IMG/VR virus record: IMGVR_UViG_3300025679_000001
Span: 1-64,000 of that record
Reading direction: 5' to 3' (one strand)
DNA from: a virus
DNA length: 64,000 bases
Part shown: positions 1 through 64,000 of the stretch, piece by piece
How positions within the stretch are numbered: position 1 is the stretch's first letter
How the letters are laid out: each line of letters starts with the position of its first letter
Program-made: the position numbers and the translations under genes
The notes under the pieces: model-generated
Database searches by the model: none
What the model was told of the DNA's origin: nothing
Seen by the model: only the letters and a program-made list of their open reading frames with translations

Positions 1-462
1 ACCGAACTTAGTAGCCTCACCCAGGCCTCCGGCAACGCTGGATTTGATGGTCTGGAAGGCCGCTGAGAGGCCTCCGGGGGCCGTGGAGGATATTCCTAGT
101 CCCGAGTTTAGGTATTCACCCTGGAGGGGAGTGAGGCCCGGAGCACCCTGGAAAGCTCCTAGGACAAAGGGTTGCTGGGCGTCCCTGCCGTCCATGAAGT
201 AACCGAACACCCACGAGCCGTCGAGCAGCCCGTGTGTGGAACCAATACCAGACATGCCGGAGGCCGTGGTTGGAAGGACGACGTAGGCCCACGGGAGGTC
301 CTCCGTCGGAACTCCGCCCTGTGCCCTTTCCGGGTGGAATGATATGGCCCTGACTTGGACTCGACCGATCTGCATCGGGTCTGAGGTGTTCTCCACCACT
401 CCGACGAACGGTACGATGTCGTTGTCCCTGAAGTAGGACTCTGGGTTCCTGTTGACGCTCAT
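1..462 (-). CDS. gp5: baseplate central spike protein, gp5-like N-terminal OB domain (partial, continues past left edge)
   Basis: Own translation from ATG 462..460, open to the edge: MSVNRNPESYFRDNDIVPFVGVVENTSDPMQIGRVQVRAISFHPE...LPWAYVVLP. This is the gp5/VgrG OB-fold signature. ATGA overlap with the upstream hub gene. Absent from the ORF track because it runs off the window. Confidence 0.65.
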   Translation of the reverse strand, partial: MSVNRNPESYFRDNDIVPFVGVVENTSDPMQIGRVQVRAISFHPERAQGGVPTEDLPWAYVVLPTTASGMSGIGSTHGLLDGSWVFGYFMDGRDAQQPFVLGAFQGAPGLTPLQGEYLNSGLGISSTAPGGLSAAFQTIKSSVAGGLGEATKFG

Positions 463-1898
463 TGCGTGTTCTCATCCTGTAGTTGGGAGTTCTGGATGGC
501 TATCCCGTAGGCGTCCTTCCAGAGGTCCAGCGTCATCACGTGCTTGTCAGGTGTCAGCACCGAGTCCCTGATCGACCCGACAATGTATCGCCCGTAGAGG
601 AAGTCGTCGTTCTCTCCCTGGTTCAAGACTGACTCGAACTTCGGGACTGCTAGGTGGACGATGTCACCGGCGTCCACCATGGTGTCGCCCGGCACTGTGA
701 TGGTCACCGCTACCTGCTCGAACGCGGTGCGCGCAGCCTGGTAGAGCCAGCCGGACTTCTTCACGACGCCGTCCTTCTCCTGGGGGTCCTTGAGCCTGAA
801 GAAGACCTGGGAAGCCTGCGTCCCAGTGAGGCCTGACGCCGGAGTAGAGTAGTTCGCGATGAACTGATCGGTGTTGGTCCTCTTTTTTCCCTGGGAGCTC
901 GTCTGAGGTCCATACTCGATAGACTGGTCGGTGTCGCCGAGGTACAGTTGGCCGTTAGCGATCTCACCGTAGTTCTGGGCGGTGACTGCCTTGTTCACTA
1001 TGCTGAACTGCACGACCTCGTTCTCCAGCATTCCCATGCGGATCTTCTGGATCGAGTCGAACCTACCGTTGATCTTGAGGGAGACAACCCTACGGATGTC
1101 CTTGCCGTTTGGCGTGTCGTCCACGTACTTGTCTGAAGCGTAGACGTACCAAGTCTCGAGCCTTTGGACGTTCGGGTCCGGGCTCGTGTCGAGCTGCTGC
1201 TGCGTGACTACACCAGCCGCCAACTGCTTGGCGTTGATCGGGTTGGTGACGAGCTCGTCGAGCATCTTGATCTGCCAGCCGTCGGCCCGCTCGAAGAAAA
1301 GGTACCAGTCTGACTTGGTGTTGTCGCCTGAGTAAGCCCTGCGAAGGAGCATGTCGATGGCTTCAAGCGGCCTGTACATCGGGACTACTAGGACCTTCAT
1401 GGGATCCTTCATGGTGAGGGTGCCCGGCGTCGACGCCTTGGTGGTCCCGAGGTAGTTCGTCTGGATGTCCTTGATGATGTCGTACACTGAGTCGGTGTTC
1501 CTGTAGCTCTTGGCCACCACCTTCTGTGAGTTGACGATGAGTTCTGGGCTGCAGAAGTGGAGTCGGTATGAAGATGACATTCCCTTCTCGTCCGGCTCCT
1601 CGTCGGAGATCTTCCAGACCCTGAACTGACCCTGCTTCGCCGAGTTGCCTGGCGTAGCGTAGGACAGGTAGAGCGTCTCCTCGCCGATGATCGGGAACCT
1701 GGTGATGAGAGCGTGGGCGTCGTAGATCAGCACGGAGCCGTACATCCCTGGCTCGAAGATGCTCGTCGACACTTGGAACTCAGTGAAGATCGCGCGACAG
1801 TCGATGTTCTGGCCGGCGTGGTTCTGCAGTGTCATCTGGTCGATCTCGACGACGTGGGCTATGCCCCTGTTGTCTGAAGTAGTGCTAGTTTCTGTCAT
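459..1898 (-). CDS. baseplate hub protein (gp27-like)
   Basis: Track ORF 459..1931 has a GTG start; ATG 1898 (MTETSTT) preferred. Lies between gp53-like and gp5-like genes. The N-terminal IFEPGMYGSVLIYDAHALITRFPIIGEETLYL and C-terminal FLYGRYIVGSIRD...MTLDLWKD patterns resemble the gp27/gpD hub family (from memory). Confidence 0.5.
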   Translation of the reverse strand: MTETSTTSDNRGIAHVVEIDQMTLQNHAGQNIDCRAIFTEFQVSTSIFEPGMYGSVLIYDAHALITRFPIIGEETLYLSYATPGNSAKQGQFRVWKISDEEPDEKGMSSSYRLHFCSPELIVNSQKVVAKSYRNTDSVYDIIKDIQTNYLGTTKASTPGTLTMKDPMKVLVVPMYRPLEAIDMLLRRAYSGDNTKSDWYLFFERADGWQIKMLDELVTNPINAKQLAAGVVTQQQLDTSPDPNVQRLETWYVYASDKYVDDTPNGKDIRRVVSLKINGRFDSIQKIRMGMLENEVVQFSIVNKAVTAQNYGEIANGQLYLGDTDQSIEYGPQTSSQGKKRTNTDQFIANYSTPASGLTGTQASQVFFRLKDPQEKDGVVKKSGWLYQAARTAFEQVAVTITVPGDTMVDAGDIVHLAVPKFESVLNQGENDDFLYGRYIVGSIRDSVLTPDKHVMTLDLWKDAYGIAIQNSQLQDENTQ

Positions 1899-2424
1899 TG
1901 TTGAAGCTGGCCGAGAGCTCGCTGTAAGCACGGTCAGCGTACTTCCTGGAGAGCAACCTTATCGTCTTCCTATCTTCGTTTACGTTGGTCTCCCAGTCGT
2001 AGACTGAGACCGCGGTGTCGAACCCGATCCTGTCCTCCGGGGCTAGGTTGTCGCGGGTGTCCTGAGTGATCCACCACAATATCTGTGGGTCCGTGTTCTC
2101 GTAGTGGTGAACGGTCGACTGGGCAGCCTCGATAGTACCGTACTTGATCTTGATGTAGGCGGTGAAGTCGTGGTCGGACATCGGCCAGTCGGTGTACGGG
2201 TCCACGATGTCGTTGGCTAGGGCGATGAGCCAGAAGTAGGCTGAGTCCCCGTAGTAGTCGAACGCGATGGTGTCCATGCGCTCGTGGTCTCTTATCCTGT
2301 AGGGGTAGAACACTCCGTACTTCTCTACTATGTCCTTGGCGACGCCGGCCCTGAGGATGATGTTCCTTGAGAGGTCGCTGTTGTAGGTGATGAGAGGAAA
2401 CGTCTTGAAGAACTCTGCTGACAT
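1885..2424 (-). CDS. gp53: baseplate wedge protein gp53-like
   Basis: 179-aa ORF. YRIRDHERMDTIAFDYYGDSAYFWLIALANDIVDPYTDWP aligns by eye with T4 gp53. Sits upstream of hub+gp5 and divergent from gp4, as in T4. Confidence 0.7.
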   Translation of the reverse strand: MSAEFFKTFPLITYNSDLSRNIILRAGVAKDIVEKYGVFYPYRIRDHERMDTIAFDYYGDSAYFWLIALANDIVDPYTDWPMSDHDFTAYIKIKYGTIEAAQSTVHHYENTDPQILWWITQDTRDNLAPEDRIGFDTAVSVYDWETNVNEDRKTIRLLSRKYADRAYSELSASFNNDRN

Positions 2425-2429
2425 GCGCG

Positions 2430-3287
2430 CTAGTTTCCGTTAGTCGACGCCGCCGACGGTGTCGAGGCGGTGCCGATAGTCTGTGTGAAGTCTTCCCTAG
2501 TGAGAGCCTCGACCTCCTTGAGAGTGACTGTGAAGTTAACGATCACCGGCTCGTCAGTCCCCTTGAAGAAAGCTTTAGTTCCCTCGGAGTTCCTCTCGGC
2601 GACTGCTGAGGTCACCTGGGCCCTGTAGATCGTGTGGAGGAACGGGGTGTCCTCGGCGAAGAAGCGCACGTAGACCTCGTCCGGAAAGTTGAGGAGAAAC
2701 GGAGACTTCTTAGTCGGGTGCATGTGGTCCCGGAAGTAGTTGATGATGGACGATATGGTAGCCGACTCGCCGGCGTCCTTGGCGTGCAGTTTCCACTCGA
2801 AGTGGTGCTCCCTGAGCGCTACTCCCTTGAAGACTGACGTGATGTGAGGGTTTATCACGGTCCCCTGCGTAACGTCGATGATCGAGGACAGGTCGGACGA
2901 GAAGAAGTTAGCCGTCCTGCGCGCCAGGGCCTGAGAGAAGCCTATTCCTGCGTTCTTCAAGCTCTCGCCGTCGAGCCCGCCGCCGGAGATGTAGTCGTTG
3001 ATCACCTTGTCGGCGGTGTTGAGCGCTCCCCCGAACACGCCGAGCTCCTGGTCGCCGTACATGATGTTGTAGTACTCAGTCAAGTTAGCCGGCAGGGGGA
3101 GGACGATGTCGGCCTGGTTGATCTTGGTCGACGGGAGCTTCGGGTTGTTCCTGCTGTACTGTACGAAGGTGAAGATCGTGTAGTAGCGCCCGATCTCTGA
3201 CGGGTAGCGAAGGGACGCGCCGGTGCCGTTCATCGCCCCACGGGAAGCGTCGATAGTCGTCGTCGGGTTGTCCGTTGTCGTCGCCAT
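2430..3287 (-). CDS. baseplate / tail-tube junction protein (gp48/gp54-like)
   Basis: 285-aa ORF. LRYPSEIGRYYTIFTFVQYSR...IVLPLPANLTEYYNIMYGDQELG is reminiscent of the T4 gp48/gp54 family. Baseplate gene neighbourhood. Confidence 0.45.
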   Translation of the reverse strand: MATTTDNPTTTIDASRGAMNGTGASLRYPSEIGRYYTIFTFVQYSRNNPKLPSTKINQADIVLPLPANLTEYYNIMYGDQELGVFGGALNTADKVINDYISGGGLDGESLKNAGIGFSQALARRTANFFSSDLSSIIDVTQGTVINPHITSVFKGVALREHHFEWKLHAKDAGESATISSIINYFRDHMHPTKKSPFLLNFPDEVYVRFFAEDTPFLHTIYRAQVTSAVAERNSEGTKAFFKGTDEPVIVNFTVTLKEVEALTREDFTQTIGTASTPSAASTNGN

Positions 3288-3333
3288 GGGTTCTCACTAA
3301 ATATGCCTGCGAGTTATTTATTGAGGAAACTGG

Positions 3334-3777
3334 ATGGCCTGGCACGGGAAGTTCAACCCACAAAACCCACAGAAGTATGCTGGGGATCCGAAGGGAATCG
3401 TGTACAGGTCGTCACTCGAGTTCAAGATGATGCGGCGGTTCGACTCGAGCCCCCACGTAGTCCTGTGGAGCTCGGAGGAGTTCATCGTCCCCTACTACGA
3501 CCCTGTCAAGAAGAAAGCTAGGCGCTACTTCCCGGACTTCGTGATAAAGTACGTAGGCGCCGACGGCACTGAACAGGTCCAGATGATCGAGGTCAAGCCC
3601 TACAAGGAGACGATAAAGCCCTCCCATAAGCCGGGGAAGCAGCGCCGGAGGATCCTCAACGAGGAGCTCACGTGGGCTAACAACCAGGCTAAGTGGGCGG
3701 CAGCCGAGGAGTACTGCAGCAGTAAGGGCTGGAAGTTCGTGAAGATCACCGAGAAGGAGATCGGCAGGACTTACTAG
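3334..3777 (+). CDS. gp4: head completion nuclease gp4-like
   Basis: 147-aa ORF. GKFNPQNPQKYAGDPKGIVYRSSLEFKMMRRFD..WSSEEFIVPYY..RRYFPDFVIKY...IEVKP is the conserved gp4 signature of T4-like phages (D..EVK nuclease core). Confidence 0.75.
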   Translation: MAWHGKFNPQNPQKYAGDPKGIVYRSSLEFKMMRRFDSSPHVVLWSSEEFIVPYYDPVKKKARRYFPDFVIKYVGADGTEQVQMIEVKPYKETIKPSHKPGKQRRRILNEELTWANNQAKWAAAEEYCSSKGWKFVKITEKEIGRTY

Positions 3778-4082
3778 TGAACCGTCGTGTTAGTGTTGGC
3801 CTTCTCTATGAACTCGATGAACTCTTTGTCGTACAGCTTGCGCCAGTCTCTCCCGAGAGTGATGGCCCTCAGGACCTCATTGTACTTGACCTTACGGTAG
3901 GAGTCCACCCACTTCTCCACATCTTCCGACGCCGATGCCGCAGTTAAAATGTCGAGCATTCTTTCTAATTCTTTGTAGGTGGCGCGATTGCACTTTAAGC
4001 CCCACATGGCCCACGCGAGGCCGAGAAGGGACACGAATATGATACAGTAACAGACGAGGTCGAAAGCATCGTTGAGAGTCAT
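3774..4082 (-). CDS. small membrane protein, unknown function
   Basis: Track ORF trimmed to ATG 4082 (MTLNDAF), which is ATGA-coupled to the upstream gene. One TM helix (LVCYCIIFVSLLGLAWAMWGL). Confidence 0.5.
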   Translation of the reverse strand: MTLNDAFDLVCYCIIFVSLLGLAWAMWGLKCNRATYKELERMLDILTAASASEDVEKWVDSYRKVKYNEVLRAITLGRDWRKLYDKEFIEFIEKANTNTTVH

Positions 4083-4579
4083 TCTGCGTAATCCTTGCTG
4101 TTCACGGCGTCGGAACACTCTTCCACGAGATTCTTAAGGTCCTGAAGACCGTCGAGGGGAACAGTCCACTCGGCTTCCCCGTACACTACGCGCATAGTAC
4201 CCCCGTTGACGAGGTCGGGAATCGCCTTACGGTCCACCTCTGGGATCACGATGGTGTCGGGCCCAGCGAACTCGATGGACTCACTAAAAGTGTCGTGTGG
4301 AGTCGCGAGGAACGCTACCTTGCTGTGTGGAACGTTGACCGGAAGCTTCCACGCTGGGTTGACGAACACCATCGAGACGCGCTTAGCGTCCGTCGAGAAT
4401 ATCACGAGGACTTTTTCGACGCCGCTGCGAGTTTTTGGCACATAGGCTGCGATGCAGCGGTTAGTCCCGCCGTCGCCAGCCTTCCAACCGTTCACCTCCC
4501 AGTCGTGAAGAGCACCGGACTGGTAAAAGGGACCCTGAACGAGCGCAGAAGCGAGAATGATTCCTTTGAGCAGCATCAT
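4079..4579 (-). CDS. secreted protein, unknown function
   Basis: 166-aa ORF with an N-terminal signal-like segment MMLLKGIILASALVQG. Operon context. Confidence 0.5.
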   Translation of the reverse strand: MMLLKGIILASALVQGPFYQSGALHDWEVNGWKAGDGGTNRCIAAYVPKTRSGVEKVLVIFSTDAKRVSMVFVNPAWKLPVNVPHSKVAFLATPHDTFSESIEFAGPDTIVIPEVDRKAIPDLVNGGTMRVVYGEAEWTVPLDGLQDLKNLVEECSDAVNSKDYAE

Positions 4580-4938
4580 CAGTTTAATCCTTTCTTGCCA
4601 GCGTCTGACAAGAGTTCTTTAACGACGCCGGTGTCTTTTTTGTCAAGGATGTGTTTAGTCTCGTAAATACTGGCCGAGAAGAGTTCTGCCGCCGAGTCAG
4701 CAATGCCTTCGGAGTCGTCGCGGTCGTTAAAGTTCTTAGCAGACGTGGCGATGATGGCCGCGACGACGCTGGCAGTAAAGTTGTACGTAGCGTTCCTCTC
4801 GTAACCCCTCTTAGGGTCCTGCAGGTACGTGTGGATAGCCCACGTGTAAGCGGCCTGAACGAAGACGGACGCCTTGACCATAGGGTCTTTGCTCTTTACG
4901 CTCTTCATGTAGTCGTTAAAGTGATCTTCAAAAGTCAT
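4579..4938 (-). CDS. hypothetical protein
   Basis: 119-aa ORF, first gene behind the promoter at 4973..5001. No recognisable motif. Confidence 0.5.
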   Translation of the reverse strand: MTFEDHFNDYMKSVKSKDPMVKASVFVQAAYTWAIHTYLQDPKRGYERNATYNFTASVVAAIIATSAKNFNDRDDSEGIADSAAELFSASIYETKHILDKKDTGVVKELLSDAGKKGLN

Positions 4939-4972
4939 GGCAAACAGGTCCCTACTAAGTTTCTGTTGTTAC

Positions 4973-5001
4973 CTTATACACTATCCTGCAGGGAATGTCA
5001 A
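4973..5001 (-). promoter_or_regulatory. sigma70-type (early) promoter TTGACA-N17-TATAAG
   Basis: Minus strand reads TTGACA (5001..4996), a 17-nt spacer ending tagtg, then TATAAG (4978..4973). It lies about 35 nt upstream of ATG 4938. Confidence 0.6.
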
Positions 5002-5004
5002 CTA

Positions 5005-5300
5005 TTGAGCTAACCCAGTACAGGTTCCACGGACGGCTCTGATTCCCTAATTACTGTCGGGAAACGCCCTTGACCTGCAAGGGTCGCTTCTGTCCGAACC
5101 GTCCGTGAACTAGGTGAGAGGGGCCAGGTTGGTTACTGACTCTAGTTTTCAGGGATGCTTGGGTTATCAACCCAAAACATTGCCCTCTCCGCTGTACCCG
5201 ATTAACCGGCCTCGGCGACTAGTCTTGCCAATGCGTGTACATACCACGCCGCCCTCTCAAACTTGTTTCACCCTCCGTCGTTCCCATGAACGTTTCATCG
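5005..5300 (-). ncRNA. structured non-coding spacer (candidate ncRNA, class unknown)
   Basis: About 300 nt with no credible ORF. Nested helices: 5028..5036/5099..5107 (9 bp), 5067..5072/5078..5083, 5116..5122/5183..5189 (7 bp) and 5159..5165/5169..5175 (7 bp). Confidence 0.35.
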
Positions 5301-5301
5301 T

Positions 5302-5709
5302 CTATTTCTTCTCTGTGGGTGCGGCACGGGTGAGGGCACGGATTTCTTGAGCTATGTTAGCTTCATTGGAATTGTGTTCCAACGCACCAACCATCGAGTC
5401 ATCAAAACTAGCGTCTCTTTTGTGCGCGTCAACTTTTTGTACAGCCGCCGCAATCGCCTCATTCCACACCGCATCATTGCCAGAGTGTGCGGCGTCGAGT
5501 TCGGACTGGAGTCGGCGGTTCGCTTCGATCAATTCCAAAATCGTGGATGGCCTTGCAGCGAAGATGAAAGCAGCATCTTCTTTGTTAGTTCTAAACCCAG
5601 TACCTCCGTCTTTGTGTTCTATCCAGACTTGGAATTTTTCGTCGTAATTCCAATCCTCACCCGGCGTCGCAGCTTTTGCCAGTGCTTCAAGCTTCTCAAG
5701 ATCAATCAT
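5302..5709 (-). CDS. Ead/Ea22-like prophage protein
   Basis: ORF trimmed to ATG 5709 (MIDLEKLEALAKAATPGEDW...AAFIFAARPSTILELIEANRRLQSEL). The motif is typical of the lambdoid Ead/Ea22-like family (from memory). Atypical lower-GC codon usage. Confidence 0.45.
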   Translation of the reverse strand: MIDLEKLEALAKAATPGEDWNYDEKFQVWIEHKDGGTGFRTNKEDAAFIFAARPSTILELIEANRRLQSELDAAHSGNDAVWNEAIAAAVQKVDAHKRDASFDDSMVGALEHNSNEANIAQEIRALTRAAPTEKK

Positions 5710-5956
5710 CTGGATCGCTTTCAATTTTAGATTTCAACCATTCGTCTGTGAAATGGAGTTTCATCGGTGACGGCTCGAAGGATTTGAGGGCTAGTTTATG
5801 AAGCTTGCGAATTAGCATCACGGCTTCAGGCCCATTTGGGTTTCTATAGCCACCAACCAAGATCGACCCGTCTAAGCGGTTAGTTTCAGTGAGCAGACCT
5901 TCTATGGTTTCAACTTCATCCTCAAGTTGCTCTTTCGTCAGTGTGATTTCACTCAT
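5702..5956 (-). CDS. hypothetical protein
   Basis: ORF trimmed to ATG 5956 (MSEITLTKEQ), ATGA-coupled to the upstream gene. 84 aa. Confidence 0.45.
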   Translation of the reverse strand: MSEITLTKEQLEDEVETIEGLLTETNRLDGSILVGGYRNPNGPEAVMLIRKLHKLALKSFEPSPMKLHFTDEWLKSKIESDPDD

Positions 5957-6285
5957 AGCTTTATCAATCCGCAAGTTCCTGGTCTTGCCCCGTCACGGCG
6001 CGGCCTTGTCCATACTTGATAGTAAGGACCGCCTTCGCCATTAGAGCCAGTAATGAGTTGGCCCTTCTCATCGCTGAAAGTGTGCACCCAGCCTTCCCCT
6101 TCGGGCCGTGCAAAGTGAGCATAGTCTGGGCCAGACGTTTGGACGCTCTCGGTTGCAGTTCCCGTCCACCGCCATGCCATGCAGGCCGAGCCAATGCAAT
6201 AACGCAAGCCGTTAGCGGCTAGGTGTCCACACCCCTCAGGGCCGCAGCAACGTGTTTCCTTAGCTTCTTTCTCTATCATTGTCAT
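5953..6285 (-). CDS. Cys-rich hypothetical protein
   Basis: ORF trimmed to ATG 6285 (MTMIEKEAKETRCCGPEGCGHL..YCIGSACMAWRW), with a TAATG overlap to the upstream gene. Confidence 0.45.
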   Translation of the reverse strand: MTMIEKEAKETRCCGPEGCGHLAANGLRYCIGSACMAWRWTGTATESVQTSGPDYAHFARPEGEGWVHTFSDEKGQLITGSNGEGGPYYQVWTRPRRDGARPGTCGLIKL

Positions 6286-6734
6286 TAACCGACGTGGAGG
6301 TACGTTCCACCAACCGGGCACGTCTTCTTGACCCAGGTCTGGTGCCTTGACGACGGGTTGAGGCACCAGAGGCTTCCTCCGGACCAGCCGAGGACGACCT
6401 GAACGTGGCCTCCTCCGCGACGGTAGTTGAACCTGACGTCCCCGTAATGGACGCTAGTCTTAGCGACCTTGACGAAACTGAGGAACGCCTTCGACGACGC
6501 AGTTGATATTTTCTTCCCGTGCTCCCTCAACCACTTAGACACGTTGAGGGCGCAGATGTTGTGCCCTCTGATAAACCCGGAGCCGTCGGTGACGTGCCTC
6601 CCGGAACCGTGTCGACGGTGGTGAGCACCGTGGTGGTGGTGCGCACGATAGTGGTGGTGAGTTTTAGCGGATGCCGTTTCGGACGCTGCGAGCACCGTCA
6701 GAGCGACGGCGATAGTCAGTACTAACTTCTTCAT
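6285..6734 (-). CDS. secreted NlpC/P60-CHAP-like (TIGR02594-like) putative cell-wall hydrolase with His-rich tract
   Basis: ATG 6734 is preceded by GGAG. Signal peptide MKKLVLTIAVALTVLAASETASA, then HHHYRAHHHHGAHHRRHG. Cys...His core: NICALNVSKWL...GDVRFNYRRGGGHVQVV...CLNPSS. Confidence 0.5.
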   Translation of the reverse strand: MKKLVLTIAVALTVLAASETASAKTHHHYRAHHHHGAHHRRHGSGRHVTDGSGFIRGHNICALNVSKWLREHGKKISTASSKAFLSFVKVAKTSVHYGDVRFNYRRGGGHVQVVLGWSGGSLWCLNPSSRHQTWVKKTCPVGGTYLHVG

Positions 6735-6764
6735 CAATTGGAACTCCTTTCCCAAACTATATAT

Positions 6765-6793
6765 GTACTACCAAACTAAGATGAAGGTGTCAA
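6765..6793 (-). promoter_or_regulatory. sigma70-type promoter TTGACA-N17-TAGTAC
   Basis: Lies in the divergent intergenic region 6756..6816. TTGACA (6793..6788), 17-nt spacer, TAGTAC. Confidence 0.45.
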
Positions 6794-6816
6794 CTGGCGG
6801 CCATAAATAGGTTACG

Positions 6817-7413
6817 ATGGCTGGTTTAAGTTTTGTCACGATCGCTAGAAAAGCGTACGCTTCAGGTAAGACTCCTGGACGTCCTGACGCTAGGACGTGG
6901 CTCAGGAACCAAGCCAAGAAGACCGTCTACGTCAACACCAACAAGCTCCTGCAGGACCCCGGAGTCGTGACGACGATGGAACCTGGTAAGATGTACATGT
7001 TCGGTTACGACCCTAAGCACAAGGCCACACTCCCCTACTACGACATCTTCCCCCTCATCTTCCCATTCAAGGTTCAGGGCGACCGCGTATGGGGAATCAA
7101 CCTTCACTACCTTCCTATCCCACAGCGTGCAGCCCTCATGGACGAGTTGTACGCACTCGTCGACAACCGTTTCAAGAACGACAACAAGAAGCTCAGGATC
7201 AACTATGAGATCCTGAACGGCGTTGCCAAGTTCAGCGCCTTCCGACCGTGTATCAAGTCTTACTTAGCTGGACACTTCATGTCGAAGTTCCTGTTGATCC
7301 CGTACGACCAATGGGACATCGCGATGGCGCTCCCTTTGGCCAGGTTCCAGAAAGCGGCGCAATCATACGTCTGGGACGACTCAATGTCTATCCTAAAAGA
7401 CGAAACGTGGTAA
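6817..7413 (+). CDS. gp2: DNA end protector protein gp2-like
   Basis: 198-aa ORF. GKMYMFGYDPKHKATLPYYDIFPLIFPF...VWGINLHYLPIPQRAALMDEL is the gp2 signature of T4-like phages. Confidence 0.8.
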   Translation: MAGLSFVTIARKAYASGKTPGRPDARTWLRNQAKKTVYVNTNKLLQDPGVVTTMEPGKMYMFGYDPKHKATLPYYDIFPLIFPFKVQGDRVWGINLHYLPIPQRAALMDELYALVDNRFKNDNKKLRINYEILNGVAKFSAFRPCIKSYLAGHFMSKFLLIPYDQWDIAMALPLARFQKAAQSYVWDDSMSILKDETW

Positions 7414-7418
7414 ACTAG

Positions 7419-8009
7419 ATGGCGTTTGACGTATCAGAGTTCTCAGCTAACATCGGCGCCTACGGCGGGCTTCAGAACCCGTCGAAGTTCAGGTGCAGGG
7501 CGTTCTCCCCGACAGGGTCGGCGCCGTTCTTCGAGTTCCTGTGCGAGTCGGCCAACGAGCCGGGCCTCACGGTAGCCTCGGCGCTGGTGTTTCCTCTAGG
7601 CTACGGCGCTCCGGTCGACGTCCCTCTAGTCCCAGGCTACGGTGAGTTCCAGATCACGTGCTACCTCGACAACGCTGGGAACGTCCAAGGCTTCCTCACC
7701 AAGTGGCAGCAGGCCGTAGTGAACTCATACTACGCTCCAGGAGGAGCTACTGCTGGACAAGCCCAAGGTGCGTACCCGTTTCAAGTCTCCTACTCCGCAG
7801 ACTACTGGGGAACCCTCGAGCTAGACAAGTTCGACCAGTCCGGAAACGTAGTCAGGACTGTACAAGTGTACGGCGCGTGGCCGAAGTCTATCTCGGGCAT
7901 CGCCCACTCTTGGTCCGGTAAGGACCAAATAGCCACGATACAGGTCACCATGGCCATGAGGTCGTGGACGGCGAGCGACATGAACTCTAACGACGGAGGC
8001 GAAGAATGA
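7419..8009 (+). CDS. tail-tube family protein (gp19 fold; positionally like gp3 tube terminator)
   Basis: 196-aa ORF. FSANI..GGLQNPSKF...FLCESANEPG...VYGAWPKSISGIAHSWSGKDQIATIQVTMAMRSW parallels T4 gp19 (ARPNLF...C.ATALP...GLWP...L.WD...Q.FEVT.A.DYW). Lies next to gp2. Confidence 0.5.
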   Translation: MAFDVSEFSANIGAYGGLQNPSKFRCRAFSPTGSAPFFEFLCESANEPGLTVASALVFPLGYGAPVDVPLVPGYGEFQITCYLDNAGNVQGFLTKWQQAVVNSYYAPGGATAGQAQGAYPFQVSYSADYWGTLELDKFDQSGNVVRTVQVYGAWPKSISGIAHSWSGKDQIATIQVTMAMRSWTASDMNSNDGGEE

Positions 8010-8215
8010 CGGAGAACGAGCGCAGGATGAGGGAGCAGATCGACAGGCTCATGGGCATCGTCGGTAAGGGCCTGAAGATAGACATGAGCAAAGTGCCGAC
8101 GGCGACGGACCCAAACAATCACTTCTCTACGTGCTGGCTCATAGTAGAGATGGTCAACGACAAGCTAGAAGATTTTAACATGAGGCTTAAAAAGAATGCC
8201 ACTACCAAAGATTAG
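8006..8215 (+). CDS. hypothetical protein
   Basis: 69-aa ORF, ATGA-coupled to the upstream gene and overlapping the next gene by 20 nt. Confidence 0.4.
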   Translation: MTENERRMREQIDRLMGIVGKGLKIDMSKVPTATDPNNHFSTCWLIVEMVNDKLEDFNMRLKKNATTKD

Positions 8216-8885
8216 TCACCCAACCTTCGACATGACTGTTCCGTCAACCGGAAAGAAAGTTCAGTTTCGCCCGTTCACCGGGAGGGAGCAGAAGATCCTA
8301 TTGATCGCCAAGGAGTCGGACGACCCGAAGGACGCCTTGAGAGCCGTAGCGCAGATCATCGAGTCGTGCTTCCCCGGAGTGTCCGGGCAGGACGTCCCGA
8401 TCTTCGACCTCGAGTACATGTTCCTCCAGCTTCGCGCCAAGTCGGTCTCCAACAAGATCGAGCTCAGGATCGAGGACGAGGACGACGGCCAGACTTATGA
8501 CGCTACTGCCGACCTCGACGCCGTCGAGATAGTTAAGCCCGAAGGATGGGACGACAACGTCGTCAAGATCACAGACTCTATAGGCATGAAGCTCAAGTAC
8601 CCTACGGTCAGGAGCGTCCTCTCCGGGTCTAAAGACATGGACCAGTGGGACATCCTCGCCTCGTCAGTCGACTCGATCTACGAGGGAGACACTGTGACAT
8701 CGTCGAAAGAAGTAACCGTCCAGGAACTCAGGGACTGGCTCATGAGCCTTCCGCTGGAAGCGATCGACCCAGTCAAGAGCTTCTTCGACAACAGGCCCAA
8801 GGTTAAGATCAACATCTCCTACGTTCGCAAGGACGGAAAAGCGGTGACTCGAGAGGTGTCGAGCATACAAGATTTTTTCGAGTAA
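8196..8885 (+). CDS. baseplate hub subunit gp26-like
   Basis: 229-aa ORF. MPLPKISHPTFDMTVPSTGKKVQFRPFTGREQKILLIAKESDD matches the remembered N-terminal signature of the T4 gp26 / T4_baseplate family. Confidence 0.55.
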   Translation: MPLPKISHPTFDMTVPSTGKKVQFRPFTGREQKILLIAKESDDPKDALRAVAQIIESCFPGVSGQDVPIFDLEYMFLQLRAKSVSNKIELRIEDEDDGQTYDATADLDAVEIVKPEGWDDNVVKITDSIGMKLKYPTVRSVLSGSKDMDQWDILASSVDSIYEGDTVTSSKEVTVQELRDWLMSLPLEAIDPVKSFFDNRPKVKINISYVRKDGKAVTREVSSIQDFFE

Positions 8886-8932
8886 GCCTGCTACACACGT
8901 CCCTAGCGTCATGGTACAGGCTCACGTTCTTG

Positions 8933-9067
8933 ATGAAGCACAAGCACGGTTGGAACATCGACGAACTCGATGATCTGTACCCGTTCGAGCTCGACGTCTA
9001 CGCCGCGCTCTTAGCTAAGTGGCTCGAGATGGAAAAGAAAGCTGCTGAAGAAGCAAGGAACAAGTAA
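8933..9067 (+). CDS. small hypothetical protein (44 aa)
   Basis: Own translation: MKHKHGWNIDELDDLYPFELDVYAALLAKWLEMEKKAAEEARNK. Its TAA overlaps ATG 9067 (TAATG). Below the ORF-track cutoff. The frame is also open upstream (TTG 8930). Confidence 0.35.
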   Translation: MKHKHGWNIDELDDLYPFELDVYAALLAKWLEMEKKAAEEARNK

Positions 9068-10851
9068 TGCTGCCTAGGATAGAAAAGAAGAAGGACCCTG
9101 ACGTCGACGCGAGAGCGCTCGTCGACGCGCTGAGCACGGCGATGGAGCCGGTCGTCAAGGAGATCGGCGACTCGATCAAGACTCTCAGGAAGCAGTCGGA
9201 CCTGACCGCCAAGGAGTTCAACGACAAGGCGCTAACATACGCCGTTCGCAGGATGGAGGAGGCTATTCGCGAACTCGGTAAGAGGAAGCCCGGCGAAGCT
9301 GAGACCTCCGAGCAGCGCGTCATGGACGGCGTCGAGGGGTTCGCTAACAAGCCGAAGACTGAGCAGGTAGATCTTCTCAAGGAGATCCTCAAGAACGACA
9401 CGTTCACTGGGACTATACTCAAGGAGTTGCTCCAGTCGGTAGACGGGCATCTTCACAAGACGCTGGAGGCGCTAGTCGGGGTCACCATCATAGGCAACCA
9501 CGACAGGAAGAAAGCAGAGGACAGGCTCGCCACTTTCGAGAAGGACAAGACTACTAAGAAGAAGGCCAGCGCTGCAGCCCTGAGGGCCAGGGGCGGCAAG
9601 CGCCCGTCGTCAAGGTTCGCTGCTAAAGCTGAGGGCGCCGGCGCTCACCTGCTGGGAAACCTAGCGTTCGACGTCGGACTCGTTGGACTCCTGACTATGC
9701 TCCCGAACACCGTCAAGGACTTCGTCTCCAGGTTCACCAGCGCGTTCACTGTGATTAAGACTCTGCTGAACGACAGCTGGCTCGCCCCGTTGTTCAAGAT
9801 CCTAGACCGCTTACCAATAATCGGCATGATAACCAGAAAGATCCCCTTCCTCAACGCGTTCTTCTTCGCTTGGGACCACCTGATGGACATAGTCGACTCT
9901 TACAACAAGGGGGGAATGTGGGCCGCGGTCGAGACGACACTCAAGGACCTCTACAGCTTCTTCGTCGGCGACCTCGTGAAGTACGCCGGGCAGTTTATGG
10001 ACTACCTGACCAAGAAGATGTTTGGACCAGGTGTAGCAGACAAGATCTCGTTCTCCGGCTTCGCCGAGGGAATCAGTCAACTGTTCAAGGACCTGATAAC
10101 CGACAACGTCAAAGCTCTCAAGGACTTGTTCGCTGGAAACTTCTCAGGCTTCGCCGGTGACGTCGGCTCGATGTTCAAGGACTTGATACAGAACACCGTC
10201 GACAATTTCAAGAGACTGTTCAAGATGGACCCTAACTTCGACCTCTCCAAGTTCTCCGCAGAGGTCTGGGACTTCGTAAAGACCAAGTTTAGCAACGTCG
10301 TCACCAGTCTCGTCGGAGCTATAGAGATAGTTCCAGACGTCGTCGCTGACCTCAAGAAGTCCGTCGTGGACAAGTTCACTAGTTGGAAGGACGCGGCCTC
10401 CGGGTTCGTCACGTCCTACCTTGAGACGTGGAAGATGATGTGGGACGACGCTATCAAGTCGCTGGCCGACTCTGCCGAGAACACCAAGATCTGGTTCCAG
10501 AACACGTACAACTCGATCCTAGACTCTATCTGGAACAGCATCGTCGACACGATCAAGTCGATCCCAGGGTTGTCGAGGCTCACTGACATGACGAGTTTCG
10601 AGAGGCACTCCGCGACAGTCCCGTACGTCGGTCAGAACAAGACGCAGAAGCAGGAGGCTGGTATAGTCCAGCAGACGATGGCGCTTCAGGCTACTACCGC
10701 TAGCGGGCCTCACTCTAGGTCGCCGACTATCTTTCAGACGCAAAACAAGAACTCGAGCTCAGTCACCAACTACGTCTCGCCGAGCATTAAGCCCGCTGGA
10801 AGCTCCAGCCCCCTGAAAGTCGGACAGACGTTCGCGGGCCGAACCTACTGA
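9067..10851 (+). CDS. tail length tape-measure / baseplate hub protein (gp29-like)
   Basis: 594-aa ORF downstream of the gp26-like gene. Long helical, repetitive F..D..K segments. Size equals T4 gp29 (about 590 aa). Confidence 0.5.
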   Translation: MLPRIEKKKDPDVDARALVDALSTAMEPVVKEIGDSIKTLRKQSDLTAKEFNDKALTYAVRRMEEAIRELGKRKPGEAETSEQRVMDGVEGFANKPKTEQVDLLKEILKNDTFTGTILKELLQSVDGHLHKTLEALVGVTIIGNHDRKKAEDRLATFEKDKTTKKKASAAALRARGGKRPSSRFAAKAEGAGAHLLGNLAFDVGLVGLLTMLPNTVKDFVSRFTSAFTVIKTLLNDSWLAPLFKILDRLPIIGMITRKIPFLNAFFFAWDHLMDIVDSYNKGGMWAAVETTLKDLYSFFVGDLVKYAGQFMDYLTKKMFGPGVADKISFSGFAEGISQLFKDLITDNVKALKDLFAGNFSGFAGDVGSMFKDLIQNTVDNFKRLFKMDPNFDLSKFSAEVWDFVKTKFSNVVTSLVGAIEIVPDVVADLKKSVVDKFTSWKDAASGFVTSYLETWKMMWDDAIKSLADSAENTKIWFQNTYNSILDSIWNSIVDTIKSIPGLSRLTDMTSFERHSATVPYVGQNKTQKQEAGIVQQTMALQATTASGPHSRSPTIFQTQNKNSSSVTNYVSPSIKPAGSSSPLKVGQTFAGRTY

Positions 10852-11027
10852 GCGTTGCCAGTCGGAGTGCGTCGACCCTTGAAGTCGGCGTGGCTTAAAA
10901 TTTCTTCTACCAGGTCGCGACACTCGTTCTTAGACCGTGTCAAGTCCTTCTCTAACCGGCTTCTTTCTTCTACGCTTATGCGAAGGACGAAGTAGAGGTG
11001 CGCTAGAGACTTTTCGCCACTTTTCAT
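10845..11027 (-). CDS. hypothetical protein
   Basis: 60-aa ORF, ATGA-coupled to the small ORF upstream. Convergent with the tape-measure gene. Confidence 0.35.
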   Translation of the reverse strand: MKSGEKSLAHLYFVLRISVEERSRLEKDLTRSKNECRDLVEEILSHADFKGRRTPTGNAQ

Positions 11028-11197
11028 CGAGAAGCTTCCCGAATTGCGGCTATGGCCTCATCCCTGAACTGCTCTGTCATGGAACAGTCTTCTTTAACTT
11101 TAGCATTACAGTGGACGCACGAACCAGTGGCTGGGTCCTTGCTAGACGCAGTCCAGCAGATGGCTCTAGCTACTCGGTCGACCTTCTTCTCGTTCAC
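11024..11197 (-). CDS. small hypothetical protein (57 aa)
   Basis: Own translation from GTG 11197: VNEKKVDRVARAICWTASSKDPATGSCVHCNAKVKEDCSMTEQFRDEAIAAIREASR. GTGA-coupled to the HAD gene. Below the track cutoff. Confidence 0.35.
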   Translation of the reverse strand: MNEKKVDRVARAICWTASSKDPATGSCVHCNAKVKEDCSMTEQFRDEAIAAIREASR

Positions 11198-11952
11198 CTC
11201 TTAGGCTCAGAGTCGTCCTTCTTCGTAGCCTCGTTGATCGCCTTCCTGGCGACCTCGGCCGCGTCGGTGACGGCTCCTGTTGTAGTTTTCCAGGCGCTCG
11301 CGGCGTGGTCTTGGACAGACTTGATGGTGTCCTTGTTGTCCTCGATGCTCTTGTCCACGAACTCGGCGCCCGTCTTAACGGCGTCGCCGACTGCGTCTGT
11401 GGCAGACTTGACTGCTTCGGTGGCGGTCTTCACCATGTCACTGAGTTTCATTTTTTTCTCTCCTAAGATTGATACTGCTCGTTCTACGGCCTCGTTAGTG
11501 AGGCCGAATCTTTCATCGGTCTTGACGAAGTTGGGCTTCTGGTATGGAAGCATCCACTCGTTGTCGTCCAGGATCACGTACTTATCAACTTCCGGGTGGC
11601 GTGTCAACCACTCAGCGATCTCTTCACCTCTAGGAACCGCAATCATCAATCCAGAACGGGCAGACGTCATGTCCTCAGTCCTCCAGTCGTCGTGAAAGGA
11701 CCAGTGTATGTCCTGACGACAGAACTCCATGTGATGGTCGTTCGTGTGTGGGTTGAACTCGCCATCGTCGGCGTGCTTCGAGTAGTCGATCCTCCAGGTA
11801 GAGCTCACGACGACCTTAGCGCCAGTACGCTCGACTAGTCGATGAAGGTTGTCACAGAGCCCCTTGTTCATGACGACGGTTCCTCTTCCAGGAACGAAGT
11901 CGATCGTCCTGTTGAGCACGCCGTCGACGTCTAGGAATATGATCTTAGTCAT
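11194..11952 (-). CDS. HAD-superfamily phosphatase-like protein fused in frame to a helical repeat tail
   Basis: 252-aa ORF. N-terminus KIIFLDVDGVLN...VVVSSTWR...ILDD is the HAD motif set (RNA-repair-associated HAD type). The C-terminal 85 aa (KTATEAVKSATDAVGDAVKTGAEF..) start at an internal GGAGAG-A6-ATG at 11451. Confidence 0.6.
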   Translation of the reverse strand: MTKIIFLDVDGVLNRTIDFVPGRGTVVMNKGLCDNLHRLVERTGAKVVVSSTWRIDYSKHADDGEFNPHTNDHHMEFCRQDIHWSFHDDWRTEDMTSARSGLMIAVPRGEEIAEWLTRHPEVDKYVILDDNEWMLPYQKPNFVKTDERFGLTNEAVERAVSILGEKKMKLSDMVKTATEAVKSATDAVGDAVKTGAEFVDKSIEDNKDTIKSVQDHAASAWKTTTGAVTDAAEVARKAINEATKKDDSEPKR

Positions 11953-12131
11953 TCATCGATCGCGCCCGTCTTTTTCATTTCTTCAAACATTCGCTTGCCA
12001 TGTTCTACCAGCACGTTAAACACTGTAGAGTCGAGAGCGACGATCTTGTTCCTGTGATCGTTGACGGCCAGCCAGAGCTGCCAGCCGTCGTGACTAAGGT
12101 ACACTCCGTCCCCCAAGTACACGTCATTCAT
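11949..12131 (-). CDS. hypothetical protein
   Basis: Track ORF trimmed to ATG 12131 (MNDVYLGDGVYLSHDGWQLWL), ATGA-coupled. 60 aa. Confidence 0.45.
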   Translation of the reverse strand: MNDVYLGDGVYLSHDGWQLWLAVNDHRNKIVALDSTVFNVLVEHGKRMFEEMKKTGAIDE

Positions 12132-12604
12132 ATCAGTCTTCCTTGAGTAGTGTCCACGAACTCCATGATCTTCACGCACTCGGGACCGATACCGCGCTGG
12201 ATGGAGACCGGGTCGGTCAGCGGCCGGCCGCAGCGACCGCAACAGCCTTCGTGCCATACTTCGGTCTGGGGAGGCATCTTCGCTACTCCATCGCGGTTGT
12301 GCCCGTTCAGGTGTCCCCATAAGAAGTTGAAAGCTATCCATGACTTTGCCGTAGCTGGGATCTTCGACTTCGTAGTCTGCGACAGGTGATCGCCCTTGAT
12401 CATTCCAGCGTACGTGTAGCCGTGCTCGGCTTGAGCGTCGGAGAATACTGACACGAAGAACACGTTGCCGTCTCTGGCTTTCTTGATCTTGTAGGTGATG
12501 CGGTCGGCAGTCTTGAGGGAGACGACAGTGAGCTTCGCTTTACCAGCCAGCATGAACTTTTTGGCCTGGATGTGGTCACTGATTACGTGGTGGTGCTTAG
12601 TCAT
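12128..12604 (-). CDS. hypothetical protein with C-terminal CxxC...GIGPEC zinc-ribbon-like motif (DUF6011-like)
   Basis: ATG 12604 is preceded by GGAGGA. C-terminus is CCGRCGRPLTDPVSIQRGIGPEC. Confidence 0.5.
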   Translation of the reverse strand: MTKHHHVISDHIQAKKFMLAGKAKLTVVSLKTADRITYKIKKARDGNVFFVSVFSDAQAEHGYTYAGMIKGDHLSQTTKSKIPATAKSWIAFNFLWGHLNGHNRDGVAKMPPQTEVWHEGCCGRCGRPLTDPVSIQRGIGPECVKIMEFVDTTQGRLI

Positions 12605-12632
12605 GATTCTAATTCCTCCAAATGATAGTGTA

Positions 12633-12661
12633 GATCTACCACAACTGGAGGTTAATGTCAA
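12633..12661 (-). promoter_or_regulatory. sigma70-type promoter TTGACA-N17-TAGATC
   Basis: TTGACA at 12661..12656, immediately after the terminator. 17-nt spacer, TAGATC. About 30 nt upstream of ATG 12604. Confidence 0.45.
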
Positions 12662-12665
12662 ACAG

Positions 12666-12729
12666 AAAAAATAGAGGGATCACGGGCTTCCTGTGCTAGT
12701 CGCGAATAGCGCAAGACTTACCCGTGATC
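12666..12729 (-). terminator. putative intrinsic terminator after gp32
   Basis: 9-bp stem 12678..12686/12721..12729 encloses a structured 34-nt insert. On the minus strand it is followed by CCUCUAUUUUUU. Confidence 0.45.
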
Positions 12730-12790
12730 GTTCGGCGTCGTTCAATCTCCCCGATATTTTTACAGCCTTAACCCTCGGGGTTAGCGGGGT

Positions 12791-13768
12791 TTAGGAACGG
12801 TTGTTCTTCATCCTCTTGAAGAAGTCGATCTCCTCGGAGTCGAGGTTCGAGTCGCTCGCTGGGACCTCATCGCTGGGAGCCGGTTCGGACTCTACTTCGC
12901 GATGACGGGTTTCACGTTCCGTCGAGTTGTCGTCTCGGCCTGAGTCTTGACTGACCATAGGTCTGGACGGAGAGCCGGTCACAGTCAGCCCGAGCGCGCG
13001 GTTCAAACGCTTCTTCAAGTCGTCGTAACTCTTGAACTGCTCAGGAGCGATGAGCGGGAGTAGAGGGTATTGTTGGTGCCACACCTTCTCGATCATAGCG
13101 TCGTCTCCGAGCGGGCTCGGGGGTTCAAACTCAGAGCGGGAATAGTCCGGCCAGCCGCCGTCGCCAGCTTTGATCTGGAGGACGAAGTTTGCGCCGTTCC
13201 AGAAGTCTGAGACTTCTACTTTCTTCTGGATCGGGATTGTCGGGAACATCTTGTCATTGATCTTCTCGAAGATCTTCTTTCCGTACTTGTAGAGGAAGAC
13301 TTTTCCGTTGTTCTCAGGGTGTGCTGGATCGTCGATAACCAGGATGTTGCTGATGAACTCAGTCTTGCGCTTCTGTTTCCTCGCCTGCTCCTTCAGCTCG
13401 TCTGAGCCGGCGTTCCACAGTGTGGAGTTGTACTCGCCGCACGGGTCAGTCTCTCCTGGGAGTGTCGTGCGCGAGTTCTCAATGTACCAACCACCCTTTC
13501 CCTGAAAGGCGTGCTTGTACATCTTAACGTAGTTGGTGTCCTCAGTGCTCTTGCCGTCCGCCGCGATAGCTGCTGGTAGGAAGCGGATGATAGCGTAACC
13601 GTTTCCTGCCTTGTCTCGCGTGTCAAGCGCGTTCCAGAATCGCTCGTCAGCGGCTTTTGAACCGCCTGACATCTCTTCTTTGAACTTTGCTCTGAGTTTT
13701 TCTGAAAGGTTTGCCGAGTTAGCTTTGAAGTCGGCTAGTGATGGTCGTGTAGAACTGTTCATGTCCAT
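12791..13768 (-). CDS. gp32: single-stranded DNA-binding protein gp32-like
   Basis: 325-aa ORF. DKAGNGYAIIRFLPA, ISNILVIDDPAHPENNGKVFLYKYGKKIFEKINDKM and FWNGANFVLQIK align with T4 gp32. Acidic Ser/Asp-rich C-terminus. gp59 lies upstream as in T4. Confidence 0.85.
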   Translation of the reverse strand: MDMNSSTRPSLADFKANSANLSEKLRAKFKEEMSGGSKAADERFWNALDTRDKAGNGYAIIRFLPAAIAADGKSTEDTNYVKMYKHAFQGKGGWYIENSRTTLPGETDPCGEYNSTLWNAGSDELKEQARKQKRKTEFISNILVIDDPAHPENNGKVFLYKYGKKIFEKINDKMFPTIPIQKKVEVSDFWNGANFVLQIKAGDGGWPDYSRSEFEPPSPLGDDAMIEKVWHQQYPLLPLIAPEQFKSYDDLKKRLNRALGLTVTGSPSRPMVSQDSGRDDNSTERETRHREVESEPAPSDEVPASDSNLDSEEIDFFKRMKNNRS

Positions 13769-13855
13769 GAACTCCTTTGTGCTATGTTGAGGGCAACGAC
13801 GGCTCGATGGCCAACGCCCGGTAGTGCTAGAGTTGTCTCCTTTAGGGTGACTTTC

Positions 13856-13863
13856 TATTTATA
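13856..13863 (-). promoter_or_regulatory. T4-type late promoter box TATAAATA
   Basis: Exact TATAAATA on the coding strand in the gp59-gp32 spacer, about 88 nt upstream of the gp32 ATG. Confidence 0.45.
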
Positions 13864-13901
13864 TTACGCCGCGCAGCAGATTGAAACTGCGCGAACAGAA
13901 A

Positions 13902-14486
13902 TTAGGCGTAGACTTCGCGTAATATCTTGATCATCGTCGTCGAGTTGATCTTGCTCGAGATGAAGGGCGAGTACTTCTGGACGCGCCTGATGACGAGCGC
14001 TACGGCTGGGTCAGCCCGGTGAAGGCCCTGCAGATTCATCCAGTCTCGGGTGAATCCCATCTTAGAGTCGAGTAGCGCCACCGTTTCTAGTGAGATGTTG
14101 CCGGAGCGAAGGGCGGTGAGGAGAGCCGGTTGATCGCCCTGCAGGTTATCGACGAACCCCTCTCCTGGGAGCTTCTTAAGGTCCTTCTTGAACTCGTACG
14201 AGAAGGCCTCGATGAACCTGACGGTCTCAGTGTAGTTATCCTTGGCTGCGTCTCCCTGAAGAAGATCACCGATCCACGCCCCGTGGTCGCGGGCTATGCT
14301 CGACGCTAGGAACATCGTCGGGTCGTCCATCTTGGCTAGCTTTTCGAACCTAAAGCGATCCCTACGATTCTCGAAGCTCGGCTGGTGGGCGGCAACCTTT
14401 CCGGAGTACTTGAAGTAGTCGTAGCCGTCGCGGGTGAAGTGCGTCTTGACCGCTAAGTACGTCTTGAAGGCGTCGAACGGGGTCAC
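13902..14486 (-). CDS. gp59: helicase loader gp59-like
   Basis: 194-aa ORF with a GTG start. FENRRDRFRFEKLAK..GAWIGDLL...GNISLETVALLDS parallels T4 gp59 (QKRRDKYFFQKLS..DAWIGDIS...NIISFETFILLDS). The 33-59-32 gene order is conserved. Confidence 0.8.
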   Translation of the reverse strand: MTPFDAFKTYLAVKTHFTRDGYDYFKYSGKVAAHQPSFENRRDRFRFEKLAKMDDPTMFLASSIARDHGAWIGDLLQGDAAKDNYTETVRFIEAFSYEFKKDLKKLPGEGFVDNLQGDQPALLTALRSGNISLETVALLDSKMGFTRDWMNLQGLHRADPAVALVIRRVQKYSPFISSKINSTTMIKILREVYA

Positions 14487-14611
14487 TGAGTAAAGTGAAC
14501 CGCGTAGTCGTAGAGGGGTTTCAGTGTAACGCCGAGGTCTACACCCTTGGACAGCGCGTAGTAGTATACTCCAAAGCCGGCCAGCGCGACGATGAGGACG
14601 TTCTTAATCAT
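14483..14611 (-). CDS. small membrane peptide (42 aa)
   Basis: Own translation: MIKNVLIVALAGFGVYYYALSKGVDLGVTLKPLYDYAVHFTQ. A GAAAGG RBS precedes it, and its TGA overlaps the gp59 GTG (GTGA). Confidence 0.4.
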   Translation of the reverse strand: MIKNVLIVALAGFGVYYYALSKGVDLGVTLKPLYDYAVHFTQ

Positions 14612-14625
14612 GATGTACCTTTCTT

Positions 14626-14853
14626 CTATGCAAACTTTAGTTTGTTAGGAGAAGGGCGGACGAGCTTTAGCACCTCGGCCTCCTCCTGAATCTTAACCTT
14701 GAGGACTGAGCTCTGCTTGACGAAAGAGGCCACCGTCTCCATCTCGACGTTGGCCTCGGCTTGGTAGAGTTGAACCGCTTCCATGTAGGTGCAGCTCTTC
14801 TGCAGGACTATGGACTCGATGATGAAGTGAAAGTCTTTAGCGTCTATGATCAA
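14626..14853 (-). CDS. gp33: late-promoter transcription accessory protein gp33-like
   Basis: 75-aa ORF with a TTG start behind AAAGGA. HFIIESIVLQKSCTYMEAVQLYQAEANVEMETVASFVKQSSVLKVKIQEEAEVLKLVRPS aligns with T4 gp33 (GFIIEKMVEEFGMSYLEATTAFLEENSIPETQFAKFIPSGIIEKIQSEAIDENLLRPS). Confidence 0.7.
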   Translation of the reverse strand: MIIDAKDFHFIIESIVLQKSCTYMEAVQLYQAEANVEMETVASFVKQSSVLKVKIQEEAEVLKLVRPSPNKLKFA

Positions 14854-14869
14854 GCGCAGTCCTTTTGTT

Positions 14870-15253
14870 GAATTAGTGTCCGGCCTTCTGTTGCAAGGTC
14901 GCCGGACTAACCCCGAGAACTTAGGCCGCGAGGGCCGCGTTGCTCATGTCAACGTTGTCGTTGGCAATTATGGTTTTGATCAATTACGGAATCACCCGAC
15001 TAGTCTCCGAAACCTCTCTCTGCGCCAGTCGATCCTGTTTCGGGCCCATCAGAGATACACCGAGCTTTCGGGCAATTAACCCCTAAAGTTTCCACCAACC
15101 TCTTTCGCCCTCCCGTGCACAGGTGGAACGACCCAGTCAGCCTATCGGTAAGACCGATCCAAGCGTTTGCTCGGTCGGGTGTATCTTTGGTGGACCCGCC
15201 GAGGTACTGCCCCTCGGGTCCTGTACGCGATCGTTGTAACATCAACGACCAGT
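14870..15253 (-). ncRNA. large structured non-coding RNA / 5' leader of the gp33-gp59-gp32 operon (class unknown)
   Basis: About 385 nt between the promoter at 15260..15288 and the gp33 RBS. 13-bp long-range helix 15169..15186/15053..15065. Helix 15037..15043/15007..15013, with its loop (15027..15035) pairing to 14988..15001 (pseudoknot). Several local hairpins. Confidence 0.5.
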
Positions 15254-15259
15254 AATCCG

Positions 15260-15288
15260 TATTTATTACAGCGTGACTAGGCTGTCAA
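15260..15288 (-). promoter_or_regulatory. promoter TTGACA-N17-TAAATA (also contains the late-like AATAAATA)
   Basis: TTGACA (15288..15283) overlaps the TGA of the upstream gene. 17-nt spacer, TAAATA. The same stretch reads AATAAATA. Confidence 0.5.
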
Positions 15289-15821
15289 CCGTCGGTGCTC
15301 TTTTTTTCAGGCTCCGGCGCAACTTCTTTCTTCTGTTTCTTCACCGGCGGGGCTTCGTTGGTGACTCTGCTCGCCTCGATCTTAGCGAGGAAGGCGGCAG
15401 CTTCGTTGACCTTCGCGAGGATGGCCCTGGCTTCTTTCTCGTTGAGGAGCGTCCCGTCAGCGAACGCTGAGACCAGGCGTGTGTTGACCTCCTTCTCGTC
15501 GTAGAGGCCGATGATGTTCTTGTACTCGATCCTGATCCTGTCGCCGTTCAGCATCCCGTGCTCGTCAGTGAAGACGAGGTCGTTGGCGATGATGCAGGTC
15601 ATCGACCCGTCCGCGTCCTTCTCTTTGACGATGACCCACGGGCGCTCGGTCTTGTGCCTGGTCGTAGTGATCCCGATCTTGACGTAGTCACCCTCTACCA
15701 CTTTTTTGCGGTCCTCGAGTGAAGGCTGAGACCACGTCTCGGGATGGTCCTTAGCCATCTGGTCGCCGTCGATGAGCCCGTAAGCGTTAGTGAGTCCTCT
15801 TGAGTTTACTTTACTGACCAT
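15285..15821 (-). CDS. hypothetical protein
   Basis: 178-aa ORF with a Lys/Glu/Pro-rich C-terminal tail. No motif recognised. Confidence 0.5.
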   Translation of the reverse strand: MVSKVNSRGLTNAYGLIDGDQMAKDHPETWSQPSLEDRKKVVEGDYVKIGITTTRHKTERPWVIVKEKDADGSMTCIIANDLVFTDEHGMLNGDRIRIEYKNIIGLYDEKEVNTRLVSAFADGTLLNEKEARAILAKVNEAAAFLAKIEASRVTNEAPPVKKQKKEVAPEPEKKSTDG

Positions 15822-15822
15822 C

Positions 15823-16095
15823 TTACTTAGCCTCCACTGGAACTGCGCTGTCGACGCGGTCAGCGAAGAACGTTCGCCAATCGTTCTTCTTGATGTCGAA
15901 CGCGACGATCATGTCTGAGTTGCTGTGCCCGTCAAGGACTAACGCAGCGGCTAACGAAGCGTGGAAGTTCTTCGGGATGTTGGCCTCGCGGAGGGTGAAC
16001 TTACCCTTACGCGCCTTGCCGCTCAGCTTAGTGAAGGAGACCTTCACCGGACCGGCTCTCAGCGCGGTCCTCAGTTCTTCTGGTGTATACTTCAT
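15823..16095 (-). CDS. hypothetical protein
   Basis: 90-aa ORF, tightly packed in the operon. Confidence 0.5.
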   Translation of the reverse strand: MKYTPEELRTALRAGPVKVSFTKLSGKARKGKFTLREANIPKNFHASLAAALVLDGHSNSDMIVAFDIKKNDWRTFFADRVDSAVPVEAK

Positions 16096-16107
16096 TCTTC
16101 TACTCCT

Positions 16108-16683
16108 TTAATTTTCAATGAAATCATCAAACTTGCGAAACTTTAACCTGCTCGGATGGTGAATGCGTCCAACTGCTTTGGCCAATATGTGTTGGGTGCG
16201 CGTGTCCGAAACATCTCCACCATTAGCCGCCAACCCCTTCCCCGCTTCTCGATGGGTCTTGCCATTCATTACAACCTCATTCAGTACTCGCTGTTCTTTT
16301 TCAGGAAGCCTTGAGATCAATTGTTTAAGCGCTGCAACATCAATCTGAAGATTAGCCGGGGCACTGATATTCCGAAGCTCATCCGCATTCATTGTTAATT
16401 CAACGGATGTTTTATTTGAACGTAAGTGTTTGATATGACTTGGCCAAAGTTCTTCGGGTTCACAATGAAGGGCCGACGAAACGTTATATGCGTGTTCTGT
16501 CCATTCTCCATTGCGTAATGGCGAACGTTTGAATGAAACAAGAGTGCCAAGATAGGATTGCTCTATCATTGCGCGTTTGGAAAGTTCTTTTAATGTCTGA
16601 ATGCCAGCCTTTTTCATAGCCTGTAGAATGCGGTTATTCTTGACCGTAATCTTGACCGCAAAATCTTTTGGTTGATCTGTCAT
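16108..16683 (-). CDS. sigma-70 region-4 / HTH domain protein (putative phage transcription factor)
   Basis: 191-aa ORF. The C-terminus LISRLPEKEQRVLNEVVMNGKTHREAGKGL....VSDTRTQHILAKAVGRI matches the sigma70 region 4.2 pattern. Does not resemble T4 gp55. Markedly lower GC than its neighbours. Confidence 0.45.
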   Translation of the reverse strand: MTDQPKDFAVKITVKNNRILQAMKKAGIQTLKELSKRAMIEQSYLGTLVSFKRSPLRNGEWTEHAYNVSSALHCEPEELWPSHIKHLRSNKTSVELTMNADELRNISAPANLQIDVAALKQLISRLPEKEQRVLNEVVMNGKTHREAGKGLAANGGDVSDTRTQHILAKAVGRIHHPSRLKFRKFDDFIEN

Positions 16684-17030
16684 GCCTTAACTCCATGTGG
16701 TCTATGCCCGAGGTAGCCGCCAGCATCTATCCAGTGTTCTACATTCTCCTTGGAACCAGTGGCGAGCATCGGGAGCGCGTACGTCAGGTAGGCCCACTCC
16801 CTGAGCAGGCGATAGTTGGTTGCGTCGGCGCGGCACACTACGTCAGCGAACGGGTCGTTACTGAGAACACCGATCATAAAGTCTCCGGGACGATTGCCGC
16901 ACATTACGTAGCCGGCGACTCCTGGGTACATGTAACTCGGGAGGGATAACATACACTCCCACACTTCCGGAAGCTTTTTCTTCAGCGCCTCGATCATCTC
17001 GATAGCCTTCACGTCGGTCTCTGCTTGCAT
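16680..17030 (-). CDS. hypothetical protein
   Basis: Track ORF trimmed to ATG 17030 (MQAETDVKAIEMIEALKKK), with a TGATG overlap to the upstream gene. Confidence 0.45.
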   Translation of the reverse strand: MQAETDVKAIEMIEALKKKLPEVWECMLSLPSYMYPGVAGYVMCGNRPGDFMIGVLSNDPFADVVCRADATNYRLLREWAYLTYALPMLATGSKENVEHWIDAGGYLGHRPHGVKA

Positions 17031-17386
17031 CACTTGAACCTCATTGACTGCGCGCCTCGCTTGAACACCTTCTCCGTCCACACCGCACCAGCGGTGAAGA
17101 CCTTTCCCCCGCTATTACGGACGGTGTACGGCTTAGACTGGCGTGGGTTGTAATCGTAAAGGTGAACGGCATCAGGCCCGACGCACCTGTTAAGGTCGAG
17201 GTCCTTCTCGGAGGCTACCTTGAGGAGAGCCTCAGAGTTGAGGTCCTCATCGAAGCCGATCTGGACGTCGACTGACACTCCGCGCGGAACGAAACTGAAG
17301 TTACGCACCTTGAAGGAGTTCTCCGGGAACTCCTTTTTCAGGAGTTCCTCCAACCTCTTTCTTAACTCGGTGAATCCTCTCATCAC
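17030..17386 (-). CDS. hypothetical protein
   Basis: 118-aa ORF, coupled to both neighbours. Confidence 0.5.
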   Translation of the reverse strand: MMRGFTELRKRLEELLKKEFPENSFKVRNFSFVPRGVSVDVQIGFDEDLNSEALLKVASEKDLDLNRCVGPDAVHLYDYNPRQSKPYTVRNSGGKVFTAGAVWTEKVFKRGAQSMRFK

Positions 17387-17820
17387 ATGTTCCCAATGAG
17401 ATTAGCCATGCTCTGGGTGTCGGCGAACCTGTTGACGAGACCGACACTTTTCCAACGAGCGCCGACGTCGGCGTCGGTGCAAATGAACTCTTTTAAACCC
17501 TTCTTGATGATCCAGCACTTCTTTGGCCTTTTGTAGTTGTAACCGACGAGGGTGTAACCGTCGTTAGATGGCTTGTCAGCATTCTCGATCTTGTACTGTT
17601 TGACCATGAGAGGGAGGTTCTTGGCGTAAGGATTTATTGTCACTGTCTTGCCCGAGGTGTCTGTGGCCTTTACTCGAGCCTCTATCTTGGCCTCGAAGGA
17701 GTCGGACTGGAACCGAATGTTCCCTAAGAGAATCTGCAAGTCAGGGTGAACGATGGCGAGAGCTGCGTTGATCTTCGGGCGGAGCTCTTCGAGTGTTTTC
17801 TTGTCAATGATAAGGGTCAT
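17383..17820 (-). CDS. hypothetical protein
   Basis: Trimmed to ATG 17820 (MTLIIDKK), which is preceded by GGAGGA. Confidence 0.5.
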   Translation of the reverse strand: MTLIIDKKTLEELRPKINAALAIVHPDLQILLGNIRFQSDSFEAKIEARVKATDTSGKTVTINPYAKNLPLMVKQYKIENADKPSNDGYTLVGYNYKRPKKCWIIKKGLKEFICTDADVGARWKSVGLVNRFADTQSMANLIGNM

Positions 17821-17858
17821 GGAATCCTCCAAAAATAGTCTTGATTGACTATGTCAAC

Positions 17859-17887
17859 AGTCTACACTATAAAAAGGTCGATGTCAA
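17859..17887 (-). promoter_or_regulatory. sigma70-type promoter TTGACA-N17-TAGACT
   Basis: TTGACA at 17887..17882, a spacer ending tatagtg, then TAGACT. About 35 nt upstream of ATG 17820. Confidence 0.5.
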
Positions 17888-17892
17888 CCGTT

Positions 17893-17923
17893 AAAAAAAC
17901 ACCCCGGACGCGAGTCTGGGGTG
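17893..17923 (-). terminator. intrinsic terminator
   Basis: 10-position stem (one A.C mismatch) 17900..17909/17914..17923, a 4-nt loop, and seven U on the minus strand (17899..17893). Confidence 0.7.
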
Positions 17924-17962
17924 CTAAGTTTAGTACGGCCCGAGGGAGGCCGGTAACCGTAC
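17893..17962 (-). ncRNA. candidate ~70-nt small RNA (promoter-to-terminator unit)
   Basis: Lies downstream of the strong promoter at 17969..17997. Hairpin 1 is GUACGG..CCGUAC (17962..17933). Hairpin 2 is the terminator CACCCCAGAC-UCGC-GUCCGGGGUG plus U7. No ORF. Confidence 0.55.
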
Positions 17963-17968
17963 GTTCTC

Positions 17969-17997
17969 TATATACGACAGCGAGCATCGTGTGTCAA
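17969..17997 (-). promoter_or_regulatory. strong sigma70-type promoter TTGACA-N17-TATATA
   Basis: TTGACA at 17997..17992, an exact 17-nt spacer, and TATATA at 17974..17969. Lies in the divergent intergenic region 17833..18057. Confidence 0.65.
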
Positions 17998-18057
17998 CCG
18001 CTCATTTTTGCATCGTAGCGCAGTTTACTTCTTCGGTCGTTTTGTTTAGATAGACCA

Positions 18058-19206
18058 ATGCTGCGATCAGGTAAGAAGAGAAAACCGGCCAAGAAAGCGG
18101 CCTCAGAGATATACAGGTCGAACTACGCGGCGTACGGCGACGAGCCGGCCTACCAGCCAGGAGAAGTTCTCACTAAGCTCAAGAAGTGGGGGTCGTTCAA
18201 CTGGTACGCGTACATGGCTACCGTCGAAGATGCTAGAGAATACGTCACCTCCTACGTCAAGAGGACTGGGATGAAGGTGAACTTCTCCGAAGTCTCCGAC
18301 CGGCAGGTTCCCATGACTGCGGCGTGGCTCTGCAGGATCGACGAGCTCGGCGCCATCATCGGCCCAGACTCTCACAAGTTCATAGCGTCAGCTATTGACG
18401 GTGCAGTGAAGAGCACCGCTAAGAACACTCTGGAGAACGAGAGGTTCACCAAGAAGACGCCGAAGGTCGAGCAGGTTCTCGACCTCTTTATCTCTAACCT
18501 CGAGGAAGTCATCGACTCCGAGACGCTCGGGATGAAACACCCAAAATCAACTCCGACGAGAACGCCTTCGAACTGGAACTATAACGTCTACGAAGCGCTC
18601 AAGCTCCAGAACTTTCCGACTTCGGCCGCGTCCTCGATCTCGAAACACTACGAGCGCCTCACTCAAGAGTTGAGGCTCGCCGTCGCTGGGTCCAACGCTC
18701 AACTGAACGAAGGCTACAGCACCTACAAGAAAGCTGAGCTCCGCGCTTGGCTCGACTGGATGGAGAAGCTCGCGGCCGACTGCGAGGCCTACTCCAAGAA
18801 CACGAAGAAGCTCAGGGCGCCGACCAAGAAGAAGTCTGCACCGTCCGCCGAGAAGAAGCTCAAGAACTTCTCTTACCTGAAGGAGAGCCTCGAGTACAAG
18901 ATCGCGTCGGTGGACCCGGCCAAGATCATCGGGGCCAAGGAGGCGTACCTGTTCAACGTCAAGTACAAGACGGTCACCGTGCTCGCCGGCGACTCACTCG
19001 ACGTGAAGGGAAAGTCGATAGTGGGCTACGACGAGGCGAGGAGCTACACCAAGAGCGCTGGCAGGAAAGCCGCCGAAGTCGCCCCGTTGCTGGGACTCGG
19101 CGGTAAGGTGTCACCTAAACCCGCGCTGGAGAAGCTGACTGGACAGTCCAGGAAAGCATCGGGCAGGGTCGATGAGAACACCGTTATTCTGAAGCTGGTA
19201 ACTTAG
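18058..19206 (+). CDS. hypothetical protein
   Basis: 382-aa ORF, an isolated plus-strand gene. Lys-rich N-terminus and central linker. Its 3' end overlaps the convergent family-A gene by 23 nt. Confidence 0.5.
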   Translation: MLRSGKKRKPAKKAASEIYRSNYAAYGDEPAYQPGEVLTKLKKWGSFNWYAYMATVEDAREYVTSYVKRTGMKVNFSEVSDRQVPMTAAWLCRIDELGAIIGPDSHKFIASAIDGAVKSTAKNTLENERFTKKTPKVEQVLDLFISNLEEVIDSETLGMKHPKSTPTRTPSNWNYNVYEALKLQNFPTSAASSISKHYERLTQELRLAVAGSNAQLNEGYSTYKKAELRAWLDWMEKLAADCEAYSKNTKKLRAPTKKKSAPSAEKKLKNFSYLKESLEYKIASVDPAKIIGAKEAYLFNVKYKTVTVLAGDSLDVKGKSIVGYDEARSYTKSAGRKAAEVAPLLGLGGKVSPKPALEKLTGQSRKASGRVDENTVILKLVT

Positions 19207-19564
19207 CGTACAACCATTTCTTGTCGAGTGGAATCTGTCCTCTGAGCACCGCGACTGCTCGATCTCTAGCTTCTTTTCCTACGCCGACACTGTTGTCAAA
19301 ACCGTAAGGGCGAAAGAGATCGTAAGCCTCATCCTTAGTAAGTCCCAGGGTTTCCATTCCGAAATTAAAGAAATTGCCTTTGGAGACATCGCCGTAAGCG
19401 ATAGCACACCACCCGGCAACGCATGCAGCAGTGTTACAATCGTTACTAACAGCAACACTAGATGCACAGTACCATTTTGGTATATTCGTCCATGCGCTCA
19501 TGTCAAACTTACCTGCACAGGTCTCGATGTAGGTCGCCAGGTCGCACATCTTCTTAGTGTCCAT
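19184..19564 (-). CDS. family-A small Cys-motif protein (paralogue 1 of 5)
   Basis: 126 aa. MDTKKMCDLATYIE...NDCNTAACVAGW...LGLTKDEAYDLFRP...RDRAVAVLRGQIPLDKKWL. The motifs are shared with 19580, 38261, 54745 and 61078. Confidence 0.6.
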   Translation of the reverse strand: MDTKKMCDLATYIETCAGKFDMSAWTNIPKWYCASSVAVSNDCNTAACVAGWCAIAYGDVSKGNFFNFGMETLGLTKDEAYDLFRPYGFDNSVGVGKEARDRAVAVLRGQIPLDKKWLYAKLPASE

Positions 19565-19579
19565 GTTTAGTCTCCGTTG

Positions 19580-19963
19580 TTATTCTGAAGCTGGTAGCTT
19601 AGCGCTGAGCCAGTTCTCGTCGAGTGGAATCTGTCCTCTGAGCACCATCACTGCACGGTCACGAGCTTCTTTTCCTAAACCGATACTCGTCTTATATCCG
19701 TCGGGGGTAAAGAGGGCGAAAGCTTCTTCCTCAGTAAGTCCCAGGGTGATCCTTCCAAACGAAAAGAACTCGAACACGCCTAATTGTTTGCCGTGAGCGA
19801 GAGCGCACCACCCGGCGACGCAGGCAGCGGTGTTGCAGTCGTTACCAACAGCCTCAATAGATTCAAGGTTGGCATCTTTGTGACTTATCCAATTGCTCAT
19901 GTCAAACTTACCGGCGCGGGTCTCGATATAGGTAGCAAGGTCGCACATCTTCTTAGTGTCCAT
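19580..19963 (-). CDS. family-A small Cys-motif protein (paralogue 2, tandem copy)
   Basis: 127 aa. The N- and C-terminal ~20 residues are almost identical to paralogue 1. GGAG RBS. Confidence 0.6.
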   Translation of the reverse strand: MDTKKMCDLATYIETRAGKFDMSNWISHKDANLESIEAVGNDCNTAACVAGWCALAHGKQLGVFEFFSFGRITLGLTEEEAFALFTPDGYKTSIGLGKEARDRAVMVLRGQIPLDENWLSAKLPASE

Positions 19964-19991
19964 GTTTAGTCTCCGTTGAAATTAGAAAAGA

Positions 19992-20093
19992 TCACAACCA
20001 GCTCCAGGTGCCTAATATGACGTGGAGGACGAACAACCCGAATCCTATTCCGGTGATCAACCCAATTACGAAACCCCAAGTGAACTTTCTCAT
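19992..20093 (-). CDS. small membrane peptide (33 aa)
   Basis: Own translation: MRKFTWGFVIGLITGIGFGLFVLHVILGTWSWL. Starts 3 nt after the rtcB stop. Below the track cutoff. Confidence 0.3.
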   Translation of the reverse strand: MRKFTWGFVIGLITGIGFGLFVLHVILGTWSWL

Positions 20094-20096
20094 GAT

Positions 20097-21275
20097 CTAA
20101 TCCTTATAAGCGTCCCTGACTTCGTTTCCCGCCATCAATACTAAGAACGGGCGGAGCTGGGTCTCGACCACAATGGTCGCCCCCTGATACGCGAGAACCT
20201 CGCTGAGCCTGCGATAGGCCATCGGAGACTCGTCGACGTCTCCTCCTACGAGGTGAACGCCCTTAGCGTGCATCCACTCGTCCATCTGCTCGCGGGTGAT
20301 CTTCGGCTCGCGCTTCCACTCGCCAGTGTTCTTGTCCTTCTTGCCCTTGGCCTCCATTCGACCCATGACTCGGCCAGAGCCGTGAACGGTGGAGTAGAGG
20401 GCTTCCTTGGACTCGGGCGTATCAACACCGTGGATGATCACGGCGTTGTCGCCCATAGAACCACCCACAAAGCCGCGCTGACCAGGCCACGCCGGCGTAG
20501 CGCCCTTGCGGACAACCCAGTACTTCTCTCCACCGTGCTCCTCGAGCCAGGCGAAATTGTGGTGATTGTGAACAGTGTCGAGGACGGACGCCCCGAGGAT
20601 CTTGCAGACGTTGGACACGACCCACTCGCGACCAGCGTAGGCGTAGCGACCCGCGAGGTGCATGGCCGCGAGATAGCGGACCCCGATCTCGGAATCAGCG
20701 TCTACGATGGTCGGAGTAGCGTCGACTCCGTCGACACCTCCGGCGAGGTTGAGGTACTTGGTGGCGGACTTGTGTCCGAGGCCTCTCGACCCGAAGTGTA
20801 CGCCGACCCAGACATAGCCGTCATCGCCCTCGAAGAGGTCGATGTAGTGGTTGCCGGAGCCGACGGTTCCGAGCTGCCCGTAGGCGAGACGCTTGAGGTC
20901 CTCAACGTCCGCGGCCTTCCATGCTTCCTCGTCGTCGAAGAGGGCAACGTCCTTGATGTCATTGCGAGAGACGGAGTAGTTGCCGCCCATCCCGAAGTCG
21001 ATCTTCTTATGAATCTTGCGGGCGATCTCCGGGATGTCCCCGATGTCCGAGAACTTGCGGGAGGTCTTGACCGCCATGTTCCCACAGGCGATGTCGAAGC
21101 CTACACCCGAGATCGAGATCTGATCTTTGTATGCCACGACCCCGCCGACCGGGTGCGAGCAATAACCCTGGTGTCCGTCCGCGCAGATAACGCCCTGCTT
21201 GACGTTGCCTACGGCGAGACAGTTCCACATCTGCTTGATGGTGTTGTCCTGGTGGTCACCGAATATCTTAAGCAT
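20097..21275 (-). CDS. rtcB: RNA-splicing ligase RtcB
   Basis: 392-aa ORF. ADGHQGY, GFDIACGN, HFGSRGLGH, HNHHNF and GSMGD are canonical RtcB motifs. Confidence 0.9.
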   Translation of the reverse strand: MLKIFGDHQDNTIKQMWNCLAVGNVKQGVICADGHQGYCSHPVGGVVAYKDQISISGVGFDIACGNMAVKTSRKFSDIGDIPEIARKIHKKIDFGMGGNYSVSRNDIKDVALFDDEEAWKAADVEDLKRLAYGQLGTVGSGNHYIDLFEGDDGYVWVGVHFGSRGLGHKSATKYLNLAGGVDGVDATPTIVDADSEIGVRYLAAMHLAGRYAYAGREWVVSNVCKILGASVLDTVHNHHNFAWLEEHGGEKYWVVRKGATPAWPGQRGFVGGSMGDNAVIIHGVDTPESKEALYSTVHGSGRVMGRMEAKGKKDKNTGEWKREPKITREQMDEWMHAKGVHLVGGDVDESPMAYRRLSEVLAYQGATIVVETQLRPFLVLMAGNEVRDAYKD

Positions 21276-21687
21276 TTAACTTCTTCTTTTCTTCCCATTG
21301 AACTAGAGGGATCCTGTCTATAGGTATTGTTTTGATCTCTCCGAGCATACCGTAGTCGATTGATGAACCAGTTCCGGGAATCAAACCGAGAAACTTCATG
21401 GCAGAGAAAACCTTCTTCCCGTCCTTGTTAGCAGCGTACTTGTGGATCTCTGTTATAGCTTGATGCGTGTTCAGATCATCGTTAAGTGCGTTGATAACCT
21501 CGTCCGGAGTCGAGATGTCGATAGAAAGCTCAGCTATCGAAAGCCACCTGCGCAGCGTCTTGGCACACTGGTTGAGCTCCGCGACAGTGAAGTCCTTTGG
21601 CTTTCGATAGTGGGTCTGAAGCATGGCGAGGCGGATCGCCATCCCGCGCATGTCCGTCTCTTCAAAAACGTAAAGGTTCTTGTGCAT
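21268..21687 (-). CDS. stand-alone cysteinyl-tRNA synthetase C-terminal fragment homologue (no catalytic domain)
   Basis: 139 aa. MAIRLAMLQTHYRKPKDFTVAELNQCAKTLRRW and INALNDDLNTHQAITEI align with E. coli CysS [32 protein letters not shown] and IEAMDDDFNTPEAYSVL. HIGH and KMSKS are absent. Overlaps the rtcB start by 8 nt. Confidence 0.6.
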   Translation of the reverse strand: MHKNLYVFEETDMRGMAIRLAMLQTHYRKPKDFTVAELNQCAKTLRRWLSIAELSIDISTPDEVINALNDDLNTHQAITEIHKYAANKDGKKVFSAMKFLGLIPGTGSSIDYGMLGEIKTIPIDRIPLVQWEEKKKLNA

Positions 21688-21947
21688 CACTTCTTTCCGT
21701 AGTCCTGGACGTACGCTTTAGCCTCGTCCTTTGTCATAACCTTGCCTTCCCAGTCCTGCCAGATCTCTCCGGTGAACTGGTCGATGCACTCGCAGAGGAT
21801 GTCCTTCTGTTCCTGGGTGTCTTGCTGAGCCATAGCGCTCTCAGAGGCGCCGAGATCAATGTACTTCTGGATGAAAGTCTGACTCACAGGAGTCAGATCG
21901 CTCCAACCCTTGATCGTGCCCCACTTCAATCTTAACTTCTCTGCCAT
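21687..21947 (-). CDS. hypothetical protein
   Basis: 86-aa ORF with an AGGAGG RBS. TGATG-coupled to the next gene. Confidence 0.5.
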   Translation of the reverse strand: MAEKLRLKWGTIKGWSDLTPVSQTFIQKYIDLGASESAMAQQDTQEQKDILCECIDQFTGEIWQDWEGKVMTKDEAKAYVQDYGKK

Positions 21948-21970
21948 GTAGTCCTCCTGGTTCAGGAGGT

Positions 21971-21999
21971 CAGTTAAACTATTCTTTAACGGATGTCAA
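21971..21999 (-). promoter_or_regulatory. possible promoter TTGACA-N17-TAACTG
   Basis: TTGACA at 21999..21994, inside the 3' end of the DUF1003 gene. Weak -10. Confidence 0.3.
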
Positions 22000-22458
22000 C
22001 TTATCATGCACTTCTGCAGTCAGCTCGGCCACTTTCTCCGTCAGGGTCTTGACTGTGTTGGTCAGATCGGTGTTCTGCTTCATGAGGTCGATCAGCAGCT
22101 TCATCTCAGTGGAGTTCGTCGCCGCGAGCTCCTCGCGGTGCTGCGCGTCAGCCATCGCGCCCGCCTTGTCCCTGTCAGCTTGCCTCGTCTGGGCAAGGAG
22201 GATGAGGGGCGCTGCGTAGGCGGCCTGGAGCGAGAACGCGAGGTTCAGGAAGATGAACGGGTAGACGTCGAACGTGACCCACCCCAACGCGTTGACCACT
22301 ATCCACGCGGCGACTACCGCCGTCTGGATGACTATGAACTTGGGAGTCCCGAAGAACCTAGCGAAGGACTCTGCCTGCTTTCCGAACCAACCGTCGCCGA
22401 AGGGTGAGTTAAGGTGTACGTGAGGAAGGTGAAAGCGAAAGAAGTGGCCTGTGCTCAT
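21979..22458 (-). CDS. DUF1003-family membrane protein
   Basis: 159-aa ORF. FGTPKFIVIQTAVVAAWIVVNAL..FDVYPFIFLNLAFSLQAAYAAPLILLAQTRQADRDK matches the DUF1003 pattern. Confidence 0.6.
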   Translation of the reverse strand: MSTGHFFRFHLPHVHLNSPFGDGWFGKQAESFARFFGTPKFIVIQTAVVAAWIVVNALGWVTFDVYPFIFLNLAFSLQAAYAAPLILLAQTRQADRDKAGAMADAQHREELAATNSTEMKLLIDLMKQNTDLTNTVKTLTEKVAELTAEVHDKLTSVKE

Positions 22459-22547
22459 TTCTTTTTCTCAAGCTTCTCGAGCTGCTTGGCTCGCTTTGCG
22501 ATCTCTTTCTTACCCTGGTGAGGTGTGTACTTGTTTGGTTTGCTCAT
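22455..22547 (-). CDS. small basic peptide (30 aa)
   Basis: Own translation: MSKPNKYTPHQGKKEIAKRAKQLEKLEKKK. GGAGAA RBS. ATGA-coupled to the DUF1003 gene. Confidence 0.35.
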   Translation of the reverse strand: MSKPNKYTPHQGKKEIAKRAKQLEKLEKKK

Positions 22548-22562
22548 CTTGTTTCTCCATGA

Positions 22563-22808
22563 TTAACTTTTAGATCTTGAACTATCCACCTGCCGCAGAA
22601 AGCCGTCATAACGTTTCGGAGTAAGTTCCAGTGCCCCCTCTGGGTATATCTGTACGCTGCCGACCTCTTTTTCGGACTCGACGCAGTAGCCAAAGTGCGT
22701 CAGGCTCGAACTGTAAAAGCCAACGATTCTTCCCGTCCAAGAAGATCCTTTAATCTTGTTGACTCGCTGGCCGAGCCGGAACTTTCCGTTGTGCACGATC
22801 TCGCTCAC
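22563..22808 (-). CDS. dfrB: type B (R67/DfrB-like) dihydrofolate reductase
   Basis: 81 aa from GTG 22808 (GTGA-coupled). FRLGQRVNKIKGSSWTGRIVGFYSSSLTHFGYCVESEKEVGSVQIYPEGALE versus R67 [52 protein letters not shown]. The catalytic VQIYP is conserved. Confidence 0.75.
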   Translation of the reverse strand: MSEIVHNGKFRLGQRVNKIKGSSWTGRIVGFYSSSLTHFGYCVESEKEVGSVQIYPEGALELTPKRYDGFLRQVDSSRSKS

Positions 22809-23599
22809 TGATTCTGATTCTCCATGAAGTCGACGAACCCGAGGAACTCCTTCCACAGGAACTCCTCTCGTTCTGCGCTGAACATGTAGTCGGCGTGCTT
22901 CTTGGCCACAGTCCAATAGGACTCGTACCGCGAGGTCGTCACCATGTCCATCATCTCCATCAGGGAGCTCGCGAAAGCTACGCCGTAGGCGGTGTTGTCG
23001 ATCGAGTGCTGTGAGGAGAAGCCGTGGGAGCCCATCATCTCTAAGAACCCCGAGTGCCTGGGCGTTAGGACTAGGCAGCCGGCGCTCATCGCCGTCGCCA
23101 CCTCAGCGTTGAAGGACTCGAACGACATGGCCGGGTGGGCGAAGACGTTGGCGCTCTTCATCTCTGCTATGAGCTCTTCTCGAGAGGGAGAGACCCGCAC
23201 CTTCGTAGTGTTCTTGTCGACTAGGTTCATGGCGATAGGGCCGGGGTCGGACGAGCAGCAGGCGACCAATGAGAATTTATTCCCGTACTTGATGGCGATC
23301 CCGTTGACGATCGAGAGGAGCATAGTTAGCGTACCGTCGTTCGGGTCTCCGGCCCAGATTAGCCTCGGCCTGTCCGAGGGCTTGACGTCAACTTCGATCC
23401 TCTGGACAGAGGGTGAAATGATCGACCTGTACTTGGCCTGAACGTAGTACAGGTGCCGCTGTTGCCATGAGGTCGTGGTTACCATTGAGAAGACTGACCC
23501 ACCGAACTTTTCAGTGTTCCAGCGGCGGTCGATGGCCCACACCGTTCCCTTGGCCGCGGCTTCGTACTCTGTAGTTATGTCGGTGCTCTGTATCTTCAT
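22805..23599 (-). CDS. glycosyltransferase (GT-B, GT1/GT4-like)
   Basis: 264-aa ORF. REELIAEMKSANVFAHPAMSFESFNAEVATAMSAGCLVL is the GT-B C-terminal E..(7)E-type motif. Confidence 0.5.
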   Translation of the reverse strand: MKIQSTDITTEYEAAAKGTVWAIDRRWNTEKFGGSVFSMVTTTSWQQRHLYYVQAKYRSIISPSVQRIEVDVKPSDRPRLIWAGDPNDGTLTMLLSIVNGIAIKYGNKFSLVACCSSDPGPIAMNLVDKNTTKVRVSPSREELIAEMKSANVFAHPAMSFESFNAEVATAMSAGCLVLTPRHSGFLEMMGSHGFSSQHSIDNTAYGVAFASSLMEMMDMVTTSRYESYWTVAKKHADYMFSAEREEFLWKEFLGFVDFMENQNQ

Positions 23600-23616
23600 G
23601 ATTAACCTAAAAAAGT

Positions 23617-23964
23617 TTAGTTGGAGCTAGGAGGCGCGCCCTCTTTAGAAGGCAATCCTATAGCTTTAACCTGCGGTATGTTTAACACACAAGCCTCGTT
23701 GGTGTCAACCGTCTTGAACAAGACTTTTGCGTCACTGTCTGTCAAGAACACTATGACGGTGATTCCGTTCTGGCTGGAGACCAGGAGAGGTACCCATCCT
23801 AGGTCCTTGTACGTCTGGTCGGTAAAGTTCGGGTAGCAAGTGACTGGGGTTTTAAGGAGCTTCATCTTCGGGGCAGGTCCTGGAACCTTAGGGATGAGCC
23901 CGTCAGCTAGGGCGAAGGGTGACGCGCACAGCGAGAGGACGAGGAAGGCGACGAGTCGTTTCAT
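23617..23964 (-). CDS. secreted protein, unknown function
   Basis: 115-aa ORF with the signal peptide MKRLVAFLVLSLCASPFALA. Confidence 0.5.
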   Translation of the reverse strand: MKRLVAFLVLSLCASPFALADGLIPKVPGPAPKMKLLKTPVTCYPNFTDQTYKDLGWVPLLVSSQNGITVIVFLTDSDAKVLFKTVDTNEACVLNIPQVKAIGLPSKEGAPPSSN

Positions 23965-24698
23965 TGTTGTTCTACTCCAGCGAGAAAAAGATCTCTTGCA
24001 TCTGCTAGCTTATCTATCATGTCGTCGGTCCTCTCGCGGACGTGAATCGTGGGTGTCTCGTCGTCGACGTTGGCCATCACTATCACCAGCAGGTCGTGAA
24101 GGTGACCGGTCCGCTCGTGGATCATGACAGAGTAGCCGGCGGTCTGCGTGAAGTAGTCGTCGATCTCCTCGATCGCCTTGGGGTAGGAGCTCGTCTTGAA
24201 GTCAACTATCGCCTTCCTGCCCTTCCAAACAGCCGGAAGGTCGCACGTCCCTGCTAGCATGAGCTCGTCGGAGTACAGCATGGTCTCGGACCCGTTCACG
24301 ACGTCTAGTCCCTCTAGGGCTTTTACTCCGGCCCTGAAGTAGTCGAGCTCGCGCCTAGTGTCGAGCCTCTCCGGGACTTCCCTTCCTAGGACGTAGTCCT
24401 CCATCATCAGGTGAAGGTGGTTACCGCGCTTGAGTCCCCAGCCGGAGTAGTACTTAGCCTGCTCCTCGCCGACCGCTCTCCTCCAAGTGGCGAGTTCCGG
24501 CTTCCAGCCAGAACCGAGCACCGTCGTGATCGACGGGTAGAGAGCCCCGCCCGGAGTCCTGTAGAATCGTGGACCAGGAGCGTCGACGCGAACGGCCGGC
24601 TCCCCGTAGTCGTAAAGGTCGAGAGGAAAACTACGTAACCCCGGAGTTGTCCTTGGCGAGAAGGTAATCCTTGACGATCGAGGATCTAATGATGTCAT
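23961..24698 (-). CDS. PD-(D/E)XK-fold nuclease
   Basis: 245-aa ORF. LAGTCDL...AIVDFKTS is the D...(D/E)xK core. The start is uncertain: ATG 24698 overlaps phoH by 68 nt and no other in-frame start was seen. Confidence 0.5.
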   Translation of the reverse strand: MTSLDPRSSRITFSPRTTPGLRSFPLDLYDYGEPAVRVDAPGPRFYRTPGGALYPSITTVLGSGWKPELATWRRAVGEEQAKYYSGWGLKRGNHLHLMMEDYVLGREVPERLDTRRELDYFRAGVKALEGLDVVNGSETMLYSDELMLAGTCDLPAVWKGRKAIVDFKTSSYPKAIEEIDDYFTQTAGYSVMIHERTGHLHDLLVIVMANVDDETPTIHVRERTDDMIDKLADARDLFLAGVEQQ

Positions 24699-25320
24699 CT
24701 GCTTCCATCTCTATCATAGCGAACTGGTCTGGCATCTTCTTCAAGATGGTGAGAAACTTTCTCATGCCCTCGCGCTCCTGGTCTCGCGTCAAGTCGGACT
24801 GCTTGTAGTCCCCGCAGAATATGAGCCTCGAGTTGGTTCCGGTCCTAGTGATCAAGGAATCTAGCTCGTGGAGCGACCAGTTCTGCGTCTCGTCCACGAA
24901 TATCACGCTGTTCCTGAGAGTTAAACCGCGCAGGAAGGAAGAAGTGCTGAACTCGACCGAGTGACTCTTCTTCAGGAGCTCGTACGCGTCCCCGCGGTCG
25001 AACATCTCGGAGAAGATCCCTGCGTAGGGAATCTCGTAGGTCGCGGTCTTCTCAGCGATCCCTCCCGGCAGGAAGCCCATGTCTCTCGTCGGCACCGCCG
25101 ACCGGTAGATGACGAGTTGGTCCTGATCTTTAGCAAAGACCGACATCATGCCGAGTGCGCAGGCCAGGTACGTTTTCCCTGTCCCGGCGAATCCCGATAT
25201 GACTATATGTTGGTCGTTCTTGTAGGCTTCTATGACCCGCTTCTGGTTGGGGGTCTGTGGTTCAAGCTTGTTCATAATAAGTCCCGCCTTCTGGGGTGCG
25301 GGTACTTTGGACTTGGACAA
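24631..25320 (-). CDS. phoH: PhoH-like ATPase
   Basis: 229-aa ORF with a TTG start behind GGAGA. Walker A GFAGTGKTYLA, VIFVDETQN, SRLIFCGDYKQSD. Confidence 0.85.
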   Translation of the reverse strand: MSKSKVPAPQKAGLIMNKLEPQTPNQKRVIEAYKNDQHIVISGFAGTGKTYLACALGMMSVFAKDQDQLVIYRSAVPTRDMGFLPGGIAEKTATYEIPYAGIFSEMFDRGDAYELLKKSHSVEFSTSSFLRGLTLRNSVIFVDETQNWSLHELDSLITRTGTNSRLIFCGDYKQSDLTRDQEREGMRKFLTILKKMPDQFAMIEMEADDIIRSSIVKDYLLAKDNSGVT

Positions 25321-25328
25321 GGCGTCTC

Positions 25329-25616
25329 CTATGCGTTGGTTTTACCGTACTGATCATAATTAGATAGGACCCCATAGCCCATCGGCCCTGAGGGATCGTG
25401 CTGCTTGTCAGGAACGCAGTTCTTGTTCCAGAGGTTCATGTATCGCATGAACAGGATCGCCTTGTCGCTGGCGCGAAACATCGCGTTGCCTATGTCACTG
25501 ATCGGAACCGGGAAGATCTCATTGTGTTGTGTACGGTACCACAGCGCTCCGTCACGATAGTACTCGAAAGTTACTCGCTTGTTGTCTTTTACTGCTCGCT
25601 TGACGTCGATCATCAT
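25329..25616 (-). CDS. hypothetical protein
   Basis: 95-aa ORF in the operon. Confidence 0.5.
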   Translation of the reverse strand: MMIDVKRAVKDNKRVTFEYYRDGALWYRTQHNEIFPVPISDIGNAMFRASDKAILFMRYMNLWNKNCVPDKQHDPSGPMGYGVLSNYDQYGKTNA

Positions 25617-25832
25617 TTACTCTCCCGAATCAGGTGGTGGTGTGTACGAGACTTCATAGGCCAAGATCATCCTCGCTTGCTTTAGCATCCCGAGCATGAA
25701 CTCATCAGCCTGGTCCGACCTGTGCATGATTCGGTCCCACATACTCTCGCGGTTATGCTCATACCACTCGCGCATGAGCTCGGCTTGAATGTCACCGTTA
25801 GAAGTTGGGTCTGTTGAGTATGGAGGGTTCAT
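25617..25832 (-). CDS. hypothetical protein
   Basis: Trimmed to ATG 25832 (MNPPYSTDPTSNG), ATGA-coupled. The longer track version overlaps a better ORF. Confidence 0.45.
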   Translation of the reverse strand: MNPPYSTDPTSNGDIQAELMREWYEHNRESMWDRIMHRSDQADEFMLGMLKQARMILAYEVSYTPPPDSGE

Positions 25833-26050
25833 TCTATCGTGTTCCCCTTGTAGAAACCTTTCATCCGGTTGAGCACGCGCTCGAAACCAGGGTCCCTCTT
25901 CTTTATGGCCATCGGATCGATAAGGTGCACCGGGACGAGGACGTGTTCCTTGGTCGGGTTCTCTACGAGATACTCCTGCAGCTCGTCCCAGGACATCCAC
26001 AGTTCCTTGGCCTTCTTGGTTTTCTTGTCCTGGACGGTGTAGACTGGCAC
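25829..26050 (-). CDS. hypothetical protein
   Basis: 73-aa ORF. Confidence 0.5.
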   Translation of the reverse strand: MPVYTVQDKKTKKAKELWMSWDELQEYLVENPTKEHVLVPVHLIDPMAIKKRDPGFERVLNRMKGFYKGNTIE

Positions 26051-26250
26051 TAGTCTACACTCGACTCTATGATCTCGTAGCCGCCCTCGTCAAAGATCTC
26101 AGTGAACGTCTGTTTCTCGAAGAACCCGTAGCTTATCTGAAGCTCGATAGCTTCTTTAATCGCGGCGATAGCTTTCCCTTGAGTGCTGAACACTCGGTTG
26201 TGATTGAAGCCTACGTCCCACTCGCCTTCTTGAACGCGGTACACCATCAT
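26050..26250 (-). CDS. hypothetical protein
   Basis: 66-aa ORF, coupled to both neighbours. Confidence 0.5.
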   Translation of the reverse strand: MMVYRVQEGEWDVGFNHNRVFSTQGKAIAAIKEAIELQISYGFFEKQTFTEIFDEGGYEIIESSVD

Positions 26251-26669
26251 GACAATAGGTCCGGGAACGCCTTCTTGACCACGGCCTTGGTGAGACCCTG
26301 GTACGGAGAAGTCTTGTCCTTCATGTGTATGATCAGGTTGGCGTCACCGGGGACGAGGTCCTCAATAAGTTGCTGGAACATCAGCTCGCGCTTCCCCTGC
26401 TTGAGGTTCGGGTTCCCGCCCTCGACGTAGTGGTAGAACTTCCTCACCTCGCGAAAGAGCACCGACGGGTCGGCGTCGTTTGACGTGGTGAACGACGGGG
26501 CGCCGGGAGGGAGGAGGAACTTCGAGTCGTCGAACATGTACTTGAGGACTGCTCTGAGGGGGACGGCATACCGCTCCGGAAAGTTCTGAAGGAAGCCTAT
26601 GCGCTCCTTGTCAGTGTCGTAGTTCTGGATCAGAGAGAGAACGGTGGATAGTGCCTGTGGTGCTGCCAT
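26247..26669 (-). CDS. hypothetical protein
   Basis: 140-aa ORF. Confidence 0.5.
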   Translation of the reverse strand: MAAPQALSTVLSLIQNYDTDKERIGFLQNFPERYAVPLRAVLKYMFDDSKFLLPPGAPSFTTSNDADPSVLFREVRKFYHYVEGGNPNLKQGKRELMFQQLIEDLVPGDANLIIHMKDKTSPYQGLTKAVVKKAFPDLLS

Positions 26670-26682
26670 TAGAGTGGTGTCC

Positions 26683-27573
26683 TCATGATACGAATTCCTG
26701 TATGTCTTGCATTAAGTTTCTGAGACCAGCTTCCACGAAGTATGCTTGGACGCTAGCCCTAGTGTTGGTCGTCGGTCTGCTGTATTTATCCACGATGTCG
26801 GCGACGATGTCGTCCGGAACCTGCTTGAGGTCCACGAGGATCTCGTTTCGCTCCCAGTTCTTCTTCTTCTCGGGAGTGTCTAGGAAGGTGTTCCCGGCGT
26901 CGACGAGCCACTTCGCCTCGTTCACCTGGGTGATGGGCTTCTGTCTCTTCTCCTTCACAACCAGCGTGTCGTCGTCGGAGAGGTAGTTGGGAACGCCGTC
27001 GCCGACGTCGCCGCAAATGATCTTAGAGCGCAGGTGCGTCCCGGGAACGCCGGTGATCCAGCGCTTCCTGATGTGGTCCCACTGGTGAACGCCCTCGCCG
27101 TGGAGCTGTACGAAGTCGTGGTCCCCGGAGACGATGAGGATAGGTTTCGGCCTGTTGAAGATGTCGACCGGGCGATTGCGCTCGTAGTGGACGATGGCCC
27201 CGATGACATCGTCGGCCTCGGCCCTGTCGTTGAATATCGTCGTGTACGGCATGTACGTCTGGATCTCGACCCTGATCTTCTCGAGCGTGGCGAATATCAT
27301 TCCCCAGTCGAGGGCTGACTCGTCCCTGGCCTTTTTCCTGACAGCCTTGTAGTAGGGAAAGTAGTCCCTGCGCCAGACGTTGCGGCCGTCGCAGCAGATC
27401 ACCATCTCACCGTACTCCTTGGTGAACTTCTGTCGTATGGATTTGATCGTGCTGAGGACCATGTGGCGGAGTAGGCCCTCAGACAGGTCAGAGGCGTCAG
27501 AGCCGTTCGAGGTTCCGACCATGAGGTTGGCTATCATCACTGGCTGAAGGTCAAGAAGGATCATGCCGGCCAC
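26683..27573 (-). CDS. rnh: RNase H / FEN-type 5'-3' exonuclease
   Basis: 296-aa ORF. WRRDYFPYYKAVRKKARDESALDW, YMPYTTIFNDRAEADDVIG, VSGDHDFVQLH and the C-terminus YFVEAGL...IQEF align along the length of T4 Rnh. Confidence 0.85.
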   Translation of the reverse strand: MAGMILLDLQPVMIANLMVGTSNGSDASDLSEGLLRHMVLSTIKSIRQKFTKEYGEMVICCDGRNVWRRDYFPYYKAVRKKARDESALDWGMIFATLEKIRVEIQTYMPYTTIFNDRAEADDVIGAIVHYERNRPVDIFNRPKPILIVSGDHDFVQLHGEGVHQWDHIRKRWITGVPGTHLRSKIICGDVGDGVPNYLSDDDTLVVKEKRQKPITQVNEAKWLVDAGNTFLDTPEKKKNWERNEILVDLKQVPDDIVADIVDKYSRPTTNTRASVQAYFVEAGLRNLMQDIQEFVS

Positions 27574-28166
27574 CCGTTCATGAGTTGCTTGTAACCCCTA
27601 ATGACGCCGTGCATACACATGTGGTGAATGTCCTCTACTACTTCGTAACAGTCGGAGGCCGCCCAGATTTGGTCGAGGTGATGCTCCATCGCAGTTCCTA
27701 TGTCTTCTGGTCCCGTGACCATTTCCTTGACTGAGTTGTTGAACGCGAAGCCAGTCATAGTGAGGACCTTCATTTTAGTTTTCAGTGCACGAAGAACTGC
27801 TAGGATTATGTTCTGTGAGTTTCCAGACGAACTGATAGCTATCAGGATGTCGTCCTTAGAAGCGCTGTAGTACTTGAGCTGGTTGCTGAACATCCTATCG
27901 TGTCCAGTATCGTTAGCCGTCGCAGTCATGATAGGAGTGTTGTCTGAGAGACAGATCACCAGCGGTTTCTTATGAGAAGTGCCATCCCAAGCTGCTTTCA
28001 TCAGGTCCCCTGCAAAGTGTGAGGCGATGGCTGACGAGCCTCCGTTCCCGATGACGAACACTTTTCCGCCGTTGTTAGCACACTCGTCGATGTACTTTGG
28101 CCAGCGCTCTATCCCCACGGTGTGGGAAGTCTCTATAGCCTTAGCCAGCTCTTCGAAATGGTTCAT
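27561..28166 (-). CDS. SIS-domain sugar-phosphate isomerase (GmhA-like)
   Basis: 201-aa ORF. VFVIGNGGSSAIASHFAGDL and DILIAISSSGNS are SIS / phosphoheptose isomerase motifs. Confidence 0.7.
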   Translation of the reverse strand: MNHFEELAKAIETSHTVGIERWPKYIDECANNGGKVFVIGNGGSSAIASHFAGDLMKAAWDGTSHKKPLVICLSDNTPIMTATANDTGHDRMFSNQLKYYSASKDDILIAISSSGNSQNIILAVLRALKTKMKVLTMTGFAFNNSVKEMVTGPEDIGTAMEHHLDQIWAASDCYEVVEDIHHMCMHGVIRGYKQLMNGWPA

Positions 28167-29158
28167 ATCGTCACGTACCCTTTCTGCACGAATGACGTCC
28201 CAGACGACACTGGAACGTGCACTGCTCTCACATCTTTTAATGCCGTCACCAGCGAAGGTACACTGTGCGGTTCAGTAACAAACATCATGTAGCCGGCCAT
28301 GCCTGCCCCGAGCAGCTTTCCCCCGATCACTCCGGGAACAGCGCAACCGATGCTGTATATTTCGTCTATCAGGGCGTTGGACACCTTGGATGAAAAGTTC
28401 TTCTTGATCTCCCAAGCCTCAGCCATCGCTCTTTTAAGAATTCGGGGCCCGTCGACTTCTAACTGCGACGCAGCGAACCCAAGTTGGGCCAGCTCCACTA
28501 AGCGCTTGAGCTCCTTCACTTGTCGCTCGGCGTTAGCCGACTGTTCCTTGAGTATTACTGACGAGTCCCTGGTGCCGCCGATATAGAAGAGTTGGATCCT
28601 GTTGTCCCCGATGAGCCAGGACCTATCGATCCTTTTAGATTTTACCTCGATGTTCATACTAGTCGTACTCACCTTGAACTGGTGAAAGTTGAGGCCTCCT
28701 CCAGCGCAGGCCTGGGCATGGTCTTGGTAACCGCACCAGGAGCCGGTAGACCTCTCGATCTCAAAGTTGTCTTCGGCCCTGAACTCGTATGTCGTTTTTT
28801 TAATAGCATTACGGAGCGCCATGACCCACGCAGCCGAAGATCCTAGACCAGTACCTTTCGTAGGAACATCATCGAAGAACCTGATGTGATCAAACAGTAG
28901 TCTAGCGCTACCATACTTGAGAACAGCTTGGGTGAGTTCAGTATCGACGAAAGGGTCTATCATAAGTTTTGACGCTAAGCCCTCAACGTAGTTCCTCTTC
29001 ACCACACAGTAGATGTACTTGTCAATGGACGTCGAAAGACATGCGCCCTCTCCATTTGCATAGATAAAGTCTGGGATGTCGGTACCACCGCCGATGATCG
29101 AAGCCCTGAGGGGAACCTTGACCATGAAGATGTCGCTAGACGGTGATGTGCTTGTCAT
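28163..29158 (-). CDS. GHMP-family sugar kinase (HddA-like)
   Basis: 331-aa ORF with an AGGAG RBS. RASIIGGGTD and PTKGTGLGSSAAWVMAL are GHMP motifs I and II. KLLGAGMAGYMMF is motif III. Confidence 0.7.
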   Translation of the reverse strand: MTSTSPSSDIFMVKVPLRASIIGGGTDIPDFIYANGEGACLSTSIDKYIYCVVKRNYVEGLASKLMIDPFVDTELTQAVLKYGSARLLFDHIRFFDDVPTKGTGLGSSAAWVMALRNAIKKTTYEFRAEDNFEIERSTGSWCGYQDHAQACAGGGLNFHQFKVSTTSMNIEVKSKRIDRSWLIGDNRIQLFYIGGTRDSSVILKEQSANAERQVKELKRLVELAQLGFAASQLEVDGPRILKRAMAEAWEIKKNFSSKVSNALIDEIYSIGCAVPGVIGGKLLGAGMAGYMMFVTEPHSVPSLVTALKDVRAVHVPVSSGTSFVQKGYVTI

Positions 29159-30092
29159 GAAGAATCTCCTTCAGAAAGTTGTTCCACTGCTCGCCGCGAG
29201 ACTCCCACGAGAATCGAGTTCCGGCGTCCGAGGCGATCTTTTTTCTTAAGTGGTTCATCGTGTCCCCGCTCATCTCCTTGATCGTGTCCATGAAGGTCAG
29301 AAGGTGTCGAGTGAAGAGGTTGGCGTGGTCCAAAGGGTCCTCCATATACTGGTAGGTCTTGGACAAGCCGAAGCCAGTCTCGTAGAGGCACCCGTAGTTC
29401 GAGTGGATGCACACCAGCCCGGCGGACATCGCCTCCATGAGAGCGCGACATCCGGTCTCCGGCCACGTGCACGGGTAGGCGAAGCAGTGGGTCTTAGTAA
29501 GGGCTTCCCTCACGACCGAGTTCGGCACGGCACCGTGAAACGTCATGTTAGGGTGCTCGTCGATGAACTTGAAGAGGGGCTTGTAGGGCTCGTCCCTCTG
29601 CTCCCACCCGTAGATCGAGAAGCTGGAGAAGACGTCAAGGTGGACGTTAGGGTAGACCTTCGAGAGGGCGTCGAACGCTCCCACCAGGACGTTCAGGCCT
29701 CGGTGAGGGGTGGTATGATAGACGAACCTGATCTGACCGGACCAGTCAAGCGCTTCTGGCTTCGGGAAAGGGTCAACAGCGTTCGGTAGGACGACGCACT
29801 TCGACCAAGGGATGTTGAACTTCTGGATGAACCTCTGCATCTGCCAGTTGGAGACGAACACGATCCTCTCGAACTTCTTCCAGCCACCGTCGGCCAGGTG
29901 GTTCATCTCCGGGTCGTCCTCGGTGTCGTGCACCCAGTAGATCGGGATCAGTCCGTCCTTTAGTCCGCGAAAGCGGGAGGGGATGACTTGGAACTTCGTC
30001 AGGACGTTCGTGTCAAGGCGCGACTCGAGCTCTCCCATCGACAGCTCAGTGCCACCCTTCGAGTTGGCGTTCACTTCGTTGCGGTCGATCAT
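29136..30092 (-). CDS. glycosyltransferase (GT4-like)
   Basis: Trimmed to ATG 30092 (MIDRNEVN), ATGA-coupled. PCTWPETGCRALMEAMSAGLVCI is the GT-B C-terminal motif. Confidence 0.55.
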   Translation of the reverse strand: MIDRNEVNANSKGGTELSMGELESRLDTNVLTKFQVIPSRFRGLKDGLIPIYWVHDTEDDPEMNHLADGGWKKFERIVFVSNWQMQRFIQKFNIPWSKCVVLPNAVDPFPKPEALDWSGQIRFVYHTTPHRGLNVLVGAFDALSKVYPNVHLDVFSSFSIYGWEQRDEPYKPLFKFIDEHPNMTFHGAVPNSVVREALTKTHCFAYPCTWPETGCRALMEAMSAGLVCIHSNYGCLYETGFGLSKTYQYMEDPLDHANLFTRHLLTFMDTIKEMSGDTMNHLRKKIASDAGTRFSWESRGEQWNNFLKEILHDKHITV

Positions 30093-30874
30093 ACTATTGC
30101 CAGCTTTCTGTTCCTGATAAACTCGTTCATGTAACCCAGCGCTTGGGCGTGGTCCCTGCACTTGAATATGTTGTATGAGTGGAAGGCGTACTCCATGTCT
30201 TCGTCGTTACCGTAGAGGCCGAACCCGTCGCCGAAGTAGTACGAGATGTTCATGTCCGGCTCGATGCAATGGAAAGCGTGGTTCTTCTGTGTCCCGTTCA
30301 TGGCGATGTCTATTCCGGTCTCTCCACCGACGTAAAAGATGTGGTTCGGGTAAGACTCCCTGAGGCGCTTGACGATCTTCTCGCGCTCGTGATTCTCTTT
30401 GTCGTACTCGATATAAGCCGCCCTCTGCTCCGGGGTGTACGCCTTCCCGAGGACGCTGAAGGAGGCGTACCTACCCAGCGAGTGCATTACCATGTGAGGT
30501 TCAGTCTTCTCGGTGAATCCCGAGTCGGCCGCTATGGAGCTGAGTTCGTCGACCAGTCCCTCCCACTTGATAGCTTCGGCGTCAGTGGTCTCCTCGTCCT
30601 CGACGAGCTGCCCGTCGACCATGCTGTGAAGCCTAGACGCGAGGCCCGTAAAGATCCCGTCGATAGTATAAAATTCATAATCCTCGTTATAGTGGAGGAG
30701 GTCGTGCTTCTCAAATACCGTCTCGAAGTTGCTGGCAGTGACGATGTAGACCTTAGCGTTAAAGAGGTGCTTGAACAGCCCGAGAGTATAAAGCGTGGAG
30801 TCGGATATAGCTTTACCCGGCTCGCACAGCGTACCGTCGAGGTCGAAGAAGAAGTGTGGGCCATTATTGTTCAT
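30089..30874 (-). CDS. HAD-IIB phosphatase / phosphomannomutase-like protein
   Basis: 261-aa ORF. FFFDLDGTL motif I. The C-terminus VGGETGIDIAM..GTQKNHAF....YYFGDGFGLYGNDEDM resembles eukaryotic-type PMM (GG...D....G.DK....FFGD...GGNDYE). Confidence 0.55.
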   Translation of the reverse strand: MNNNGPHFFFDLDGTLCEPGKAISDSTLYTLGLFKHLFNAKVYIVTASNFETVFEKHDLLHYNEDYEFYTIDGIFTGLASRLHSMVDGQLVEDEETTDAEAIKWEGLVDELSSIAADSGFTEKTEPHMVMHSLGRYASFSVLGKAYTPEQRAAYIEYDKENHEREKIVKRLRESYPNHIFYVGGETGIDIAMNGTQKNHAFHCIEPDMNISYYFGDGFGLYGNDEDMEYAFHSYNIFKCRDHAQALGYMNEFIRNRKLAIV

Positions 30875-31107
30875 AGGTGCGGCTCCCTAGAAAAGTACTC
30901 GACGCACTCGTCGAACCCTCCGACGCGGCGGTCGCCGACGAAGAACTGCGGGACAGTCTTAACTTCCGGGAAGCGCTTCTTGAGCTCGGCGAGGTTCTCT
31001 ATGTCCTCCTCGACGTTCACCTCGGTGTAGGTGACACCGGTGTTGGCCAGCATCTCCTTGAGCCTCGAGCACCACAAGCAGTTGTTCTTGGTGTAGAGAG
31101 TGTTCAT
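30871..31107 (-). CDS. glutaredoxin/NrdC-like thiol-disulfide oxidoreductase
   Basis: Trimmed to ATG 31107 (TAATG overlap). LYTKNNCLWCSRLKEML...VPQFFVGDRRVGGFDE is the glutaredoxin CxxC fold signature. Confidence 0.75.
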   Translation of the reverse strand: MNTLYTKNNCLWCSRLKEMLANTGVTYTEVNVEEDIENLAELKKRFPEVKTVPQFFVGDRRVGGFDECVEYFSREPHL

Positions 31108-31328
31108 TAGTTCTTGTCCGCCTTTATCCACACTGCGCTCGCCGGGGTCCACGTTCCGTCTATCTTTACGCGGCACCCTCCGCGCCAGCTCCACTCAGTC
31201 TCCCTAGGCTCCCAGGTGATTGCGCAGTTCGGTTTATTAGTGAGCATGACAACACTGTAAACAAACCCACCAGCGAAAATGGCTACTGCCAATATGATGG
31301 CAGCAAAGATAAAAAGTTCGTCTCGCAT
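31107..31328 (-). CDS. small membrane protein
   Basis: 73-aa ORF with the TM helix LFIFAAIILAVAIFAGGFVYSVVML. Confidence 0.45.
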   Translation of the reverse strand: MRDELFIFAAIILAVAIFAGGFVYSVVMLTNKPNCAITWEPRETEWSWRGGCRVKIDGTWTPASAVWIKADKN

Positions 31329-31397
31329 AAAACCTCCATGAAGTTAGTGGGAAGGGGCCGTGATGGTCCCTTCCCGTCGGTGCTGTTGGTATTAAAA

Positions 31398-31577
31398 CTA
31401 TAGGAAGTACTTCCCGTTCTCGAACTTCACGGCAAGACCCTTCTGGCGCAGGCGGTAGATTGCTGACGCTGGGTCGGTGACGCCGATCTTGGTGGACCTG
31501 ATCTGGGCGGCGCTCAATTGCTTGCCGTTCTGCAGGTTGCTGATCAAGCGTTGTGTGTTCTTGGAGATTGTCCTCAT
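31398..31577 (-). CDS. small winged-HTH-like DNA-binding protein (59 aa)
   Basis: Own translation: MRTISKNTQRLISNLQNGKQLSAAQIRSTKIGVTDPASAIYRLRQKGLAVKFENGKYFL. Preferred over the Arg/His-rich 129-aa track ORF 31237..31626 in another frame. Confidence 0.45.
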   Translation of the reverse strand: MRTISKNTQRLISNLQNGKQLSAAQIRSTKIGVTDPASAIYRLRQKGLAVKFENGKYFL

Positions 31578-31626
31578 TATAATACTCTTTCTTGTTAGCC
31601 CTGGCCATCCAGGAGCATAGTGTCAT

Positions 31627-31655
31627 TTCTTAACCATGACACAATGAATTGTAAA
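31627..31655 (-). promoter_or_regulatory. possible promoter TTTACA-N17-TAAGAA
   Basis: TTTACA at 31655..31650, directly after the RuvC-like stop. 17-nt spacer. Confidence 0.35.
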
Positions 31656-32192
31656 CTACGCTCCAGAAACTTTTTTAGCGCAGAGAAAGTATGCGTCCAC
31701 GATGTCCGACGCCGGGTTCCACTGATTCTCGGAACAGTTTAACTTCTTTCTCACGGAGAAGTTTGTCTGCTCCTCGAAAGCTTCGTTCATCCTGGCCTTG
31801 TCAGCGTTACCCTTCCCAGTGGCGAACTTCTTGAGAGCCGTAGGGGCTATCGTGTCGAAACTGATTCTCCTCTGGTACATCTTGTGCTTGAGGAGCCCAG
31901 TGTTCTCACCGATGTGGAACACCTGGCCCTTCGCCCCGAACGCGTAATCCTCTACGAGGACGAGGTCGGACGACAGCAGTAGTTTAACAAAGTGCTCGGA
32001 GATCAGGTCGAACCTCTGCTCTGGTGACGTCCAGTCAGGCATCTCGGTCCCTATCACGTTCCCGAACTTGCCGATGAACTTCTTCTGGGACGTGAGGTAG
32101 TAGACCTCGCAGGACTCAAAAGCTAGCGAGTCTTTTCCCGCGATACACATCGCTGGCGAGGTCATCGAGTAATCGATGCCAACGAACCTCAT
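31656..32192 (-). CDS. RuvC-like Holliday junction resolvase
   Basis: 178-aa ORF. MRFVGIDYSMTSPAM (first catalytic Asp), LVLVEDYAF (Glu), and the C-terminal SDIVDAYFL (Asp) follow the phage RuvC pattern. Confidence 0.6.
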   Translation of the reverse strand: MRFVGIDYSMTSPAMCIAGKDSLAFESCEVYYLTSQKKFIGKFGNVIGTEMPDWTSPEQRFDLISEHFVKLLLSSDLVLVEDYAFGAKGQVFHIGENTGLLKHKMYQRRISFDTIAPTALKKFATGKGNADKARMNEAFEEQTNFSVRKKLNCSENQWNPASDIVDAYFLCAKKVSGA

Positions 32193-32213
32193 GATATGTA
32201 ATAATCCATGCCT

Positions 32214-32221
32214 TATTTATA
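32214..32221 (-). promoter_or_regulatory. T4-type late promoter box TATAAATA
   Basis: Exact TATAAATA on the coding strand in the intergenic region, 22 nt upstream of ATG 32192. Embedded in the CCATG...CATGG palindrome. Confidence 0.4.
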
Positions 32222-32300
32222 GTCATGGATTAGTGCAATCTTATCCTGTCTTGATCTTGACGTGGCCGAAGTGAAGGTTCTTGCCGTCGGACCATGCTCT

Positions 32301-32654
32301 CTAGGGAGTCTTGAATTCGTAGAAGTGACCGTGGTCTACGTTGTTCCGAAGATTCTTCCTGTCGATGTCCTTCTCGAGAATCGCGCCTATAGTCCCAGAA
32401 TCAACACTATAACTGCATCGGTTCTGATCAAGATAACCGCCGTCACCGTACGCAGTATGGAACTCGGCGAAACGCCTTCCATCTGCGAGTCGGAACGGTC
32501 CTTCAGGCCAGAACTCGCCCTGATAATTCTCGGACATGACGAGTTCACACACTTCTTTCCATACGTCGTGCATGACGTAGCAGAGATCGCCGATCCAGTA
32601 CGTTCCGACTGGCATGTTGGCGTTAGTAACGTTGTCCTTGTTAAATGACATCAC
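32301..32654 (-). CDS. hypothetical protein
   Basis: 117-aa ORF. Confidence 0.5.
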   Translation of the reverse strand: MMSFNKDNVTNANMPVGTYWIGDLCYVMHDVWKEVCELVMSENYQGEFWPEGPFRLADGRRFAEFHTAYGDGGYLDQNRCSYSVDSGTIGAILEKDIDRKNLRNNVDHGHFYEFKTP

Positions 32655-32661
32655 AACACAC

Positions 32662-32970
32662 TCAGTCGTAGTTTCTTGGGAAACACGTGTCGCAGAGCGG
32701 GTTCCGGCACTCCTTGATTCCCTTGCGCATGTCAGCCACGACCTTGTCGTAGTCGACGCACATGGGCTGCAATTCGTGAAAGAATATGTCGTGTTCGCCG
32801 TTAGCGTTCCAGACGCGGCCGCGAGGAAGGGTGACGTTGAGAGTCACGCGGGAACCCTTGGCGTTCATGTGTCCAGTCTTAACATAAGCTCCGTACGACG
32901 CAGCCAATCGTCGCACAGACTTCATGTCCAAGACTACGTTGCTATACACTCCGTCGTTACGTATCAGCAT
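32662..32970 (-). CDS. hypothetical protein
   Basis: Start set at ATG 32970 (GGAG 9 nt upstream). Alternatives are 32979 and 32985. The long track version overlaps the upstream gene. Confidence 0.4.
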   Translation of the reverse strand: MLIRNDGVYSNVVLDMKSVRRLAASYGAYVKTGHMNAKGSRVTLNVTLPRGRVWNANGEHDIFFHELQPMCVDYDKVVADMRKGIKECRNPLCDTCFPRNYD

Positions 32971-33283
32971 CGTGAGCATCTCCATTAAGATCAGGATAGT
33001 TAAGATCAGGGAGTTCTTTGTCGACGTGGTACTTGGCGAGCGCCATCTTCGCCTCGTTGAGATACTTGTCTCGCTCGTCCGAGTCAAATGAGCCGTCGCC
33101 TTTTGTACTGGCTTCGTAAATCACCTCGCCGTCGTACTTAACGCGAAAGTAACCGTGCCTGAGACGCAGGTAGCCGTGCTTCTCACCGTCGACCATCGCG
33201 TCGTACTGCTCGGGACATGCACCGCACGTCTCGATAAGCTTGATGCCGTTGTACACTTCTAAGAACCTGTCGAGGTCGCTCAT
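32957..33283 (-). CDS. hypothetical protein
   Basis: 108-aa ORF with a GGAGGAA RBS. Confidence 0.5.
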   Translation of the reverse strand: MSDLDRFLEVYNGIKLIETCGACPEQYDAMVDGEKHGYLRLRHGYFRVKYDGEVIYEASTKGDGSFDSDERDKYLNEAKMALAKYHVDKELPDLNYPDLNGDAHDADT

Positions 33284-33310
33284 GATTGGTAGGTTCCTCC
33301 ATTAGTGACC

Positions 33311-33339
33311 AGCTTACACTAGATTCTGGTCAGTGTCAA
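33311..33339 (-). promoter_or_regulatory. sigma70-type promoter TTGACA-N17-TAAGCT
   Basis: TTGACA at 33339..33334. The spacer ends tctagtg. Confidence 0.5.
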
Positions 33340-33352
33340 CCAGAAAGATTCA

Positions 33353-33381
33353 TTGACTTTTACATCATCATGTGATAAGCT
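33353..33381 (+). promoter_or_regulatory. divergent plus-strand promoter TTGACT-N17-TAAGCT
   Basis: TTGACT at 33353..33358, 17-nt spacer, TAAGCT at 33376..33381. ATG 33405 lies behind GGAGG. Confidence 0.45.
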
Positions 33382-33404
33382 AGGAACTCAACTGGAGGAC
33401 TATC

Positions 33405-33638
33405 ATGTTACCATCAACACCATACACCCACGTCTCACTCTCGATCATCGAGATCGACGACGTCGGATCACCGACCCTCGTCACCTCTCTTGGCGACTTC
33501 AAGACGACACCCGACGCGTCAGGATTCTTCAACACCTACGCCCAGGGCAAATATCCTGTCAAGATGCAAGACACCTACAAGACCGGGATCACTAACATCT
33601 ACAAAAACGGTTACGTCGTCATACAACCGCAACGTTAA
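33405..33638 (+). CDS. hypothetical protein
   Basis: 77-aa ORF with a GGAGG RBS and its own promoter. Convergent 4-nt overlap with nrdJ. Confidence 0.5.
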   Translation: MLPSTPYTHVSLSIIEIDDVGSPTLVTSLGDFKTTPDASGFFNTYAQGKYPVKMQDTYKTGITNIYKNGYVVIQPQR

Positions 33639-35557
33639 AGAATCTCGCAGCCCCCGGCGACGCACGCCAGCTCCTGGGAACCAGTCGTAGTGTCTCCCTT
33701 CTCTATCTTGGCGAGGTTCTCCCAGTCTATGCTCTTGGGGGTCTCGGCTAGGAGAGACTTGTACGTCTTCTGGTCGATCTCCTCGTAAGGGGCCTGCTTG
33801 TAGACGTGGTCGGCGTGAGGGAGAAAGCTTACACCGGTCATGTGGTCGAAGTTCCTGTACACCCAGGCGCCGACGTCGAGCCACTCACCCTCCCTGACGG
33901 TGACGGTGATCGACGGGTTGTGGTCGCACCAATGGTCGGAATAGACCTTCCAGAGCTCGAGCTGCTCTATCGCCGTCATGTCGTCCCTGAACACGGCGTT
34001 CTTAGGCGACTCGACTGGGAAGCTGACGACCAGAGTGTGCTCGGGCTTCATCACGTCGGGCTCGACCTTGAAGCCTGAGTCGATCATCACCTGGGCTAGT
34101 GGGTCCTTGCGGTCCATGCGGGCGCGCCTGATGTAGTACTGCGAGTGCCTGGCGTGGATGCCGGAACCAGAGTTCACTAGTTGGGAGACGGTGCCGGACG
34201 GCTTAACGCAGGTGATCGCCGCAGATGGAGGAATGTTAAGTATTCCGGCCCACATCTTGTTCACTTCCCTAGCTCTAAACCTGAGCCTCGCTAGGAGATT
34301 TGGCAGGTCCTTGGACTTGCCGTTGGTGAGGGGGTTGTCCATGATCCCCGTGAGCGACACGCCGAGGAGGCGCTCCTCCTCACAGTTATGTTGCCACTTC
34401 TTGGAGATGTACTTGAAGTCTGTCAGCGTGGACTGGAACGTGCCGATGATCGCGGCCAGCTCTACTTTTCTCATGAGGTCCTCCTCAGTGTCGCCCGCCT
34501 TGATCACCACCTCGGAGAGGTTGCAGAACTCCCTGTCGCGGAGCAGGATCTCTCCGCAGGGGTTAGTGCCGAACTCGTGGTCGGAGTTGCGGGCGATCGT
34601 CTCGCACTTGGCCTTGGCGGCCATGCGGTTGAAGATCCCGCGCTCCCCGGACTTGGAGTCGTAGAGAGCTTTCCACTCGTCCATGAACACCCCGACCTCG
34701 GGCTTCTCTGTGTAAGCGGCTGAGTTGTTGGCCAGTCTGCGATGTCCCTGAGTCTCCCACCACTGACCGGACTTGGCGGAGCGCATTCGGTCGTCGCTGA
34801 GGTTGGACAGCGAGATGAGGGCTGACCTGCGAACGCCACCAACGACCACGATGTCGGCGATCTTACAGACTAGGTCGTGGGCTTCCAAGGATGAGAGTTT
34901 TCTGCCGGCCGCCTTCTTGAACATAGACACCGTAAACTCGAAGAGTTCGACCAGGGGCGCGGGCCCTGAAGCCCTGCCACCAAAAGTCATGAGCGGGGCG
35001 CCAGCCGGGCGAACTGCCGAGACGTCCCAGGACGGGATCTGTCCAGTGTAAAGTAGAGAGATGAGCTCCTTGAGACCCTTAGCCCACCCGAGTTTGGAGT
35101 CCTGAACCTTGATCACGATGTCCGACTTGTGAAACTCTTCACCAATTGCGGGGAGCTGGGAGACGAACTGACGCTCTACCGAGAAGCCGACTCCGGTGCC
35201 GCACATCAGAATGTAGAGGAGTTCGTCGAAAGCGGCGACTCGGTTTATAGCCAGGAAGCTGCAGTTGTACGCCGCGATGTGGTCGCGGGAGAGAGCGGGA
35301 CCAGCAGTCATCATGGTCCTCATGGATGGCATGACGTCGAGACTTAGGATGTGGTCGCGAATCGTGGCCATCGTCTTGTGTACGGTGGCGCTAGAGGTTC
35401 CGCCAGTAACATTGTCTATGTGCTCGTTGAAGAAGTCGACCCACCTGTTGACGGTCTCCTCCCAGGTCTCTCTCCTAGCTAGCTCGTGGTTGTATCGCGA
35501 ATAGCGCGACATGTGAATGTAAGACTGAAAAACAGTTGGTAGTGTAGTCTGGGTCAT
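33635..35557 (-). CDS. nrdJ: class II (adenosylcobalamin-dependent) ribonucleotide reductase
   Basis: 640-aa ORF. YNCSFL, GTGVGFSV, GGVRRSA, GTNPCGEILL and FCNLSEV are RNR class II core motifs. Confidence 0.85.
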   Translation of the reverse strand: MTQTTLPTVFQSYIHMSRYSRYNHELARRETWEETVNRWVDFFNEHIDNVTGGTSSATVHKTMATIRDHILSLDVMPSMRTMMTAGPALSRDHIAAYNCSFLAINRVAAFDELLYILMCGTGVGFSVERQFVSQLPAIGEEFHKSDIVIKVQDSKLGWAKGLKELISLLYTGQIPSWDVSAVRPAGAPLMTFGGRASGPAPLVELFEFTVSMFKKAAGRKLSSLEAHDLVCKIADIVVVGGVRRSALISLSNLSDDRMRSAKSGQWWETQGHRRLANNSAAYTEKPEVGVFMDEWKALYDSKSGERGIFNRMAAKAKCETIARNSDHEFGTNPCGEILLRDREFCNLSEVVIKAGDTEEDLMRKVELAAIIGTFQSTLTDFKYISKKWQHNCEEERLLGVSLTGIMDNPLTNGKSKDLPNLLARLRFRAREVNKMWAGILNIPPSAAITCVKPSGTVSQLVNSGSGIHARHSQYYIRRARMDRKDPLAQVMIDSGFKVEPDVMKPEHTLVVSFPVESPKNAVFRDDMTAIEQLELWKVYSDHWCDHNPSITVTVREGEWLDVGAWVYRNFDHMTGVSFLPHADHVYKQAPYEEIDQKTYKSLLAETPKSIDWENLAKIEKGDTTTGSQELACVAGGCEIL

Positions 35558-35583
35558 CCGACCTCTCCTTGTGCATGTTGTTC

Positions 35584-35952
35584 TTAATTTTTCTCGCTAA
35601 TGATCTGAACGACTTTGATCCCAGCCTTGTGGGCGAGAGAGATCGTGTTATTAGTTCCGTTGTTTCCGGGGAAGGCTACGACCAGGTCCGGGTTCATCGC
35701 CACCATGTCGGCGTTTCGCTTAAAGCCCGCTGCCTTGTCGTAACTGCCGTCCGGCTGGCGCTTCCAGTCCGCCGGGCAAGAGGTCTCGCTGACGCCCCGC
35801 TCCCGCGCCCAGAACCCAGCGGCTTTGTCTGCGCCTCTCGAGTTGCCGTGGATCACCTCGGTAAACTGACTCGCGGCGTGGTAGTGGTCTAGGATCCTAA
35901 AGACCGCGTCGACGTCGTCGTACTCCCTGCCTCCGCAGACTAGGACTCTCAC
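35584..35952 (-). CDS. DUF2493 / SLOG-family protein
   Basis: 122-aa ORF. RVLVCGGREY...VIHGNSRGADKAAGFWA...PADW...AGFKRNADMV...VVAFPGNNGT. Confidence 0.6.
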   Translation of the reverse strand: MRVLVCGGREYDDVDAVFRILDHYHAASQFTEVIHGNSRGADKAAGFWARERGVSETSCPADWKRQPDGSYDKAAGFKRNADMVAMNPDLVVAFPGNNGTNNTISLAHKAGIKVVQIISEKN

Positions 35953-36182
35953 TTTTTGTTGTCCGGCTTCATCAGATTGTTGGTTGGCTTCATCAGCGCC
36001 TCGATGATACGTTCCCGTTGGGACGCCTCGAACTCTTCCAGAGTCATCCCCTTCTCCTTAGCGAACTCGCGGTCGATCTCGTCTCTCAAGATCTCGGCGA
36101 GCTGCTGTTCTATCCACTCCTGGGTGTAACCTTGGTCGAGGACGACCTGGTAGAACTCTGGGCTGACTTCAAGTTTCTTCAT
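35949..36182 (-). CDS. hypothetical protein
   Basis: Trimmed to ATG 36182 (MKKLEVSPEF), ATGA-coupled to the primase gene. Confidence 0.45.
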   Translation of the reverse strand: MKKLEVSPEFYQVVLDQGYTQEWIEQQLAEILRDEIDREFAKEKGMTLEEFEASQRERIIEALMKPTNNLMKPDNKK

Positions 36183-37198
36183 ATCTTCTTCCACTTCCCG
36201 AACTCGATCAGGGCCTGGAGACCCTTGAAGGTCCTGGCCCTGATGATGGCGTACGGGTCCTGACCCGCCTGGTGCATGTCGTTGATGTCTTTTTCGTGCA
36301 GGCCTTCGGGCCAGATCACGACTCGTTCTCCGGCGTCGATGTTCTTCTTGATGATCCTAGTGATCTCGGGCGAGCGGGGCTCGTTGTCGGAGACGATGAT
36401 GCGGTGCGGGATCCAGTCGAGCTTCCTGCTCGACGTTCCCATCGCCACGGCGTTAGGAACAAACAGACTGTCGATCGGACCTTCTACCACGTACACATCT
36501 TCCTTAAGGTTGGCCCGGTCCATCCCGAACGCGCCAGGTTCGTCGCTAGTACGAATGGCGACATATTTAGGTTCCTCACCGTTGATAGATCTCCCAGTGT
36601 AGGACAATATATTTTTTTTGTCGTTGCGGAACGGGAACACGATCCTGCCTATATCGTGCCTCACTGCCGCCTCGGAGAACTTCTCCGGGATGAGCTTCTC
36701 GTTGACCCACCTGAAGAAGGACTCGCACCACCACGCGTCAGACGTTCCTGACTTGGGCAACCCCCTGCTGTTCCAGTAGGTTACTGCTGGGTGAGACAAC
36801 GGGAGGTCTGAGAGTCGAACCAGACCCGGAGGCGCCTGTACAGTAGGGCCCTCGAAGTGGTTACGGGTCCTGTCTTCCTTCTCGACGAAGCGCCTCTTCG
36901 TCGGGTCCTCCTTGAGGAACTCTGCCGAGTACTCCGCGTACAGTTGCTGACTGACATGCTTGAGGAGGCTCCTGAGCGTCAGAGACTTTCCGCAGTTGTG
37001 GCACTTGAAGATAGCGCCACCGTCCTGAGTCCTGAAGATGAAGCCCCGAGCTTTGGTCTTCGATCGCTTGGAGTCGCCGCACACTGGGCAGCGAAAGTTG
37101 GCCTCGAGGGGAGACTGCTTGACGACCTTGAAGCGGTCCACGTAGAAGGACAGCTGCATGATGTACTTGTCGTCGACCCACGGGAGACTCTGCTGCAT
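36179..37198 (-). CDS. gp61: DNA primase gp61-like
   Basis: 339-aa ORF. Zinc ribbon FRCPVCGDSKRSKTKARGFIF...CHNCG. TOPRIM region YVVEGPIDSLF...VSDNEPR..EI...DAGERVVIW...KDINDM aligns along T4 gp61. Confidence 0.9.
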   Translation of the reverse strand: MQQSLPWVDDKYIMQLSFYVDRFKVVKQSPLEANFRCPVCGDSKRSKTKARGFIFRTQDGGAIFKCHNCGKSLTLRSLLKHVSQQLYAEYSAEFLKEDPTKRRFVEKEDRTRNHFEGPTVQAPPGLVRLSDLPLSHPAVTYWNSRGLPKSGTSDAWWCESFFRWVNEKLIPEKFSEAAVRHDIGRIVFPFRNDKKNILSYTGRSINGEEPKYVAIRTSDEPGAFGMDRANLKEDVYVVEGPIDSLFVPNAVAMGTSSRKLDWIPHRIIVSDNEPRSPEITRIIKKNIDAGERVVIWPEGLHEKDINDMHQAGQDPYAIIRARTFKGLQALIEFGKWKKI

Positions 37199-37211
37199 AG
37201 TAGCATGTTTA

Positions 37212-37406
37212 CTACAGCTTGTTAGTTTTTGGAACTTTGCTAGATGAAGATTCCTTCAGGCTTGAGATGTATTCGTTCATTTCGTCGGTAGGAGCGTGAT
37301 TGACGTACTTCCAGTTCTCGTCGAACATGGTAGACGACCAGACTGATGAGTAGCCGGGCACTGACGGATCGGGATAGTGCTTGTACTTGATCATGGAGAA
37401 TTTCAT
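37212..37406 (-). CDS. hypothetical protein
   Basis: 64-aa ORF. Confidence 0.45.
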   Translation of the reverse strand: MKFSMIKYKHYPDPSVPGYSSVWSSTMFDENWKYVNHAPTDEMNEYISSLKESSSSKVPKTNKL

Positions 37407-37621
37407 TCTACAAGGCCGGCTTTCTTAAGGTCGCCCATCAAGTCCCGAAACTTAACTTTTTCCCACATTCCGTCGCCCGGGGAGATGCAGAATATTGCCA
37501 GGAAAGTGTGGCCTGTATGAGTCCAGACGACCCGATAGTGTTTACCACCGACGGTCGCTGATACCATCCGACCACCGACCCTCTCGACGACGCGTTTGAT
37601 CTTTCTCGGACTACAGTGCAT
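37403..37621 (-). CDS. hypothetical protein
   Basis: 72-aa ORF, coupled. Confidence 0.45.
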   Translation of the reverse strand: MHCSPRKIKRVVERVGGRMVSATVGGKHYRVVWTHTGHTFLAIFCISPGDGMWEKVKFRDLMGDLKKAGLVE

Positions 37622-37808
37622 CGTTCTTCTCTAGCAATCTGCGGCGCTTAATGATATATTCAGTAAGACCGCCAATGAACAAGCCGCAGAAGAAACTACC
37701 GACGGCGCTCGGTTCGAACGTGGCGATCTTCTCGCCCTCCTGGTTCAAGACGTGCCAGCCGTCCTCAGCCTGATCGAGATATACTGTCCTCTTGGGTTTT
37801 TCGCTCAT
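37611..37808 (-). CDS. small membrane-anchored protein
   Basis: 65-aa ORF with a GGAGGTG RBS. C-terminal TM helix GSFFCGLFIGGLTEYII. Confidence 0.5.
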   Translation of the reverse strand: MSEKPKRTVYLDQAEDGWHVLNQEGEKIATFEPSAVGSFFCGLFIGGLTEYIIKRRRLLEKNDAL

Positions 37809-38280
37809 CTTTCACCTCCATCAGTTGCTTAGCTAGTCTCGAGCACTCGCGCACCACGTACGGGACGTCCTTGTAGATCCCGAACTCTAGGATCCCACGC
37901 GGTATGCCAATCTTAGCGTCCGTCGCCCTCATCCCGGGAGACATGTCGTTCAGGTGAGCGCAGTCGAACCCGAGCCACCAGACTAGGTCGTCCTCGCCCT
38001 CCTCGACGAGGTGACAGATCCCATGCTCGTCTTCAGCACAGGTGTCCGCGAACGTTAGGCCGCCGTGAACAGTGACGTCGCAGTCGTTGTAGCCCTTCTT
38101 AAAGAACGGGTGATCTTTGGACACGCCGACGTAACCGCACAGGCTGCCGAGGGTGTTTCTCACTATGAGGCACGGCATACCCGTCGCGTTGTCGACGTAC
38201 TGGATCTTGTCAGGCTCGGCCTGCCATGGGCCCGGGCCCCACGAAGACTTGTCGTGCGTCTTATACTCTATTCTCTTCAT
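37765..38280 (-). CDS. conserved-looking hypothetical protein
   Basis: 171-aa ORF with the motifs GPGPWQAEPD, LCGYVGV, VHGGLTF and LGFDCAHLND. Confidence 0.5.
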   Translation of the reverse strand: MKRIEYKTHDKSSWGPGPWQAEPDKIQYVDNATGMPCLIVRNTLGSLCGYVGVSKDHPFFKKGYNDCDVTVHGGLTFADTCAEDEHGICHLVEEGEDDLVWWLGFDCAHLNDMSPGMRATDAKIGIPRGILEFGIYKDVPYVVRECSRLAKQLMEVKDERKTQEDSISRSG

Positions 38281-38641
38281 TCTGGACTCTCGGTTGAGGG
38301 TTACGCAACCAGTCTATCGTCAACGCAATCTCTCCGCGAAGGACTCCCATCATCCTGGTGCGCTGAGTTTCTTGGTCTAACTCGTCATGAATTCCGATAG
38401 GCGAAAAGAGGTAATTGGCTCTTTTTTCGGTCAGGCTGAGCGATCTTGTAGCATACAGTACAACACTGTCAATGTCGGGCGCGTCATAACGTTCTTTAAT
38501 AACCAACCACCCTGCAATGCAGCACGCAGTACCGCACTCTCCGCTTGAGCTAACAGTTATCTGGTGTGGTTGAAAGGTTGACATGTCTACGAGCTTGTCC
38601 TCGATATAGGTAGCCAACTCGCACATCTTCTTGGTGTCCAT
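38261..38641 (-). CDS. family-A small Cys-motif protein (paralogue 3)
   Basis: 126 aa. MDTKKMCELATYIE...ECGTACCIAGW...LSLTEKRANYLFSP...RTRMMGVLRGEIALTIDWL. Confidence 0.6.
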   Translation of the reverse strand: MDTKKMCELATYIEDKLVDMSTFQPHQITVSSSGECGTACCIAGWLVIKERYDAPDIDSVVLYATRSLSLTEKRANYLFSPIGIHDELDQETQRTRMMGVLRGEIALTIDWLRNPQPRVQNEENRV

Positions 38642-38867
38642 GACGAAGTCTCCTAGTTAAAAATCGGTAGGAGGGCGGTCATGCTCGCACACTTCGAACA
38701 CTACCCCTCCCAGCCGTCGCTCCTCCCCTGTGGTCCCAGGGGTGTCTCGAAGTGCTAGGTACGTCGGCCCAGGGTGTGTGTCGGTCTTAACTTGGAGGAA
38801 ACGACCGTCCCAGGGAACTATACCATCTCTAAATCAGCGTTAGCGGGAGCAAACGATAATGTACTAT

Positions 38868-38896
38868 GATCTATACCGCATCCCTGTCGGTGTCAA
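38868..38896 (-). promoter_or_regulatory. sigma70-type promoter TTGACA-N17-TAGATC
   Basis: TTGACA at 38896..38891. Followed by a ~220-nt leader before ATG 38641. Confidence 0.45.
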
Positions 38897-38899
38897 CTG

Positions 38900-39220
38900 C
38901 TATTTTTCGTAATAGTGGCGGTAGGCCAGGATCACTGCCCTTTGCTGCTTGACGTAGCGCAGGACGTCAGCTTGGTTCGACAAGTTTACCTTGAAGCCAT
39001 CCACCGTCAAGCCGACGAGCACTCCACCGTGGGACGCCAACACTTGAGCTACGTTCTTCTCGTTGATGATCACCCAGTCGATCTTTTCTTGGGTCACCGG
39101 CGCTGGATCTTCTAGGTTAAGAGGAGGGTGTGTCTCTACCTGCGCGACTCGAATGGTGACTGGGGAGGTGCACCCAGCCAGCGCGAACGCCGTTAGAGCG
39201 ACTATAGCAAGTCTGGACAT
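38900..39220 (-). CDS. lipoprotein (candidate o-spanin)
   Basis: 106-aa ORF with the lipobox LTAFALAGC. The start is embedded 19 nt inside the preceding TM/coiled-coil gene. Confidence 0.4.
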   Translation of the reverse strand: MSRLAIVALTAFALAGCTSPVTIRVAQVETHPPLNLEDPAPVTQEKIDWVIINEKNVAQVLASHGGVLVGLTVDGFKVNLSNQADVLRYVKQQRAVILAYRHYYEK

Positions 39221-39669
39221 ACTGTGTTCTTCTCCCCTGAAACCTTTGTCGCTCCAGAGGCCAGCTCGATGCAGCGCTGGACCATAGTCTCCTGGTCGTT
39301 GAGGAGCTTCTCAGTCTCGTCCGGGGTGTCAGTGGTAAACTCAGAGACGTTCAGGTTCTTGATGAACGCTTGGACCCGCGCCGCGTCGATGTTCGCGCTC
39401 AGCATTCCAGCGTACAGGTCGGAGAGTACTTTTCTCTGGAGCACGAAGTTGTTCTTCAGCGTCGCGATGGTGACGCTGTCCTCGGCAGTCTGGGTCTTGT
39501 ACACGACGTTCTCGTTAGTCAGCTTGGTGAGCTGGTTCTCTGTTCGGACTACGTACCCGTAGCCGATGGCGACTGACGATACGCCGACGACGATCAGGCC
39601 GATGTTGACGTACTTGCTAATGCCTTGAGCAGCAATGTCGGTCAGGATCGAACCGATAGTTATCGCCAT
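39202..39669 (-). CDS. N-terminally anchored periplasmic coiled-coil protein (candidate i-spanin)
   Basis: 155-aa ORF. TM helix VNIGLIVVGVSSVAIGYGYVV followed by a helical region. Overlaps the lipoprotein gene. Confidence 0.4.
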   Translation of the reverse strand: MAITIGSILTDIAAQGISKYVNIGLIVVGVSSVAIGYGYVVRTENQLTKLTNENVVYKTQTAEDSVTIATLKNNFVLQRKVLSDLYAGMLSANIDAARVQAFIKNLNVSEFTTDTPDETEKLLNDQETMVQRCIELASGATKVSGEKNTVCPDLL

Positions 39670-40100
39670 AGCGATCTCCTTTTTCTTTTTCTAGCTGGGA
39701 CTTTAGGTGCCGCTGGCAGTGATCCTGCCGGGACTCCGAGTCCGGCTACTTGACCGCTTCCTGCGCTGTTAGTTGGCGCGTCGTCGATCAAGAGCTGTGA
39801 CTCCATGAGGGTCGCCGCGGCTTCCATGGCCTCGCCGACGTTCTCCTCCCCCTCCTTCACTAAGTACACCGCGGCGGCTATCGACGACAGTGATCCCTTC
39901 GGCAGCAGCCTCTTTATGTTCAGTACGGTGAGGTCGAAGACGCCGAAGGTGTCGGCTTCCGCTCCGGTGAGGGAGGACCTCTTCCTGAGAATGTTCCCGT
40001 CGCCGTCGATGATCCCGTACTTATAGGCCGGCCACTTCTCGAAAGGTTGTACTAGCCTCTTGACGAACTGGTACGCCATGTATGTGTCCACTACTCTCAT
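39660..40100 (-). CDS. hypothetical protein
   Basis: 146-aa ORF with a basic C-terminus KVPARKRKRRSLWR. Confidence 0.45.
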   Translation of the reverse strand: MRVVDTYMAYQFVKRLVQPFEKWPAYKYGIIDGDGNILRKRSSLTGAEADTFGVFDLTVLNIKRLLPKGSLSSIAAAVYLVKEGEENVGEAMEAAATLMESQLLIDDAPTNSAGSGQVAGLGVPAGSLPAAPKVPARKRKRRSLWR

Positions 40101-40471
40101 ATCAGCTCCAGAACTTTCGTGATCTCGGGGTCGGCCGGAATCTTCTCGTTGGGGATCATCATCCCGCCGATCTCGACGCTCAGGGGCATCTTTCCCATGA
40201 TGACTAGGAAAGGCTTGAGGAAACCCTCTGAACCCCTCATCTTAAAAAACAACATCTTCGAGGCTTGCGGTCCGAAGAGGTTATAGATCACGGTGATGTG
40301 GTTGAGGATGAGGCGCTCCTTGAGCTCGCCGGTCTCGGCGTAGCGATTGAAGAGTCGCTTTAAGTATTTGAAGTGCTTCAAGTCTTCTTGAAACTCGTCG
40401 ACGCTCTCGCACGACGGATTGTCGTAGTTGTGCATCGCGAATATAAGAAAGTTTTCGTCCCTGAGTCTCAT
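40097..40471 (-). CDS. hypothetical protein
   Basis: 124-aa ORF, ATGA-coupled. Confidence 0.5.
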   Translation of the reverse strand: MRLRDENFLIFAMHNYDNPSCESVDEFQEDLKHFKYLKRLFNRYAETGELKERLILNHITVIYNLFGPQASKMLFFKMRGSEGFLKPFLVIMGKMPLSVEIGGMMIPNEKIPADPEITKVLELI

Positions 40472-40490
40472 TGCGATACCGAAGTACGCG

Positions 40491-40883
40491 TTAGAACGTG
40501 CTAGCCAACACGCGTTTATATGACGTGGAGTTGGCCTGAAGGTAGATGTAGCTTCCGTCCGACCAGATTATTCCGGCCTCACCGGCGATTACACCGCTCG
40601 TGGAGTTGGCCGGGGTGTTGTTCTTTGTGACTATGAAGTTGTTGGAGACCAAGTAGTTCGCCGTCTTGAAGACCACGTTTCCAGAAGCGGTGATCGTGTT
40701 CGCTGCCAGCGATCCAGATACGGAGACGTTGGCCAAGAAGTTGGCGTTTGACGGGATGGCGTTGACCAGCGAGGCCAGCGTCATCTTGTAAGTCGTCGGT
40801 CCGGCTATCGAAACTACGACCAGGAGGTCGTTCGCCGTGATAGTGGTGTAGACACTTAAGTCCGTGATCTTGCGTGAGGCCAA
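40491..40883 (-). CDS. putative virion fibre/decoration protein
   Basis: 130-aa ORF, Ser/Thr/Asn/Ala-rich and beta-rich. N-terminus KITDLSVYTTITANDLLVV is typical of fibre N-termini. Confidence 0.4.
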   Translation of the reverse strand: MASRKITDLSVYTTITANDLLVVVSIAGPTTYKMTLASLVNAIPSNANFLANVSVSGSLAANTITASGNVVFKTANYLVSNNFIVTKNNTPANSTSGVIAGEAGIIWSDGSYIYLQANSTSYKRVLASTF

Positions 40884-40909
40884 TTGTTAGTACTCCAATG
40901 ATGATAGCG

Positions 40910-41644
40910 TTAAGGGAAGACTGAGTTAGCGACCGGGTTCTTGATGTCGCCTACCAGTACTACTGTGTTGTCGACGAAGATCCTTCCGGCCTTGCCGCCG
41001 AGGACCGGCGTGACGGTTCCCTTGACTCCGGTGGACGTGGTGACGGTTACGTTAGAGGTGTTGGTGAAGCCTGACCCAGAGGTGTTGACGGTGATCGTCT
41101 GGATCTGCCCGGAGACGCCGAAGCTAGAAGCTGCGTTCGTGGCCGACCACGTCGAAGTGATGTTCAGGAACGATGAGTTGACGACTTGGTTGATCTTCTT
41201 AGAGTCAGCCGCGGTGCTGTTGGTGTAGGCGAAGATGAAGTCGCCGTTGGTGTACAGGGCCAAGAGGTTAGCCGAGGAAGCGATCGCGTTGGCGCCGGCG
41301 GAGAGGATAGCTACTGTTCCGGCCAGGTTGGCGGAGAAGCCGACCACGATGGTCGCAGAAGCGTTGATCACTCCCACTGTTCCGTTGCCGTCTACTGAGA
41401 TGGTGTCAGCGTTAGCGTAGCCGGACCCAGTGTTGGCGATGAGCATGGAGCTGACGCCGCCGGTTCCAAAACGTAGGGTGACCCATCCCTGGGACACGCC
41501 TTTTCCTAGCCAAGGAGTGTCCTGAGCCATAGCCTTGGAGACGCCGTAGACTCGGTTGTTCGTCGAATTCGCACCGAGGACGTACTCCCTCGAGGTCCAC
41601 TTCGGTAGGCCGGTCGGGTCGTCGTTAGCTGTCCAGAGTGGCAT
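40910..41644 (-). CDS. putative virion fibre/surface protein
   Basis: 244-aa ORF, low-complexity and rich in G/S/T/N/A/V. Confidence 0.4.
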   Translation of the reverse strand: MPLWTANDDPTGLPKWTSREYVLGANSTNNRVYGVSKAMAQDTPWLGKGVSQGWVTLRFGTGGVSSMLIANTGSGYANADTISVDGNGTVGVINASATIVVGFSANLAGTVAILSAGANAIASSANLLALYTNGDFIFAYTNSTAADSKKINQVVNSSFLNITSTWSATNAASSFGVSGQIQTITVNTSGSGFTNTSNVTVTTSTGVKGTVTPVLGGKAGRIFVDNTVVLVGDIKNPVANSVFP

Positions 41645-41645
41645 T

Positions 41646-41849
41646 TTACTTATCTCCCTTGGCGACCATCTGCTCGATATACTCCGAGCTCTTCAGGTCT
41701 CTCGATCTAGTGATCGTGTTTGTTTCTGCATTATTTATATTCGAAGGATCGGTCCCGATCTCCTCGCTCAGACTTACTCGAGACGCTGGAAGAGGCGTGT
41801 CGTACACTACGACCCCTCCGACTACGAGTCTTCTTGCTATCATCGGCAC
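41646..41849 (-). CDS. hypothetical protein
   Basis: 67-aa ORF. Confidence 0.4.
   Translation of the reverse strand: MPMIARRLVVGGVVVYDTPLPASRVSLSEEIGTDPSNINNAETNTITRSRDLKSSEYIEQMVAKGDK
41732..41739 (-). promoter_or_regulatory. T4-type late promoter box TATAAATA
   Basis: Exact TATAAATA on the coding strand, about 88 nt upstream of ATG 41644 (putative structural gene). Lies inside the 67-aa ORF. Confidence 0.35.
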
Positions 41850-42290
41850 TTAGGTAACCTTAGGCTTGGTGTTGATGATCGACGCCTGTTCACCAGTGTC
41901 CGTCATCCCGTTGGGCTTGGTGACTTCACCGTTCTTCATGTTGATGATCGCGCGAAGGTCCTTGAGGGTCACGAACTGCGACTGGGACGTACCGTTGTCG
42001 CCACCGTCTCCGTTCGTGTCGTTCTGTGCGCCATTCGCTTGGTCATCCGTCTGGTCACTCTGACCGGCGGACGGGTCGCCATCTTTGTCGTCGGATCCTT
42101 TGGTCTGCCCGGAATCATCCTTCCCTCCAAAAGGTTTCTTAGTAGCCGGCGCAGTGTCGTCTGCGCCGTCCGTCTGTGTCCCGTCACCGCCTTGGGTCTT
42201 TACTTCCTTGTCGGGAGCAGTACTGTCGTCGGTGTCGTTTGAAGAGTCGTTGCTCTTAAACTGTGATGGTTTCTTGTCAAGCTTTGCCAT
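41850..42290 (-). CDS. acidic, intrinsically disordered protein
   Basis: 146-aa ORF, rich in D/G/T/S/Q/K. Confidence 0.45.
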   Translation of the reverse strand: MAKLDKKPSQFKSNDSSNDTDDSTAPDKEVKTQGGDGTQTDGADDTAPATKKPFGGKDDSGQTKGSDDKDGDPSAGQSDQTDDQANGAQNDTNGDGGDNGTSQSQFVTLKDLRAIINMKNGEVTKPNGMTDTGEQASIINTKPKVT

Positions 42291-42294
42291 GTTG

Positions 42295-42302
42295 TATTTA
42301 TA
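42295..42302 (-). promoter_or_regulatory. TATAAATA box (late promoter candidate, unusually close to ATG)
   Basis: Exact TATAAATA in the 14-nt spacer, only 4 nt upstream of ATG 42290. Confidence 0.25.
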
Positions 42303-42304
42303 CG

Positions 42305-43054
42305 CTAGAACAGGACTTTGAAGGCAATTCGCGTGGCCCCTTTAGAACTTCCTCCGTAGGTGTCTAAAGTGACCCTCTTGAGGTCTGGAAACTTGGGAGC
42401 TTTCAGGACGTTCTTCCCGAAACCAGTGAAGAAGATCACGACGTCGTCCACAGACTTGTCGTGGATGGCAAAGTAGGAGTCCTTAGAAGACGCGAGGTTC
42501 TTCAGGATGAGGTTCTTGGCTGCTAGCAGGATCCTTGGCTCAGTGGTCGAGAGCTCCTTAGGAAGTTTGCCGGATGAGGCTGAGTTAGAGTCCTCGGCCA
42601 GTCCGATAGTAGGGTCGACGAAGTCCCTGAACCAGTCGAGCATGCCGAGGAAGTCCATGGACTTCCCAGCCTTCTGCATCACCACCTTGAGCTTCGCTCC
42701 CCCTACTGAGAGGACGTCGATGTACGACTGGGCCATCGACTCGATGTCCGCCGGAACGTTCCGGCGCCTTACTGACTTGTCGAAGATGGGGATCGGGGTC
42801 GTCATTCTCACGACACCCTTCACTTCCACGCCAAACCTGCGCCCTTCGGACTCGACGAGGACGTCGTTATCCTTCTGCCCGTAAGTGGCCGTCCCGACAA
42901 CGCGAAAGTCGACGCCGAGCTCGTCAGCCTCAGCCTGGACCCAGAGCGCGACCACGTCCTGGCTCGCCAAGCCCACCCGCGCACGACGGTGCTTCTTTCT
43001 GTATCTCCCCTTGTCGATCGGCATGAACGTATTTAGGTCGCAGCGATCGAGCAC
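42305..43054 (-). CDS. hypothetical protein with possible PD-(D/E)XK core
   Basis: 249-aa ORF (GTG 43054; alternative ATG 43024). DVLVESEGRRFGVEVKG resembles a D..E.K nuclease motif. Confidence 0.4.
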   Translation of the reverse strand: MLDRCDLNTFMPIDKGRYRKKHRRARVGLASQDVVALWVQAEADELGVDFRVVGTATYGQKDNDVLVESEGRRFGVEVKGVVRMTTPIPIFDKSVRRRNVPADIESMAQSYIDVLSVGGAKLKVVMQKAGKSMDFLGMLDWFRDFVDPTIGLAEDSNSASSGKLPKELSTTEPRILLAAKNLILKNLASSKDSYFAIHDKSVDDVVIFFTGFGKNVLKAPKFPDLKRVTLDTYGGSSKGATRIAFKVLF

Positions 43055-43081
43055 TGCCGTGCTCGACTCCGACCTCGTGCG

Positions 43082-43393
43082 CTAGGCGTCTACCGGTTTT
43101 TTAACTTCCAACAGCTTGCGGAATATCTCGGTGTCGATTGGAACGAACCTGGGCGCGGCAAACGGTCCTTCTATGCCGTTAAGAAGCATAGTCCTTGTAA
43201 TTTCTTCTAGACGAACGACCGGGAATGAGCAGTACGGCCAGAAAAAGTCTGGATCCCTGATCGTGTAGACCTGGTCTTTTTGGAGCCCGTGCAGATCCAT
43301 CAGGGCAGCCTTATAGTTTACGCCTTTAACAAAAAAGCGCTCGTCTAAACCGGCGTTAACGCACCTGACCAGTTGTCCTTTATAGAACGTCAT
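43082..43393 (-). CDS. hypothetical protein
   Basis: 103-aa ORF. Confidence 0.5.
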   Translation of the reverse strand: MTFYKGQLVRCVNAGLDERFFVKGVNYKAALMDLHGLQKDQVYTIRDPDFFWPYCSFPVVRLEEITRTMLLNGIEGPFAAPRFVPIDTEIFRKLLEVKKPVDA

Positions 43394-43899
43394 GTTCTCA
43401 CCGGGACCAAGTTCAGGAGTTTAGCACGCTCGCGCTCCTCCTTCTTACGACGAAGCCTGCGATCGTCGTCGTCGCACAAATAAAACCAGACGAAGGAGGC
43501 TCCCCTGAGATTTGTCACTGTCATAAGGACCTTTCCGAGAATCCCGGGAAGCAGTATGTAGGTAGCGCTCGTCATGTCCACGTAAAAGAAGAGAAAGAAT
43601 GTGACCACGCTGATAATTTTTAAGAAGATGAAGAACGGCTCCCTAGCCATGACTGGGCCCATGCCCTTCGTCGTCCAGAACATATTGCCTAATATCACCA
43701 TCGTAGCTAAAGCGTTTATCCCAGCGTCGACGCATAGCATCGGCACGCCCACTGACGGAACCTGGAACATAAGGAAGACCAGGTTTGCCCACATCAGCGC
43801 GTTGCAGATGCTTCGTCTCGTGGCGCCGAAGCGAAAGTGCAGCCACTCAAAGATCCACTGGTAGGAAGCTTGGATTCTGTCGTCTATCGTCCTGAACAT
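43390..43899 (-). CDS. multi-pass membrane protein
   Basis: Trimmed to ATG 43899 (MFRTIDD; TGATG overlap). Four hydrophobic segments. Confidence 0.5.
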   Translation of the reverse strand: MFRTIDDRIQASYQWIFEWLHFRFGATRRSICNALMWANLVFLMFQVPSVGVPMLCVDAGINALATMVILGNMFWTTKGMGPVMAREPFFIFLKIISVVTFFLFFYVDMTSATYILLPGILGKVLMTVTNLRGASFVWFYLCDDDDRRLRRKKEERERAKLLNLVPVRT

Positions 43900-44222
43900 C
43901 ACTTGCGCCTCTCGATCCACTCGCCGCCCGGCTTTATCGTTCCCACGAACACCTGATGTATATCAGTGATGGCGTACACCATGACGTCGTAACCCATGGG
44001 GTTCTCGTGATCGACCTGGCGCTTCCCAGTCTCCTTGGCCTCCTCGAGGGTGGCCGCAGGAATAGTCCAGAACCACCTGGAGCCCATCTTGCGCGTGGAA
44101 GTAAAGCTCTTGGCCTCGACTATGATCCTCTCGTCGTGGGCTAACCTGCTAGCGAGTGAGCTGGACTTGGTGCTGGTCAGCGGCGGCTTCACTGTCTCTT
44201 TCTGGATGAAAGGTTTAGGCAT
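43899..44222 (-). CDS. hypothetical protein
   Basis: 107-aa ORF with a GGAGGAA RBS. Confidence 0.5.
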   Translation of the reverse strand: MPKPFIQKETVKPPLTSTKSSSLASRLAHDERIIVEAKSFTSTRKMGSRWFWTIPAATLEEAKETGKRQVDHENPMGYDVMVYAITDIHQVFVGTIKPGGEWIERRK

Positions 44223-44247
44223 CGTGATTCCTCCGCTCGATAGGGAA

Positions 44248-44276
44248 CCTTTACACTATAGCTCAGTCGTTGTCAA
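44248..44276 (-). promoter_or_regulatory. sigma70-type promoter TTGACA-N17-TAAAGG
   Basis: TTGACA at 44276..44271. The spacer ends tatagtg. Confidence 0.45.
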
Positions 44277-44430
44277 CTGAAAAAAGGTAGACCACCAGTG
44301 CAAGAAACACAAAGTCTCCCTTTTGAAGCAGTGAGAAAAACAGCAGTATGCAGATGATCACGAACGCGTGCGGGTGCGTGATTTGGTAGGCGTTCACCGT
44401 CTCGAAGAACTTATCTAAGATCTTCTTCAT
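44263..44430 (-). CDS. small membrane protein (55 aa)
   Basis: Own translation: MKKILDKFFETVNAYQITHPHAFVIICILLFFSLLQKGDFVFLALVVYLFSVDND. Starts 1 nt after the upstream stop. Confidence 0.4.
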   Translation of the reverse strand: MKKILDKFFETVNAYQITHPHAFVIICILLFFSLLQKGDFVFLALVVYLFSVDND

Positions 44431-44431
44431 C

Positions 44432-45052
44432 TCATTCTTCCTTCCACGGTGCGTCGCCGGAACTCGGGATGTTCTTCGGCCTAAACTTCTTGCCTAGGAC
44501 GCGCTCCCTGTCGTCGTAGTTGTCTATGAGCTCCAGCCTGTTCACGATTATGTTGAGCGCCACGGGGGCAAAATTGTTAACGTCGGCGCCGACGTTGATA
44601 GCTCGTCCCGGGATCTCGAACTTCCCATCAGGGCCCTCGAAGACGTTGTGAACGTGCCCGTACACGTGATAGGAGTTACGGTGGAAGCCATGCCACTCTA
44701 GGATCGGATAGTGATACATGTGAAAGTGTAGGCCGTGAACTTTGGTGATGAGCTCAGGATAGCACCCGGCCCACGGCAGCCTCTTGATCTTCGCGTCGTC
44801 GTGATTGCCGTGAATCAGGAACTTCTTGCCGTTGAGCGCCCTGAAGTAGAGTGACGGGTCCTTGGCCGCACGAAAAGAGAAGTCTCCGACGTGGTAGACC
44901 GTGTCGTTAGGCTTGACTCTCTTGTTCCAGTTCTCGATCAGGACCTCGTCCATCTCCTCGACGCTGGCGAAGGGGCGCTTCGAGTGCGCTATGATCTTCT
45001 CGTGCCCGAGATGGGTGTCGCTGGTGAAGTATACGCTGTCTGTGTTGCTCAT
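44432..45052 (-). CDS. calcineurin-like metallophosphoesterase
   Basis: 206-aa ORF. FTSDTHLGH, VGDF, HGNHD and YGHVHN are the full metallophosphoesterase motif set. Confidence 0.8.
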   Translation of the reverse strand: MSNTDSVYFTSDTHLGHEKIIAHSKRPFASVEEMDEVLIENWNKRVKPNDTVYHVGDFSFRAAKDPSLYFRALNGKKFLIHGNHDDAKIKRLPWAGCYPELITKVHGLHFHMYHYPILEWHGFHRNSYHVYGHVHNVFEGPDGKFEIPGRAINVGADVNNFAPVALNIIVNRLELIDNYDDRERVLGKKFRPKNIPSSGDAPWKEE

Positions 45053-46269
45053 GCTGCCTTCCTATCGCTTTTGATGACGCCGACCTCGGAGTGCGTGCTC
45101 TCTGGCGATCGGCCGATCGAGATGGTCTTGAAAAAGTGCGTACAGTCTGCATCCTCTACGAGCTTGGTGACACCGGCGAGGTCTGGAGTATATACGTCAC
45201 GAGTGTGCTTGTTGTTGACGAACTGGATTGCGTCGAGCTGGTCGCAGCAGGTCACGATGAGGTTCGACCTGGCGTTGCCGCTCGGACCGATAGGAAGCGA
45301 CGTTATAATGTCATGGTCGATTCTCTTGAAGACGGAGTGGTCGAGATGGCCAGTACGAAAGCCGCCCTGCCACTCGTTGTGAACGTTAGTCTCGTCCTTG
45401 AAGCGAGGAATGTACGTTGACCTCTCAAGATCACTGAGGTGTTCATGAGCGAGGGGCCCTTTGCCGTGGCGGGTCACGTATGCTCTGGTGACGTAGAACC
45501 ACTCACACTTGACCTTTGGACTAAGGCCAAACAGACCAGCCTTGTACACGTTGTGACCTCCAGTTCTCGACCTGGTCACGTGAGGCATGATTCCAGTCAC
45601 CTCGTCGAGACCGAGACCCTGCCCGGATTCGTAGATGACGCGCTTCGGGTCCCCGACGGCGCTCATGTCTATCTTCAGGCCCTCGATGATAGAGTCCGTC
45701 GACAGGAAGCTCAGGTCCGTCGGCCATACTGGTGCGTCCATGAACTTCTCGATCTCCTCTTTGGAGACGACGCCTATTAAAGCGAGACGCTTCTTATAGT
45801 AAGCTTTGATATTGTTAGAGTCAGCTCCACTGCCGATCTGAGCGTAGCGGGTAACGCACTCGTTGATCCCGTGCCCGCAAGAACCGTGACGGTTGGCACC
45901 GCGGGCCGTCTCGATCAACTGGTTCGCGATCATGTCGAGATTCGAGACGATCTTAGCGTGCTTGTGAACGTACACCTTGGGGGTGAAGCCGAACGTTTTC
46001 TCGAACGCCTCGATCTCCTTCTGGAGGAGGACCGGGTTGACGCAAAATGTGTGGTCGAGAACGGTAGCAGCACCTTTAGGAGCGCCGGAGCCGAGCTGGT
46101 TGAACACCACCCTAGAACCGTTGGTCTCGACGGTGTGCCCGGCCTGTGCTCCACCGTTGTGCTTAACGACGACGGTGTCCGAGTCAGAGAGCAGGTGTGT
46201 AGTTCGACCCTTTCCCTCGTCCCCGTAGTTGGCGCCGATGACGGCGAACACTTCCTCTAAAGCTGCCAT
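45049..46269 (-). CDS. adenylosuccinate synthetase family protein (divergent PurA-like; PurZ-type function not excluded)
   Basis: 406-aa ORF. P-loop GANYGDEGKGR, GGAQAGHT, TRHGKGPLAHE, GGFRTGHLD and TCCDQLD parallel PurA motifs. PurA GTTGRGIGPAY is replaced by HGSCGHGINEC. Confidence 0.7.
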   Translation of the reverse strand: MAALEEVFAVIGANYGDEGKGRTTHLLSDSDTVVVKHNGGAQAGHTVETNGSRVVFNQLGSGAPKGAATVLDHTFCVNPVLLQKEIEAFEKTFGFTPKVYVHKHAKIVSNLDMIANQLIETARGANRHGSCGHGINECVTRYAQIGSGADSNNIKAYYKKRLALIGVVSKEEIEKFMDAPVWPTDLSFLSTDSIIEGLKIDMSAVGDPKRVIYESGQGLGLDEVTGIMPHVTRSRTGGHNVYKAGLFGLSPKVKCEWFYVTRAYVTRHGKGPLAHEHLSDLERSTYIPRFKDETNVHNEWQGGFRTGHLDHSVFKRIDHDIITSLPIGPSGNARSNLIVTCCDQLDAIQFVNNKHTRDVYTPDLAGVTKLVEDADCTHFFKTISIGRSPESTHSEVGVIKSDRKAA

Positions 46270-46294
46270 GTAACTCCTCCTTCGTTAGAGTTAA

Positions 46295-46323
46295 GCTATA
46301 CCATAGTTCTTAGCCCGCGTAAA
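46295..46323 (-). promoter_or_regulatory. possible promoter TTTACG-N17-TATAGC
   Basis: Lies in the 70-nt spacer between the ligase and PurA-like genes. Confidence 0.3.
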
Positions 46324-46339
46324 CTGCTAGTTTTGCTCT

Positions 46340-46993
46340 TCACGAAGATGATTTGTCGAACCTCACTCTGACGAACCTCGGGTGCCTGAACTTTCCCTTG
46401 GGAGTGAGGCCCATCGACTCGACCTCGATGATCGTACCGATCACGTGGTCCCCGAAGAGTTCTTTTCTCTCGAGGTCCTTGAAGCCAGTTCCCACGTTTC
46501 CAAGCGGCGTCTTGAGTAAGCCCATCCTGCCGACGTGCTTCCCCTTGCCTTCCACGAAGCCGGTGACCTCTACGTCGTGGGTCTCTTCCTTCTTTACCTT
46601 CAGCCACGAGTCTCCCTGCCTGAGGACGAGCCCTTCGTACCCATCTGATGTAACGTCGTCCAAGAGTTTCATGATCCACTGCTCACTCGGAGAGGAGATG
46701 AGCATCATGTAGAGTCGAGGGTCCAAAGGGTCAAGGTCGTACAGCGCGTCCTTAGGCACGTAGACCTTCTTCTTACTCGACCTGACGGCTGAAGCAGTAG
46801 CTTCCCAAGAACCCATGAACACCTCCGCGTCACGCTGGACGTCGGTCACCAGGTGGTCCATGTTGTAGAGCGGTTTTCCGCTCCTAGAGAACACGCCTTC
46901 TGGACCTATCGAGACTCGGATCCCATCGATCTTCAGCGAGACTAACCAGTCTCCTTCGAGGTCTCCTCCCGCGTACGGCTTAGGCTTCTTCAC
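46340..46993 (-). CDS. minimal ATP-dependent DNA ligase
   Basis: 217-aa ORF. Motif I LKIDGIRV, motif IV/V EGLVLRQGDSWLKVKK, and an OB domain ending RHPRFVRVRFDK (motif VI). Confidence 0.75.
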   Translation of the reverse strand: MKKPKPYAGGDLEGDWLVSLKIDGIRVSIGPEGVFSRSGKPLYNMDHLVTDVQRDAEVFMGSWEATASAVRSSKKKVYVPKDALYDLDPLDPRLYMMLISSPSEQWIMKLLDDVTSDGYEGLVLRQGDSWLKVKKEETHDVEVTGFVEGKGKHVGRMGLLKTPLGNVGTGFKDLERKELFGDHVIGTIIEVESMGLTPKGKFRHPRFVRVRFDKSSS

Positions 46994-47628
46994 TTCTTCC
47001 TGTAAACGCTCTTGCGGACGCCCTTCTTGTAGAGCTCAAAGCCGAGCTCGAAGATCTTGGCCTCGGCCTTAGCGTGGTCGTAGAGGTTCGTGTCGTCGCA
47101 GACCAGCATGGCGCCGGGGTCCATCCTGGCGGCGAAGAACGCGGCCTCCAGCATCACCGGGTCGGACGAGTGCGGGCCGTCGAGGTGCGCGATGCAGTAC
47201 TTGGTCTGGAGGAGCTTGCCCTTGTCGAAGTATGTCGGGACGCCGTCGGCGAACCTCCTGAAGAACTCCGAGTCCTCAAGGACGAACACGATCGGGTTCA
47301 CTGGCTTGTTGTTGTAGTACGTGTACAGCTCGGCCATGCAGTGGGCCCGCATCTCGTTGGTGTAGTCGGTGTAGGTGTGGCGGACCAGGTTCTCGTTGGT
47401 GAGGTAGTCGATGTCGCCCCAAGGGTCGACCATGACGTGCGTCTTGAACACACCCTTCTTGATAAAAGTGTCCATGATCATGCGGGACCCTCCACCTCGC
47501 CTGACGCCGAGCTCGCAGCCCATGCCCTCTACGGACGAGGCCAGCTCAGCCGCTTCTACTAGTAGTTCATACTCAGCCGAGTCCGTCGGCAGGATGTTGG
47601 AGTCGGAGTATATCGTCAGTGATACCAT
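46990..47628 (-). CDS. class I SAM-dependent methyltransferase-like protein
   Basis: 212-aa ORF. Motif I-like MGCELGVRRGGGS, plus AMLVCDD. Confidence 0.5.
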   Translation of the reverse strand: MVSLTIYSDSNILPTDSAEYELLVEAAELASSVEGMGCELGVRRGGGSRMIMDTFIKKGVFKTHVMVDPWGDIDYLTNENLVRHTYTDYTNEMRAHCMAELYTYYNNKPVNPIVFVLEDSEFFRRFADGVPTYFDKGKLLQTKYCIAHLDGPHSSDPVMLEAAFFAARMDPGAMLVCDDTNLYDHAKAEAKIFELGFELYKKGVRKSVYRKK

Positions 47629-47651
47629 GTCGGTCGTTCCTTACTGTTAAA

Positions 47652-48068
47652 CTATGGTGCGTTGTTTATATCGTCAAGGCTGAGCGGATCGAAGTCGTGC
47701 AAAAAATTATACGCGTCACTGTCGAGGGTGTAGAACATCTCTCCGACGCCCATGTCCATGATGATCTTCGTGCATCCGGCACAGGGGATGGCGGTGCCCT
47801 GAACGAACACACCTCCGCGCTTGTTCTTCTTGGCCCTGGCGATCAGGAGAGTAGAGTCCTTGACCGACGCCCACCTCGACATGGCGCTGACTATCGCGGC
47901 GACCTCGGCGTGGGTCCCCTCGGCCAGGTCGTGCTTAGCGTAGGTCCTCGAGAGGTCCGACTCGCCGGGGTGGTTGTAGCCCCAACCGACGCGCTCGCCG
48001 TTCTTCCAGATCTCGGCGTAGAACCGGTGACCAGCGTAGACCTTCTGCTTGGACGCGATCTTGACCAT
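47652..48068 (-). CDS. dCMP deaminase
   Basis: HAEVAAI and PCAGCTKII are the zinc motifs. Start set at ATG 48068 to avoid a 62-nt overlap with the J-protein gene. The track ORF extends to 48155. Confidence 0.75.
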   Translation of the reverse strand: MVKIASKQKVYAGHRFYAEIWKNGERVGWGYNHPGESDLSRTYAKHDLAEGTHAEVAAIVSAMSRWASVKDSTLLIARAKKNKRGGVFVQGTAIPCAGCTKIIMDMGVGEMFYTLDSDAYNFLHDFDPLSLDDINNAP

Positions 48069-48093
48069 CTTCCGAAGGCGCTTCTCGAAGAAG

Positions 48094-48660
48094 TCACTTC
48101 TTGAAGAGGTCGTCGTACGCTTCTTTCTTGTCGATGGGCCTTCCGTCTTTGTCAAAGATGTCTCCTTTGTCGTGCCGGGACTTTCCGGTACCTTCTAGCG
48201 ATACGTTGATGGGCACTCCCCCGAAGGTCTGGGTCACCGAGCACGGGAGCCTAGTGTCCTTCGGGAACCTGAACATCACCTTCTTCCCGCTCTCGTAGAG
48301 AGTGCAGTAAAGTTCTATCGGCCAGTCTATAACACTGTCGAAGGGAATGTACACCTTGTATGTCATGTCGGGACCCCTGGTGATGATCCGGTAGATCTTC
48401 TGGGCGTACGCGAAACCAGGCGGTGGCGGCCTGGGCGGTGGCCGAGAAGGACTGCTGACCGTTGGCTTAGGAGAAGCTCGAGGAGGAGTGAACATCTCCT
48501 GAGCAGTCTGGTACGCTTCGTTCAACTGACGAAACTTGTCGACGTTGCCCCCGACGTCCGGATGGTGTTTCTTAGCGTGCTTCCTGAACGCCTTCTTCAC
48601 CTCGTCGAGGGAGGCGGCGTTCTTACAGCCTAGGATGTAGAGGGCTTCTGTCAGCGTCAT
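48094..48660 (-). CDS. J-domain (DnaJ-like) protein
   Basis: 188-aa ORF. LDEVKKAFRKHAKKHHPDVGGN (HPD), a Pro-rich linker and a beta-rich C-terminal domain. Confidence 0.75.
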   Translation of the reverse strand: MTLTEALYILGCKNAASLDEVKKAFRKHAKKHHPDVGGNVDKFRQLNEAYQTAQEMFTPPRASPKPTVSSPSRPPPRPPPPGFAYAQKIYRIITRGPDMTYKVYIPFDSVIDWPIELYCTLYESGKKVMFRFPKDTRLPCSVTQTFGGVPINVSLEGTGKSRHDKGDIFDKDGRPIDKKEAYDDLFKK

Positions 48661-48670
48661 CGTAAACTCT

Positions 48671-48749
48671 TGGTCCGCCGCCTGGGATTCGAACCCAGAC
48701 TAACTGCCGTTTTGAGTGGCGAGGCCTCTGCCGGTTGGGCTAGCGGCGG
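48671..48749 (-). tRNA. atypical tRNA-like gene (anticodon CAA if the loop is read canonically)
   Basis: Minus strand has a 7-bp acceptor CCGCCGC/GCGGCGG, the T arm CTGGG-TTCGAAT-CCCAG, A73 and an encoded CCA. The D stem has 3 bp. The anticodon stem is imperfect, giving either a 9-nt loop ACTCAAAAC or a 7-nt loop closed by A.C. The variable loop is short. Confidence 0.5.
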
Positions 48750-48755
48750 TCTTGT

Positions 48756-49109
48756 TTATTTAGCAGCGTCCCAGATGCTCAGTTCGCTGATGTTCTTAAT
48801 CGCTTGCTCCATACAGATAGCAGTGTCGTTTGCTTCAGCTATTTCTGCGCTAGTTATTACGTCACCTTGTGGATCCAAGTATTTCATCACGTATTTTTTA
48901 GGCGTCATCTTCTGGGACAGGGCCGCTGCGCCTATCGCGCACGCTTCGCCTATTTGTAAAAGATCTTCCTCGGTGCACTCAGTTTGGTTATAGTCCCAAC
49001 CGTAGATCTCTGATTTCAACCTCCACCAGAGTCTGCGCGCCCACTTAGCTCGCTTCAACCCGCACTCCATGTGTTGAAGAAATTCTTCCTTAGTGATCTT
49101 CATTATCAT
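48756..49109 (-). CDS. family-B small protein (paralogue 1 of 2)
   Basis: 117 aa. ITKEEFLQHMECGLKR...IGEACAIGAAALSQKMTPKKYVMKYL is shared with 51248..51637. Confidence 0.55.
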   Translation of the reverse strand: MIMKITKEEFLQHMECGLKRAKWARRLWWRLKSEIYGWDYNQTECTEEDLLQIGEACAIGAAALSQKMTPKKYVMKYLDPQGDVITSAEIAEANDTAICMEQAIKNISELSIWDAAK

Positions 49110-49338
49110 CCTCGCTCTTCTGGACTAGTCGCTTCTTTTCAGTCGGGTCCATGTAGTCGTCCGCCGTTCTCCTGTAATAGGACGGTTTCTTCCCTAGTGC
49201 CATGTCCCTGTAGCGGTCCCGAGTACCCTCCGAGACTTGTTCCCAGGAACAACCGTACTCTTGTTTGTCGTTGAACAGCATCAGGGCTAGGAGCTCGGTC
49301 AATTTGTCCTTGATGAAGTATTCTTTTGTTACGGCCAT
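49090..49338 (-). CDS. hypothetical protein
   Basis: 82-aa ORF. Confidence 0.45.
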   Translation of the reverse strand: MAVTKEYFIKDKLTELLALMLFNDKQEYGCSWEQVSEGTRDRYRDMALGKKPSYYRRTADDYMDPTEKKRLVQKSEDDNEDH

Positions 49339-49391
49339 GGTGTAGTCTCCAGTAAGATCGGATTACGGTACGCTAGGTGTGCTGGCCAGAC

Positions 49392-49634
49392 TTACTGAAC
49401 GGCCTCCATGTAGATCCTTAAGAGCGCTTCCTCCTCGTCCAACTCCTCCTTGCGCTTCTTGCGCATCGCTACGAGCTTACGGATGATCTTGACGTCGAAG
49501 CCTAGAGACTTCGCCTCGAGATAGACTTGCTTAGTGTCCTCGGAGAGCGTCTTCTTCTCTTCCTCGAGACGCTCGATCCTCTCGACTAATGGCTTTAGCT
49601 GGGTTACGCCGCCTTTTTTGGTCGCTTCTTCCAT
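49392..49634 (-). CDS. gapR: GapR-like (DUF2312/UPF0335) DNA-binding protein
   Basis: 80-aa ORF. LKPLVERIERLEEEKKTLSEDTKQVYLEAKSLGFDVKIIRKLVAMRKK..EE..LL.IYMEA aligns with Caulobacter GapR ([48 protein letters not shown]). Confidence 0.8.
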   Translation of the reverse strand: MEEATKKGGVTQLKPLVERIERLEEEKKTLSEDTKQVYLEAKSLGFDVKIIRKLVAMRKKRKEELDEEEALLRIYMEAVQ

Positions 49635-49742
49635 GATTTACCTTTAATTTTGTTGATGTCTACGCCCTCGTTAGTGATCCCTGGGACGTAAGGAAGGCTC
49701 GGGGTCGGCCGGTTACTCTGAAACATTACTAACACCTATGAA

Positions 49743-49819
49743 TGGCGTCCTAGAAGGGACTCGAACCCATGACCTCAGGTTTAGGAAACCTGCGCTCTAT
49801 CCAGCTGAGCTACTAAGAC
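49743..49819 (-). tRNA. tRNA-Arg (anticodon CCT)
   Basis: Minus strand: GTCTTAG-TA-GCTC-AGCTGGATA-GAGC-G-CAGGT-TTCCTAA-ACCTG-AGGTC-ATGGG-TTCGAGT-CCCTT-CTAGGAC-GCCA. This is a canonical cloverleaf with an encoded CCA. Confidence 0.85.
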
Positions 49820-49861
49820 TTGTTGCTGTTCATAGACTTATATATGACATTGACGTGAAAG

Positions 49862-50593
49862 TCAAGCCATTTTTGATCCCTGGGACGCCGGGAAGATTCT
49901 GACTTTCTTCTCCACGTCTGAGATCACTTCTCGATGAGGAGGAACGAGCTTAATAACCGGCGCGGACCTCTTCTTCTTGAAGTACTTTGGATCGACCCTA
50001 GAGCGGATGGACTCGGACATCTTCTCCAAGGTCGTCAGCTCGTCGGCCGCGATCGGTCTGTACTCCATCCCATCCATGAAGCCGCGTTTGTAGTCGGCTG
50101 AGTCGTCCTGGTCGTCCTGAACGTGATCTGAAGTTTGTAGTCTTCGATGCTCATTCTCTAGTTTTCGGTGCTCGTCTTGAAGATCCCGGTACTTCACTCG
50201 CTGGTTGTTGATCTCTTGACCTAGCTTCGTTATCTGCTCGTCATAGATGACCTCCAGGACGCGCTTCGTGTAGCCATTGTAGGAAGGAACCCCACCGATG
50301 TAGAGTCCACTGTCTCGCATTAGCTTTAGTACGCTCGGCGCGTCTTTGATCAGCGAGTCGGTCGTTCCGGCTACCTTGAAGCTGATAGACTGCTTCGGGT
50401 TAGTAGAGTTGTAGAACCTAACCTTACCGCGGTAGTGCTGGGCTCTCCAGTTGTTCTGACTGAAGACCATGTTCCAACTACGACTGCCAAGAGCGTAAGT
50501 GTTAGTGTGAAAGAAGGGGTCGATGTCGATGTCGACGTTCTCGAGATTCAGGAGCTGGAACGCTGGGATCTCTAAGCTCCACTCGTGCTTCAC
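49862..50593 (-). CDS. hypothetical protein
   Basis: 243-aa ORF with a central coiled-coil (QRVKYRDLQDEHRKLENEHRRLQ). Confidence 0.5.
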   Translation of the reverse strand: MKHEWSLEIPAFQLLNLENVDIDIDPFFHTNTYALGSRSWNMVFSQNNWRAQHYRGKVRFYNSTNPKQSISFKVAGTTDSLIKDAPSVLKLMRDSGLYIGGVPSYNGYTKRVLEVIYDEQITKLGQEINNQRVKYRDLQDEHRKLENEHRRLQTSDHVQDDQDDSADYKRGFMDGMEYRPIAADELTTLEKMSESIRSRVDPKYFKKKRSAPVIKLVPPHREVISDVEKKVRIFPASQGSKMA

Positions 50594-50847
50594 AGAATGT
50601 CCTTCTCATACTTCTCGACTAGCTGCTCAATCTCAGCGGTGACAGCATCGAGTACCGACTGGGCCGCCGCTTGCTTGTCGAACAGGACAGAGTAGGCGTC
50701 CTCGAACTTCTTATTCTTGACGTTCTGCATCTTGTTCTTTAGCTTCTTGTCAATCTCGTCGCGCGTCAGGGGCTTGACTGGTTTGCCCTTCTGCTGATTG
50801 TTGTTGTTGTCTTGCGGGTCTTTGTTGTTGTCTTGGTCTTCACTCAT
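50590..50847 (-). CDS. hypothetical protein
   Basis: 85-aa ORF with a GGAG RBS. Asn/Gln/Asp-rich N-terminus. Confidence 0.45.
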   Translation of the reverse strand: MSEDQDNNKDPQDNNNNQQKGKPVKPLTRDEIDKKLKNKMQNVKNKKFEDAYSVLFDKQAAAQSVLDAVTAEIEQLVEKYEKDIL

Positions 50848-50865
50848 GATAAACTACTCCTTTTT

Positions 50866-51030
50866 CTAATGTTTAATTTCTGCGTAAAGTACTAACACGA
50901 TCACGGCGACCGCGATGAACCCCCAGAAGAAGGACATCAATTTTGCGGGCCACTTGTCTCTGTACCACACCATGCGGGCCTTGTAGAAGCACACACAGAA
51001 GAGTACGAAGGCGAAGATAGGGAGAAACAT
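50866..51030 (-). CDS. small membrane protein (54 aa)
   Basis: Own translation: MFLPIFAFVLFCVCFYKARMVWYRDKWPAKLMSFFWGFIAVAVIVLVLYAEIKH. Abuts the upstream stop. Confidence 0.4.
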   Translation of the reverse strand: MFLPIFAFVLFCVCFYKARMVWYRDKWPAKLMSFFWGFIAVAVIVLVLYAEIKH

Positions 51031-51189
51031 TCACTTCCCTTTCGGGGCTGTGAAGGCTACCCAGATCATGTCGTTCTCGACGTCCCTACGAATGCCGACC
51101 TTCTTATAACCCCACCCCTCGTAGCGAGAGATCAGGCTGAGGGCCGCCCCGTTGCTGAACGTAGAGAGCTCGAATGTGTTAGCAGTCAT
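51031..51189 (-). CDS. hypothetical protein
   Basis: Trimmed to ATG 51189 (MTANTFEL), which lies behind GGAGGAA. Confidence 0.45.
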   Translation of the reverse strand: MTANTFELSTFSNGAALSLISRYEGWGYKKVGIRRDVENDMIWVAFTAPKGK

Positions 51190-51219
51190 TGTTTTCCTCC
51201 GACGATGATGGTGACTGGT

Positions 51220-51247
51220 ACAATAAACCAATCATGCACGATGTCAA
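51220..51247 (-). promoter_or_regulatory. possible promoter TTGACA-N16-TATTGT
   Basis: TTGACA at 51247..51242, abutting the upstream stop. Confidence 0.35.
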
Positions 51248-51637
51248 CTACTTCTTCAAGGACGGCCATTCTATGTTCTTGATCTTCTCGATAGCCTTCT
51301 CCTTAGAACGCGAACCATCGTTGGCGTCGTATATGTGAGAGACGAGTGAATCATGATAATACGGGGAAGAAGAAGGAAGGTATTTCGCAATGTAGTTCGT
51401 CGGCGTCATCTTCTGGGACAGCGCAGCGGCTCCTACTGCGCAGGAAGCGCCGACGATCAAGAGGTTGTCCACGGCGTCTGAATCGTCATTGACTTCCATG
51501 CGGTGTCTAGAAGTTTTAGTAAGTTTTTTCCCACGCCAGAACGTTCCAGTAGTAAAGCCGGTTCTTTTCCAACCACACTCTACGTGCTCAAGGAACTCTT
51601 CTTTGGTGATAGGCGTGGTTTTTTCTTTTGTAATCAT
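51248..51637 (-). CDS. family-B small protein (paralogue 2)
   Basis: 129 aa. ITKEEFLEHVECGWKR...VGASCAVGAAALSQKMTPTNYIAKYL. Confidence 0.55.
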   Translation of the reverse strand: MITKEKTTPITKEEFLEHVECGWKRTGFTTGTFWRGKKLTKTSRHRMEVNDDSDAVDNLLIVGASCAVGAAALSQKMTPTNYIAKYLPSSSPYYHDSLVSHIYDANDGSRSKEKAIEKIKNIEWPSLKK

Positions 51638-51649
51638 CCTAGCTCTCCT

Positions 51650-52741
51650 TTATGCGAACCCAGTCTTGAAGCCCTGTTCCTTGAGCTCGCCGTTGAAGAT
51701 CTCAGCGAGGGCGTAGTCTTTCTTATCTCCGGGACGAGGTTTGTTGAGGACGCGGCATGCCTCGTCGACCTCCTTGCCGACGAGTTTGCGAAAGGGGATA
51801 ACGCCATAGCAGCGCCCGGGCCTCATGATGGCCGGATCGAAGTCAGCGACGTTGTTGGCGTTGGCGGTGATGATGATCTTCTTCTTGCTCGAGTTGACGA
51901 TGCCGTCGGAGACGTTGAGGAGCTTGGCGATAGTCTCGTTCTTAGAGGCCTCTCGAGACAGCAGCAGGACGTCGGCGTCCTCCATGATCATGAGGTTGTT
52001 TTCGCCGGAGAGGAAGGAGACGTAGAAGGAGTCGTCCTTCATCAGGTCAGTGTCGTAGGTGGTCACGGCGTTGAGGCTGTGACGAGTGATCAGGTCGGCG
52101 ATGAGGCTAGTCTTTCCGGTCCCCATCGGCCCGTTCATGATCAGAATGGACGCGCTGCTCTCCATGAAGGCGTCCATCGTCCCCTTGACGTCCTTGATGT
52201 AGGGGTACGCCTCCTGGTAGACTGGGCCGTGGTCCTTGAGGGGCAGGATGAGAGTAGTCATCTGGTTGCTCCTGGTGTAGGCCCAGGTGATCATCGTACT
52301 GTCGGGCTGGACGTAGGCGTCCAGCTTACTCTTTAGGTCGTTGAACAACTTCTCGTTGGACCCCCAGAAAGTTATGACGTAACGGTTGGACTTCTTTCCG
52401 ATCTTTATCGGATCGTCGTCTGAACTGCTGTCCGACCCTTCGATCTTCTGCTTGACGTGGATGACGCCATCCTTGTAGAAGGCTACGGCGTGGTGAGGGT
52501 TGTACTGCTTGAAGCTGAGGTACTTCTTCAGGTGAACGACGGGATTCACAGTGTAGGACGATTCAGACGAGAGACAAGTCACTTCTTTCATGTCGCCCAA
52601 GTGGGCCGAGATGTCATACTGGTATTCTTCGTAAAAGGAGTAGGTTTTGACCATTAGTTGTCCTGGTTTTTCTGATGCTATCATTGCAGCTATAGCTCTT
52701 TTAGAGCGTGCCCGATGTATGAATTTTAGGTAGGATCGCAT
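51650..52741 (-). CDS. AAA ATPase (BCS1-like classical clade)
   Basis: Start set at ATG 52741 behind GGAG (the track GTG 52771 is less likely). Walker A NGPMGTGKTS, Walker B LMIMEDAD, and LLNVSDG...ITANA...DPAIMRPGRC. Confidence 0.65.
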   Translation of the reverse strand: MRSYLKFIHRARSKRAIAAMIASEKPGQLMVKTYSFYEEYQYDISAHLGDMKEVTCLSSESSYTVNPVVHLKKYLSFKQYNPHHAVAFYKDGVIHVKQKIEGSDSSSDDDPIKIGKKSNRYVITFWGSNEKLFNDLKSKLDAYVQPDSTMITWAYTRSNQMTTLILPLKDHGPVYQEAYPYIKDVKGTMDAFMESSASILIMNGPMGTGKTSLIADLITRHSLNAVTTYDTDLMKDDSFYVSFLSGENNLMIMEDADVLLLSREASKNETIAKLLNVSDGIVNSSKKKIIITANANNVADFDPAIMRPGRCYGVIPFRKLVGKEVDEACRVLNKPRPGDKKDYALAEIFNGELKEQGFKTGFA

Positions 52742-52752
52742 TCTTGTTACTC

Positions 52753-52781
52753 CTACTACAATCCTACCCACTAGTTGTCAA
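52753..52781 (-). promoter_or_regulatory. possible promoter TTGACA-N17-TAGTAG
   Basis: TTGACA at 52781..52776. The -10 overlaps the RBS of the AAA gene, so function is doubtful. Confidence 0.25.
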
Positions 52782-53079
52782 CTGCGACGCCGAGCTTCAT
52801 GAGCTTAGACGTCATCGACGCCACGAAGATGAGAATCAGCGTGGTCAGGAGCCAGTCCTCGAACCCGGCGCTGACCCCAAACCACCAGGCGAACAGCCCG
52901 GCTATCCAGTGGCTGACGCAGTAAGTGCAGCTCAACCCTTCCCCTAAGAACCTAGTGAAGTCGGCTTGGGACTCGTCGACGAGCCACGACCTGATCCCGA
53001 AAGTGATGGGCGTGGCCGAGATCGTCATAGACGCCACCCCGACGGCGATGCCGACGAGGACGAGGTTCAGCACCAGCAA
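52771..53079 (-). CDS. DUF1360-like membrane protein
   Basis: 102-aa ORF. GEGLSCTYCVSHWIAGLFAWW matches the C..C.S.W motif between TM helices. Confidence 0.45.
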   Translation of the reverse strand: MLVLNLVLVGIAVGVASMTISATPITFGIRSWLVDESQADFTRFLGEGLSCTYCVSHWIAGLFAWWFGVSAGFEDWLLTTLILIFVASMTSKLMKLGVAVDN

Positions 53080-53261
53080 CCTCCGCGAGACTTGCTGCTG
53101 GTAATTTCCGATGCCTTTGGCTGCTTATTAACTTGAGCCGCCTTAACGTCGTTGGCCTTCTTACTCAGCTGCATCGCCTTGGCCGCGAAGTTAGAGCCTC
53201 CGAAGTCGCCAGACGAAGGTTTAGAAGGGTTACCCTTCGGCTTGGTCTTAAAGATGTTCAT
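53067..53261 (-). CDS. hypothetical protein
   Basis: 64-aa ORF, Lys/Ser-rich, ending CWC. Confidence 0.4.
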   Translation of the reverse strand: MNIFKTKPKGNPSKPSSGDFGGSNFAAKAMQLSKKANDVKAAQVNKQPKASEITSSKSRGGCWC

Positions 53262-53272
53262 TTTCTCTCTCC

Positions 53273-54682
53273 TTATGCTACGGCTCTATACTCGACCATC
53301 GAGCAACCCATAGCTGCTGCTGCTCTCTCAGCTTCTGTCTGGTGCGAGGTGATCTTCATCTCGCTCAGGACTCGGTCAGCGGCCCTCATCAGGTCCTCGT
53401 CACCGACGCCGGACGGTTTTTTAGCACCGGCCTTGATGTCGCGCTTGAGCGCGGTAGTCTTGGCGATCTCAACGATGTTGGCCGCCGAAGCTCCAGACAG
53501 GACGTCCCTGGCCGTGACGTAGGTCGTCTGACCGTCGTCGAGGAGCACTTCGAGGACCCTGCGGTTCTCGTCGTAGAGATGACGGGCGACCTTCTTACCA
53601 CAGGTGTTGGACTTGGTGCCGGCGAGGTTGATGTCGATGATCTTCTCGAACGTCGACTCGTCTGGTCGTCCGACGGTGATCTTACGGTCGATGCGCCCGT
53701 CGCGGACGACCGCCGGGTCGAGGTGGTGAGGCATGTTGGTGGCCAGTATCACCACGGCGCTGGAAGCCTGGAGGCCGTCCATCTCGGTCAGGAACGTCGG
53801 GACTATCGTCTGGTCCATGCCGGAGGTGTGGTTGGCACCCCTTCGACCGAGGACAGACTCAGCCTCGTCGATGAAGATGATGGCCTGGACGCCTGTCTTG
53901 ACGTGGTGTTCCCTGGCGTCGGAGAACAGGTTGCGGATGTTGCGCTCGGACTCACCAACGTACTTGTTCAGGATCTCTGGACCCTTGACGTAGATGAACT
54001 TGCCATTTCCTCCGGAGAGCTTGGCGACCTCGGTAGCCGCAGCTTTCCCGATCATGGTCTTGCCGCAGCCTGGAGGACCCTCGAGGAGGATTCCCTTCGG
54101 GACCTTGTAACCGTACTCAGTGTACAGGTGGGCGTGCTCGGTCTGTCCCACTATGAACTCGAGGAACTGTTCCTTGACGTCGTCGAGGCCTCCGATAGAC
54201 TCCCACTCTACGGGAACGAAGTCCTCCTCAGCTACGGTCGTGCCCTTCGACATTATGTCGGTGATTATCGTGCCTGATGCCACTAAGACCTGGTCGCCGA
54301 CTTCGGTGTCGAGGTCGAAGTCGTAGACGATCTTGGTGACAGAGTCAAGCTCTACTAAGCGCTCAGTCTTAGACAATACCTTGATGACGCGAGCAGCCAC
54401 GGTGACGAGCCCGTTACCCTTGAGCGTAGCGACGACGGCTCCCTGAACTACGGCGACCCTGGCGCCGAGCTTCAGCTTCTTGATAGTCTGTCCGCAGTGG
54501 GTTACGCCACCTCCGTCGGTCACCACTACGTACTTTTCAGTCGAGATTCCCTTGATAGTCGTTTCTGTAGAGAAGCCGATGATAAATCCCTGAACGGCGG
54601 GTGCTTCGGCGAGCTTCTGAGCAAAATCTTGAAACTCCTCGAGAGTTTCTTCGATCGACTGTTCTGTGTTCTTAGATGGCAT
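53273..54682 (-). CDS. classical-clade AAA+ unfoldase with OB-like N-domain (ARC/PAN/CDC48-like)
   Basis: 469-aa ORF with a GGAG RBS. GILLEGPPGCGKT, IIFIDEAESV, ILATNMPHHLDPAVVRDGRIDR. The N-terminal region is beta-rich (VVVTDGGGV...GARVAVVQGAVVA). Confidence 0.75.
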   Translation of the reverse strand: MPSKNTEQSIEETLEEFQDFAQKLAEAPAVQGFIIGFSTETTIKGISTEKYVVVTDGGGVTHCGQTIKKLKLGARVAVVQGAVVATLKGNGLVTVAARVIKVLSKTERLVELDSVTKIVYDFDLDTEVGDQVLVASGTIITDIMSKGTTVAEEDFVPVEWESIGGLDDVKEQFLEFIVGQTEHAHLYTEYGYKVPKGILLEGPPGCGKTMIGKAAATEVAKLSGGNGKFIYVKGPEILNKYVGESERNIRNLFSDAREHHVKTGVQAIIFIDEAESVLGRRGANHTSGMDQTIVPTFLTEMDGLQASSAVVILATNMPHHLDPAVVRDGRIDRKITVGRPDESTFEKIIDINLAGTKSNTCGKKVARHLYDENRRVLEVLLDDGQTTYVTARDVLSGASAANIVEIAKTTALKRDIKAGAKKPSGVGDEDLMRAADRVLSEMKITSHQTEAERAAAAMGCSMVEYRAVA

Positions 54683-54711
54683 GGTTTCTCCTTCGTTTTC
54701 TGATGCTAGGA

Positions 54712-54740
54712 TGTATATCTCAACGCTAAGTGAGTGTCAA
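54712..54740 (-). promoter_or_regulatory. sigma70-type promoter TTGACA-N17-TATACA
   Basis: TTGACA at 54740..54735, in the spacer between paralogue A4 and the AAA+ gene. Confidence 0.55.
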
Positions 54741-54744
54741 CTGG

Positions 54745-55164
54745 CTATTTGCGAGGCTGAGGATTCAACAACCAGTCCTTGGTGAGCGCTATCTCACCGC
54801 GAAGGACTCCGATCATCCTCTCCTGCTGGTCTTTCCTACTGACATAGGAGTAGGGCCAGCCGTCTGGGACGAAGAGGCTTAATCTTTCTTCATCTGTGAG
54901 TTCGAGGTACGTCTGAGCGTTACGTGCTACTGTTGACCCAAGAAAGTAATCATTGGAATCAGAATCGCTCTCTAATGCTTTTTTAAGAACTGCCCACCCT
55001 GCGATGCAGCACGCCGTATTACAGTCGTTGACGGCCTCCTGAGCAGTCTTCTTAGTAATCTTATTAGTATAGTGATTAGGAGAAACATACGCCATCATCT
55101 TCGTTTGACTAGAGTCAAGCTTCTCGATGAAGGCCGCCAGGTCGCACATCTTCTTGTAGTTCAT
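54745..55164 (-). CDS. family-A small Cys-motif protein (paralogue 4)
   Basis: 139 aa. MNYKKMCDLAAFIE...NDCNTACCIAGW...LELTDEERLSLFVP...QERMIGVLRGEIALTKDWL. Confidence 0.6.
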   Translation of the reverse strand: MNYKKMCDLAAFIEKLDSSQTKMMAYVSPNHYTNKITKKTAQEAVNDCNTACCIAGWAVLKKALESDSDSNDYFLGSTVARNAQTYLELTDEERLSLFVPDGWPYSYVSRKDQQERMIGVLRGEIALTKDWLLNPQPRK

Positions 55165-55874
55165 GGTTTAACTCCTGTCGCTGATTCTCCGACCGGCGTA
55201 CAGACGGACTGCAGCAGGTCTGGGTAGACGTTGAAGCCTCGCATGAAGAGTCTCATGCGAAAGCCGTACGAGGTGATCACACACCTCGACACAGTAATGG
55301 GGATCGCCGCGGCCACGTAGTCCGAGAAGAACGGCTCGCCGTGGTGGGCTATGTTCCAGGACTCGTTGAACCAGGTGGGCCTGATTCTGAAGTAGATCGA
55401 GTCGGCGTCCGAGCACGGGATCTTGTAGCACCCCTGCACCGAGTGGACGTTCTCCACCGGGTCGATCTCCTGGGAGTTGAAGAGGTACACCGCGTCGTCG
55501 CGCTTGACGGTCGTCAGGTACAACCCGCAGTCGAGGACGAACATGAGCATGGGAACGAGAAAAAACCAGGCGAAGACCGCCGAGCCGAAGAGGAAGGCAC
55601 CGGCCAGTGTCTTGTTGAAGTTTCCGGCATCGTCGTGGACCATCTTGTCCCAGAGCCAGAACCACCCCTTGATCACCTGGCGGAAAGGCCATGACGTGAC
55701 CCTCCACACCGGGTAGACGCGGGCCGTGATCCAGTCGAAGCCCTGCGTGATCTGGTATGTTCGCCTGGCGACTCGACCGTAGATCGACTGACCTTCCACC
55801 TTCTTGGTCACGCTGACGTCAGCGGCGACCTGGTCCCGGATCTTCTTGATCTTCTCAGTGACTGTCTCTTCCAT
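55161..55874 (-). CDS. membrane protein, unknown function
   Basis: Start set at ATG 55874 (MEETVTEK; TGATG coupling). TM helix AGAFLFGSAVFAWFFLVPMLMFVL. Confidence 0.5.
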   Translation of the reverse strand: MEETVTEKIKKIRDQVAADVSVTKKVEGQSIYGRVARRTYQITQGFDWITARVYPVWRVTSWPFRQVIKGWFWLWDKMVHDDAGNFNKTLAGAFLFGSAVFAWFFLVPMLMFVLDCGLYLTTVKRDDAVYLFNSQEIDPVENVHSVQGCYKIPCSDADSIYFRIRPTWFNESWNIAHHGEPFFSDYVAAAIPITVSRCVITSYGFRMRLFMRGFNVYPDLLQSVCTPVGESATGVKP

Positions 55875-56203
55875 CAGTGCAGGTGCTCCCATATCCTAGC
55901 TAAAGAGTTGAACACTGCTTCCTTAGCCTCCGGTGAGACCGAGGCGTACTGCCCTCTAGCAAAGCTCGTACCGTTCTTGTCCACGCCACTTACGTCAGTC
56001 AGCATCATCGCTCCGTTAGTGTCGAGGATCTTCTTGACGTGCAGCCATGCCTCTGGCGGCATCCGCGGGAAGTCCTGATAGCCTGGGATAGTAGCAGGAC
56101 CGGCGGGCATGATGTGCGTCCACTTCTCGATCTGGCTCTTCAGTTCCTCAAGGCTGTTGATTCCCTGTGAGGCGAACTGTTCCCTGATGGCGTCGGCGTT
56201 CAC
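55874..56203 (-). CDS. hypothetical protein
   Basis: Trimmed to GTG 56203 (GTGA coupling). 109 aa. Confidence 0.4.
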   Translation of the reverse strand: MNADAIREQFASQGINSLEELKSQIEKWTHIMPAGPATIPGYQDFPRMPPEAWLHVKKILDTNGAMMLTDVSGVDKNGTSFARGQYASVSPEAKEAVFNSLARIWEHLH

Positions 56204-56820
56204 TGGAACACGCTGACGGCGATGCGATGGTAGACGCTCTTCAGTCTGTTGAAGATGATAGTGCCGATCTCGACGACGACGTCGCGGCAGAACGTCCACA
56301 CTAAGGACCACGGCCACAAGAACATCCACGAGATGATTCGGGCCTTGAAGTCCCCGACGTACGGTGTAAAGTAAGATATGTTCAGGTCGTCGTAGCTAAC
56401 GAGACCCCTGATGATGTTGTTATTTTTTTCCAAGAGCGTTTTGTCCTTCGACCTGACGCGCTCGAGCTCGTTTACCCTGTCTCTTACAAATTGATTTACA
56501 TATTTGCCAAAGAGGCCGACTGGTGGATAGAGGACGCTAGTGTCATTCTTGTTGTCTCGCACCCACTGACGAGCTTTCCTCAGGTGCAGCCACCACTTGA
56601 TCACGGACCACACCGCTCCTGCTATAACGTACAGGACTACATAGAGTGGAGCAGCCTGCACGAAGTTCCAGACCTGGGCCCAACCATTAAGGTACACGTA
56701 CCCACACGTCACCGCCGCAATGAACACGACAAGCGGTGGCCAGTACTCGTACTCCATCAAAGAGATGATGATGAGACTAAACACTGCTACGATAGAAATG
56801 AGTAAAGAAAGGTTGTTCAT
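56200..56820 (-). CDS. multi-pass membrane protein
   Basis: 206-aa ORF with at least 3 TM segments. Confidence 0.5.
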   Translation of the reverse strand: MNNLSLLISIVAVFSLIIISLMEYEYWPPLVVFIAAVTCGYVYLNGWAQVWNFVQAAPLYVVLYVIAGAVWSVIKWWLHLRKARQWVRDNKNDTSVLYPPVGLFGKYVNQFVRDRVNELERVRSKDKTLLEKNNNIIRGLVSYDDLNISYFTPYVGDFKARIISWMFLWPWSLVWTFCRDVVVEIGTIIFNRLKSVYHRIAVSVFQ

Positions 56821-57026
56821 CTAAAGAATCCTCCATTGCATAGAAGTAAAAACAGAATGGCATGCGTCGCGAAGGCGCTCCACGCGTTGTAGTTTCCAGC
56901 TTTAGGTTCCCCGTGAAGCATGATGTAGCCTATAAAATTGAGCGAGAGCCAGACTACTAAGATCCACTGGGGAAAGCCCCAGTCGCTAACGTTGATGCTA
57001 GAATTGATCACTGTTATGGGCGTCAT
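56817..57026 (-). CDS. small membrane protein
   Basis: 69-aa ORF with 2 TM segments. Confidence 0.45.
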   Translation of the reverse strand: MTPITVINSSINVSDWGFPQWILVVWLSLNFIGYIMLHGEPKAGNYNAWSAFATHAILFLLLCNGGFFR

Positions 57027-59059
57027 TTTTCGTCCTCCGTCACGACCAGCTCGGTCGTCTTCTTGTCGTATACCACAGAAAGGTGCAGTATGTCACCAGG
57101 ATTCTTCGCGAGGGCCCTGTCAGCTATCGAGGACTCGAGAGTGGACCTCAGCCTGCCGGGGAGACCTCGCGCGCCTGTGCGCGGGTCGTAGTTCTTCTCG
57201 CAGAACTTCTTGACCTCACCGTCGTGCACCGTGAAGTTGATGTTCTCCACCGAGTACGCCGATATGATCAGGTTCAGTTCCCTAGTGACGATCTTCTCGA
57301 TCACCTCGACGCTGAGAGCGCTGAACTGGACGATGTCCCTCCTGCCGCCGAACCTGTTGAGGAACTCTGGGCGGTAGGTAGAGTCGAGCTCGGCCATGGT
57401 GCGCTCCTGGGCCTGCGCCACGGTGAGCTTCTTGTCGAGGTAGTGAGTCTGCCCGATGTTGGTGGTGCAGAGCACGTAGCAGTCCTCGAAAGAGACCACT
57501 CGGCCGACGTTGTCAGAGAGCCTGCCGTCGCCGAGGATCTGGAGGAAGATGTTGAAGACGTCAGGGTGAGCCTTCTCGATCTCGTCGAGGAGGAGGACGC
57601 ACACTGGCTGGCGCCTGATGCCGTTCGTCAAGATGCCGCCGGCGTCGAAGCCCTCGTAGCCGGGAGGGGCGCCAATGAGCTTCGCCACGGCATGCTTCTC
57701 CATGTACTCGGACATGTCGAGCCTGAACAGAGACTTCTCGTCGCCGAAGAGGTTGACCGCGAGAGCCTTCGCCATCTCGGTCTTGCCGACTCCGGACGGT
57801 CCGGTAAAGATGCAGGCGCCGAGGGGCTTCCCTCGGGTGCGACGACCGATGCGGGAAGTCTTGACCATCCCGACCACGTGCTTCACCGCTTCGTCCTGCC
57901 CGAATATCCTGGACAGCATGCTCGGCTCGAGGTTGCGGAGCTTCTCGCGCTCGTCCTCGTTGAGCTTGTCAGCCGGGATGCCGGAGATCCTGGAGAATTC
58001 TGAGGTGACGTCACCGCCGGACAGCTTCAGGTTCTTGTTGACCTTCTCGACGAAGTCGTCGTGCTGCTTCCTAGTGTCGGACAGCGACTCCTCGATCAGC
58101 TCGAGCTTCTTCTTGATCTCAGCTTTAGCAGGGTTGTCGACGCCGCCCTTTCCCGCCAGCTTGGCGAAGGCGCCTATCGTCTTAGACTTGGCCCCGGCGG
58201 CCGCGTCGTCGAGGCGCTCGTCCTCGGTGTTCAGCTCGTCCATAGCCTTGATGTAGTTGTCCTCGGTGACGCGGAGTTTGGACGTCCAGCCGTCCAGCGC
58301 AGTCTTGTCTGCCGGAGAGATCTTCTCGTGTGAGTCCATCTTATAAGTGGCCAGCGACCGGTCGAGAAGGTTGACGCTTCGCGACGGCTGCGCCCTGGTG
58401 CTCGTCGACCTGTACTTGTTCGTCAGGGCTATAGACTGCTCAACGGCCTCGTCGGTGACGGCGATCTTGTGGTACGCCGCGAGCTGGTCGGCCGAGTCCC
58501 TCACTATGGAGCGGAGAGGACCGTCGTTCGGCTCGGCGATCTCCATCACGGTGAACAGTTCCTGCATGTCGGAGTGCGACTTGATGACTGAGTCGAAGTG
58601 GTTGTCCTTGACCTCGAAGATCACCTGGGTCTTTCCAGTCTTGATACAGCTCATGAGCGAGTTCACGAAGTGCTCGTGCCCGTTCTTGCAGGCGGTGAGA
58701 AAGTCGTTGTAGTCCTCGACGATGAGGATAGACCCGGAGGTCTGCTCGAGAGCGGTGATGATCTTCGACCACTCTGAGTCGACGGTGTTGCCGTCGCTCG
58801 ACGAGAAGAGGCCGTCGGTGTCGAGCCAGAAGATCCTCTTGGAGGAGATGTCGAACGGCGCACCGTCAGTCTTCTTCCAGGCCCAGAGGCCGAGACAGAT
58901 GGTGGAGCACCCGACGCCTCCCGGCCCGGTGATGACGATAGAGTTCGCGGCGCGCCTGGTCAGGATCGACGCCATCTCCTTGAGCTCAGCGTCCCTGCCG
59001 ACGCAGCGAAAGTTAGGAGTGTCGCGGAGCTTGTCCGTACCCTTGATCATGTAGTTCAT
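57023..59059 (-). CDS. ClpB/ClpA-like two-module AAA+ chaperone with degenerate NBD1
   Basis: 678-aa ORF. NBD2 is intact: FTGPSGVGKTEMAKALA, LLLDEIEKAHPDVFNIFLQILGDGRLSD, GARGL. NBD1 Walker A reads GPGGVGCST (Lys to Cys). A coiled-coil middle region is present and there is no Clp N-domain. Confidence 0.8.
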   Translation of the reverse strand: MNYMIKGTDKLRDTPNFRCVGRDAELKEMASILTRRAANSIVITGPGGVGCSTICLGLWAWKKTDGAPFDISSKRIFWLDTDGLFSSSDGNTVDSEWSKIITALEQTSGSILIVEDYNDFLTACKNGHEHFVNSLMSCIKTGKTQVIFEVKDNHFDSVIKSHSDMQELFTVMEIAEPNDGPLRSIVRDSADQLAAYHKIAVTDEAVEQSIALTNKYRSTSTRAQPSRSVNLLDRSLATYKMDSHEKISPADKTALDGWTSKLRVTEDNYIKAMDELNTEDERLDDAAAGAKSKTIGAFAKLAGKGGVDNPAKAEIKKKLELIEESLSDTRKQHDDFVEKVNKNLKLSGGDVTSEFSRISGIPADKLNEDEREKLRNLEPSMLSRIFGQDEAVKHVVGMVKTSRIGRRTRGKPLGACIFTGPSGVGKTEMAKALAVNLFGDEKSLFRLDMSEYMEKHAVAKLIGAPPGYEGFDAGGILTNGIRRQPVCVLLLDEIEKAHPDVFNIFLQILGDGRLSDNVGRVVSFEDCYVLCTTNIGQTHYLDKKLTVAQAQERTMAELDSTYRPEFLNRFGGRRDIVQFSALSVEVIEKIVTRELNLIISAYSVENINFTVHDGEVKKFCEKNYDPRTGARGLPGRLRSTLESSIADRALAKNPGDILHLSVVYDKKTTELVVTEDEK

Positions 59060-59145
59060 GGTGCTACCGCGACGAGAGGTATACGATGCCTAAGAATATG
59101 ATCCCCGGTATGGCCAGCACGGCGACGTCCGGCCACGTAGTGGCT

Positions 59146-59394
59146 TCAGCTAACATTAACATTAACATCAATTTCCTCCTTGAGCTGGCAGTTTGGGTAG
59201 GCCTCCAGCGGTTGCCTTCTAGCTACGATATTATCATCTTTGACGCGCTTGTCAAGGTGTGCCTTGATGTCGTCTAACACACGGCCACACTCGAACCCTT
59301 TCGGACCGCAGAGGAGATAGGCACAGCACTCGTGTCCCATGCCTATCCCGCAGCGCTTCACTTCTTCTTTGGTGAGGAGGAGTTCCTTGCTCAT
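59146..59394 (-). CDS. Cys-rich small protein
   Basis: 82-aa ORF. CGIGMGHECCAYLLCGPKGFECG...YPNC. Confidence 0.45.
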   Translation of the reverse strand: MSKELLLTKEEVKRCGIGMGHECCAYLLCGPKGFECGRVLDDIKAHLDKRVKDDNIVARRQPLEAYPNCQLKEEIDVNVNVS

Positions 59395-61076
59395 CAGCGT
59401 GTACCGATGTTACCGAACGGGCTCTTCGTCTTCGCCGCGGCTTTCTTGTCAGCGACAGTCGTCGTTGCTGGCTTTCCGATCGTGTCGGAGTTCACGGCGT
59501 ACGCCTTGCGAGTAGAATTGCGCACGGCCTCGGCTTCCTTCGCGATCTCGTCCATCTTGACCCGCATCGACTCGATGCCCTCCTTGGTGATCTCGGTGGC
59601 TGAGGTCACGACCTGGCCGTAGCCCTGAAGGTCGTCGATAACCTTGGACAGCGCGTCGGCCTGCTCGTTGACGCCCATGGCCTGACGGATGGCTTCCTTC
59701 TGCGTCACAGCGTTGGTCGACTGTCGCATCTGGTCCATAGTGGTTCTGGCCATCGCTGACGACTCGCCGAGAGCGGCCATGGACACCGCCTGGAGGACGG
59801 TGCTGAGCCTGTCAGCAACGCCGGCCACTCCCTGCGAGTGCAGGATGCGGGCCGTGTTCATGTTGTCGGTGTTGTTGTCTCGCATGCCCTTAACGCGGAT
59901 CGCCTGGGTGGTGAGGTCGGCGTAGGTCGACATCGTGTCGACGGTGCTCGCGTCGACGGCCTTGATGTGCTGGTCGATCGAGAGCTTCTCGGACTCGCGA
60001 GTCATCTTGGCGATGGCGTCCTCGTCGGCCGGCCCTTCGGCCACCTTCTTGAGGAGGTCGCGGTTGTTGGCGTCGGCGGTCTTGAGCCCTTCCTGCATGA
60101 TGGCGTAGACGCCGGTCATGGAGTCGTTGGCGTCGGCGAGGGACTCGATCTGGCCGTTCATCTGGGTCAGGTGGTCGCGGATGCTGCCGATGCGGGACTT
60201 AGAGGTCTGCACGAAGTTGAGGGCCGTGGCGACTAAGTTCTGCTGGCGCTCCTTGTGCTCCTCGGACGAGATGTCCAAGAGCTCGCGGAGCTTCGCCTTC
60301 TGCTCGGCGAACTCGGGGTCATCGTCCTCGGGGGGCTTGGCCGAAGCTTCGAGAGTGACGGCCTCGCCGTTGAGCTTCCCGAGCTGCTCGTTGTCCTGGG
60401 CGATCGCTGCCTCCTCCCGGGCGATGTCCTCCTTGACGCTCTGCGGCAGTCCGCCGAACCCGAACAGGCCGCGCTTCGTCTTGAGGGCGGCGATTTGTTT
60501 CTGCTTCTCGGAGATGCTGTTGCTGATGTCGCCGACCTTGCCGTCGATCTCAGCCAAGTTCTTGCGACGCTCGTCCTCTTTCTGCCTGTCCTCGACGATA
60601 GCTTTGAAGGCGTCGAGCGTCATGCCGGACGTGCGGAGCTTGTAGACCGCGTCGATGATGTCGGTGAGAGGGCCCATGCCGTTCTCGAAGTCGATGAGGC
60701 CCTGGTTCATCTGGGAGTAGGTGTCCTTCAGCTCGGAGAAGGTGCCGGAGTCCGTGAGCTGGATGATCTCGGTCGCCATCGTCTCGCGCACGTTCTGCAG
60801 GTACTCCTTGAAGAGCTCCTGCTGGGCTACGTGCTCGCGGGACTCCTCCTTAGTACCAGTGAACGTCATCAGGGAGGCGAACTGCTTAGCTTTCTCCTTG
60901 GCGGAGAGCTTCTCGTTGAAGAGCACCTGGTAGAAGGGGTTGCTCTCGATGTCGGCGAAGCGGGGGTCGGCCACTACTGTGGACGTCTGTGTCTTCGCCT
61001 TTCCTCGCGCCTTCTGCACGTCGGCGAGGATCTCGTCGGCGGTAGTCCTTAACTTAGTCTTAGCTGATGTAGCCAT
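59394..61076 (-). CDS. long alpha-helical/coiled-coil protein
   Basis: 560-aa ORF, rich in A/E/K/Q/D/T, with no TM segment. The tentative TelA-like impression is unverified. Confidence 0.5.
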   Translation of the reverse strand: MATSAKTKLRTTADEILADVQKARGKAKTQTSTVVADPRFADIESNPFYQVLFNEKLSAKEKAKQFASLMTFTGTKEESREHVAQQELFKEYLQNVRETMATEIIQLTDSGTFSELKDTYSQMNQGLIDFENGMGPLTDIIDAVYKLRTSGMTLDAFKAIVEDRQKEDERRKNLAEIDGKVGDISNSISEKQKQIAALKTKRGLFGFGGLPQSVKEDIAREEAAIAQDNEQLGKLNGEAVTLEASAKPPEDDDPEFAEQKAKLRELLDISSEEHKERQQNLVATALNFVQTSKSRIGSIRDHLTQMNGQIESLADANDSMTGVYAIMQEGLKTADANNRDLLKKVAEGPADEDAIAKMTRESEKLSIDQHIKAVDASTVDTMSTYADLTTQAIRVKGMRDNNTDNMNTARILHSQGVAGVADRLSTVLQAVSMAALGESSAMARTTMDQMRQSTNAVTQKEAIRQAMGVNEQADALSKVIDDLQGYGQVVTSATEITKEGIESMRVKMDEIAKEAEAVRNSTRKAYAVNSDTIGKPATTTVADKKAAAKTKSPFGNIGTR

Positions 61077-61077
61077 G

Positions 61078-61542
61078 TTACTCTCCTTCGTTTTCAGTTA
61101 TTCTCGGTCGAGGGTTGTGCAGCCAACCGTAGTTAAGTAAGATCTCACCTCGCAGGACTCCCATCATCCTCTCGCGCTGGATTTTTTTGTCCATCGGTCT
61201 GGACCATCCGTCCGGGGTGAACAGCATGCTGCTTTCAAGGCCGGTAAGCTCCAACTCCTTTGCTGCAAAATCTCTGATATTATTAGGTAGATCGAAGACG
61301 TCGTCTGTAGTATCACCAGCAAAACCTTTTCCGTGCTTCAGCGCTGTCCATCCAGCTATGCAACAAGCAGTCCCGCAGTCATTAACTATAGCGTCCATTT
61401 CTTCCCGTGACCTATATCTCTTTGCTTGCGCCACTAAGACGTCGTGTGGAAATTTATTCTTGTCCTTGGGAAGGAACGTAGCCATGTCCACTTCCTTGTC
61501 GGCGATGAAGGTCGCCAGGTCGCACATCTTCTTATAGTTCAT
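61078..61542 (-). CDS. family-A small Cys-motif protein (paralogue 5)
   Basis: 154 aa. MNYKKMCDLATFIA...NDCGTACCIAGW...LELTGLESSMLFTP...RERMMGVLRGEILLNYGWL. Confidence 0.6.
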   Translation of the reverse strand: MNYKKMCDLATFIADKEVDMATFLPKDKNKFPHDVLVAQAKRYRSREEMDAIVNDCGTACCIAGWTALKHGKGFAGDTTDDVFDLPNNIRDFAAKELELTGLESSMLFTPDGWSRPMDKKIQRERMMGVLRGEILLNYGWLHNPRPRITENEGE

Positions 61543-61562
61543 AAGATTCTCCTCTGAAAAGC

Positions 61563-61591
61563 CCTATACACTAATTTTTTTAGACTGTAAA
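61563..61591 (-). promoter_or_regulatory. sigma70-type promoter TTTACA-N17-TATAGG
   Basis: TTTACA at 61591..61586. The spacer ends ttagtg. About 20 nt upstream of the GAGGAG RBS of ATG 61542. Confidence 0.5.
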
Positions 61592-61706
61592 CAGAAAAAC
61601 GGTCGTCGACCTTGTCCGCTATATGATAGTGTAGGGGACGGAGCTTCAGGACGACTTTGATTGCTTCCGCCGAGAGAGCCGTTTTCCCAGCGTGGATTAA
61701 ACCCCC

Positions 61707-61747
61707 AAAAAAGGTGGCCGGGCGCGAGGAGTCTCGCAGACCCGGCC
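61707..61747 (-). terminator. intrinsic terminator
   Basis: Stem 61716..61722/61741..61747 (7 bp) plus an inner 5 bp (61724..61728/61733..61737). On the minus strand it is followed by ACC-UUUUUU. Confidence 0.7.
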
Positions 61748-61790
61748 CGCGTTCCGGCCGAAGGAGGAGTTCTACCGGAGCGCGTTTTCG

Positions 61791-62732
61791 TTAAAGAGTC
61801 TTGACTCCCGGTGTGCTGTCGGTAGAGCCAGACTTCTTAGCAACGAGGCTCTTCGTAGCATCGGCCACGGCGATCGCGGTCGTTCCCGTCCACGCGCCGA
61901 CGACAGTGTCGTGGTCCTCACCGTTAACGATGCGGATGGTCGAGACGATCACCTCGGGGAGGGCCTTCAAATCTTTGAGGATGATGAGGTTCTGACCGAG
62001 CTTGGCCCAGTTCTTGCGCATGGCGTCCTCACCAGCGCGGCCGGCGTGACTTCCTTCCATGACGACGACGTGGAAGCAGTTGTACATCCTGGACGCCGCC
62101 TCGAAGAGGGTCATGTAGTCCATGTCCTCGGAGACCGGTTCGTCGCTTCCGAAGACCGTCTGGATTTCCTGCTTGGTCAGCTTGGTCGGCATGTTCTCGT
62201 CGCCGACGGTGAAGAGGAAGCCCTTCTGACCGCGCTTCTCGAAGGCGTCAGTCTTCGTCTTGAAGGCCGCCATGTAGAGGGGCAGATCATAGGACTCGGT
62301 GTTGTTGCCGCCGCCGTTGCCGGTGACGTACATCTTCTCGAGCTGCTTCACAGCTTCCATGTCGGACTCGAACTGCGAGACCTGGAGAGCCCGGGCGCCG
62401 ACGAACTTAACGTCGTCGAAGAACATAGTCATGATCGCGGGGTCCTCGACGGCTTTCTTGTCGACGAGCTCCTCGATGATGACGTTGAACTTTTTCATCG
62501 CCTCGTAGATAACGTCACCCATCGACCCGGTGCAGTCGAGGGCGAGGATGATCGGGAGCGACTTCGGGTTCAACACGGAGTCGCGGGCCTCGCGGACCTT
62601 AATGTTCTCCGGCTTGTGCCCGGAGTCGATGGTCGTAGACTTGAGGATGTCGTGGAGGCCCGTGGACGTCGCGTCCCCGCGCATCGTACTGTGGCTCATG
62701 TAGGCCGTAGACGAAAATCTTGAGTTACCCAT
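61791..62732 (-). CDS. von Willebrand factor A (vWA) domain protein
   Basis: 313-aa ORF. MIDAS elements ILALDCTGSMGD, GNGGGNNTES and FLFTVGDE. Confidence 0.7.
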   Translation of the reverse strand: MGNSRFSSTAYMSHSTMRGDATSTGLHDILKSTTIDSGHKPENIKVREARDSVLNPKSLPIILALDCTGSMGDVIYEAMKKFNVIIEELVDKKAVEDPAIMTMFFDDVKFVGARALQVSQFESDMEAVKQLEKMYVTGNGGGNNTESYDLPLYMAAFKTKTDAFEKRGQKGFLFTVGDENMPTKLTKQEIQTVFGSDEPVSEDMDYMTLFEAASRMYNCFHVVVMEGSHAGRAGEDAMRKNWAKLGQNLIILKDLKALPEVIVSTIRIVNGEDHDTVVGAWTGTTAIAVADATKSLVAKKSGSTDSTPGVKTL

Positions 62733-62737
62733 AACTA

Positions 62738-63751
62738 TTACTTCTCCTTCTTATACGCCTCCGCGGCCGGGTGGCCGAAGTCGACGAATTTCCTGACGCC
62801 GAAAGCGACCTCTCTGGCGCGCTCCCACTTAAAGTACTCCTGCACGGCGTCGTCGCAGCTCGGCGTGCTCAACCAGATGTCCATCGCTCGCGGAACGTCC
62901 TTGACGCCCTTGAGGCAGTACCTGGCGAGAGCCTTGACGCTCTCGAGGTCGATCCTAACATCAGCTCTCTTCTTTGTAAACAGCGAGTTTGGGACTGACG
63001 AGTGGACCCAGTTCGGGACCCTCTCTACTGTGGCGTTCCTAGGCTTGAAGAACCACCAACCTCCGACGACCTGGACGCTGTGCTTCTCGGTGTTGACGAA
63101 GACGTTCTGCGGGGTGAGGGCGAGGTGGACGATCTTCTGGGTGGACAAGAAGCACGTGAAGTCGCACAGGGATGACACGAGCCAAGCGACCGACCTTGGG
63201 TCCCACGGGCCCCACTTATTGACTACGTCCTCGAGAGCAGCAGAGGCTGCGTCCCTCTCTATAGTGACGAGCTGCTTTCCGTTTATCAGGGGGCTCTTGA
63301 AGAGTCGAGTCTCTACCGGGACGTACTTCCTAGCGTTCTCGAGAATGTTGTCCGGGGCGTAGCTGATGATGTTGTTCATCAGGTCGACGCCCTTTCTTAC
63401 GAAGGGTTCGTTCGGGAGGACACAAGCTAAGTGCGTTTCGGACACGTACTCGTCACCGAGGTCGCCGTTCCTCTTCTTGAGGTAACTATAAGCTACAGCA
63501 GCCGACGACGTGGTGAAGGTGACCGTGTTCTCACCGAAGCCAGTCCAGACCCCGGACTCCATCTCCTTGACGGCGCGCTCCCTCATCTTATTTAAGTTCG
63601 TGAAAGCGTCATTAGCCCGAGGGTCCCTGGACCTGTCGGGGTGAACGACTTTGGCGAGGTTCTTGAACCTCACATCGACGTCTACTGAGGTGAGGCACCC
63701 GGCGAAGATCCGGTGTATCTCTGGAGAGAGTGCGGTGTCGATGTCTGTCAT
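62738..63751 (-). CDS. J-domain protein fused to a kinase-like (probably catalytically dead) domain
   Basis: 337-aa ORF. The N-terminus FKNLAKVVHPDRSRDPRANDAFTNLNKM carries the HPD motif. The C-terminal part IVHLALTPQNVFV...VVGGWWF mimics the HRDLKPEN / DFG region with the catalytic Asp replaced. Confidence 0.55.
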   Translation of the reverse strand: MTDIDTALSPEIHRIFAGCLTSVDVDVRFKNLAKVVHPDRSRDPRANDAFTNLNKMRERAVKEMESGVWTGFGENTVTFTTSSAAVAYSYLKKRNGDLGDEYVSETHLACVLPNEPFVRKGVDLMNNIISYAPDNILENARKYVPVETRLFKSPLINGKQLVTIERDAASAALEDVVNKWGPWDPRSVAWLVSSLCDFTCFLSTQKIVHLALTPQNVFVNTEKHSVQVVGGWWFFKPRNATVERVPNWVHSSVPNSLFTKKRADVRIDLESVKALARYCLKGVKDVPRAMDIWLSTPSCDDAVQEYFKWERAREVAFGVRKFVDFGHPAAEAYKKEK

Positions 63752-63754
63752 GAT

Positions 63755-64000
63755 TCAGTGTCGCTTCTTTATGTCAAACTTCACTACCTTCAGTCTCGAG
63801 TCGACCTCTTCACCTCCGGTGTACTGTGAGATTACGCTGGTCGTGGTCGAGATGACTGAGTCAATGAGGTTAGCCACGTCAGTTTCACTGACCCCCTGGT
63901 GCATACAAGACTCCCTGAAGTTTAAGAGAGCCCCGACGAACCCTCCGACGATCCCAGCCTTAAGAGAGTCCGAGTCGATAACGCTACCTTCGTAGGACTC
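63755..64000 (-). CDS. hypothetical protein (partial, 5' end beyond right edge)
   Basis: Own translation, open to the edge: ...SLKAGIVGGFVGALLNFRESCMHQG...RLKVVKFDIKKRH. The stop TGA is at 63757..63755, 3 nt before the next ATG. Confidence 0.45.
   Translation of the reverse strand, partial: ESYEGSVIDSDSLKAGIVGGFVGALLNFRESCMHQGVSETDVANLIDSVISTTTSVISQYTGGEEVDSRLKVVKFDIKKRH

Follow-up and report, generated by a model that had tools for sequence, protein, structure and literature searches.

Two-piece tmRNAs have already been documented in phages. In the T4-like phage Melnitz and in pelagimyophages, such a tmRNA gene immediately precedes that of the gp33 co-activator and follows an early promoter (Buchholz et al. 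2022, PMC9004378); the Melnitz tmRNA is of the alpha type and holds a glutamine riboswitch in its 3′ domain (PMC9004378). Permuted tmRNAs were reported in 17 of 47 related contigs, most relatives having either a tmRNA or a riboswitch and rarely both, and the accompanying survey counted 53 two-piece tmRNAs among 18,146 phage genomes and, based on ARAGORN, tmRNAs in 2.3% of phage genomes (PMC9004378). For Melnitz, it was also described that the tmRNA may be released by processing from the 5′ part of a longer transcript extending into gp33; the benefit of a tmRNA to the phage is a hypothesis in that paper as well (PMC9004378). Additionally, it is documented that tRNA-processing enzymes cleave permuted tmRNA transcripts, and a 2025 tmRNA database holds 79 phage sequences (PMC11915505).

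In this work, we analysed the window, namely the whole stretch of 64,000 nucleotides at positions 1 to 64,000 of the IMG/VR virus record IMGVR_UViG_3300025679_000001, with a G+C content of 55%. On its minus strand, between a 178-aa gene and gp33, lies an element that very probably is a phage-borne ssrA gene encoding a circularly permuted, two-piece tmRNA of the alphaproteobacterial type.

Family assignment of the stretch upstream of gp33

No supported protein was found in the stretch from the TGA stop codon of the upstream gene (15287..15285) to the TTG start codon of gp33 (14853). Behind gp33 follows gp59 (helicase loader; PHROG match, E = 3e-37), and gp32 (single-strand DNA-binding protein; PHROG match, E = 3e-91) also belongs to the cluster. 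The initial annotation had described a structured, independently promoted minus-strand non-coding RNA in front of gp33-gp59-gp32, which the Rfam matches and the comparative promoter evidence bear out, and had found no RNA family to assign it to, a statement that no longer holds, as two Rfam tmRNA models passed at curated thresholds. In the Rfam scan, which took in the whole window at the curated gathering thresholds, alpha_tmRNA (RF01849) matched 14877..15292 with 101.5 bits (threshold 50; E = 1.4e-26) over model positions 1-355, that is, the full model, and tmRNA_permuted (RF04321) matched 14921..15250 with 94.9 bits (threshold 47) over model positions 1-213, both matches overlapping exactly on this stretch. 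A permissive scan of 14700..15400 (E <= 5) gave nothing credible beyond tmRNA and no riboswitch or other cis-regulatory family, and the Glutamine riboswitch (RF01739) had no match in this interval even at E <= 5.

An 81-aa frame at 15000..15245 was also considered as a protein-coding gene and was rejected, since it had no PHROG or other family match and overlaps the tRNA-like domain and the intervening sequence (IVS); the IVS lengths of relatives (4, 76, 81, 97 and 140 nt) would keep no frame intact. In annotation, the locus should be labelled ssrA (two-piece tmRNA) and not as an RNA of unknown kind or as spurious 77- and 81-aa open reading frames.

At default settings ARAGORN missed the gene, likely because of the long IVS and an additional T-stem base pair, and it reported the gene only at -ps70, with the 5′ tRNA domain misplaced. 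It reported a tmRNA in 54 of 101 related metagenomic loci, which were excerpts, some of them ended by contig ends, and owing to such misses ARAGORN-based counts of phage tmRNAs, for example the 2.3% cited above (PMC9004378), may be underestimates. The long IVS also affected our custom covariance model (R1), with which relatives scored 50-88 bits and the window 22 bits with wrong ends; Rfam was used for the tmRNA-negative loci instead.

Anatomy of the two pieces and base pairing in relatives

The gene is ordered as promoter, acceptor piece (the 3′ half of the tRNA-like domain with an encoded CCA), IVS and coding piece (Table 1), and, PK1 aside, it shows all the sequence and base-pairing features expected of a two-piece tmRNA. 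Its T-stem of six base pairs exceeds the consensus by one, and appears in the Rfam alignment as two inserted bases.

Table 1. Features of the tmRNA locus and its neighbours, in the direction of transcription (window coordinates).
Feature	Position	Strand	Basis or remark
Upstream gene, 178 aa, unknown function	15285..15821	minus	stop codon TGA 15287..15285
-35-like hexamer TTGACA	15283..15288	minus	overlaps stop codon of 178-aa gene
-10 hexamer TAAATA within ATAAATA	15260..15266; hexamer 15265..15260	minus	17-nt spacer from -35
Acceptor piece, ~66 nt	~15253..15188	minus	Rfam alignment, pair counts; 5′ end putative
Terminal helix, 5′ strand ACUGGUC	15253..15247	minus	pairs with 15005..14999
Small hairpin GUUG/CAAC	15246..15233	minus	
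P2a, 5′ strand	15227..15221	minus	
T-arm CCGAGG/CCUCGG, loop GGCAGUA, 6 bp	15217..15199	minus	Rfam alignment
Acceptor stem, 3′ strand CGGGUCC	15198..15192	minus	directly 3′ of T-arm
Discriminator A and encoded CCA	15191 and 15190..15188	minus	
IVS, 140 nt	15048..15187	minus	Rfam alignment: insertion between CCA and 5′ acceptor strand
IVS base helix, 9-bp core	15186..15178 with 15061..15053	minus	
IVS base helix, extension through bulge	15173..15169/15065..15061	minus	
ACCA opposite UGAU	15191..15188 versus 15051..15048	minus	
Coding piece, ~171 nt	15047..~14877	minus	
Acceptor stem, 5′ strand GGGCCCG	15047..15041	minus	G15045:U15194 = G3:U70 alanine identity pair
D-loop-like conserved segment AAACAGGAUCGA	15040..15029	minus	
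P2a, 3′ strand	15028..15023	minus	
Terminal helix, 3′ strand GACUAGU	15005..14999	minus	
PK1 candidate	14998..14977	minus	S1 14998..14995/14990..14987; S2 14994..14991/14980..14977
Tag reading frame	14921..14965	minus	ARAGORN at lowered threshold, translation, Rfam consensus alignment
3′ pseudoknot candidate, GGGGU with ACCUU	14914..14910 with 14899..14895	minus	
3′ hairpin, conserved loop ACCUUGCAACAGAA	14907..14901 with 14884..14878	minus	
gp33 ribosome-binding site AAAGGA	14865..14860	minus	
gp33 start codon TTG	14853	minus	24 nt past tmRNA 3′ hairpin
gp33 (late-transcription co-activator), 75 aa	14626..14853	minus	PHROG 254 'late promoter transcriptional regulator', E = 1.4e-12

A search pattern made of the 3′ end of the IVS and the acceptor strand found 16 viral contigs; a variant of the pattern found 18 alphaproteobacterial genome contigs, and a narrower variant 101 metagenome contigs. 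In an alignment of 16 sequences, from which the IVS interiors were removed, the tmRNA model was 81.6% paired, compared with 65% in shuffles and 41-49% with slid partners, and its covariation score was 0.437 versus 0.151, a value that none of 500 shuffles reached. The helices joining the two pieces covary in these relatives: the acceptor stem was 100% paired with compensatory changes at 3 of 7 pairs, P2a 83% paired (4 of 6) and the terminal helix 85.7% paired (6 of 7). The T-arm was likewise 100% paired, with compensatory changes at 4 of 6 pairs. The GUCCGGC/GCCGGAC hairpin at 14907..14878, which had been noticed initially, proved to be the 3′-terminal stem of the coding piece, being 90% paired with compensatory changes at all 7 pairs in the same 16 sequences. 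In a wider set, the G3:U70 pair was invariant (32/32 sequences).

Two further elements of the initial annotation, a 7-bp helix CCGAAAC/GUUUCGG and a pseudoknot pairing GGAUCGACU with AGUCG..GAU.CC, were not upheld: jointly they were 41.3% paired, 377 of 500 shuffles did as well or better, and no covariation was seen. These elements were rejected, being complementary in the window sequence only and clashing with the acceptor stem, the D-loop-like segment and the terminal helix (15253..15247/15005..14999). The PK1 candidate was drawn by analogy with two relatives (L060 and L019) and was 40-55% paired in a poorly aligned region, and a brute-force pseudoknot search for PK1 did not beat shuffles.

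These pairing data also bear on the idea that the locus is a non-functional captured fragment of a host gene, or the remnant of an ssrA integration site. It is common for phages and genomic islands to insert themselves into tmRNA genes and to take parts of these along (PMC9004378, PMC11915505); however, the gene is of full length with the whole Rfam model (1-355) matched, it has a conserved promoter of its own, its base pairs are kept through compensatory changes and its position is conserved in many lytic T4-like contigs, so that we give a dead remnant a negligible probability.

The tag reading frame consists of the codons GCC AAC GAC AAC GUU GAC AUG AGC AAC GCG GCC CUC GCG GCC UAA, and would thus begin at a GCC alanine resume codon and yield ANDNVDMSNAALAA before the UAA stop; the Rfam consensus aligned with it is AUAAUUGCaAACGAcAAc. 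With its ANDN start and ALAA finish the tag is like those of other alpha-type tmRNAs, while its middle part (VDMSNA) is unlike the bacterial tags recovered here. This difference could be taken as a sign of a decoy or modifier RNA, one that would compete with the host tmRNA for SmpB and ribosomes and thereby block trans-translation or add a different tag. Some relatives do carry an extra copy that consists of the tRNA-like domain only, and a tag-less tRNA-like-domain RNA of the mycobacteriophage DS6A inhibits the endogenous tmRNA in E. coli, as cited in a passage of PMC11915505. However, in the copy of the window the resume codon, the reading frame, the ALAA ending and the stop codon are all intact, and all helices needed for function are kept, which makes a decoy role quite improbable.

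Intervening sequence, promoter and genomic setting

The IVS is predicted to be excised from the precursor. The 13-bp long-range helix that stood out in the initial annotation is the base stem of this IVS, and it is real, its 9-bp core being 96.5% paired with compensatory changes at 4 of 9 pairs in the 16 sequences. Most of the sequences were found with a pattern that included the 3′ strand of the base helix, and the evidence for this helix therefore lies in its 5′ strand, in the unconstrained positions and in the sequences found otherwise (the window, L019, L020, L035, L053 and L054). The acceptor stem, the three ACCA/UGAU pairs and the base helix were jointly 98.4% paired in 32 sequences. The base helix lies 4 bases from the acceptor stem, in a register that is fixed in 37 sequences and also held in 70 of 74 unique metagenomic IVSs, so that the precursor would form one long, near-continuous helix of acceptor stem, ACCA/UGAU and base stem. 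Folding of the acceptor stem together with the IVS gave -70.1 kcal/mol (z = -4.24; 0/200 shuffles as good), and the minimum-energy fold contains the base helix.

The IVS is about 1.6 times as long as the median of its relatives (86 nt). For its interior, no relative was found by the gp59-based IMG/VR search, by searching viral and metagenome contigs with two IVS/acceptor patterns or by blastn, nor was there an Rfam match at E <= 5, so that its internal hairpins are thermodynamic predictions. It is conceivable, though unlikely, that such a long and strongly folded IVS would be released as a stable RNA with a function of its own, or would keep the CCA end bound in a helix and so control the maturation of the tmRNA.

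Across the relatives, in some gene pairs the IVS is 99-100% identical while the mature tmRNA parts are 78-89% identical, and in other pairs the relation is reversed, including one pair in which one gene has an IVS and the other has none; small reading frames occur in the IVSs of some relatives. Judged from these comparisons, the IVS appears to behave in these phage tmRNA genes as an exchangeable cassette that is bounded by a conserved helix and evolves in a mosaic-like manner, decoupled from the mature parts. This mosaicism is the only route to something new that came up here, and it concerns the tmRNA family and not this window.

The promoter proposed initially, TTGACA-N17-TAAATA, is present as described and recurs in relatives, while a strict sigma-70 consensus scan did not call it, because its -10 hexamer ends in A. 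Of 100 unique regions upstream of related tmRNAs from viruses and metagenomes, 49 contained the motif TTGAC[AG]-N16-18-TAnnn[AT] (shuffle mean 0.56, maximum 4), and from the end of the -10 element to the CCA end the motif-bearing relatives measured 66-77 nt, with 72 nt in the window. The ATAAATA heptamer, which we take to resemble the core of T4-type late promoters, occurred in 8 copies in the window against 1.13 expected, a number reached in none of 100 shuffles, and 7 of the 8 copies shortly precede a gene start, correctly oriented to it, or, in the case of the present copy, the tmRNA. The tmRNA is thus probably transcribed from a sigma-70-type promoter that also contains a late-type ATAAATA, and early and late expression are not separable computationally.

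A scan for terminator-like sites found none between the tmRNA and gp33, and transcription may continue into gp33-gp59-gp32. This arrangement, with the element 24 nt upstream of gp33, would also suit an element acting in cis on gp33-gp59-gp32, as a leader, riboswitch or autoregulatory operator, that responds to a ligand or phage protein and thereby sets the expression of these genes, and glutamine riboswitches do occur in the same neighbourhood in some relatives (L034 and L048) and in the 3′ domain of the Melnitz tmRNA (PMC9004378). Against such a leader, the tmRNA parts account for the whole element, no riboswitch or cis-regulatory family matched at E <= 5, the helices specific to the leader idea lack covariation, and in relatives the tmRNA often lies 0.4-4 kb from gp33 or, in the Rhodobacter siphophages, has no gp33 nearby; we therefore hold a regulatory leader to be highly improbable. 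A weak form of it survives because no terminator-like site separates the two genes, namely that the tmRNA may be cut out of the 5′ part of a transcript running on into gp33.

Based on tmRNA biology, we propose that a precursor of about 380 nt would start near 15253, in which the IVS base helix and the ACCA/UGAU pairing would clamp the two acceptor strands together. The tRNA-processing enzymes of the host could then take out the IVS, with RNase P cutting 5′ of G15047 and 3′ trimming proceeding to the CCA at 15188, and the two pieces would remain base-paired after its removal. Alanyl-tRNA synthetase would charge the RNA via G3:U70, and host SmpB would bring it to ribosomes stalled on broken mRNAs, where translation would resume on GCC and the ...ALAA tag would direct the product to host proteases. 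A gene for SmpB was not detected in the 64-kb window with an approximate sequence of E. coli SmpB as the query, so that the RNA is assumed to rely on the host protein. The phage could, as a hypothesis, benefit from free ribosomes and recycled amino acids during host mRNA degradation and host shut-off.

The setting upstream of gp33 recurs in relatives. The gp59-based IMG/VR search yielded 52 T4-like loci, 8 of which have a permuted tmRNA upstream of gp59, and in 44 of 130 unique tmRNA loci gp33, gp59 or gp32 lies downstream on the same strand, with none in another arrangement. In six loci the gp33 start is 184-198 nt from the 5′ end of the coding piece, compared with 194 nt in the window, and in many relatives other genes occupy the 0.4-4 kb between the tmRNA and gp33. 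Where T4-like relatives lack a tmRNA, the equivalent position is often taken by a tRNA gene or a glutamine riboswitch. The locus is a further instance of the repeatedly seen association of tmRNA with the gp33-gp59-gp32 cluster and raises no new question.

Among 50,697 phage records, nucleotide matches were found only to the Rhodobacter capsulatus siphophages RcSimone-Hastad and RcRudolph. A megablast of 25 kb of the window against 50,697 phage records gave no match, no record held an exact match to the gp32 protein, and the best tblastn match of gp32 in the GenBank phage collection was 46% identical. By these sequence searches, the phage is without a close sequenced relative in the collections searched and appears to be a separate lineage. 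The alpha-type tmRNA is a weak pointer to an alphaproteobacterial host or ancestry of this otherwise unplaced T4-like phage, and Melnitz has an alpha-type tmRNA yet a gammaproteobacterial host. Against all collected loci, nhmmer reached no more than 45-53 bits, with these best scores spread over unrelated alphaproteobacterial MAGs and the Rhodobacter phages, so that no host can be named below class level.

Comparison with known tmRNA systems

Compared with the alphaproteobacterial tmRNAs of RF01849 and RF04321, the gene in the window has the same order of acceptor piece, IVS and coding piece, and in common with them are the G3:U70 acceptor stem, the encoded CCA, the D-loop-like GGAUCGAC, the ANDN...ALAA form of the tag and the 3′-hairpin loop ACCUUGCAACAGAA; the register of the IVS base helix is the same as in the 18 alphaproteobacterial genome contigs. 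Unlike those genes, it is carried by a T4-like phage, and its 140-nt IVS compares with about 27 nt between CCA and GGGG in the Rfam consensus, as read from the alignment, and with 30-266 nt in the bacterial contigs sampled. Its 6-bp T-stem also differs from the alphaproteobacterial consensus, and its P2 region is reduced to a short acceptor-piece hairpin and the 7-bp terminal helix, the longer bacterial P2b helix being absent.

The tmRNAs of RcSimone-Hastad and RcRudolph, which are permuted and unannotated in GenBank, have the same architecture as that of the window, with the same base helix around an IVS of 97-98 nt and a tag (ANDNVRMDAQALAA) that has the ANDNV.M...ALAA pattern in common with the window's tag. 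The mature parts are 75-80% identical to those of the window, whereas the IVS is unrelated, and the two siphophages lack the gp33/gp59/gp32 context.

Melnitz is likened here by its published description. The window's 55% G+C and its gp32, at most 46% identical to that of any GenBank phage searched, place it in a lineage other than that of Melnitz, and unlike in Melnitz no glutamine riboswitch lies in or beside its tmRNA. The peculiarities of the locus are local ones, namely the long IVS, the 6-bp T-stem, the miss by ARAGORN at default settings and the lack of a close sequenced relative. A phage two-piece tmRNA upstream of gp33 is already published, and the window is a further example of it: as in Melnitz, gp33 of a T4-like myophage is directly preceded by an alpha-type permuted tmRNA, which follows an early-type promoter and apparently shares one transcription unit with gp33.

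Intervening sequences and mature parts of the permuted tmRNAs

The intervening sequence (IVS), which lies between the acceptor piece and the coding piece, and the mature tmRNA parts were found to be decoupled in their evolution among the related loci L062/L066/L070, L058/L069, L019/L020 and L035/L046. Some pairs among these loci share an IVS of 99-100% identity with mature parts only 78-89% identical, while others combine mature parts of 92-100% identity with an IVS that is 62% identical or cut to 4 nt. The pattern suggests that IVSs are exchanged like cassettes, although it may also reflect chimeras of metagenome assembly. Additionally, small ATG-started putative reading frames occur within some IVSs (Table), such as the predicted MQKIKDIIKIAIGLEVIVILAFL... 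of Rhodobiaceae and Hyphomicrobiales MAGs and MKLKKIEEFIILE... of a phage contig.

Detection of phage tmRNAs and their presence in cultured phages

Complete permuted tmRNAs with the tag ANDNVRMDAQALAA occur in RcSimone-Hastad and RcRudolph, two cultured Rhodobacter capsulatus siphophages. The tmRNA is unannotated in both GenBank records, and in RcRudolph the "hypothetical protein" CDS RCRUDOLPH_61 overlaps part of it. Of 101 metagenome excerpts (L089 onward), which were cut around loci carrying the conserved signature of a tRNA-like domain plus IVS, 54 gave a tmRNA call when ARAGORN was run with its default settings; this is a rough figure only, as some excerpts end early at contig ends. This yield suggests that phage permuted tmRNAs are undercounted in ARAGORN-based surveys.

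Signals and small RNA genes in the window and its relatives

The heptamer ATAAATA occurs eight times in the window, vs 1.1 expected, with seven copies on the minus strand; six copies precede a gene start by 4-90 nt, in one case that of gp32, and another lies upstream of the tmRNA. This heptamer probably serves as the core of the phage's late promoters. The window also carries two phage tRNA genes. In T4-like relatives that lack the tmRNA, a tRNA gene is found about 650-850 nt upstream of gp33. Glutamine riboswitches are present in two further such relatives, about 3.5 kb upstream of gp59 and so less clearly at the same site. Upstream of gp33-gp59-gp32 there appears to be a hot spot for genes of small structured RNAs.

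Coordinates of the features described (L-numbers, collected related loci)
Feature	Position	Strand	Remark
IVS with small ATG frame	L072, L086, L087		IVS 184 nt
IVS with small ATG frame	L077		IVS 266 nt
IVS with small ATG frame	L022, first copy		IVS 143 nt
Complete permuted tmRNA	L053 2312-2725		RcSimone-Hastad, MW677525
Complete permuted tmRNA	L054 2311-2725		RcRudolph, OP009285
ATAAATA	window 3315, 6803, 13856, 15260, 26783, 32214, 41732, 42295		
tRNA-Leu(CAA)	window 48671-48749	-	not reported by Rfam at gathering threshold
tRNA-Arg(CCU)	window 49743-49819	-	also reported by Rfam at gathering threshold
tRNA gene upstream of gp33	L001 3085-3157; also L004, L014, L015, L016, L026, L030		
Glutamine riboswitch	L034 403-459; L048 504-554		
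Tag-less tRNA-like domain	L022 ~2730-2970		same contig as L057
Tag-less tRNA-like domain	L023 2390-2546		identical in L025, L061, L064

Tag-less copies of the tRNA-like domain

In L022 and L023, a second, tag-less tRNA-like domain lies directly upstream of a complete permuted tmRNA. It is built from an acceptor piece and a 5′ acceptor strand carrying a D-loop-like segment, separated by an IVS of 143 or 99 nt. The L023 copy scores 72 bits with R1, our own covariance model; the L022 copy gives weak and fragmentary matches (19.8 and 15.5 bits) and its assignment rests on reading of the sequence. Both resemble the "permuted, no CDS" class and the DS6A mini-tmRNA, which are mentioned in PMC11915505.

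Follow-up and report, generated by a model that had tools for sequence, protein, structure and literature searches.

Regulatory RNAs encoded by phages are known mostly from temperate phages of enterobacteria, with DicF, IpeX and StxS as phage- or prophage-encoded examples. A further type is represented by AsxR and AgvB, anti-sRNAs of EHEC prophages that act as complementary sponges of host sRNAs (cited in PMC12559287). The alphaR8 sRNAs of Alphaproteobacteria (Rfam RF00519, 'suhB/mmgR') are defined by a Rho-independent terminator and by an internal single-stranded 10-mer, UUUCCUCCCU, located past a weak hairpin (PMC12559287). Their primary copy adjoins the FGase gene and paralogues elsewhere are known, members are Hfq-dependent, and the first direct targets of the family were described only in 2025 (PMC12559287). 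Specifically, SisA represses a TonB-dependent receptor mRNA by means of a CU-rich core that pairs at the RBS; this core is also where the sponge CrfA pairs (PMC12559287). PHB accumulation is limited by another member, MmgR. The alphar14 (NfeR1) and alphar15 (AbcR1/2) sRNAs of alpha-rhizobia are also Hfq-dependent, and their CU-rich anti-Shine-Dalgarno motifs, which lie in loops or unpaired regions, pair with translation-initiation regions (PMC7143759).

The locus described here lies in the window, by which we mean the whole 64-kb stretch of viral DNA that was analysed, and it places a predicted RNA of the type of a core and widely conserved host sRNA family behind an early promoter in a clade of large, apparently virulent phages. 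It resembles the phage and prophage sRNAs named above in that it would be a short, terminator-ended phage RNA expected to act on host RNAs through Hfq, but AsxR/AgvB, DicF, IpeX and StxS come from temperate phages of enterobacteria. Because the window unit and its counterparts in sister phages are in the same sense as the host sRNA family, they would be mimics rather than sponges.

The phage and its promoter-hairpin-terminator unit

Proteins encoded in the window match phage families, including ribonucleotide reductase, primase, tail proteins, tape measure, RtcB and a Lon-like protease. A 382-aa protein has homologues of roughly 25% identity in Caulobacter phage Cr30, in Sinorhizobium phages phiM12, phiM7 and phiN3 and in Rhizobium phage RHph_I1_18, and the window encodes an alpha-type permuted tmRNA. 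The tmRNA type and these protein relatives point to an alphaproteobacterial host. From the sequence, we conclude that the window comes from a large alphaproteobacterial phage with a distant relationship to the T4-like phages of the same host group, which include Cr30 and phiM12. There was no DNA-level match among GenBank phages in near or distant search modes, and two samples yielded contigs, 175.8 and 115 kb long, with identical copies of the locus. The genes that were examined around the unit include no integrase, and the phage is apparently virulent. Scans of GTDB genomes with the window-type RNA pattern and an alignment of the neighbouring protein returned no matches, so that no host or donor was identified.

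The unit is located in a divergent intergenic region (17821..18057) between a minus-strand gene at 17383..17820 and the plus-strand 382-aa gene at 18058..19206. The leftward operon downstream of it spans 17820..~15285. The features of the region are as follows.

17383..17830, minus strand: 145-aa gene of no known family that opens the leftward early operon, ATG at 17820, RBS GGAGGAUUCC at 17830..17821
17845..17857, no strand assigned: perfect palindrome TTGAC-ATA-GTCAA (TTGACATAGTCAA), read from the sequence, at about +1 of P2
17859..17888, minus strand: promoter P2 for the downstream operon, GTTGACA and TAGACT, from a promoter scan (10/12)
17893..17923, minus strand: intrinsic terminator, 24-nt stem-loop plus U7, -14.1 kcal/mol
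17924..17932, minus strand: single-stranded linker UAAACUUAG, UAAACUU(AG), 7-9 nt, from the fold
17933..17962, minus strand: 5' hairpin, 30 nt, RNAfold MFE equal to centroid
17967..17975, minus strand: P1 -10 region GTATATAGA, TATATA at 17974..17969, 17-nt spacer from TTGACA
17992..17998, minus strand: P1 -35 element GTTGACA, read from the sequence, TTGACA at 17997..17992
18024..18052, plus strand: divergent promoter of the 382-aa gene, TTTACT-17-TAGATA, read from the sequence, back to back with P1

From the position of the -10 element, the RNA is predicted to start at about 17962-17964, and six bases separate the P1 -10 from the 5' hairpin. This hairpin is built from an outer stem (GUACGGU/GCCGUAC), a UA bulge, an inner stem (CCGG/UCGG) and a hexaloop, CCUCCC, at 17949..17944. 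The linker that follows is the sole fully unpaired stretch outside the loop. The terminator stem-loop, CACCCC-A-GAC UCGC GUC-C-GGGGUG (17923..17900), comprises nine pairs and one A.C mismatch and is followed by U7 at 17899..17893. As predicted for the whole 70-nt RNA, the fold consists of these two hairpins; its energy is -31 kcal/mol (z = -3.8) and the MFE structure is also the centroid. The predicted transcript contains no RBS-bearing ORF; a 41-aa minus-strand ORF begins at 17987, upstream of the predicted start.

We scanned both strands of the 64 kb for runs of at least five T residues preceded by a compact hairpin. The terminator at 17923..17893 ranks first and is the sole clean compact hairpin with a U-run, and the nine remaining candidates are loose multi-loop structures that lie mostly within genes. 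A single clean hit indicates that the phage hardly uses canonical terminators in this window. The unit does not look like a transcription attenuator or leader: no competing fold appears, the predicted transcript has no ORF and P2 lies between the terminator and the gene.

P1 reads GTTGACA-N16-GTATATAG on the minus strand (17998..17967) and can alternatively be parsed as GTTGAC-17-GTATAT. Scored against the E. coli consensus, it reaches 10/12, equal to P2; it is absent from the promoter-scan list because it has no T at -7. P2 consists of TTGACA (17887..17882), 17 nt and TAGACT (17864..17859), and begins 5 nt past U7. Both promoters belong to a family of sites, GTTGACA-N16-[GAT]TA, whose 12 copies in the 64-kb window all lie on the minus strand, against a chance level of 0.1 per strand in second-order Markov simulations (maximum of 1 in 200 runs). 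For GTTGACA alone, the counts are 16 on the minus strand and 1 on the plus strand. Members of the family stand before genes, and the one at 15289 precedes the permuted tmRNA of the phage. Judged by its sequence, P1 is credible as one of the phage's own early-type promoters. The palindrome near the start of P2 is a possible operator of that promoter, and the mRNA of the divergent 382-aa gene appears to be leaderless.

These results bear on an earlier note, made from the letters of the same DNA, that had read the region as a self-contained small-RNA gene. The TTGACA-17-TATATA promoter that it described is present on the minus strand (17997..17969), as are the GUACGG...CCGUAC hairpin and the terminator hairpin with a linker between them, in agreement with RNAfold. 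The strong terminator with a 10-position stem and U7 is likewise there, the 10 positions being the nine pairs and the mismatch, and the enclosed sequence is indeed free of RBS-bearing ORFs within the predicted transcript. The second promoter that the note placed right after the terminator corresponds to P2, which is of the same promoter family. Its description of P1 as the best promoter in the window was not established, since P1 is one of the 12 family sites and ties with P2. The unit gives a concrete annotation to an otherwise empty intergenic region.

Counterparts in sister phages and likeness to alphaR8

By the 382-aa gene, the closest relatives of the window phage are L015 (IMG/VR 3300031949_000049; 45% identity) and L018 (Logan SRR19787804_7506, 180 kb; 46% identity). 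All three share the gene order tmRNA, WYL_2 gene, 118-aa gene, sRNA slot and divergent 382-aa gene. The 118-aa gene of the window is 33% identical to its homologue in the relatives (E 1e-12), and variable small ORFs lie between this homologue and the divergent intergenic region in L015 and L018. In the intergenic regions of these two phages, a consensus -35 (TTGACA) and a -10 element precede a 5' hairpin, from which a single-stranded linker leads to a GC-rich terminator with U6-7; a further promoter, for the operon, comes next. Thus, the conservation of the unit in related phages, which the earlier note had put forward as a check, holds for its architecture at the syntenic site in L015 and L018 but does not extend to L019 or to the L001-L013 clade. 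The more distant L019 lacks the unit and has an intergenic region of 130 bp, and the L001-L013 clade has only a short hairpin and T9.

Orthologous flanks are seen in the window, L015 and L018, namely an ATGCAAA block, the TTGACA of P1 (unchanged across the alignment), the U-run and the 14-nt GGAGGATTCCATGA, which is invariant. The -10 counterpart of P1 is TATATA in L015 and TATGCT in L018, and L015, L018 and L019 all keep the GAAGTAAAC block at the 382-aa gene's promoter. The terminator stems of the three phages are wholly different, yet the hairpin and U6-7 are kept. The first ORF past the unit also differs among the three, and the 145-aa protein of the window gave no match in tblastn or in an IMG/VR scan. 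In the cultured distant relatives Cr30, RHph_I1_18 and phiM12, the neighbouring gene lies inside a co-directional operon, with no comparable intergenic region. A metagenome scan with a five-protein alignment of the neighbouring gene recovered 15 loci and no new sRNA slot besides that of the L015 contig, and the slot is carried by just three lineages, those of the window phage, L015 and L018. On gene order and architecture, the window gene is the positional orthologue of the promoter-sRNA-terminator units in L015 and L018.

RF00519 is the clear best Rfam match of the sister units, with 37.8 bits for L015 (E 3.2e-6) and 35.5 bits for L018 (E 9.4e-6), which fall just under the gathering cut-off of 41 bits. 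Both units carry CCUCCCUAGACUU, identical to the core of the alphaR8 consensus. By sequence, then, they are near-threshold matches to the host alphaR8 family, which includes MmgR of Sinorhizobium and SisA-D of Caulobacter. That sister phages hold near-copies of a conserved host RNA suggests that such phages may use a host-type riboregulator during infection.

The RNA of the window is more divergent. RF00519 again ranks first in Rfam in a scan of 451 nt, at 16.4 bits (E 0.69), which is below the cut-off, and most of this score comes from the terminator, since it is only 0.5 bit above that of an unrelated terminator-bearing sRNA family. The family is not listed for the window in a whole-window Rfam E-value scan, and nhmmer, run with the two sister units and with a profile built on 77 alphaR8 sequences, found nothing at 17893..17962 at E <= 100. 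The match to UUUCCUCCCU is 9/10 in L018 and 8/10 in L015, single-stranded in both, and 7/10 in the window, where only CCUCCCU remains, in and around the apical hexaloop of a strong hairpin. Of the two features that define alphaR8 sRNAs, the window RNA has the Rho-independent 3' terminator (-14.1 kcal/mol plus U7) and lacks the single-stranded 10-mer, its linker being reduced to UAAACUU. With its low score, the missing 10-mer and the lack of an nhmmer match, the window RNA is not a member of RF00519.

It nevertheless has several features in common with the family. The window RNA would share with alphaR8 sRNAs a length of about 70-80 nt, a promoter of its own, a 5' hairpin, a linker, a Rho-independent terminator, CCUCCCU, and CUA(A/G)ACUU just before the terminator. 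The linker with its preceding C reads CUAAACUU, against CUAGACUU in alphaR8, and CUAAACUUAG before the window terminator is in the same register as CUAGACUUGG in the sister units, such that CCUCCCU and CUAAACUU(A)G are both kept in register with the terminator. It differs from alphaR8 sRNAs in lacking the single-stranded UUUCCUCCCU, in presenting CCUCCC in the loop of a strong rather than a weak hairpin, and in having its gene in a large phage, apparently a virulent one, behind an early promoter instead of beside the chromosomal FGase gene. Variants that combine CCUCCCU-N-CUAAACUU with a terminator exist elsewhere, in L210 and L195. Given the orthologous flanks, the shared architecture and the two short motifs, we consider it fairly probable that the window RNA shares descent with the alphaR8-like units. 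It is probably a phage-encoded, alphaR8-like or alphaR8-derived anti-Shine-Dalgarno sRNA, though not a demonstrable member of the family.

Proposed action and competing explanations

The unit has the properties generally expected of a gene for a trans-acting sRNA: it has its own promoter and terminator and no ORF, and the gene that follows has a promoter to itself. Its reading as a self-contained sRNA gene rather than an operon leader, which the earlier note had proposed, gains support from the promoter, the uniqueness of the terminator, the separate P2 and the sRNA units of sister phages. On balance, and with modest confidence, we explain 17998..17893 on the minus strand as an independently transcribed early gene of the phage, whose product would be a non-coding RNA of about 70 nt that acts in trans.

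If this model is correct, host sigma-70-type RNA polymerase would initiate at the early-type P1, and the transcript would open directly at +1 with the stable 5' hairpin, which may protect the RNA. The strong intrinsic terminator with its U7 tail would end the RNA, and the operon behind would be served by its own P2. Hfq usually binds a module of this kind, in which an A/U-rich linker leads into a U7-tailed terminator, and it might bind the terminator/U-tail here and help pairing in trans. As a diverged descendant of an alphaR8-like unit, the RNA would have lost the single-stranded UUUCCUCCCU core and would display CCUCCC in its apical hexaloop. This CU-rich anti-Shine-Dalgarno loop could then pair with G-rich ribosome-binding sites and repress translation, with targets expected to be mainly host mRNAs that have such sites, early in infection.

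By analogy with the alphaR8, alphar14 and alphar15 sRNAs, anti-Shine-Dalgarno pairing is the likely mode of action and the CCUCCC hexaloop the likely seed. The same analogy makes the linker UAAACUUAG, which the earlier note had favoured as seed, a less likely choice. The window RNA resembles the alphar14 and alphar15 sRNAs in exposing a CU-rich anti-Shine-Dalgarno motif in a hairpin loop, but those RNAs are 110-125 nt long, with three hairpins and two or three such motifs, and neither locus nor whole-window Rfam scans matched the window to these families. The 6-nt loop alone yields only five or six base pairs. Phage targets in the window were sought through k-mer complementarity and through duplex energies compared with those of shuffles, and none rose above chance.

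The same arrangement could also arise if the unit acted only in cis, with P1 and a leaky terminator forming an extra attenuated upstream promoter or insulator of the early operon and the short RNA a by-product. Tandem promoters are common in early phage regions, the unit lies directly upstream of the operon in the same orientation, and no trans target was found within the window. Such a role is rather unlikely, however, as the terminator is the strongest in the 64 kb, the MFE equals the centroid with no antiterminator pairing evident and no leader peptide, and sister phages hold a trans-sRNA type in the same slot; moreover, P1 is not needed for the operon because a family promoter follows right after the terminator. 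Loss of the family-defining seed could instead mark a decaying alphaR8-like relic, whose remaining role, if any, would be to stop minus-strand read-through before P2, for example antisense transcription from the RtcB operon across the 382-aa gene. The minus-strand genes upstream of the unit do end at 19184 with no terminator in between, but a relic is quite improbable, because decay would not be expected to leave promoter, 5' hairpin and terminator all intact and strong, and the outer stem GUACGGU/GCCGUAC resembles something gained, not lost.

A trans-acting phage sRNA unrelated to alphaR8, placed in a refilled slot or arisen de novo and using the linker UAAACUUAG as its seed, would account for the absence of primary-sequence homology detectable by nhmmer, for an RF00519 score barely above those of other terminator-bearing sRNA models, and for the linker being the only fully unpaired stretch outside the loop. 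Against it stand the orthologous flanks, the retention of CCUCCCU and of CUAAACUU(A)G in the register of the sister CUAGACUUGG, and the weakness of a 7-nt A/U-rich seed, and we judge an unrelated origin unlikely. The stem-loop also adjoins early promoters, and the first ORF after it varies among the three phages behind the invariant 14-nt junction GGAGGATTCCATGA. These features would fit a PeSL-type cassette (an early promoter with a stem-loop), whose role would lie in shuffling early genes by recombination and not in an RNA function. PeSLs were reportedly described in T4-type phages by Arbiol et al. in 2010. They are repeated many times per genome, whereas BLAST of the intergenic region against the 64-kb window gave no second copy and no comparable hairpin with a U-run exists elsewhere in the 64 kb, so that a cassette of this kind is very improbable here.

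Returning to a trans-acting RNA of alphaR8 ancestry, the window and its sister units can be read jointly as the capture of a host alphaR8 riboregulator under an immediate-early promoter by this phage clade, with the window RNA as a retargeted mimic. We offer this joint reading tentatively and as somewhat doubtful. If true, it would mean that a clade of large, apparently virulent phages of Alphaproteobacteria, distantly related to T4, takes over an Hfq-dependent host regulon for carbon and nutrient uptake, including TonB-dependent receptors and PHB metabolism. The window phage would represent a next step, in which the canonical single-stranded seed was removed and the anti-Shine-Dalgarno motif moved into a stable hairpin loop, and such a mimic might escape a host sponge RNA of the CrfA type, which we expect to be unable to pair with an RNA that lacks the 10-mer. 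More generally, should the RNA prove to be expressed, a phage would here be reprogramming host translation through a host-type sRNA, and the seed variants (9/10, 8/10 and relocated) would form a natural series on the evolution of sRNA seeds under phage selection.

alphaR8 sequences in other phages

Among the papers searched, none links MmgR or alphaR8 to phage-encoded copies, although an earlier mention is possible in the primary papers on the family, Lagares 2016 and 2017. The motif CCTCCCTAGACTT(N0-3)GG matched at least 120 IMG/VR contigs, among which there are at least 77 distinct units with a terminator, mostly with the canonical SL1. In four of the loci tested (L034, L025, L058 and L157, the last being Microcystis phage Mwe-JY08), RF00519 scores above the cut-off, at 50-69 bits. 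The alphaR8 unit abuts an integrase gene in L025 and L047, which suggests that many phage alphaR8 units probably stem from att sites, as copies carried by temperate phages whose integration target is the host sRNA gene.

The window unit is like these copies in that alphaR8 sequence is present on many IMG/VR contigs and in some GenBank phages, and differs from them in standing behind an early-type promoter, with no integrase seen among the genes examined around it. Among GenBank phages, five alphaR8 matches were found and none of the five has an RNA annotation, which is reason to look for alphaR8-like genes in phage genomes. In the GenBank record of Microcystis phage Mwe-JY08, a hypothetical CDS is annotated over the alphaR8 unit.

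A predicted promoter family on one strand

The motif GTTGACA-N16-[GAT]TA occurs 12 times on the minus strand of the window and is absent from the plus strand, against an expectation of 0.1. These sites are a predicted strand-specific promoter family of the window, and many members carry a -10 element of the form ..TAGTGTA.. The family includes the promoter of the sRNA gene (17998) and P2 (17888), the promoter of the leftward early operon, and its member at 15289 is the predicted promoter of a phage-encoded tmRNA. This tmRNA, which scores 101.5 bits with RF01849 and 94.9 bits with RF04321, is also kept in the sister phages L015 and L018 and in the more distant L001-L013 clade. A perfect palindrome surrounding the predicted +1 of P2 may be an operator; it also gives rise to one more GTTGACA motif, the third, which has no -10 element.

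Promoter features of the window
54741, 52782, 44277, 38897, 33340, 22000, 17998, 17888, 15289, 11608, 6794, 5002 (-): GTTGACA-N16-[GAT]TA motif matches
17845..17857: perfect palindrome TTGAC-ATA-GTCAA
14877..15292 (-): permuted two-piece alpha-type tmRNA (RF01849 and RF04321 matches)

Genes and initiation sites beside the sRNA gene

The translation-initiation block GGAGGATTCCATGA is invariant in the three phages (window, L015 and L018), and the rest of the intergenic regions can hardly be aligned. The first ORF of the operon shows no homology when the window is compared with L018, and that of L015 is apparently unrelated, as judged by eye. On the divergent side, the promoter of the 382-aa gene ends 5 nt upstream of ATG 18058, and no SD precedes this ATG in the window. 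The gene appears to be leaderless in the window, unlike in L015 and L018, which have a leader with an SD in the equivalent position. Two of three phrog_889 paralogues form a tandem that overlaps the 382-aa gene at its 3′ end. The WYL_2 protein is kept in all relatives; that a protein with an Sm-like fold is encoded near an sRNA gene could be relevant.

Features flanking the sRNA gene
17817..17830 (-): 14-nt translation-initiation block, with equivalents in L015 and L018
18024..18060 (+): promoter TTTACT-17-TAGATA of the 382-aa gene
15823..16095 (-): WYL_2 protein with Sm-like SH3 beta-barrel (PF10902), early operon next to the sRNA
16108..16683 (-): 191-aa protein, weakly similar to sigma-70 region-4/HTH, same operon
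19184..19564, 19580..19963, 38261..38641 (all -): paralogous ~126-aa genes (MDTKKMC.LATYIE..., phrog_889)

In L015, a second unit (~3650..3790, -) lies 3′ of the alphaR8-like unit. Its promoter is TTGACT-17-TAGGAT, and it contains the CU-rich sequence UUCUCCUAUCCCCC as well as a hairpin GGGCCCGCAGG..CCUGCGGGCCC that lacks a U-run; a third promoter follows this unit.

Other features of the window

38642..38899 (-): leader of ~225 nt between the family promoter 38897 and gene 38641..38261
~23600..23680 (-): 5′ UTR of gene 23599..22805 starting from promoter 23709, with GAGGGCGCGCCUCCUAGCUCCAACUAAACUUUUUU
45049..46269 (-): 406-aa protein, phrog_1211 match (E 4e-53)

A hairpin loop in the leader, UUUCCUCCAAGUUAA, matches 8 of 10 positions of the alphaR8 10-mer, the single-stranded core of that host sRNA family. 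A long GGGAGGGG/CCCUCC hairpin plus U5 lies immediately 5′ of the RBS, and the leader fold as a whole is not significant (z = -0.2). Two sequences of the 5′ UTR, CCUCCUAG and CUAAACUU, also occur in the sRNA, and the promoter of this UTR sits within ORF 23617..23964. The 406-aa protein presumably resembles PurZ/PurA-type enzymes; its phrog description, '2-aminooxy adenylosuccinate synthetase', may hint at DNA with a modified purine (2-aminoadenine).

alphaR8-type sequences in other viral records

Sequences of the alphaR8/MmgR type are common in viral contigs, with at least 120 IMG/VR loci (L021-L140) among the matches listed. They also occur in GenBank phage records PP395640.1 (L157, 2495..2578), OP596613.1, OP596612.1, KY940711.1 and OM681334.1, where an RNA annotation of the sequence was found in none of the five. 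Because an integrase gene directly adjoins the alphaR8-type unit in L025 and L047, this arrangement suggests that alphaR8 genes serve as phage integration sites. On the 57-kb viral contig L050, a CyVA-1 RNA (975..1051, +; RF02965, 53.2 bits) and an alphaR8-like unit are ~400 nt apart.

Follow-up and report, generated by a model that had tools for sequence, protein, structure and literature searches.

A large, uncharacterised phage protein family with a near-invariant Cys motif, present as seven diverged copies in a T4-like jumbo phage

Large phages carry families of small accessory and counter-defence paralogs that are probably early-expressed and non-essential-looking, are found in multiple diverged copies, either as tandem pairs or spread through the accessory genes, and combine a fixed scaffold with variable surface loops. 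The Cys-motif proteins described here resemble these families in all of these respects, but they match none of the characterised members in sequence or structure, show no positive-selection signal, and hold a chemically suggestive near-invariant core. Among sequence families, the five copies studied belong to PHROG 889/30739, which are function-unknown PHROGs (PHROG 13468 was grouped with them), and share with PHROG 889 the Cys core and a small stand-alone architecture. DUF6197 (PF19698) is similar in being small (100-140 aa), found mostly in phages and actinobacteria and of unknown function, and in the order of its features, i.e., an N-terminal "L..AADLIE" helix, a Cys and small-residue-rich helix (C-A-x-G-A), a Trp motif, and a C-terminal helix. 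For the chemistry of such a core, the closest described cases, alike in mechanism only, are the peroxiredoxins, in which a helix N-terminus and a nearby Thr, as in (T/S)xxC, activate the Cys thiolate, LMW-PTP with its C-x4-C-R motif, and thioredoxin with its CxxC.

Here, we analysed a stretch of 64,000 nucleotides (hereafter the window) from IMG/VR record IMGVR_UViG_3300025679_000001, a 348,740-bp (348.7-kb) genome record of a deep-branching T4-like jumbo phage, in which Portal_T4, sheath, gp13, gp15, and terminase are the T4-like markers. An earlier note on this DNA had proposed five ORFs of 126-154 aa as one family, and these proved exact, all on the minus strand, with a profile HMM of the five recovering each from the six-frame window translation at E ~1e-51 to 1e-62. 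The copies and the leaders of the tandem pair, the latter read from the sequence, are as follows:

19184..19564, minus strand: copy 1, 126 aa, downstream member of the tandem pair (ORF; family HMM E 7e-61)
19565..19579, minus strand: leader of copy 1, 15 nt, CAACGGAGACTAAAC, holding the ribosome-binding site
19580..19963, minus strand: copy 2, 127 aa, upstream member of the tandem pair (ORF; family HMM E 5e-62)
19964..19978, minus strand: leader of copy 2, a second copy of the 15-nt CAACGGAGACTAAAC
38261..38641, minus strand: copy 3, 126 aa (ORF; family HMM E 1e-51)
54745..55164, minus strand: copy 4, 139 aa (ORF; family HMM E 1e-58)
61078..61542, minus strand: copy 5, 154 aa (ORF; family HMM E 6e-59)

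No sixth copy was found in the six-frame translation of the window, where the next profile HMM match had E=2, and hence the five matches far exceed what chance would give and the window holds exactly five. Each has a GGAG-type ribosome-binding site 7-10 nt ahead of its ATG, and the identical leaders of copies 1 and 2 indicate that the tandem duplication took in the translation signal. As for neighbouring genes, RtcB and a 33-codon hydrophobic ORF lie upstream of copy 2, copy 3 shares the 20 nt at its 3' end with the beginning of a phrog_2164 gene (37765-38280), copy 4 begins in an ATGA overlap with the stop of an upstream 243-aa gene, and copy 5 is followed after a 1-nt gap by a 560-aa gene. 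Judged by these sequence signals and by their alignment, the five ORFs are real, translated-looking paralogs.

The five-copy alignment has 33 invariant columns, with 37-68% identity to copy 1 (68% for copy 2). All five copies have an N-terminal helix, a Met, a variable loop, L.L....LF, and a C-terminal amphipathic helix, with M22, L73, L75, L83, F84, and the C-terminal VLRG..I.L...WL invariant. Some details of the motifs first described needed amendment. The L.LT..E...LF.P motif is present in all five, though its "E" is not invariant (R in copy 3), and the C-terminal motif, given as R..(M/A).VLRG(E/Q)I.L...WL, was out of register and correctly reads R(M/A)xxVLRG(E/Q)IxLxxxWL. The supposed CxxxC pair is properly C-x4-C, as copies 1 and 2 have Ala for the middle Cys (core DCNTAACVAGW in copy 1), a position that varies family-wide. 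The stretch between the helix and the Cys core, described as hypervariable, does differ in length between paralogs (15-45 aa), and the family is genuinely multi-copy, its scaffold fixed and its loops variable.

The count of five holds within the window, and the genome adds two further paralogs outside it (P0006 and P0008), giving seven in the whole phage. C(N/G)TA(A/C)C(I/V)AGW is present in all five window copies and in both of these. The best matches of each of the seven are the other copies and a metagenomic orphan (P0007), so the copies, as mutual closest relatives, arose by duplication within this lineage rather than by repeated import; by these sequence relationships, they are a lineage-specific expansion in the 349-kb genome. 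One might instead regard them as selfish or decaying cargo, i.e., genes of the moron or mobile-cassette type that would have spread through duplication or through transfer associated with homing endonucleases and would do little or nothing for the phage. GC3 is unusually low in all seven (0.48-0.61 vs. a window median of 0.70; p = 0.001), and the P0006/P0008 pair lies on the opposite strand, inserted between sheath and terminase next to NUMOD3 ORFs and thus within the structural module, both of which would suit that idea. Against it stand the intact ORFs with ribosome-binding sites, the strongly purifying selection on the scaffold, the retention of all motif residues in each copy, and the lineage duplication itself, and we consider such cargo very improbable.

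Beyond this genome, the family is very large, mostly phage-borne, and uncharacterised, with 21,010 representatives (50% identity clusters) at E<=1e-3 and 6,149 at E<=1e-10. PHROG 889 is matched by all 140 canonical relatives (best E 7.9e-19), and by copies 1 to 5 at E of 1.5e-5, 1.6e-8, 7.8e-5, 6.6e-6, and 1.7e-6, respectively. The window clade is divergent from it, matching mainly over the core, and differs in an extra Cys at position 7 (6/7 copies), a PxG where canonical members have a WP motif, its own VLRG(E/Q)IxLxxxWL C-terminal helix, and the seven-copy expansion in a single genome. The family had at first gone unrecognised, and it indeed matches nothing in Pfam, NCBIfam, PADLOC, or PDB sequences; PADLOC-DB, which covers defence and not anti-defence proteins, gave 0 families at E <= 1 for the five copies, and no homology to a housekeeping phage protein family was found. 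Members are usually small and stand-alone, and multi-copy loci recur elsewhere (four, three, two, and seven copies in L003, L004, L034, and L010, respectively). Members in cultured phages, including Mycobacterium phage Omega (gp104), other cluster J phages, and Gordonia, Streptomyces, Xanthomonas, Synechococcus, and Agrobacterium phages, are annotated as hypothetical throughout.

DUF6197 was rejected both as the identity of these proteins, since neither the five copies (even at E <= 1) nor 227 further members matched Pfam, and as a homologue, since hhalign gave probabilities of 1.2%, 1.8%, and 0.8% even with 140 vs. 90 sequences. It has one conserved Cys, in contrast to the C-x4-C pair, and is absent from the window. 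A 6-kb array (L010) elsewhere interleaves six DUF6197 genes with seven members of the Cys-motif family.

Across 295 members, retention is near-exceptionless for C39 (294), T41 (291), C44 (295), G47 (295), W48 (288), and M22 (282), so that a C-G-T-x-x-C-I-A-G-W core and one Met are the sole near-universal residues; all seven copies carry this arrangement (Cys, four residues, Cys, I-A-G-W, and Thr at the third position). The core never varies in length (sd 0), while the loop leading into it spans 3 to 45 aa family-wide; on these alignments, that loop is the chief site of family length variation and the most divergent part among paralogs. AlphaFold models of a canonical member (pLDDT 95.5, pTM 0.89) and of copy 4 (pLDDT 80.3), with helices predicted at pLDDT > 90, describe a compact, mainly alpha-helical domain of ~130 aa, in which the core is modelled as a short strand running into a helix N-terminus. 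Met22 would cluster spatially with the Cys pair, as read from the secondary-structure string of the model only. The structure search proposed in the earlier note found no PDB neighbour by Foldseek with the canonical model (best E 2.7, TM <= 0.3); PDB profile searches gave no match, BFVD returned uncharacterised phage proteins only (E >= 0.18), and no PDB structural or sequence match was found to characterised anti-defence proteins (Acr, Ocr/ArdA, Tad, Gad, and Acb).

The pattern of conservation, near-exceptionless for Cys, Thr, Gly, Trp, and Met, looks like conserved chemistry and not like an arms-race binding surface, although the role of the invariant residues could be wholly structural. Among polar residues, Cys and Thr alone are conserved, with no His, Asp, or Glu, which does not indicate a classical enzyme, and we found no homology tying the motif to any chemistry. 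By mechanism only, the family Cys at a helix N-terminus with Thr at -3 recalls the peroxiredoxin (T/S)xxC, and the second Cys five residues upstream recalls LMW-PTP (i/i+5, as Cys12/Cys17). The predicted fold is mainly alpha-helical, whereas peroxiredoxin, LMW-PTP, and thioredoxin are alpha/beta, with no Foldseek or HMM match to any of the three, and the motif has neither the Arg after the second Cys of LMW-PTP nor the CxxC of thioredoxin. A thioredoxin-fold oxidoreductase (Trx, Grx, NrdH) was likewise rejected on the C-x4-C spacing, the mainly alpha-helical models, and the lack of a Pfam or Foldseek match.

One alternative is a small redox or metal helper (a dithiol reductant or a metallochaperone, e.g., with a Cys2-Met soft-metal site) that serves phage metabolism or proteostasis rather than acting on host defences, with the paralogs serving different phage clients. 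The invariant C-x4-C, whose second Cys at the helix N-terminus has a Thr two residues ahead of it in what would by analogy be peroxiredoxin thiolate geometry, and the invariant Met and Trp beside the motif would fit such a helper, as would the presence of an AAA ATPase, a ClpB-like ATPase, and a weak DnaJ-like gene in the block with copies 4 and 5, and the AAA ATPases that adjoin family members in L004 and L034. The AAA link is, however, weak, since the ATPases of L004 and L034 are orthologous and come from related phages, and the window ATPase shares with them the generic AAA core only (27% identity over 200 aa). With no match in fold or sequence to thioredoxin, glutaredoxin, peroxiredoxin, or a metallochaperone, and seven diverged copies that are hard to square with a housekeeping role, we regard a helper as quite unlikely.

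Expression signals bear on when the copies act. Promoter-like sites of the form TT[GT]ACA-N15-18-TATA number six on the minus strand of the window and zero on the plus strand (0.42 expected), and promoters noted previously at 38868, 54712, and 61563 all fit this form, placing three copies next to sigma-70-like motifs:

38870..38896, minus strand: sigma-70-like motif TTGACA-N15-TATAGA, ~230 nt upstream of copy 3, directly after an Rz-like spanin gene
54712..54740, minus strand: sigma-70-like motif TTGACA-N17-TATACA, between copy 4 and the AAA ATPase gene
61563..61591, minus strand: sigma-70-like motif TTTACA-N17-TATAGG, 20 nt ahead of the ATG of copy 5, with a GAGGAG ribosome-binding site after the motif
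61707..61750, minus strand: intrinsic-terminator-like interrupted GC hairpin GGGCCGGG...GCGAG/CTCGC...CCCGGCC, then TTTTTT, read from the sequence

The 54712..54740 motif serves the downstream AAA ATPase gene and not copy 4, which is the final gene ahead of it; copies 1, 2, and 4 lack a dedicated promoter. The hairpin, missing from a simple terminator scan with a 3-8 nt loop rule, closes the upstream unit, so copy 5 begins (and heads) a new one. The copy 3 leader shows no exceptional RNA folding (z = -0.48). In other phages, the neighbours are of early or replication type (ERF, YqaJ, DnaB, SprT, and WhiB), and from consensus promoter motifs and neighbourhood, the copies are probably early-expressed accessory proteins.

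The family had been read as an arsenal of host-interaction or anti-defence binders, in which a fixed scaffold with variable loops directs each copy against a different host factor or defence system. The multiple copies with loops of differing length and sequence, the probable early expression, and the mostly phage-borne, multi-copy occurrence in unrelated phages are in keeping with this, as are the opposite-strand insertion of the outside pair and the accessory-gene location, which includes RtcB, an enzyme that in other phages repairs defence-cleaved tRNA. The description of these proteins as rapidly diversifying was not borne out. Synonymous sites are saturated (dS > 1.4) in every pair but copies 1 and 2, so the expansion is old, and in this sole measurable pair ω (dN/dS) is 0.52, with pN ~0 and pS ~0.5 in the N-terminal helix and Cys core and pN ~ pS, not higher, in the variable segments. 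Positive selection was thus not detected, which, like the ancient divergence of the other pairs, speaks against such binders; judging from copies 1 and 2, the scaffold is under strong purifying selection and the loops are roughly neutral, the latter being what such binders would allow. Further, near-invariance of the core in 295 sampled members of >21,000 clusters, whose hosts differ widely, is not typical of a target-specific inhibitor, none of 36 loci has a known defence or anti-defence gene or a conserved partner gene beside the family, plasmids lack the family save for one record, and the net charge of the copies is not uniformly acidic, which argues against a general DNA mimic. We therefore hold an arsenal of binders to be possible but not the expected outcome; it would accord with our preferred explanation if the thiol site were the effector.

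That explanation, to which we assign as a whole a probability of roughly 0.5, combines a shared thiol site, partner-specific loops, and early accessory expression. The Cys pair, Thr, Met, and helix N-terminus would form a thiol-based functional site, which could be redox-active or bind a metal or cofactor and may be completed across a dimer, an idea suggested by natural two-domain fusions that keep both Cys pairs (P0123 and P0177) and by the frequent tandem copies. The paralogs would retain this site and diverge in adjacent loops, such that each applies one chemistry or ligand to a different partner, and the sigma-70-like promoters and accessory-gene neighbourhood suggest that they would act early in infection, within host takeover. 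A bolder version, offered tentatively as we think it rather unlikely, is that an unrecognised, largely phage-confined fold uses the Cys-x4-Cys/Thr/Met/Trp site as a new thiol or metal activity against the host, with arrays of paralogs, possibly heterodimers, whose loops redirect it to different host targets as a counter-defence or takeover toolkit.

With ~21,000 clusters and no curated domain model, literature, or PDB neighbour, this family is among the larger blanks in phage accessory genes. The repeated retention of several old, diverged copies per genome argues that each copy acts distinctly, and the members in cultured, tractable phages (Mycobacterium phage Omega, cluster J, and Gordonia) make function directly testable, such that the family is a reasonable experimental target. 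If the Cys motif is merely structural on a binding scaffold, this would be an ordinary family of unknown function, while if the Cys site is a new activity on host factors, it would represent a new class of phage effector.

The earlier note had described five members of a small Cys-motif protein family, and all five open reading frames were recovered at exactly matching coordinates, each on the minus strand:

19184..19564, minus strand, copy 1 (126 aa)
19580..19963, minus strand, copy 2 (127 aa)
38261..38641, minus strand, copy 3 (126 aa)
54745..55164, minus strand, copy 4 (139 aa)
61078..61542, minus strand, copy 5 (154 aa)

Each is preceded by a GGAG-type ribosome-binding site, and their full-length alignment contains 33 invariant columns. 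A profile HMM of the five, searched against all six frames of the window, returned these copies at E 1e-52 to 1e-62 and no sixth copy, all other matches being no better than E=2. The count of five thus stands for the window, while the genome total is seven, with two further paralogs (P0006, 156 aa, and P0008, 134 aa; paralogs 6 and 7) lying as a tandem pair outside the window. The motifs previously drawn from the alignment were essentially right, except that the Glu of ‘L.LT..E’ is not invariant and that the C-terminal motif has to be rewritten as R(M/A)xxVLRG(E/Q)IxLxxxWL. The proposed CxxxC pair gives way to a conserved C-x4-C spacing, the middle Cys being replaced by Ala in copies 1 and 2. 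Overall, the original observation was correct and understated, given seven copies and a global family.

The window proteins were found on a 348,740-bp metagenomic contig whose other products include T4-type portal, sheath, tube, gp13, gp15, neck, and large terminase proteins. The large terminase is 42–44% identical to those of the nearest GenBank phages (T4-like cyanophages, Pelagibacter phage Mosig, and Stenotrophomonas phage DLP_6), and neither megablast with 8 kb of the window nor tblastn with copy 5 found a close GenBank phage genome. From the T4-type genes, the terminase identity, and the empty megablast, we infer that the source is a deep-branching jumbo phage of the T4 superfamily. The window also carries a tmRNA and tRNA genes, and the tmRNA type hints at an alphaproteobacterial host:

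14877-15292, minus strand, permuted (two-piece) alphaproteobacterial-type tmRNA (Rfam alpha_tmRNA 101.5 bits, E 1.4e-26; tmRNA_permuted 94.9 bits)
48671-48749, minus strand, tRNA-Leu(CAA)
49743-49819, minus strand, tRNA-Arg(CCU), with an Rfam match as well

Paralogs 6 and 7 (10001-10878 of L001, a region of the same contig) lie next to NUMOD3 ORFs within one opposite-strand insertion that separates the sheath gene from the terminase gene:

L001 8859-10878, opposite strand, insertion between T4-like sheath and terminase genes, with a NUMOD3 ORF, small ORFs, and paralogs 6 and 7

A TTTACA-N17 promoter-like motif accompanies each unit of this insertion, that of P0006/P0008 being TTTACA-N17-TATGGA.

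For each of the seven copies, the best BLAST matches were the other six and a metagenomic orphan (P0007), which argues for a lineage-specific expansion rather than repeated acquisition. By Nei-Gojobori estimates, every paralog pair except copies 1 and 2 is synonymously saturated (dS 1.4 to infinity, with 34–46% amino-acid identity), and the expansion is therefore old. Copies 1 and 2 are closer (68% amino-acid and 76% nucleotide identity; dS 0.48, dN 0.25, ω 0.52) and share an identical 15-nt leader, including the ribosome-binding site, which is consistent with an origin by tandem duplication. In a sliding window along this pair, the N-terminal helix and Cys core have pN near 0 and pS of about 0.5, a pattern of purifying selection, and the same pS rules out recent gene conversion as the source of the identical termini. 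In the variable segments, pN is about equal to pS. The description of the proteins as ‘rapidly diversifying’ is thus contradicted: the paralogs are old, ω is 0.52 in copies 1 and 2, and with pN ~ pS in the variable segments no positive selection was shown. GC3 of all seven copies is 0.48–0.61, against a window median of 0.70 and 0.74–0.88 in neighboring genes (Mann-Whitney p = 0.001), and this low GC3 persists although the paralogs are ancient. Other low-GC3 ORFs also occur in the window, e.g., at 16108-16683 (0.40) and 31237-31626 (0.42).

Family searches placed the copies in a catalogued group. All five matched phrog_889 (E 1e-5 to 1e-8), which assigns them by profile similarity to PHROG 889, as did 140 of 140 canonical relatives (best E 8e-19), 112 of which also matched phrog_30739; both families are labeled ‘unknown function’ in PHROGs. 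Scans of the five copies against Pfam, NCBIfam, and PADLOC gave no match, nor did a recurring family emerge from Pfam among 227 further members (87 + 140, the 140 at E <= 5) or from NCBIfam among the 87, and profile searches with two alignments (A1 and A5, the latter of the 140 canonical relatives) matched no PDB sequence. The family is very large: of 1.84 billion cluster representatives searched with its profile, 21,010 matched at E <= 1e-3 and 6,149 did so at E <= 1e-10. Almost all of these proteins are 120–185 aa long. None of 1,661 matches in an annotated collection bore an additional Pfam domain or an informative name, and multidomain members were seen only as two self-fusions (P0123 and P0177), both of which keep both Cys pairs. 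Cultured-phage members, every one annotated ‘hypothetical protein’, occur in Mycobacterium phage Omega (gp104) and other cluster J phages, Gordonia phages Yvonnetastic (gp90) and Forza, Streptomyces phage Dagobah, Xanthomonas phage BUDD, Synechococcus phages B3 and B23, and Agrobacterium phage JP1. Plasmids hardly carry the family (one record), and a motif-limited scan across 185,579 species genomes turned up just nine loci. No useful literature was found on the motif, phrog_889, or DUF6197. The copies are new, divergent members of a catalogued but uncharacterized family.

Structure prediction gave a confident fold. The AlphaFold model of copy 4 (pLDDT 80.3, pTM 0.75; alignment depth 74 sequences) is of low confidence only in the variable loop, and that of a canonical member, P0027 (pLDDT 95.5, pTM 0.89; depth 140 sequences), consists of seven helices and a tiny two-stranded sheet. 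Foldseek found no PDB structural neighbor for either model (best E 1.4 for copy 4 and 2.7 for P0027, TM <= 0.3), and a BFVD search matched uncharacterized phage proteins only. Residue conservation was counted across 295 family members in P0027 numbering:

Cys44, kept in 295/295
Gly47, kept in 295/295
Cys39, kept in 294/295
Thr41, kept in 291/295
Trp48, kept in 288/295
Leu92, kept in 288/295
Phe93, kept in 288/295
Met22, kept in 282/295

Position 43, the middle Cys of the original motif, is variable among these members. The ten-residue core is of constant length, and the Met22-Cys39 loop ranges from 3 to 45 residues across the family; loops of 15–45 residues in the seven jumbo-phage paralogs cover almost that entire range and bear out the hypervariable segment noted before the Cys core. 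As read from the model's secondary-structure string, the Cys motif would pass from a short strand into a helix N-terminus, with the Met on a segment pairing with that strand. With its Thr-x-x-Cys at the N-terminus of a helix and another Cys five residues upstream of the first, this geometry resembles thiol-active sites of the thioredoxin, peroxiredoxin, and LMW-PTP type; identity with thioredoxin-fold proteins, peroxiredoxins, or LMW-PTP was ruled out by motif spacing, a missing Arg, and the fold. Homology to DUF6197 was likewise rejected after shallow and then deep profile-profile comparison (deep probability 0.8%).

Multi-copy loci are also frequent elsewhere, with four copies in 13 kb (L003), three in 4 kb (L004), two (L034), and seven in 6 kb (L010) at the loci compared. 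In other phages, the family belongs to extended same-strand stretches of small genes lacking annotation, near ERF, YqaJ, DnaB, SprT, WhiB, and RNA-ligase genes. L010 (5968-11637; Dehalococcoidia MAG contig_3, 216 kb) is a dense same-strand array in which seven members, with the core variant CGTPACIAGH (His replacing Trp), are interleaved with six DUF6197 (PF19698) genes, and upstream of it are an RNA_ligase (PF09414) gene and a sigma-70 region-4 gene. No partner gene recurs across the compared loci, and neighbors in cellular genomes were uninformative. An AAA ATPase was rejected as a partner, the adjacency amounting to two related phages and a non-orthologous ATPase in the window. A link to RNA repair was judged too loose, with RtcB beside copies 1 and 2 and RNA ligase 1.7 kb (L010) or 8 kb (L035) upstream.

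Promoter-like motifs and accessory genes surround the copies in the window:

13856-13863, 32214-32221, 41732-41739, and 42295-42302, minus strand, T4-type late-promoter boxes
about 19970-20070, minus strand, 33-codon hydrophobic ORF (MRKFTWGFVIGLITGIGFGLFVLHVILGTWSWL) between the RtcB gene and copy 2
20097-21275, minus strand, RtcB RNA ligase gene (PF01139, E 1e-55), directly upstream of copies 2 and 1
37765-38280, minus strand, phrog_2164 gene (unknown function; weak MazG-like PHROG match), overlapping the 3′ end of copy 3 by 20 nt
38896-38870, minus strand, sigma-70-like motif ~230 nt upstream of copy 3
38900-39220, minus strand, Rz-like spanin (phrog_812, E 1e-13), upstream of copy 3
53273-54682, 57023-59059, and 62738-63751, minus strand, proteostasis-like block, with copies 4 and 5 interspersed
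54740-54712, minus strand, sigma-70-like motif directly downstream of copy 4
61591-61563, minus strand, sigma-70-like motif directly upstream of copy 5, after a strong terminator-like hairpin

Six minus-strand sites, against 0.42 expected, fit a relaxed sigma-70-type motif (TT[GT]ACA-N15-18-TATA) that has no plus-strand match, and the promoter sites noted earlier at 38868, 61563, and 54712 correspond to such motifs by copies 3, 5, and 4. A sigma-70-like motif, TTGACA-N16-TATACC at 19479-19506 (minus strand), lies within the coding sequence of copy 1, probably by chance. No sign of structured RNA (z = -0.48) was seen in the 230-nt leader of copy 3. The four occurrences of the T4-type late box TATAAATA in the window (0.17 expected) are all on the minus strand, and none of them precedes a window copy. 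The proteostasis-like block comprises a classical AAA ATPase (PF00004), a ClpB-like double-AAA protein (AAA_2, ClpB_D2-small; phrog_4871 ‘ATP-dependent protease’, E 5e-168), and a weak DnaJ-domain match; these, RtcB, and the spanin are the accessory neighbors of the copies, and further neighbors match phrog_2164, phrog_2971, and phrog_11903. Together, the promoter motifs and gene neighborhood suggest early, accessory expression.

In the jumbo phage, a very large uncharacterized phage family has thus undergone an ancient, lineage-specific expansion to seven genuine copies. The family's confidently predicted fold combines a near-invariant, fixed-length Cys-x4-Cys core with an adjacent hypervariable loop. 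We propose that the core is a putative functional thiol or metal site and that specificity would lie in the adjoining loops. The self-fusions found in nature and the frequency of tandem pairs suggest that two domains may cooperate, possibly assembling a four-Cys site. A hypothetical anti-defense role, as put forward in the earlier note, would be compatible with such a site and its specificity loops; the extreme conservation of the core points to shared chemistry and not to a purely adaptive binding surface. Although small phage gene families of unknown function abound, the present one is set apart by its size, an invariant cysteine site, a fold without a PDB structural neighbor, and the repeated maintenance of several copies per genome, and its function is open to testing in cultured phages.
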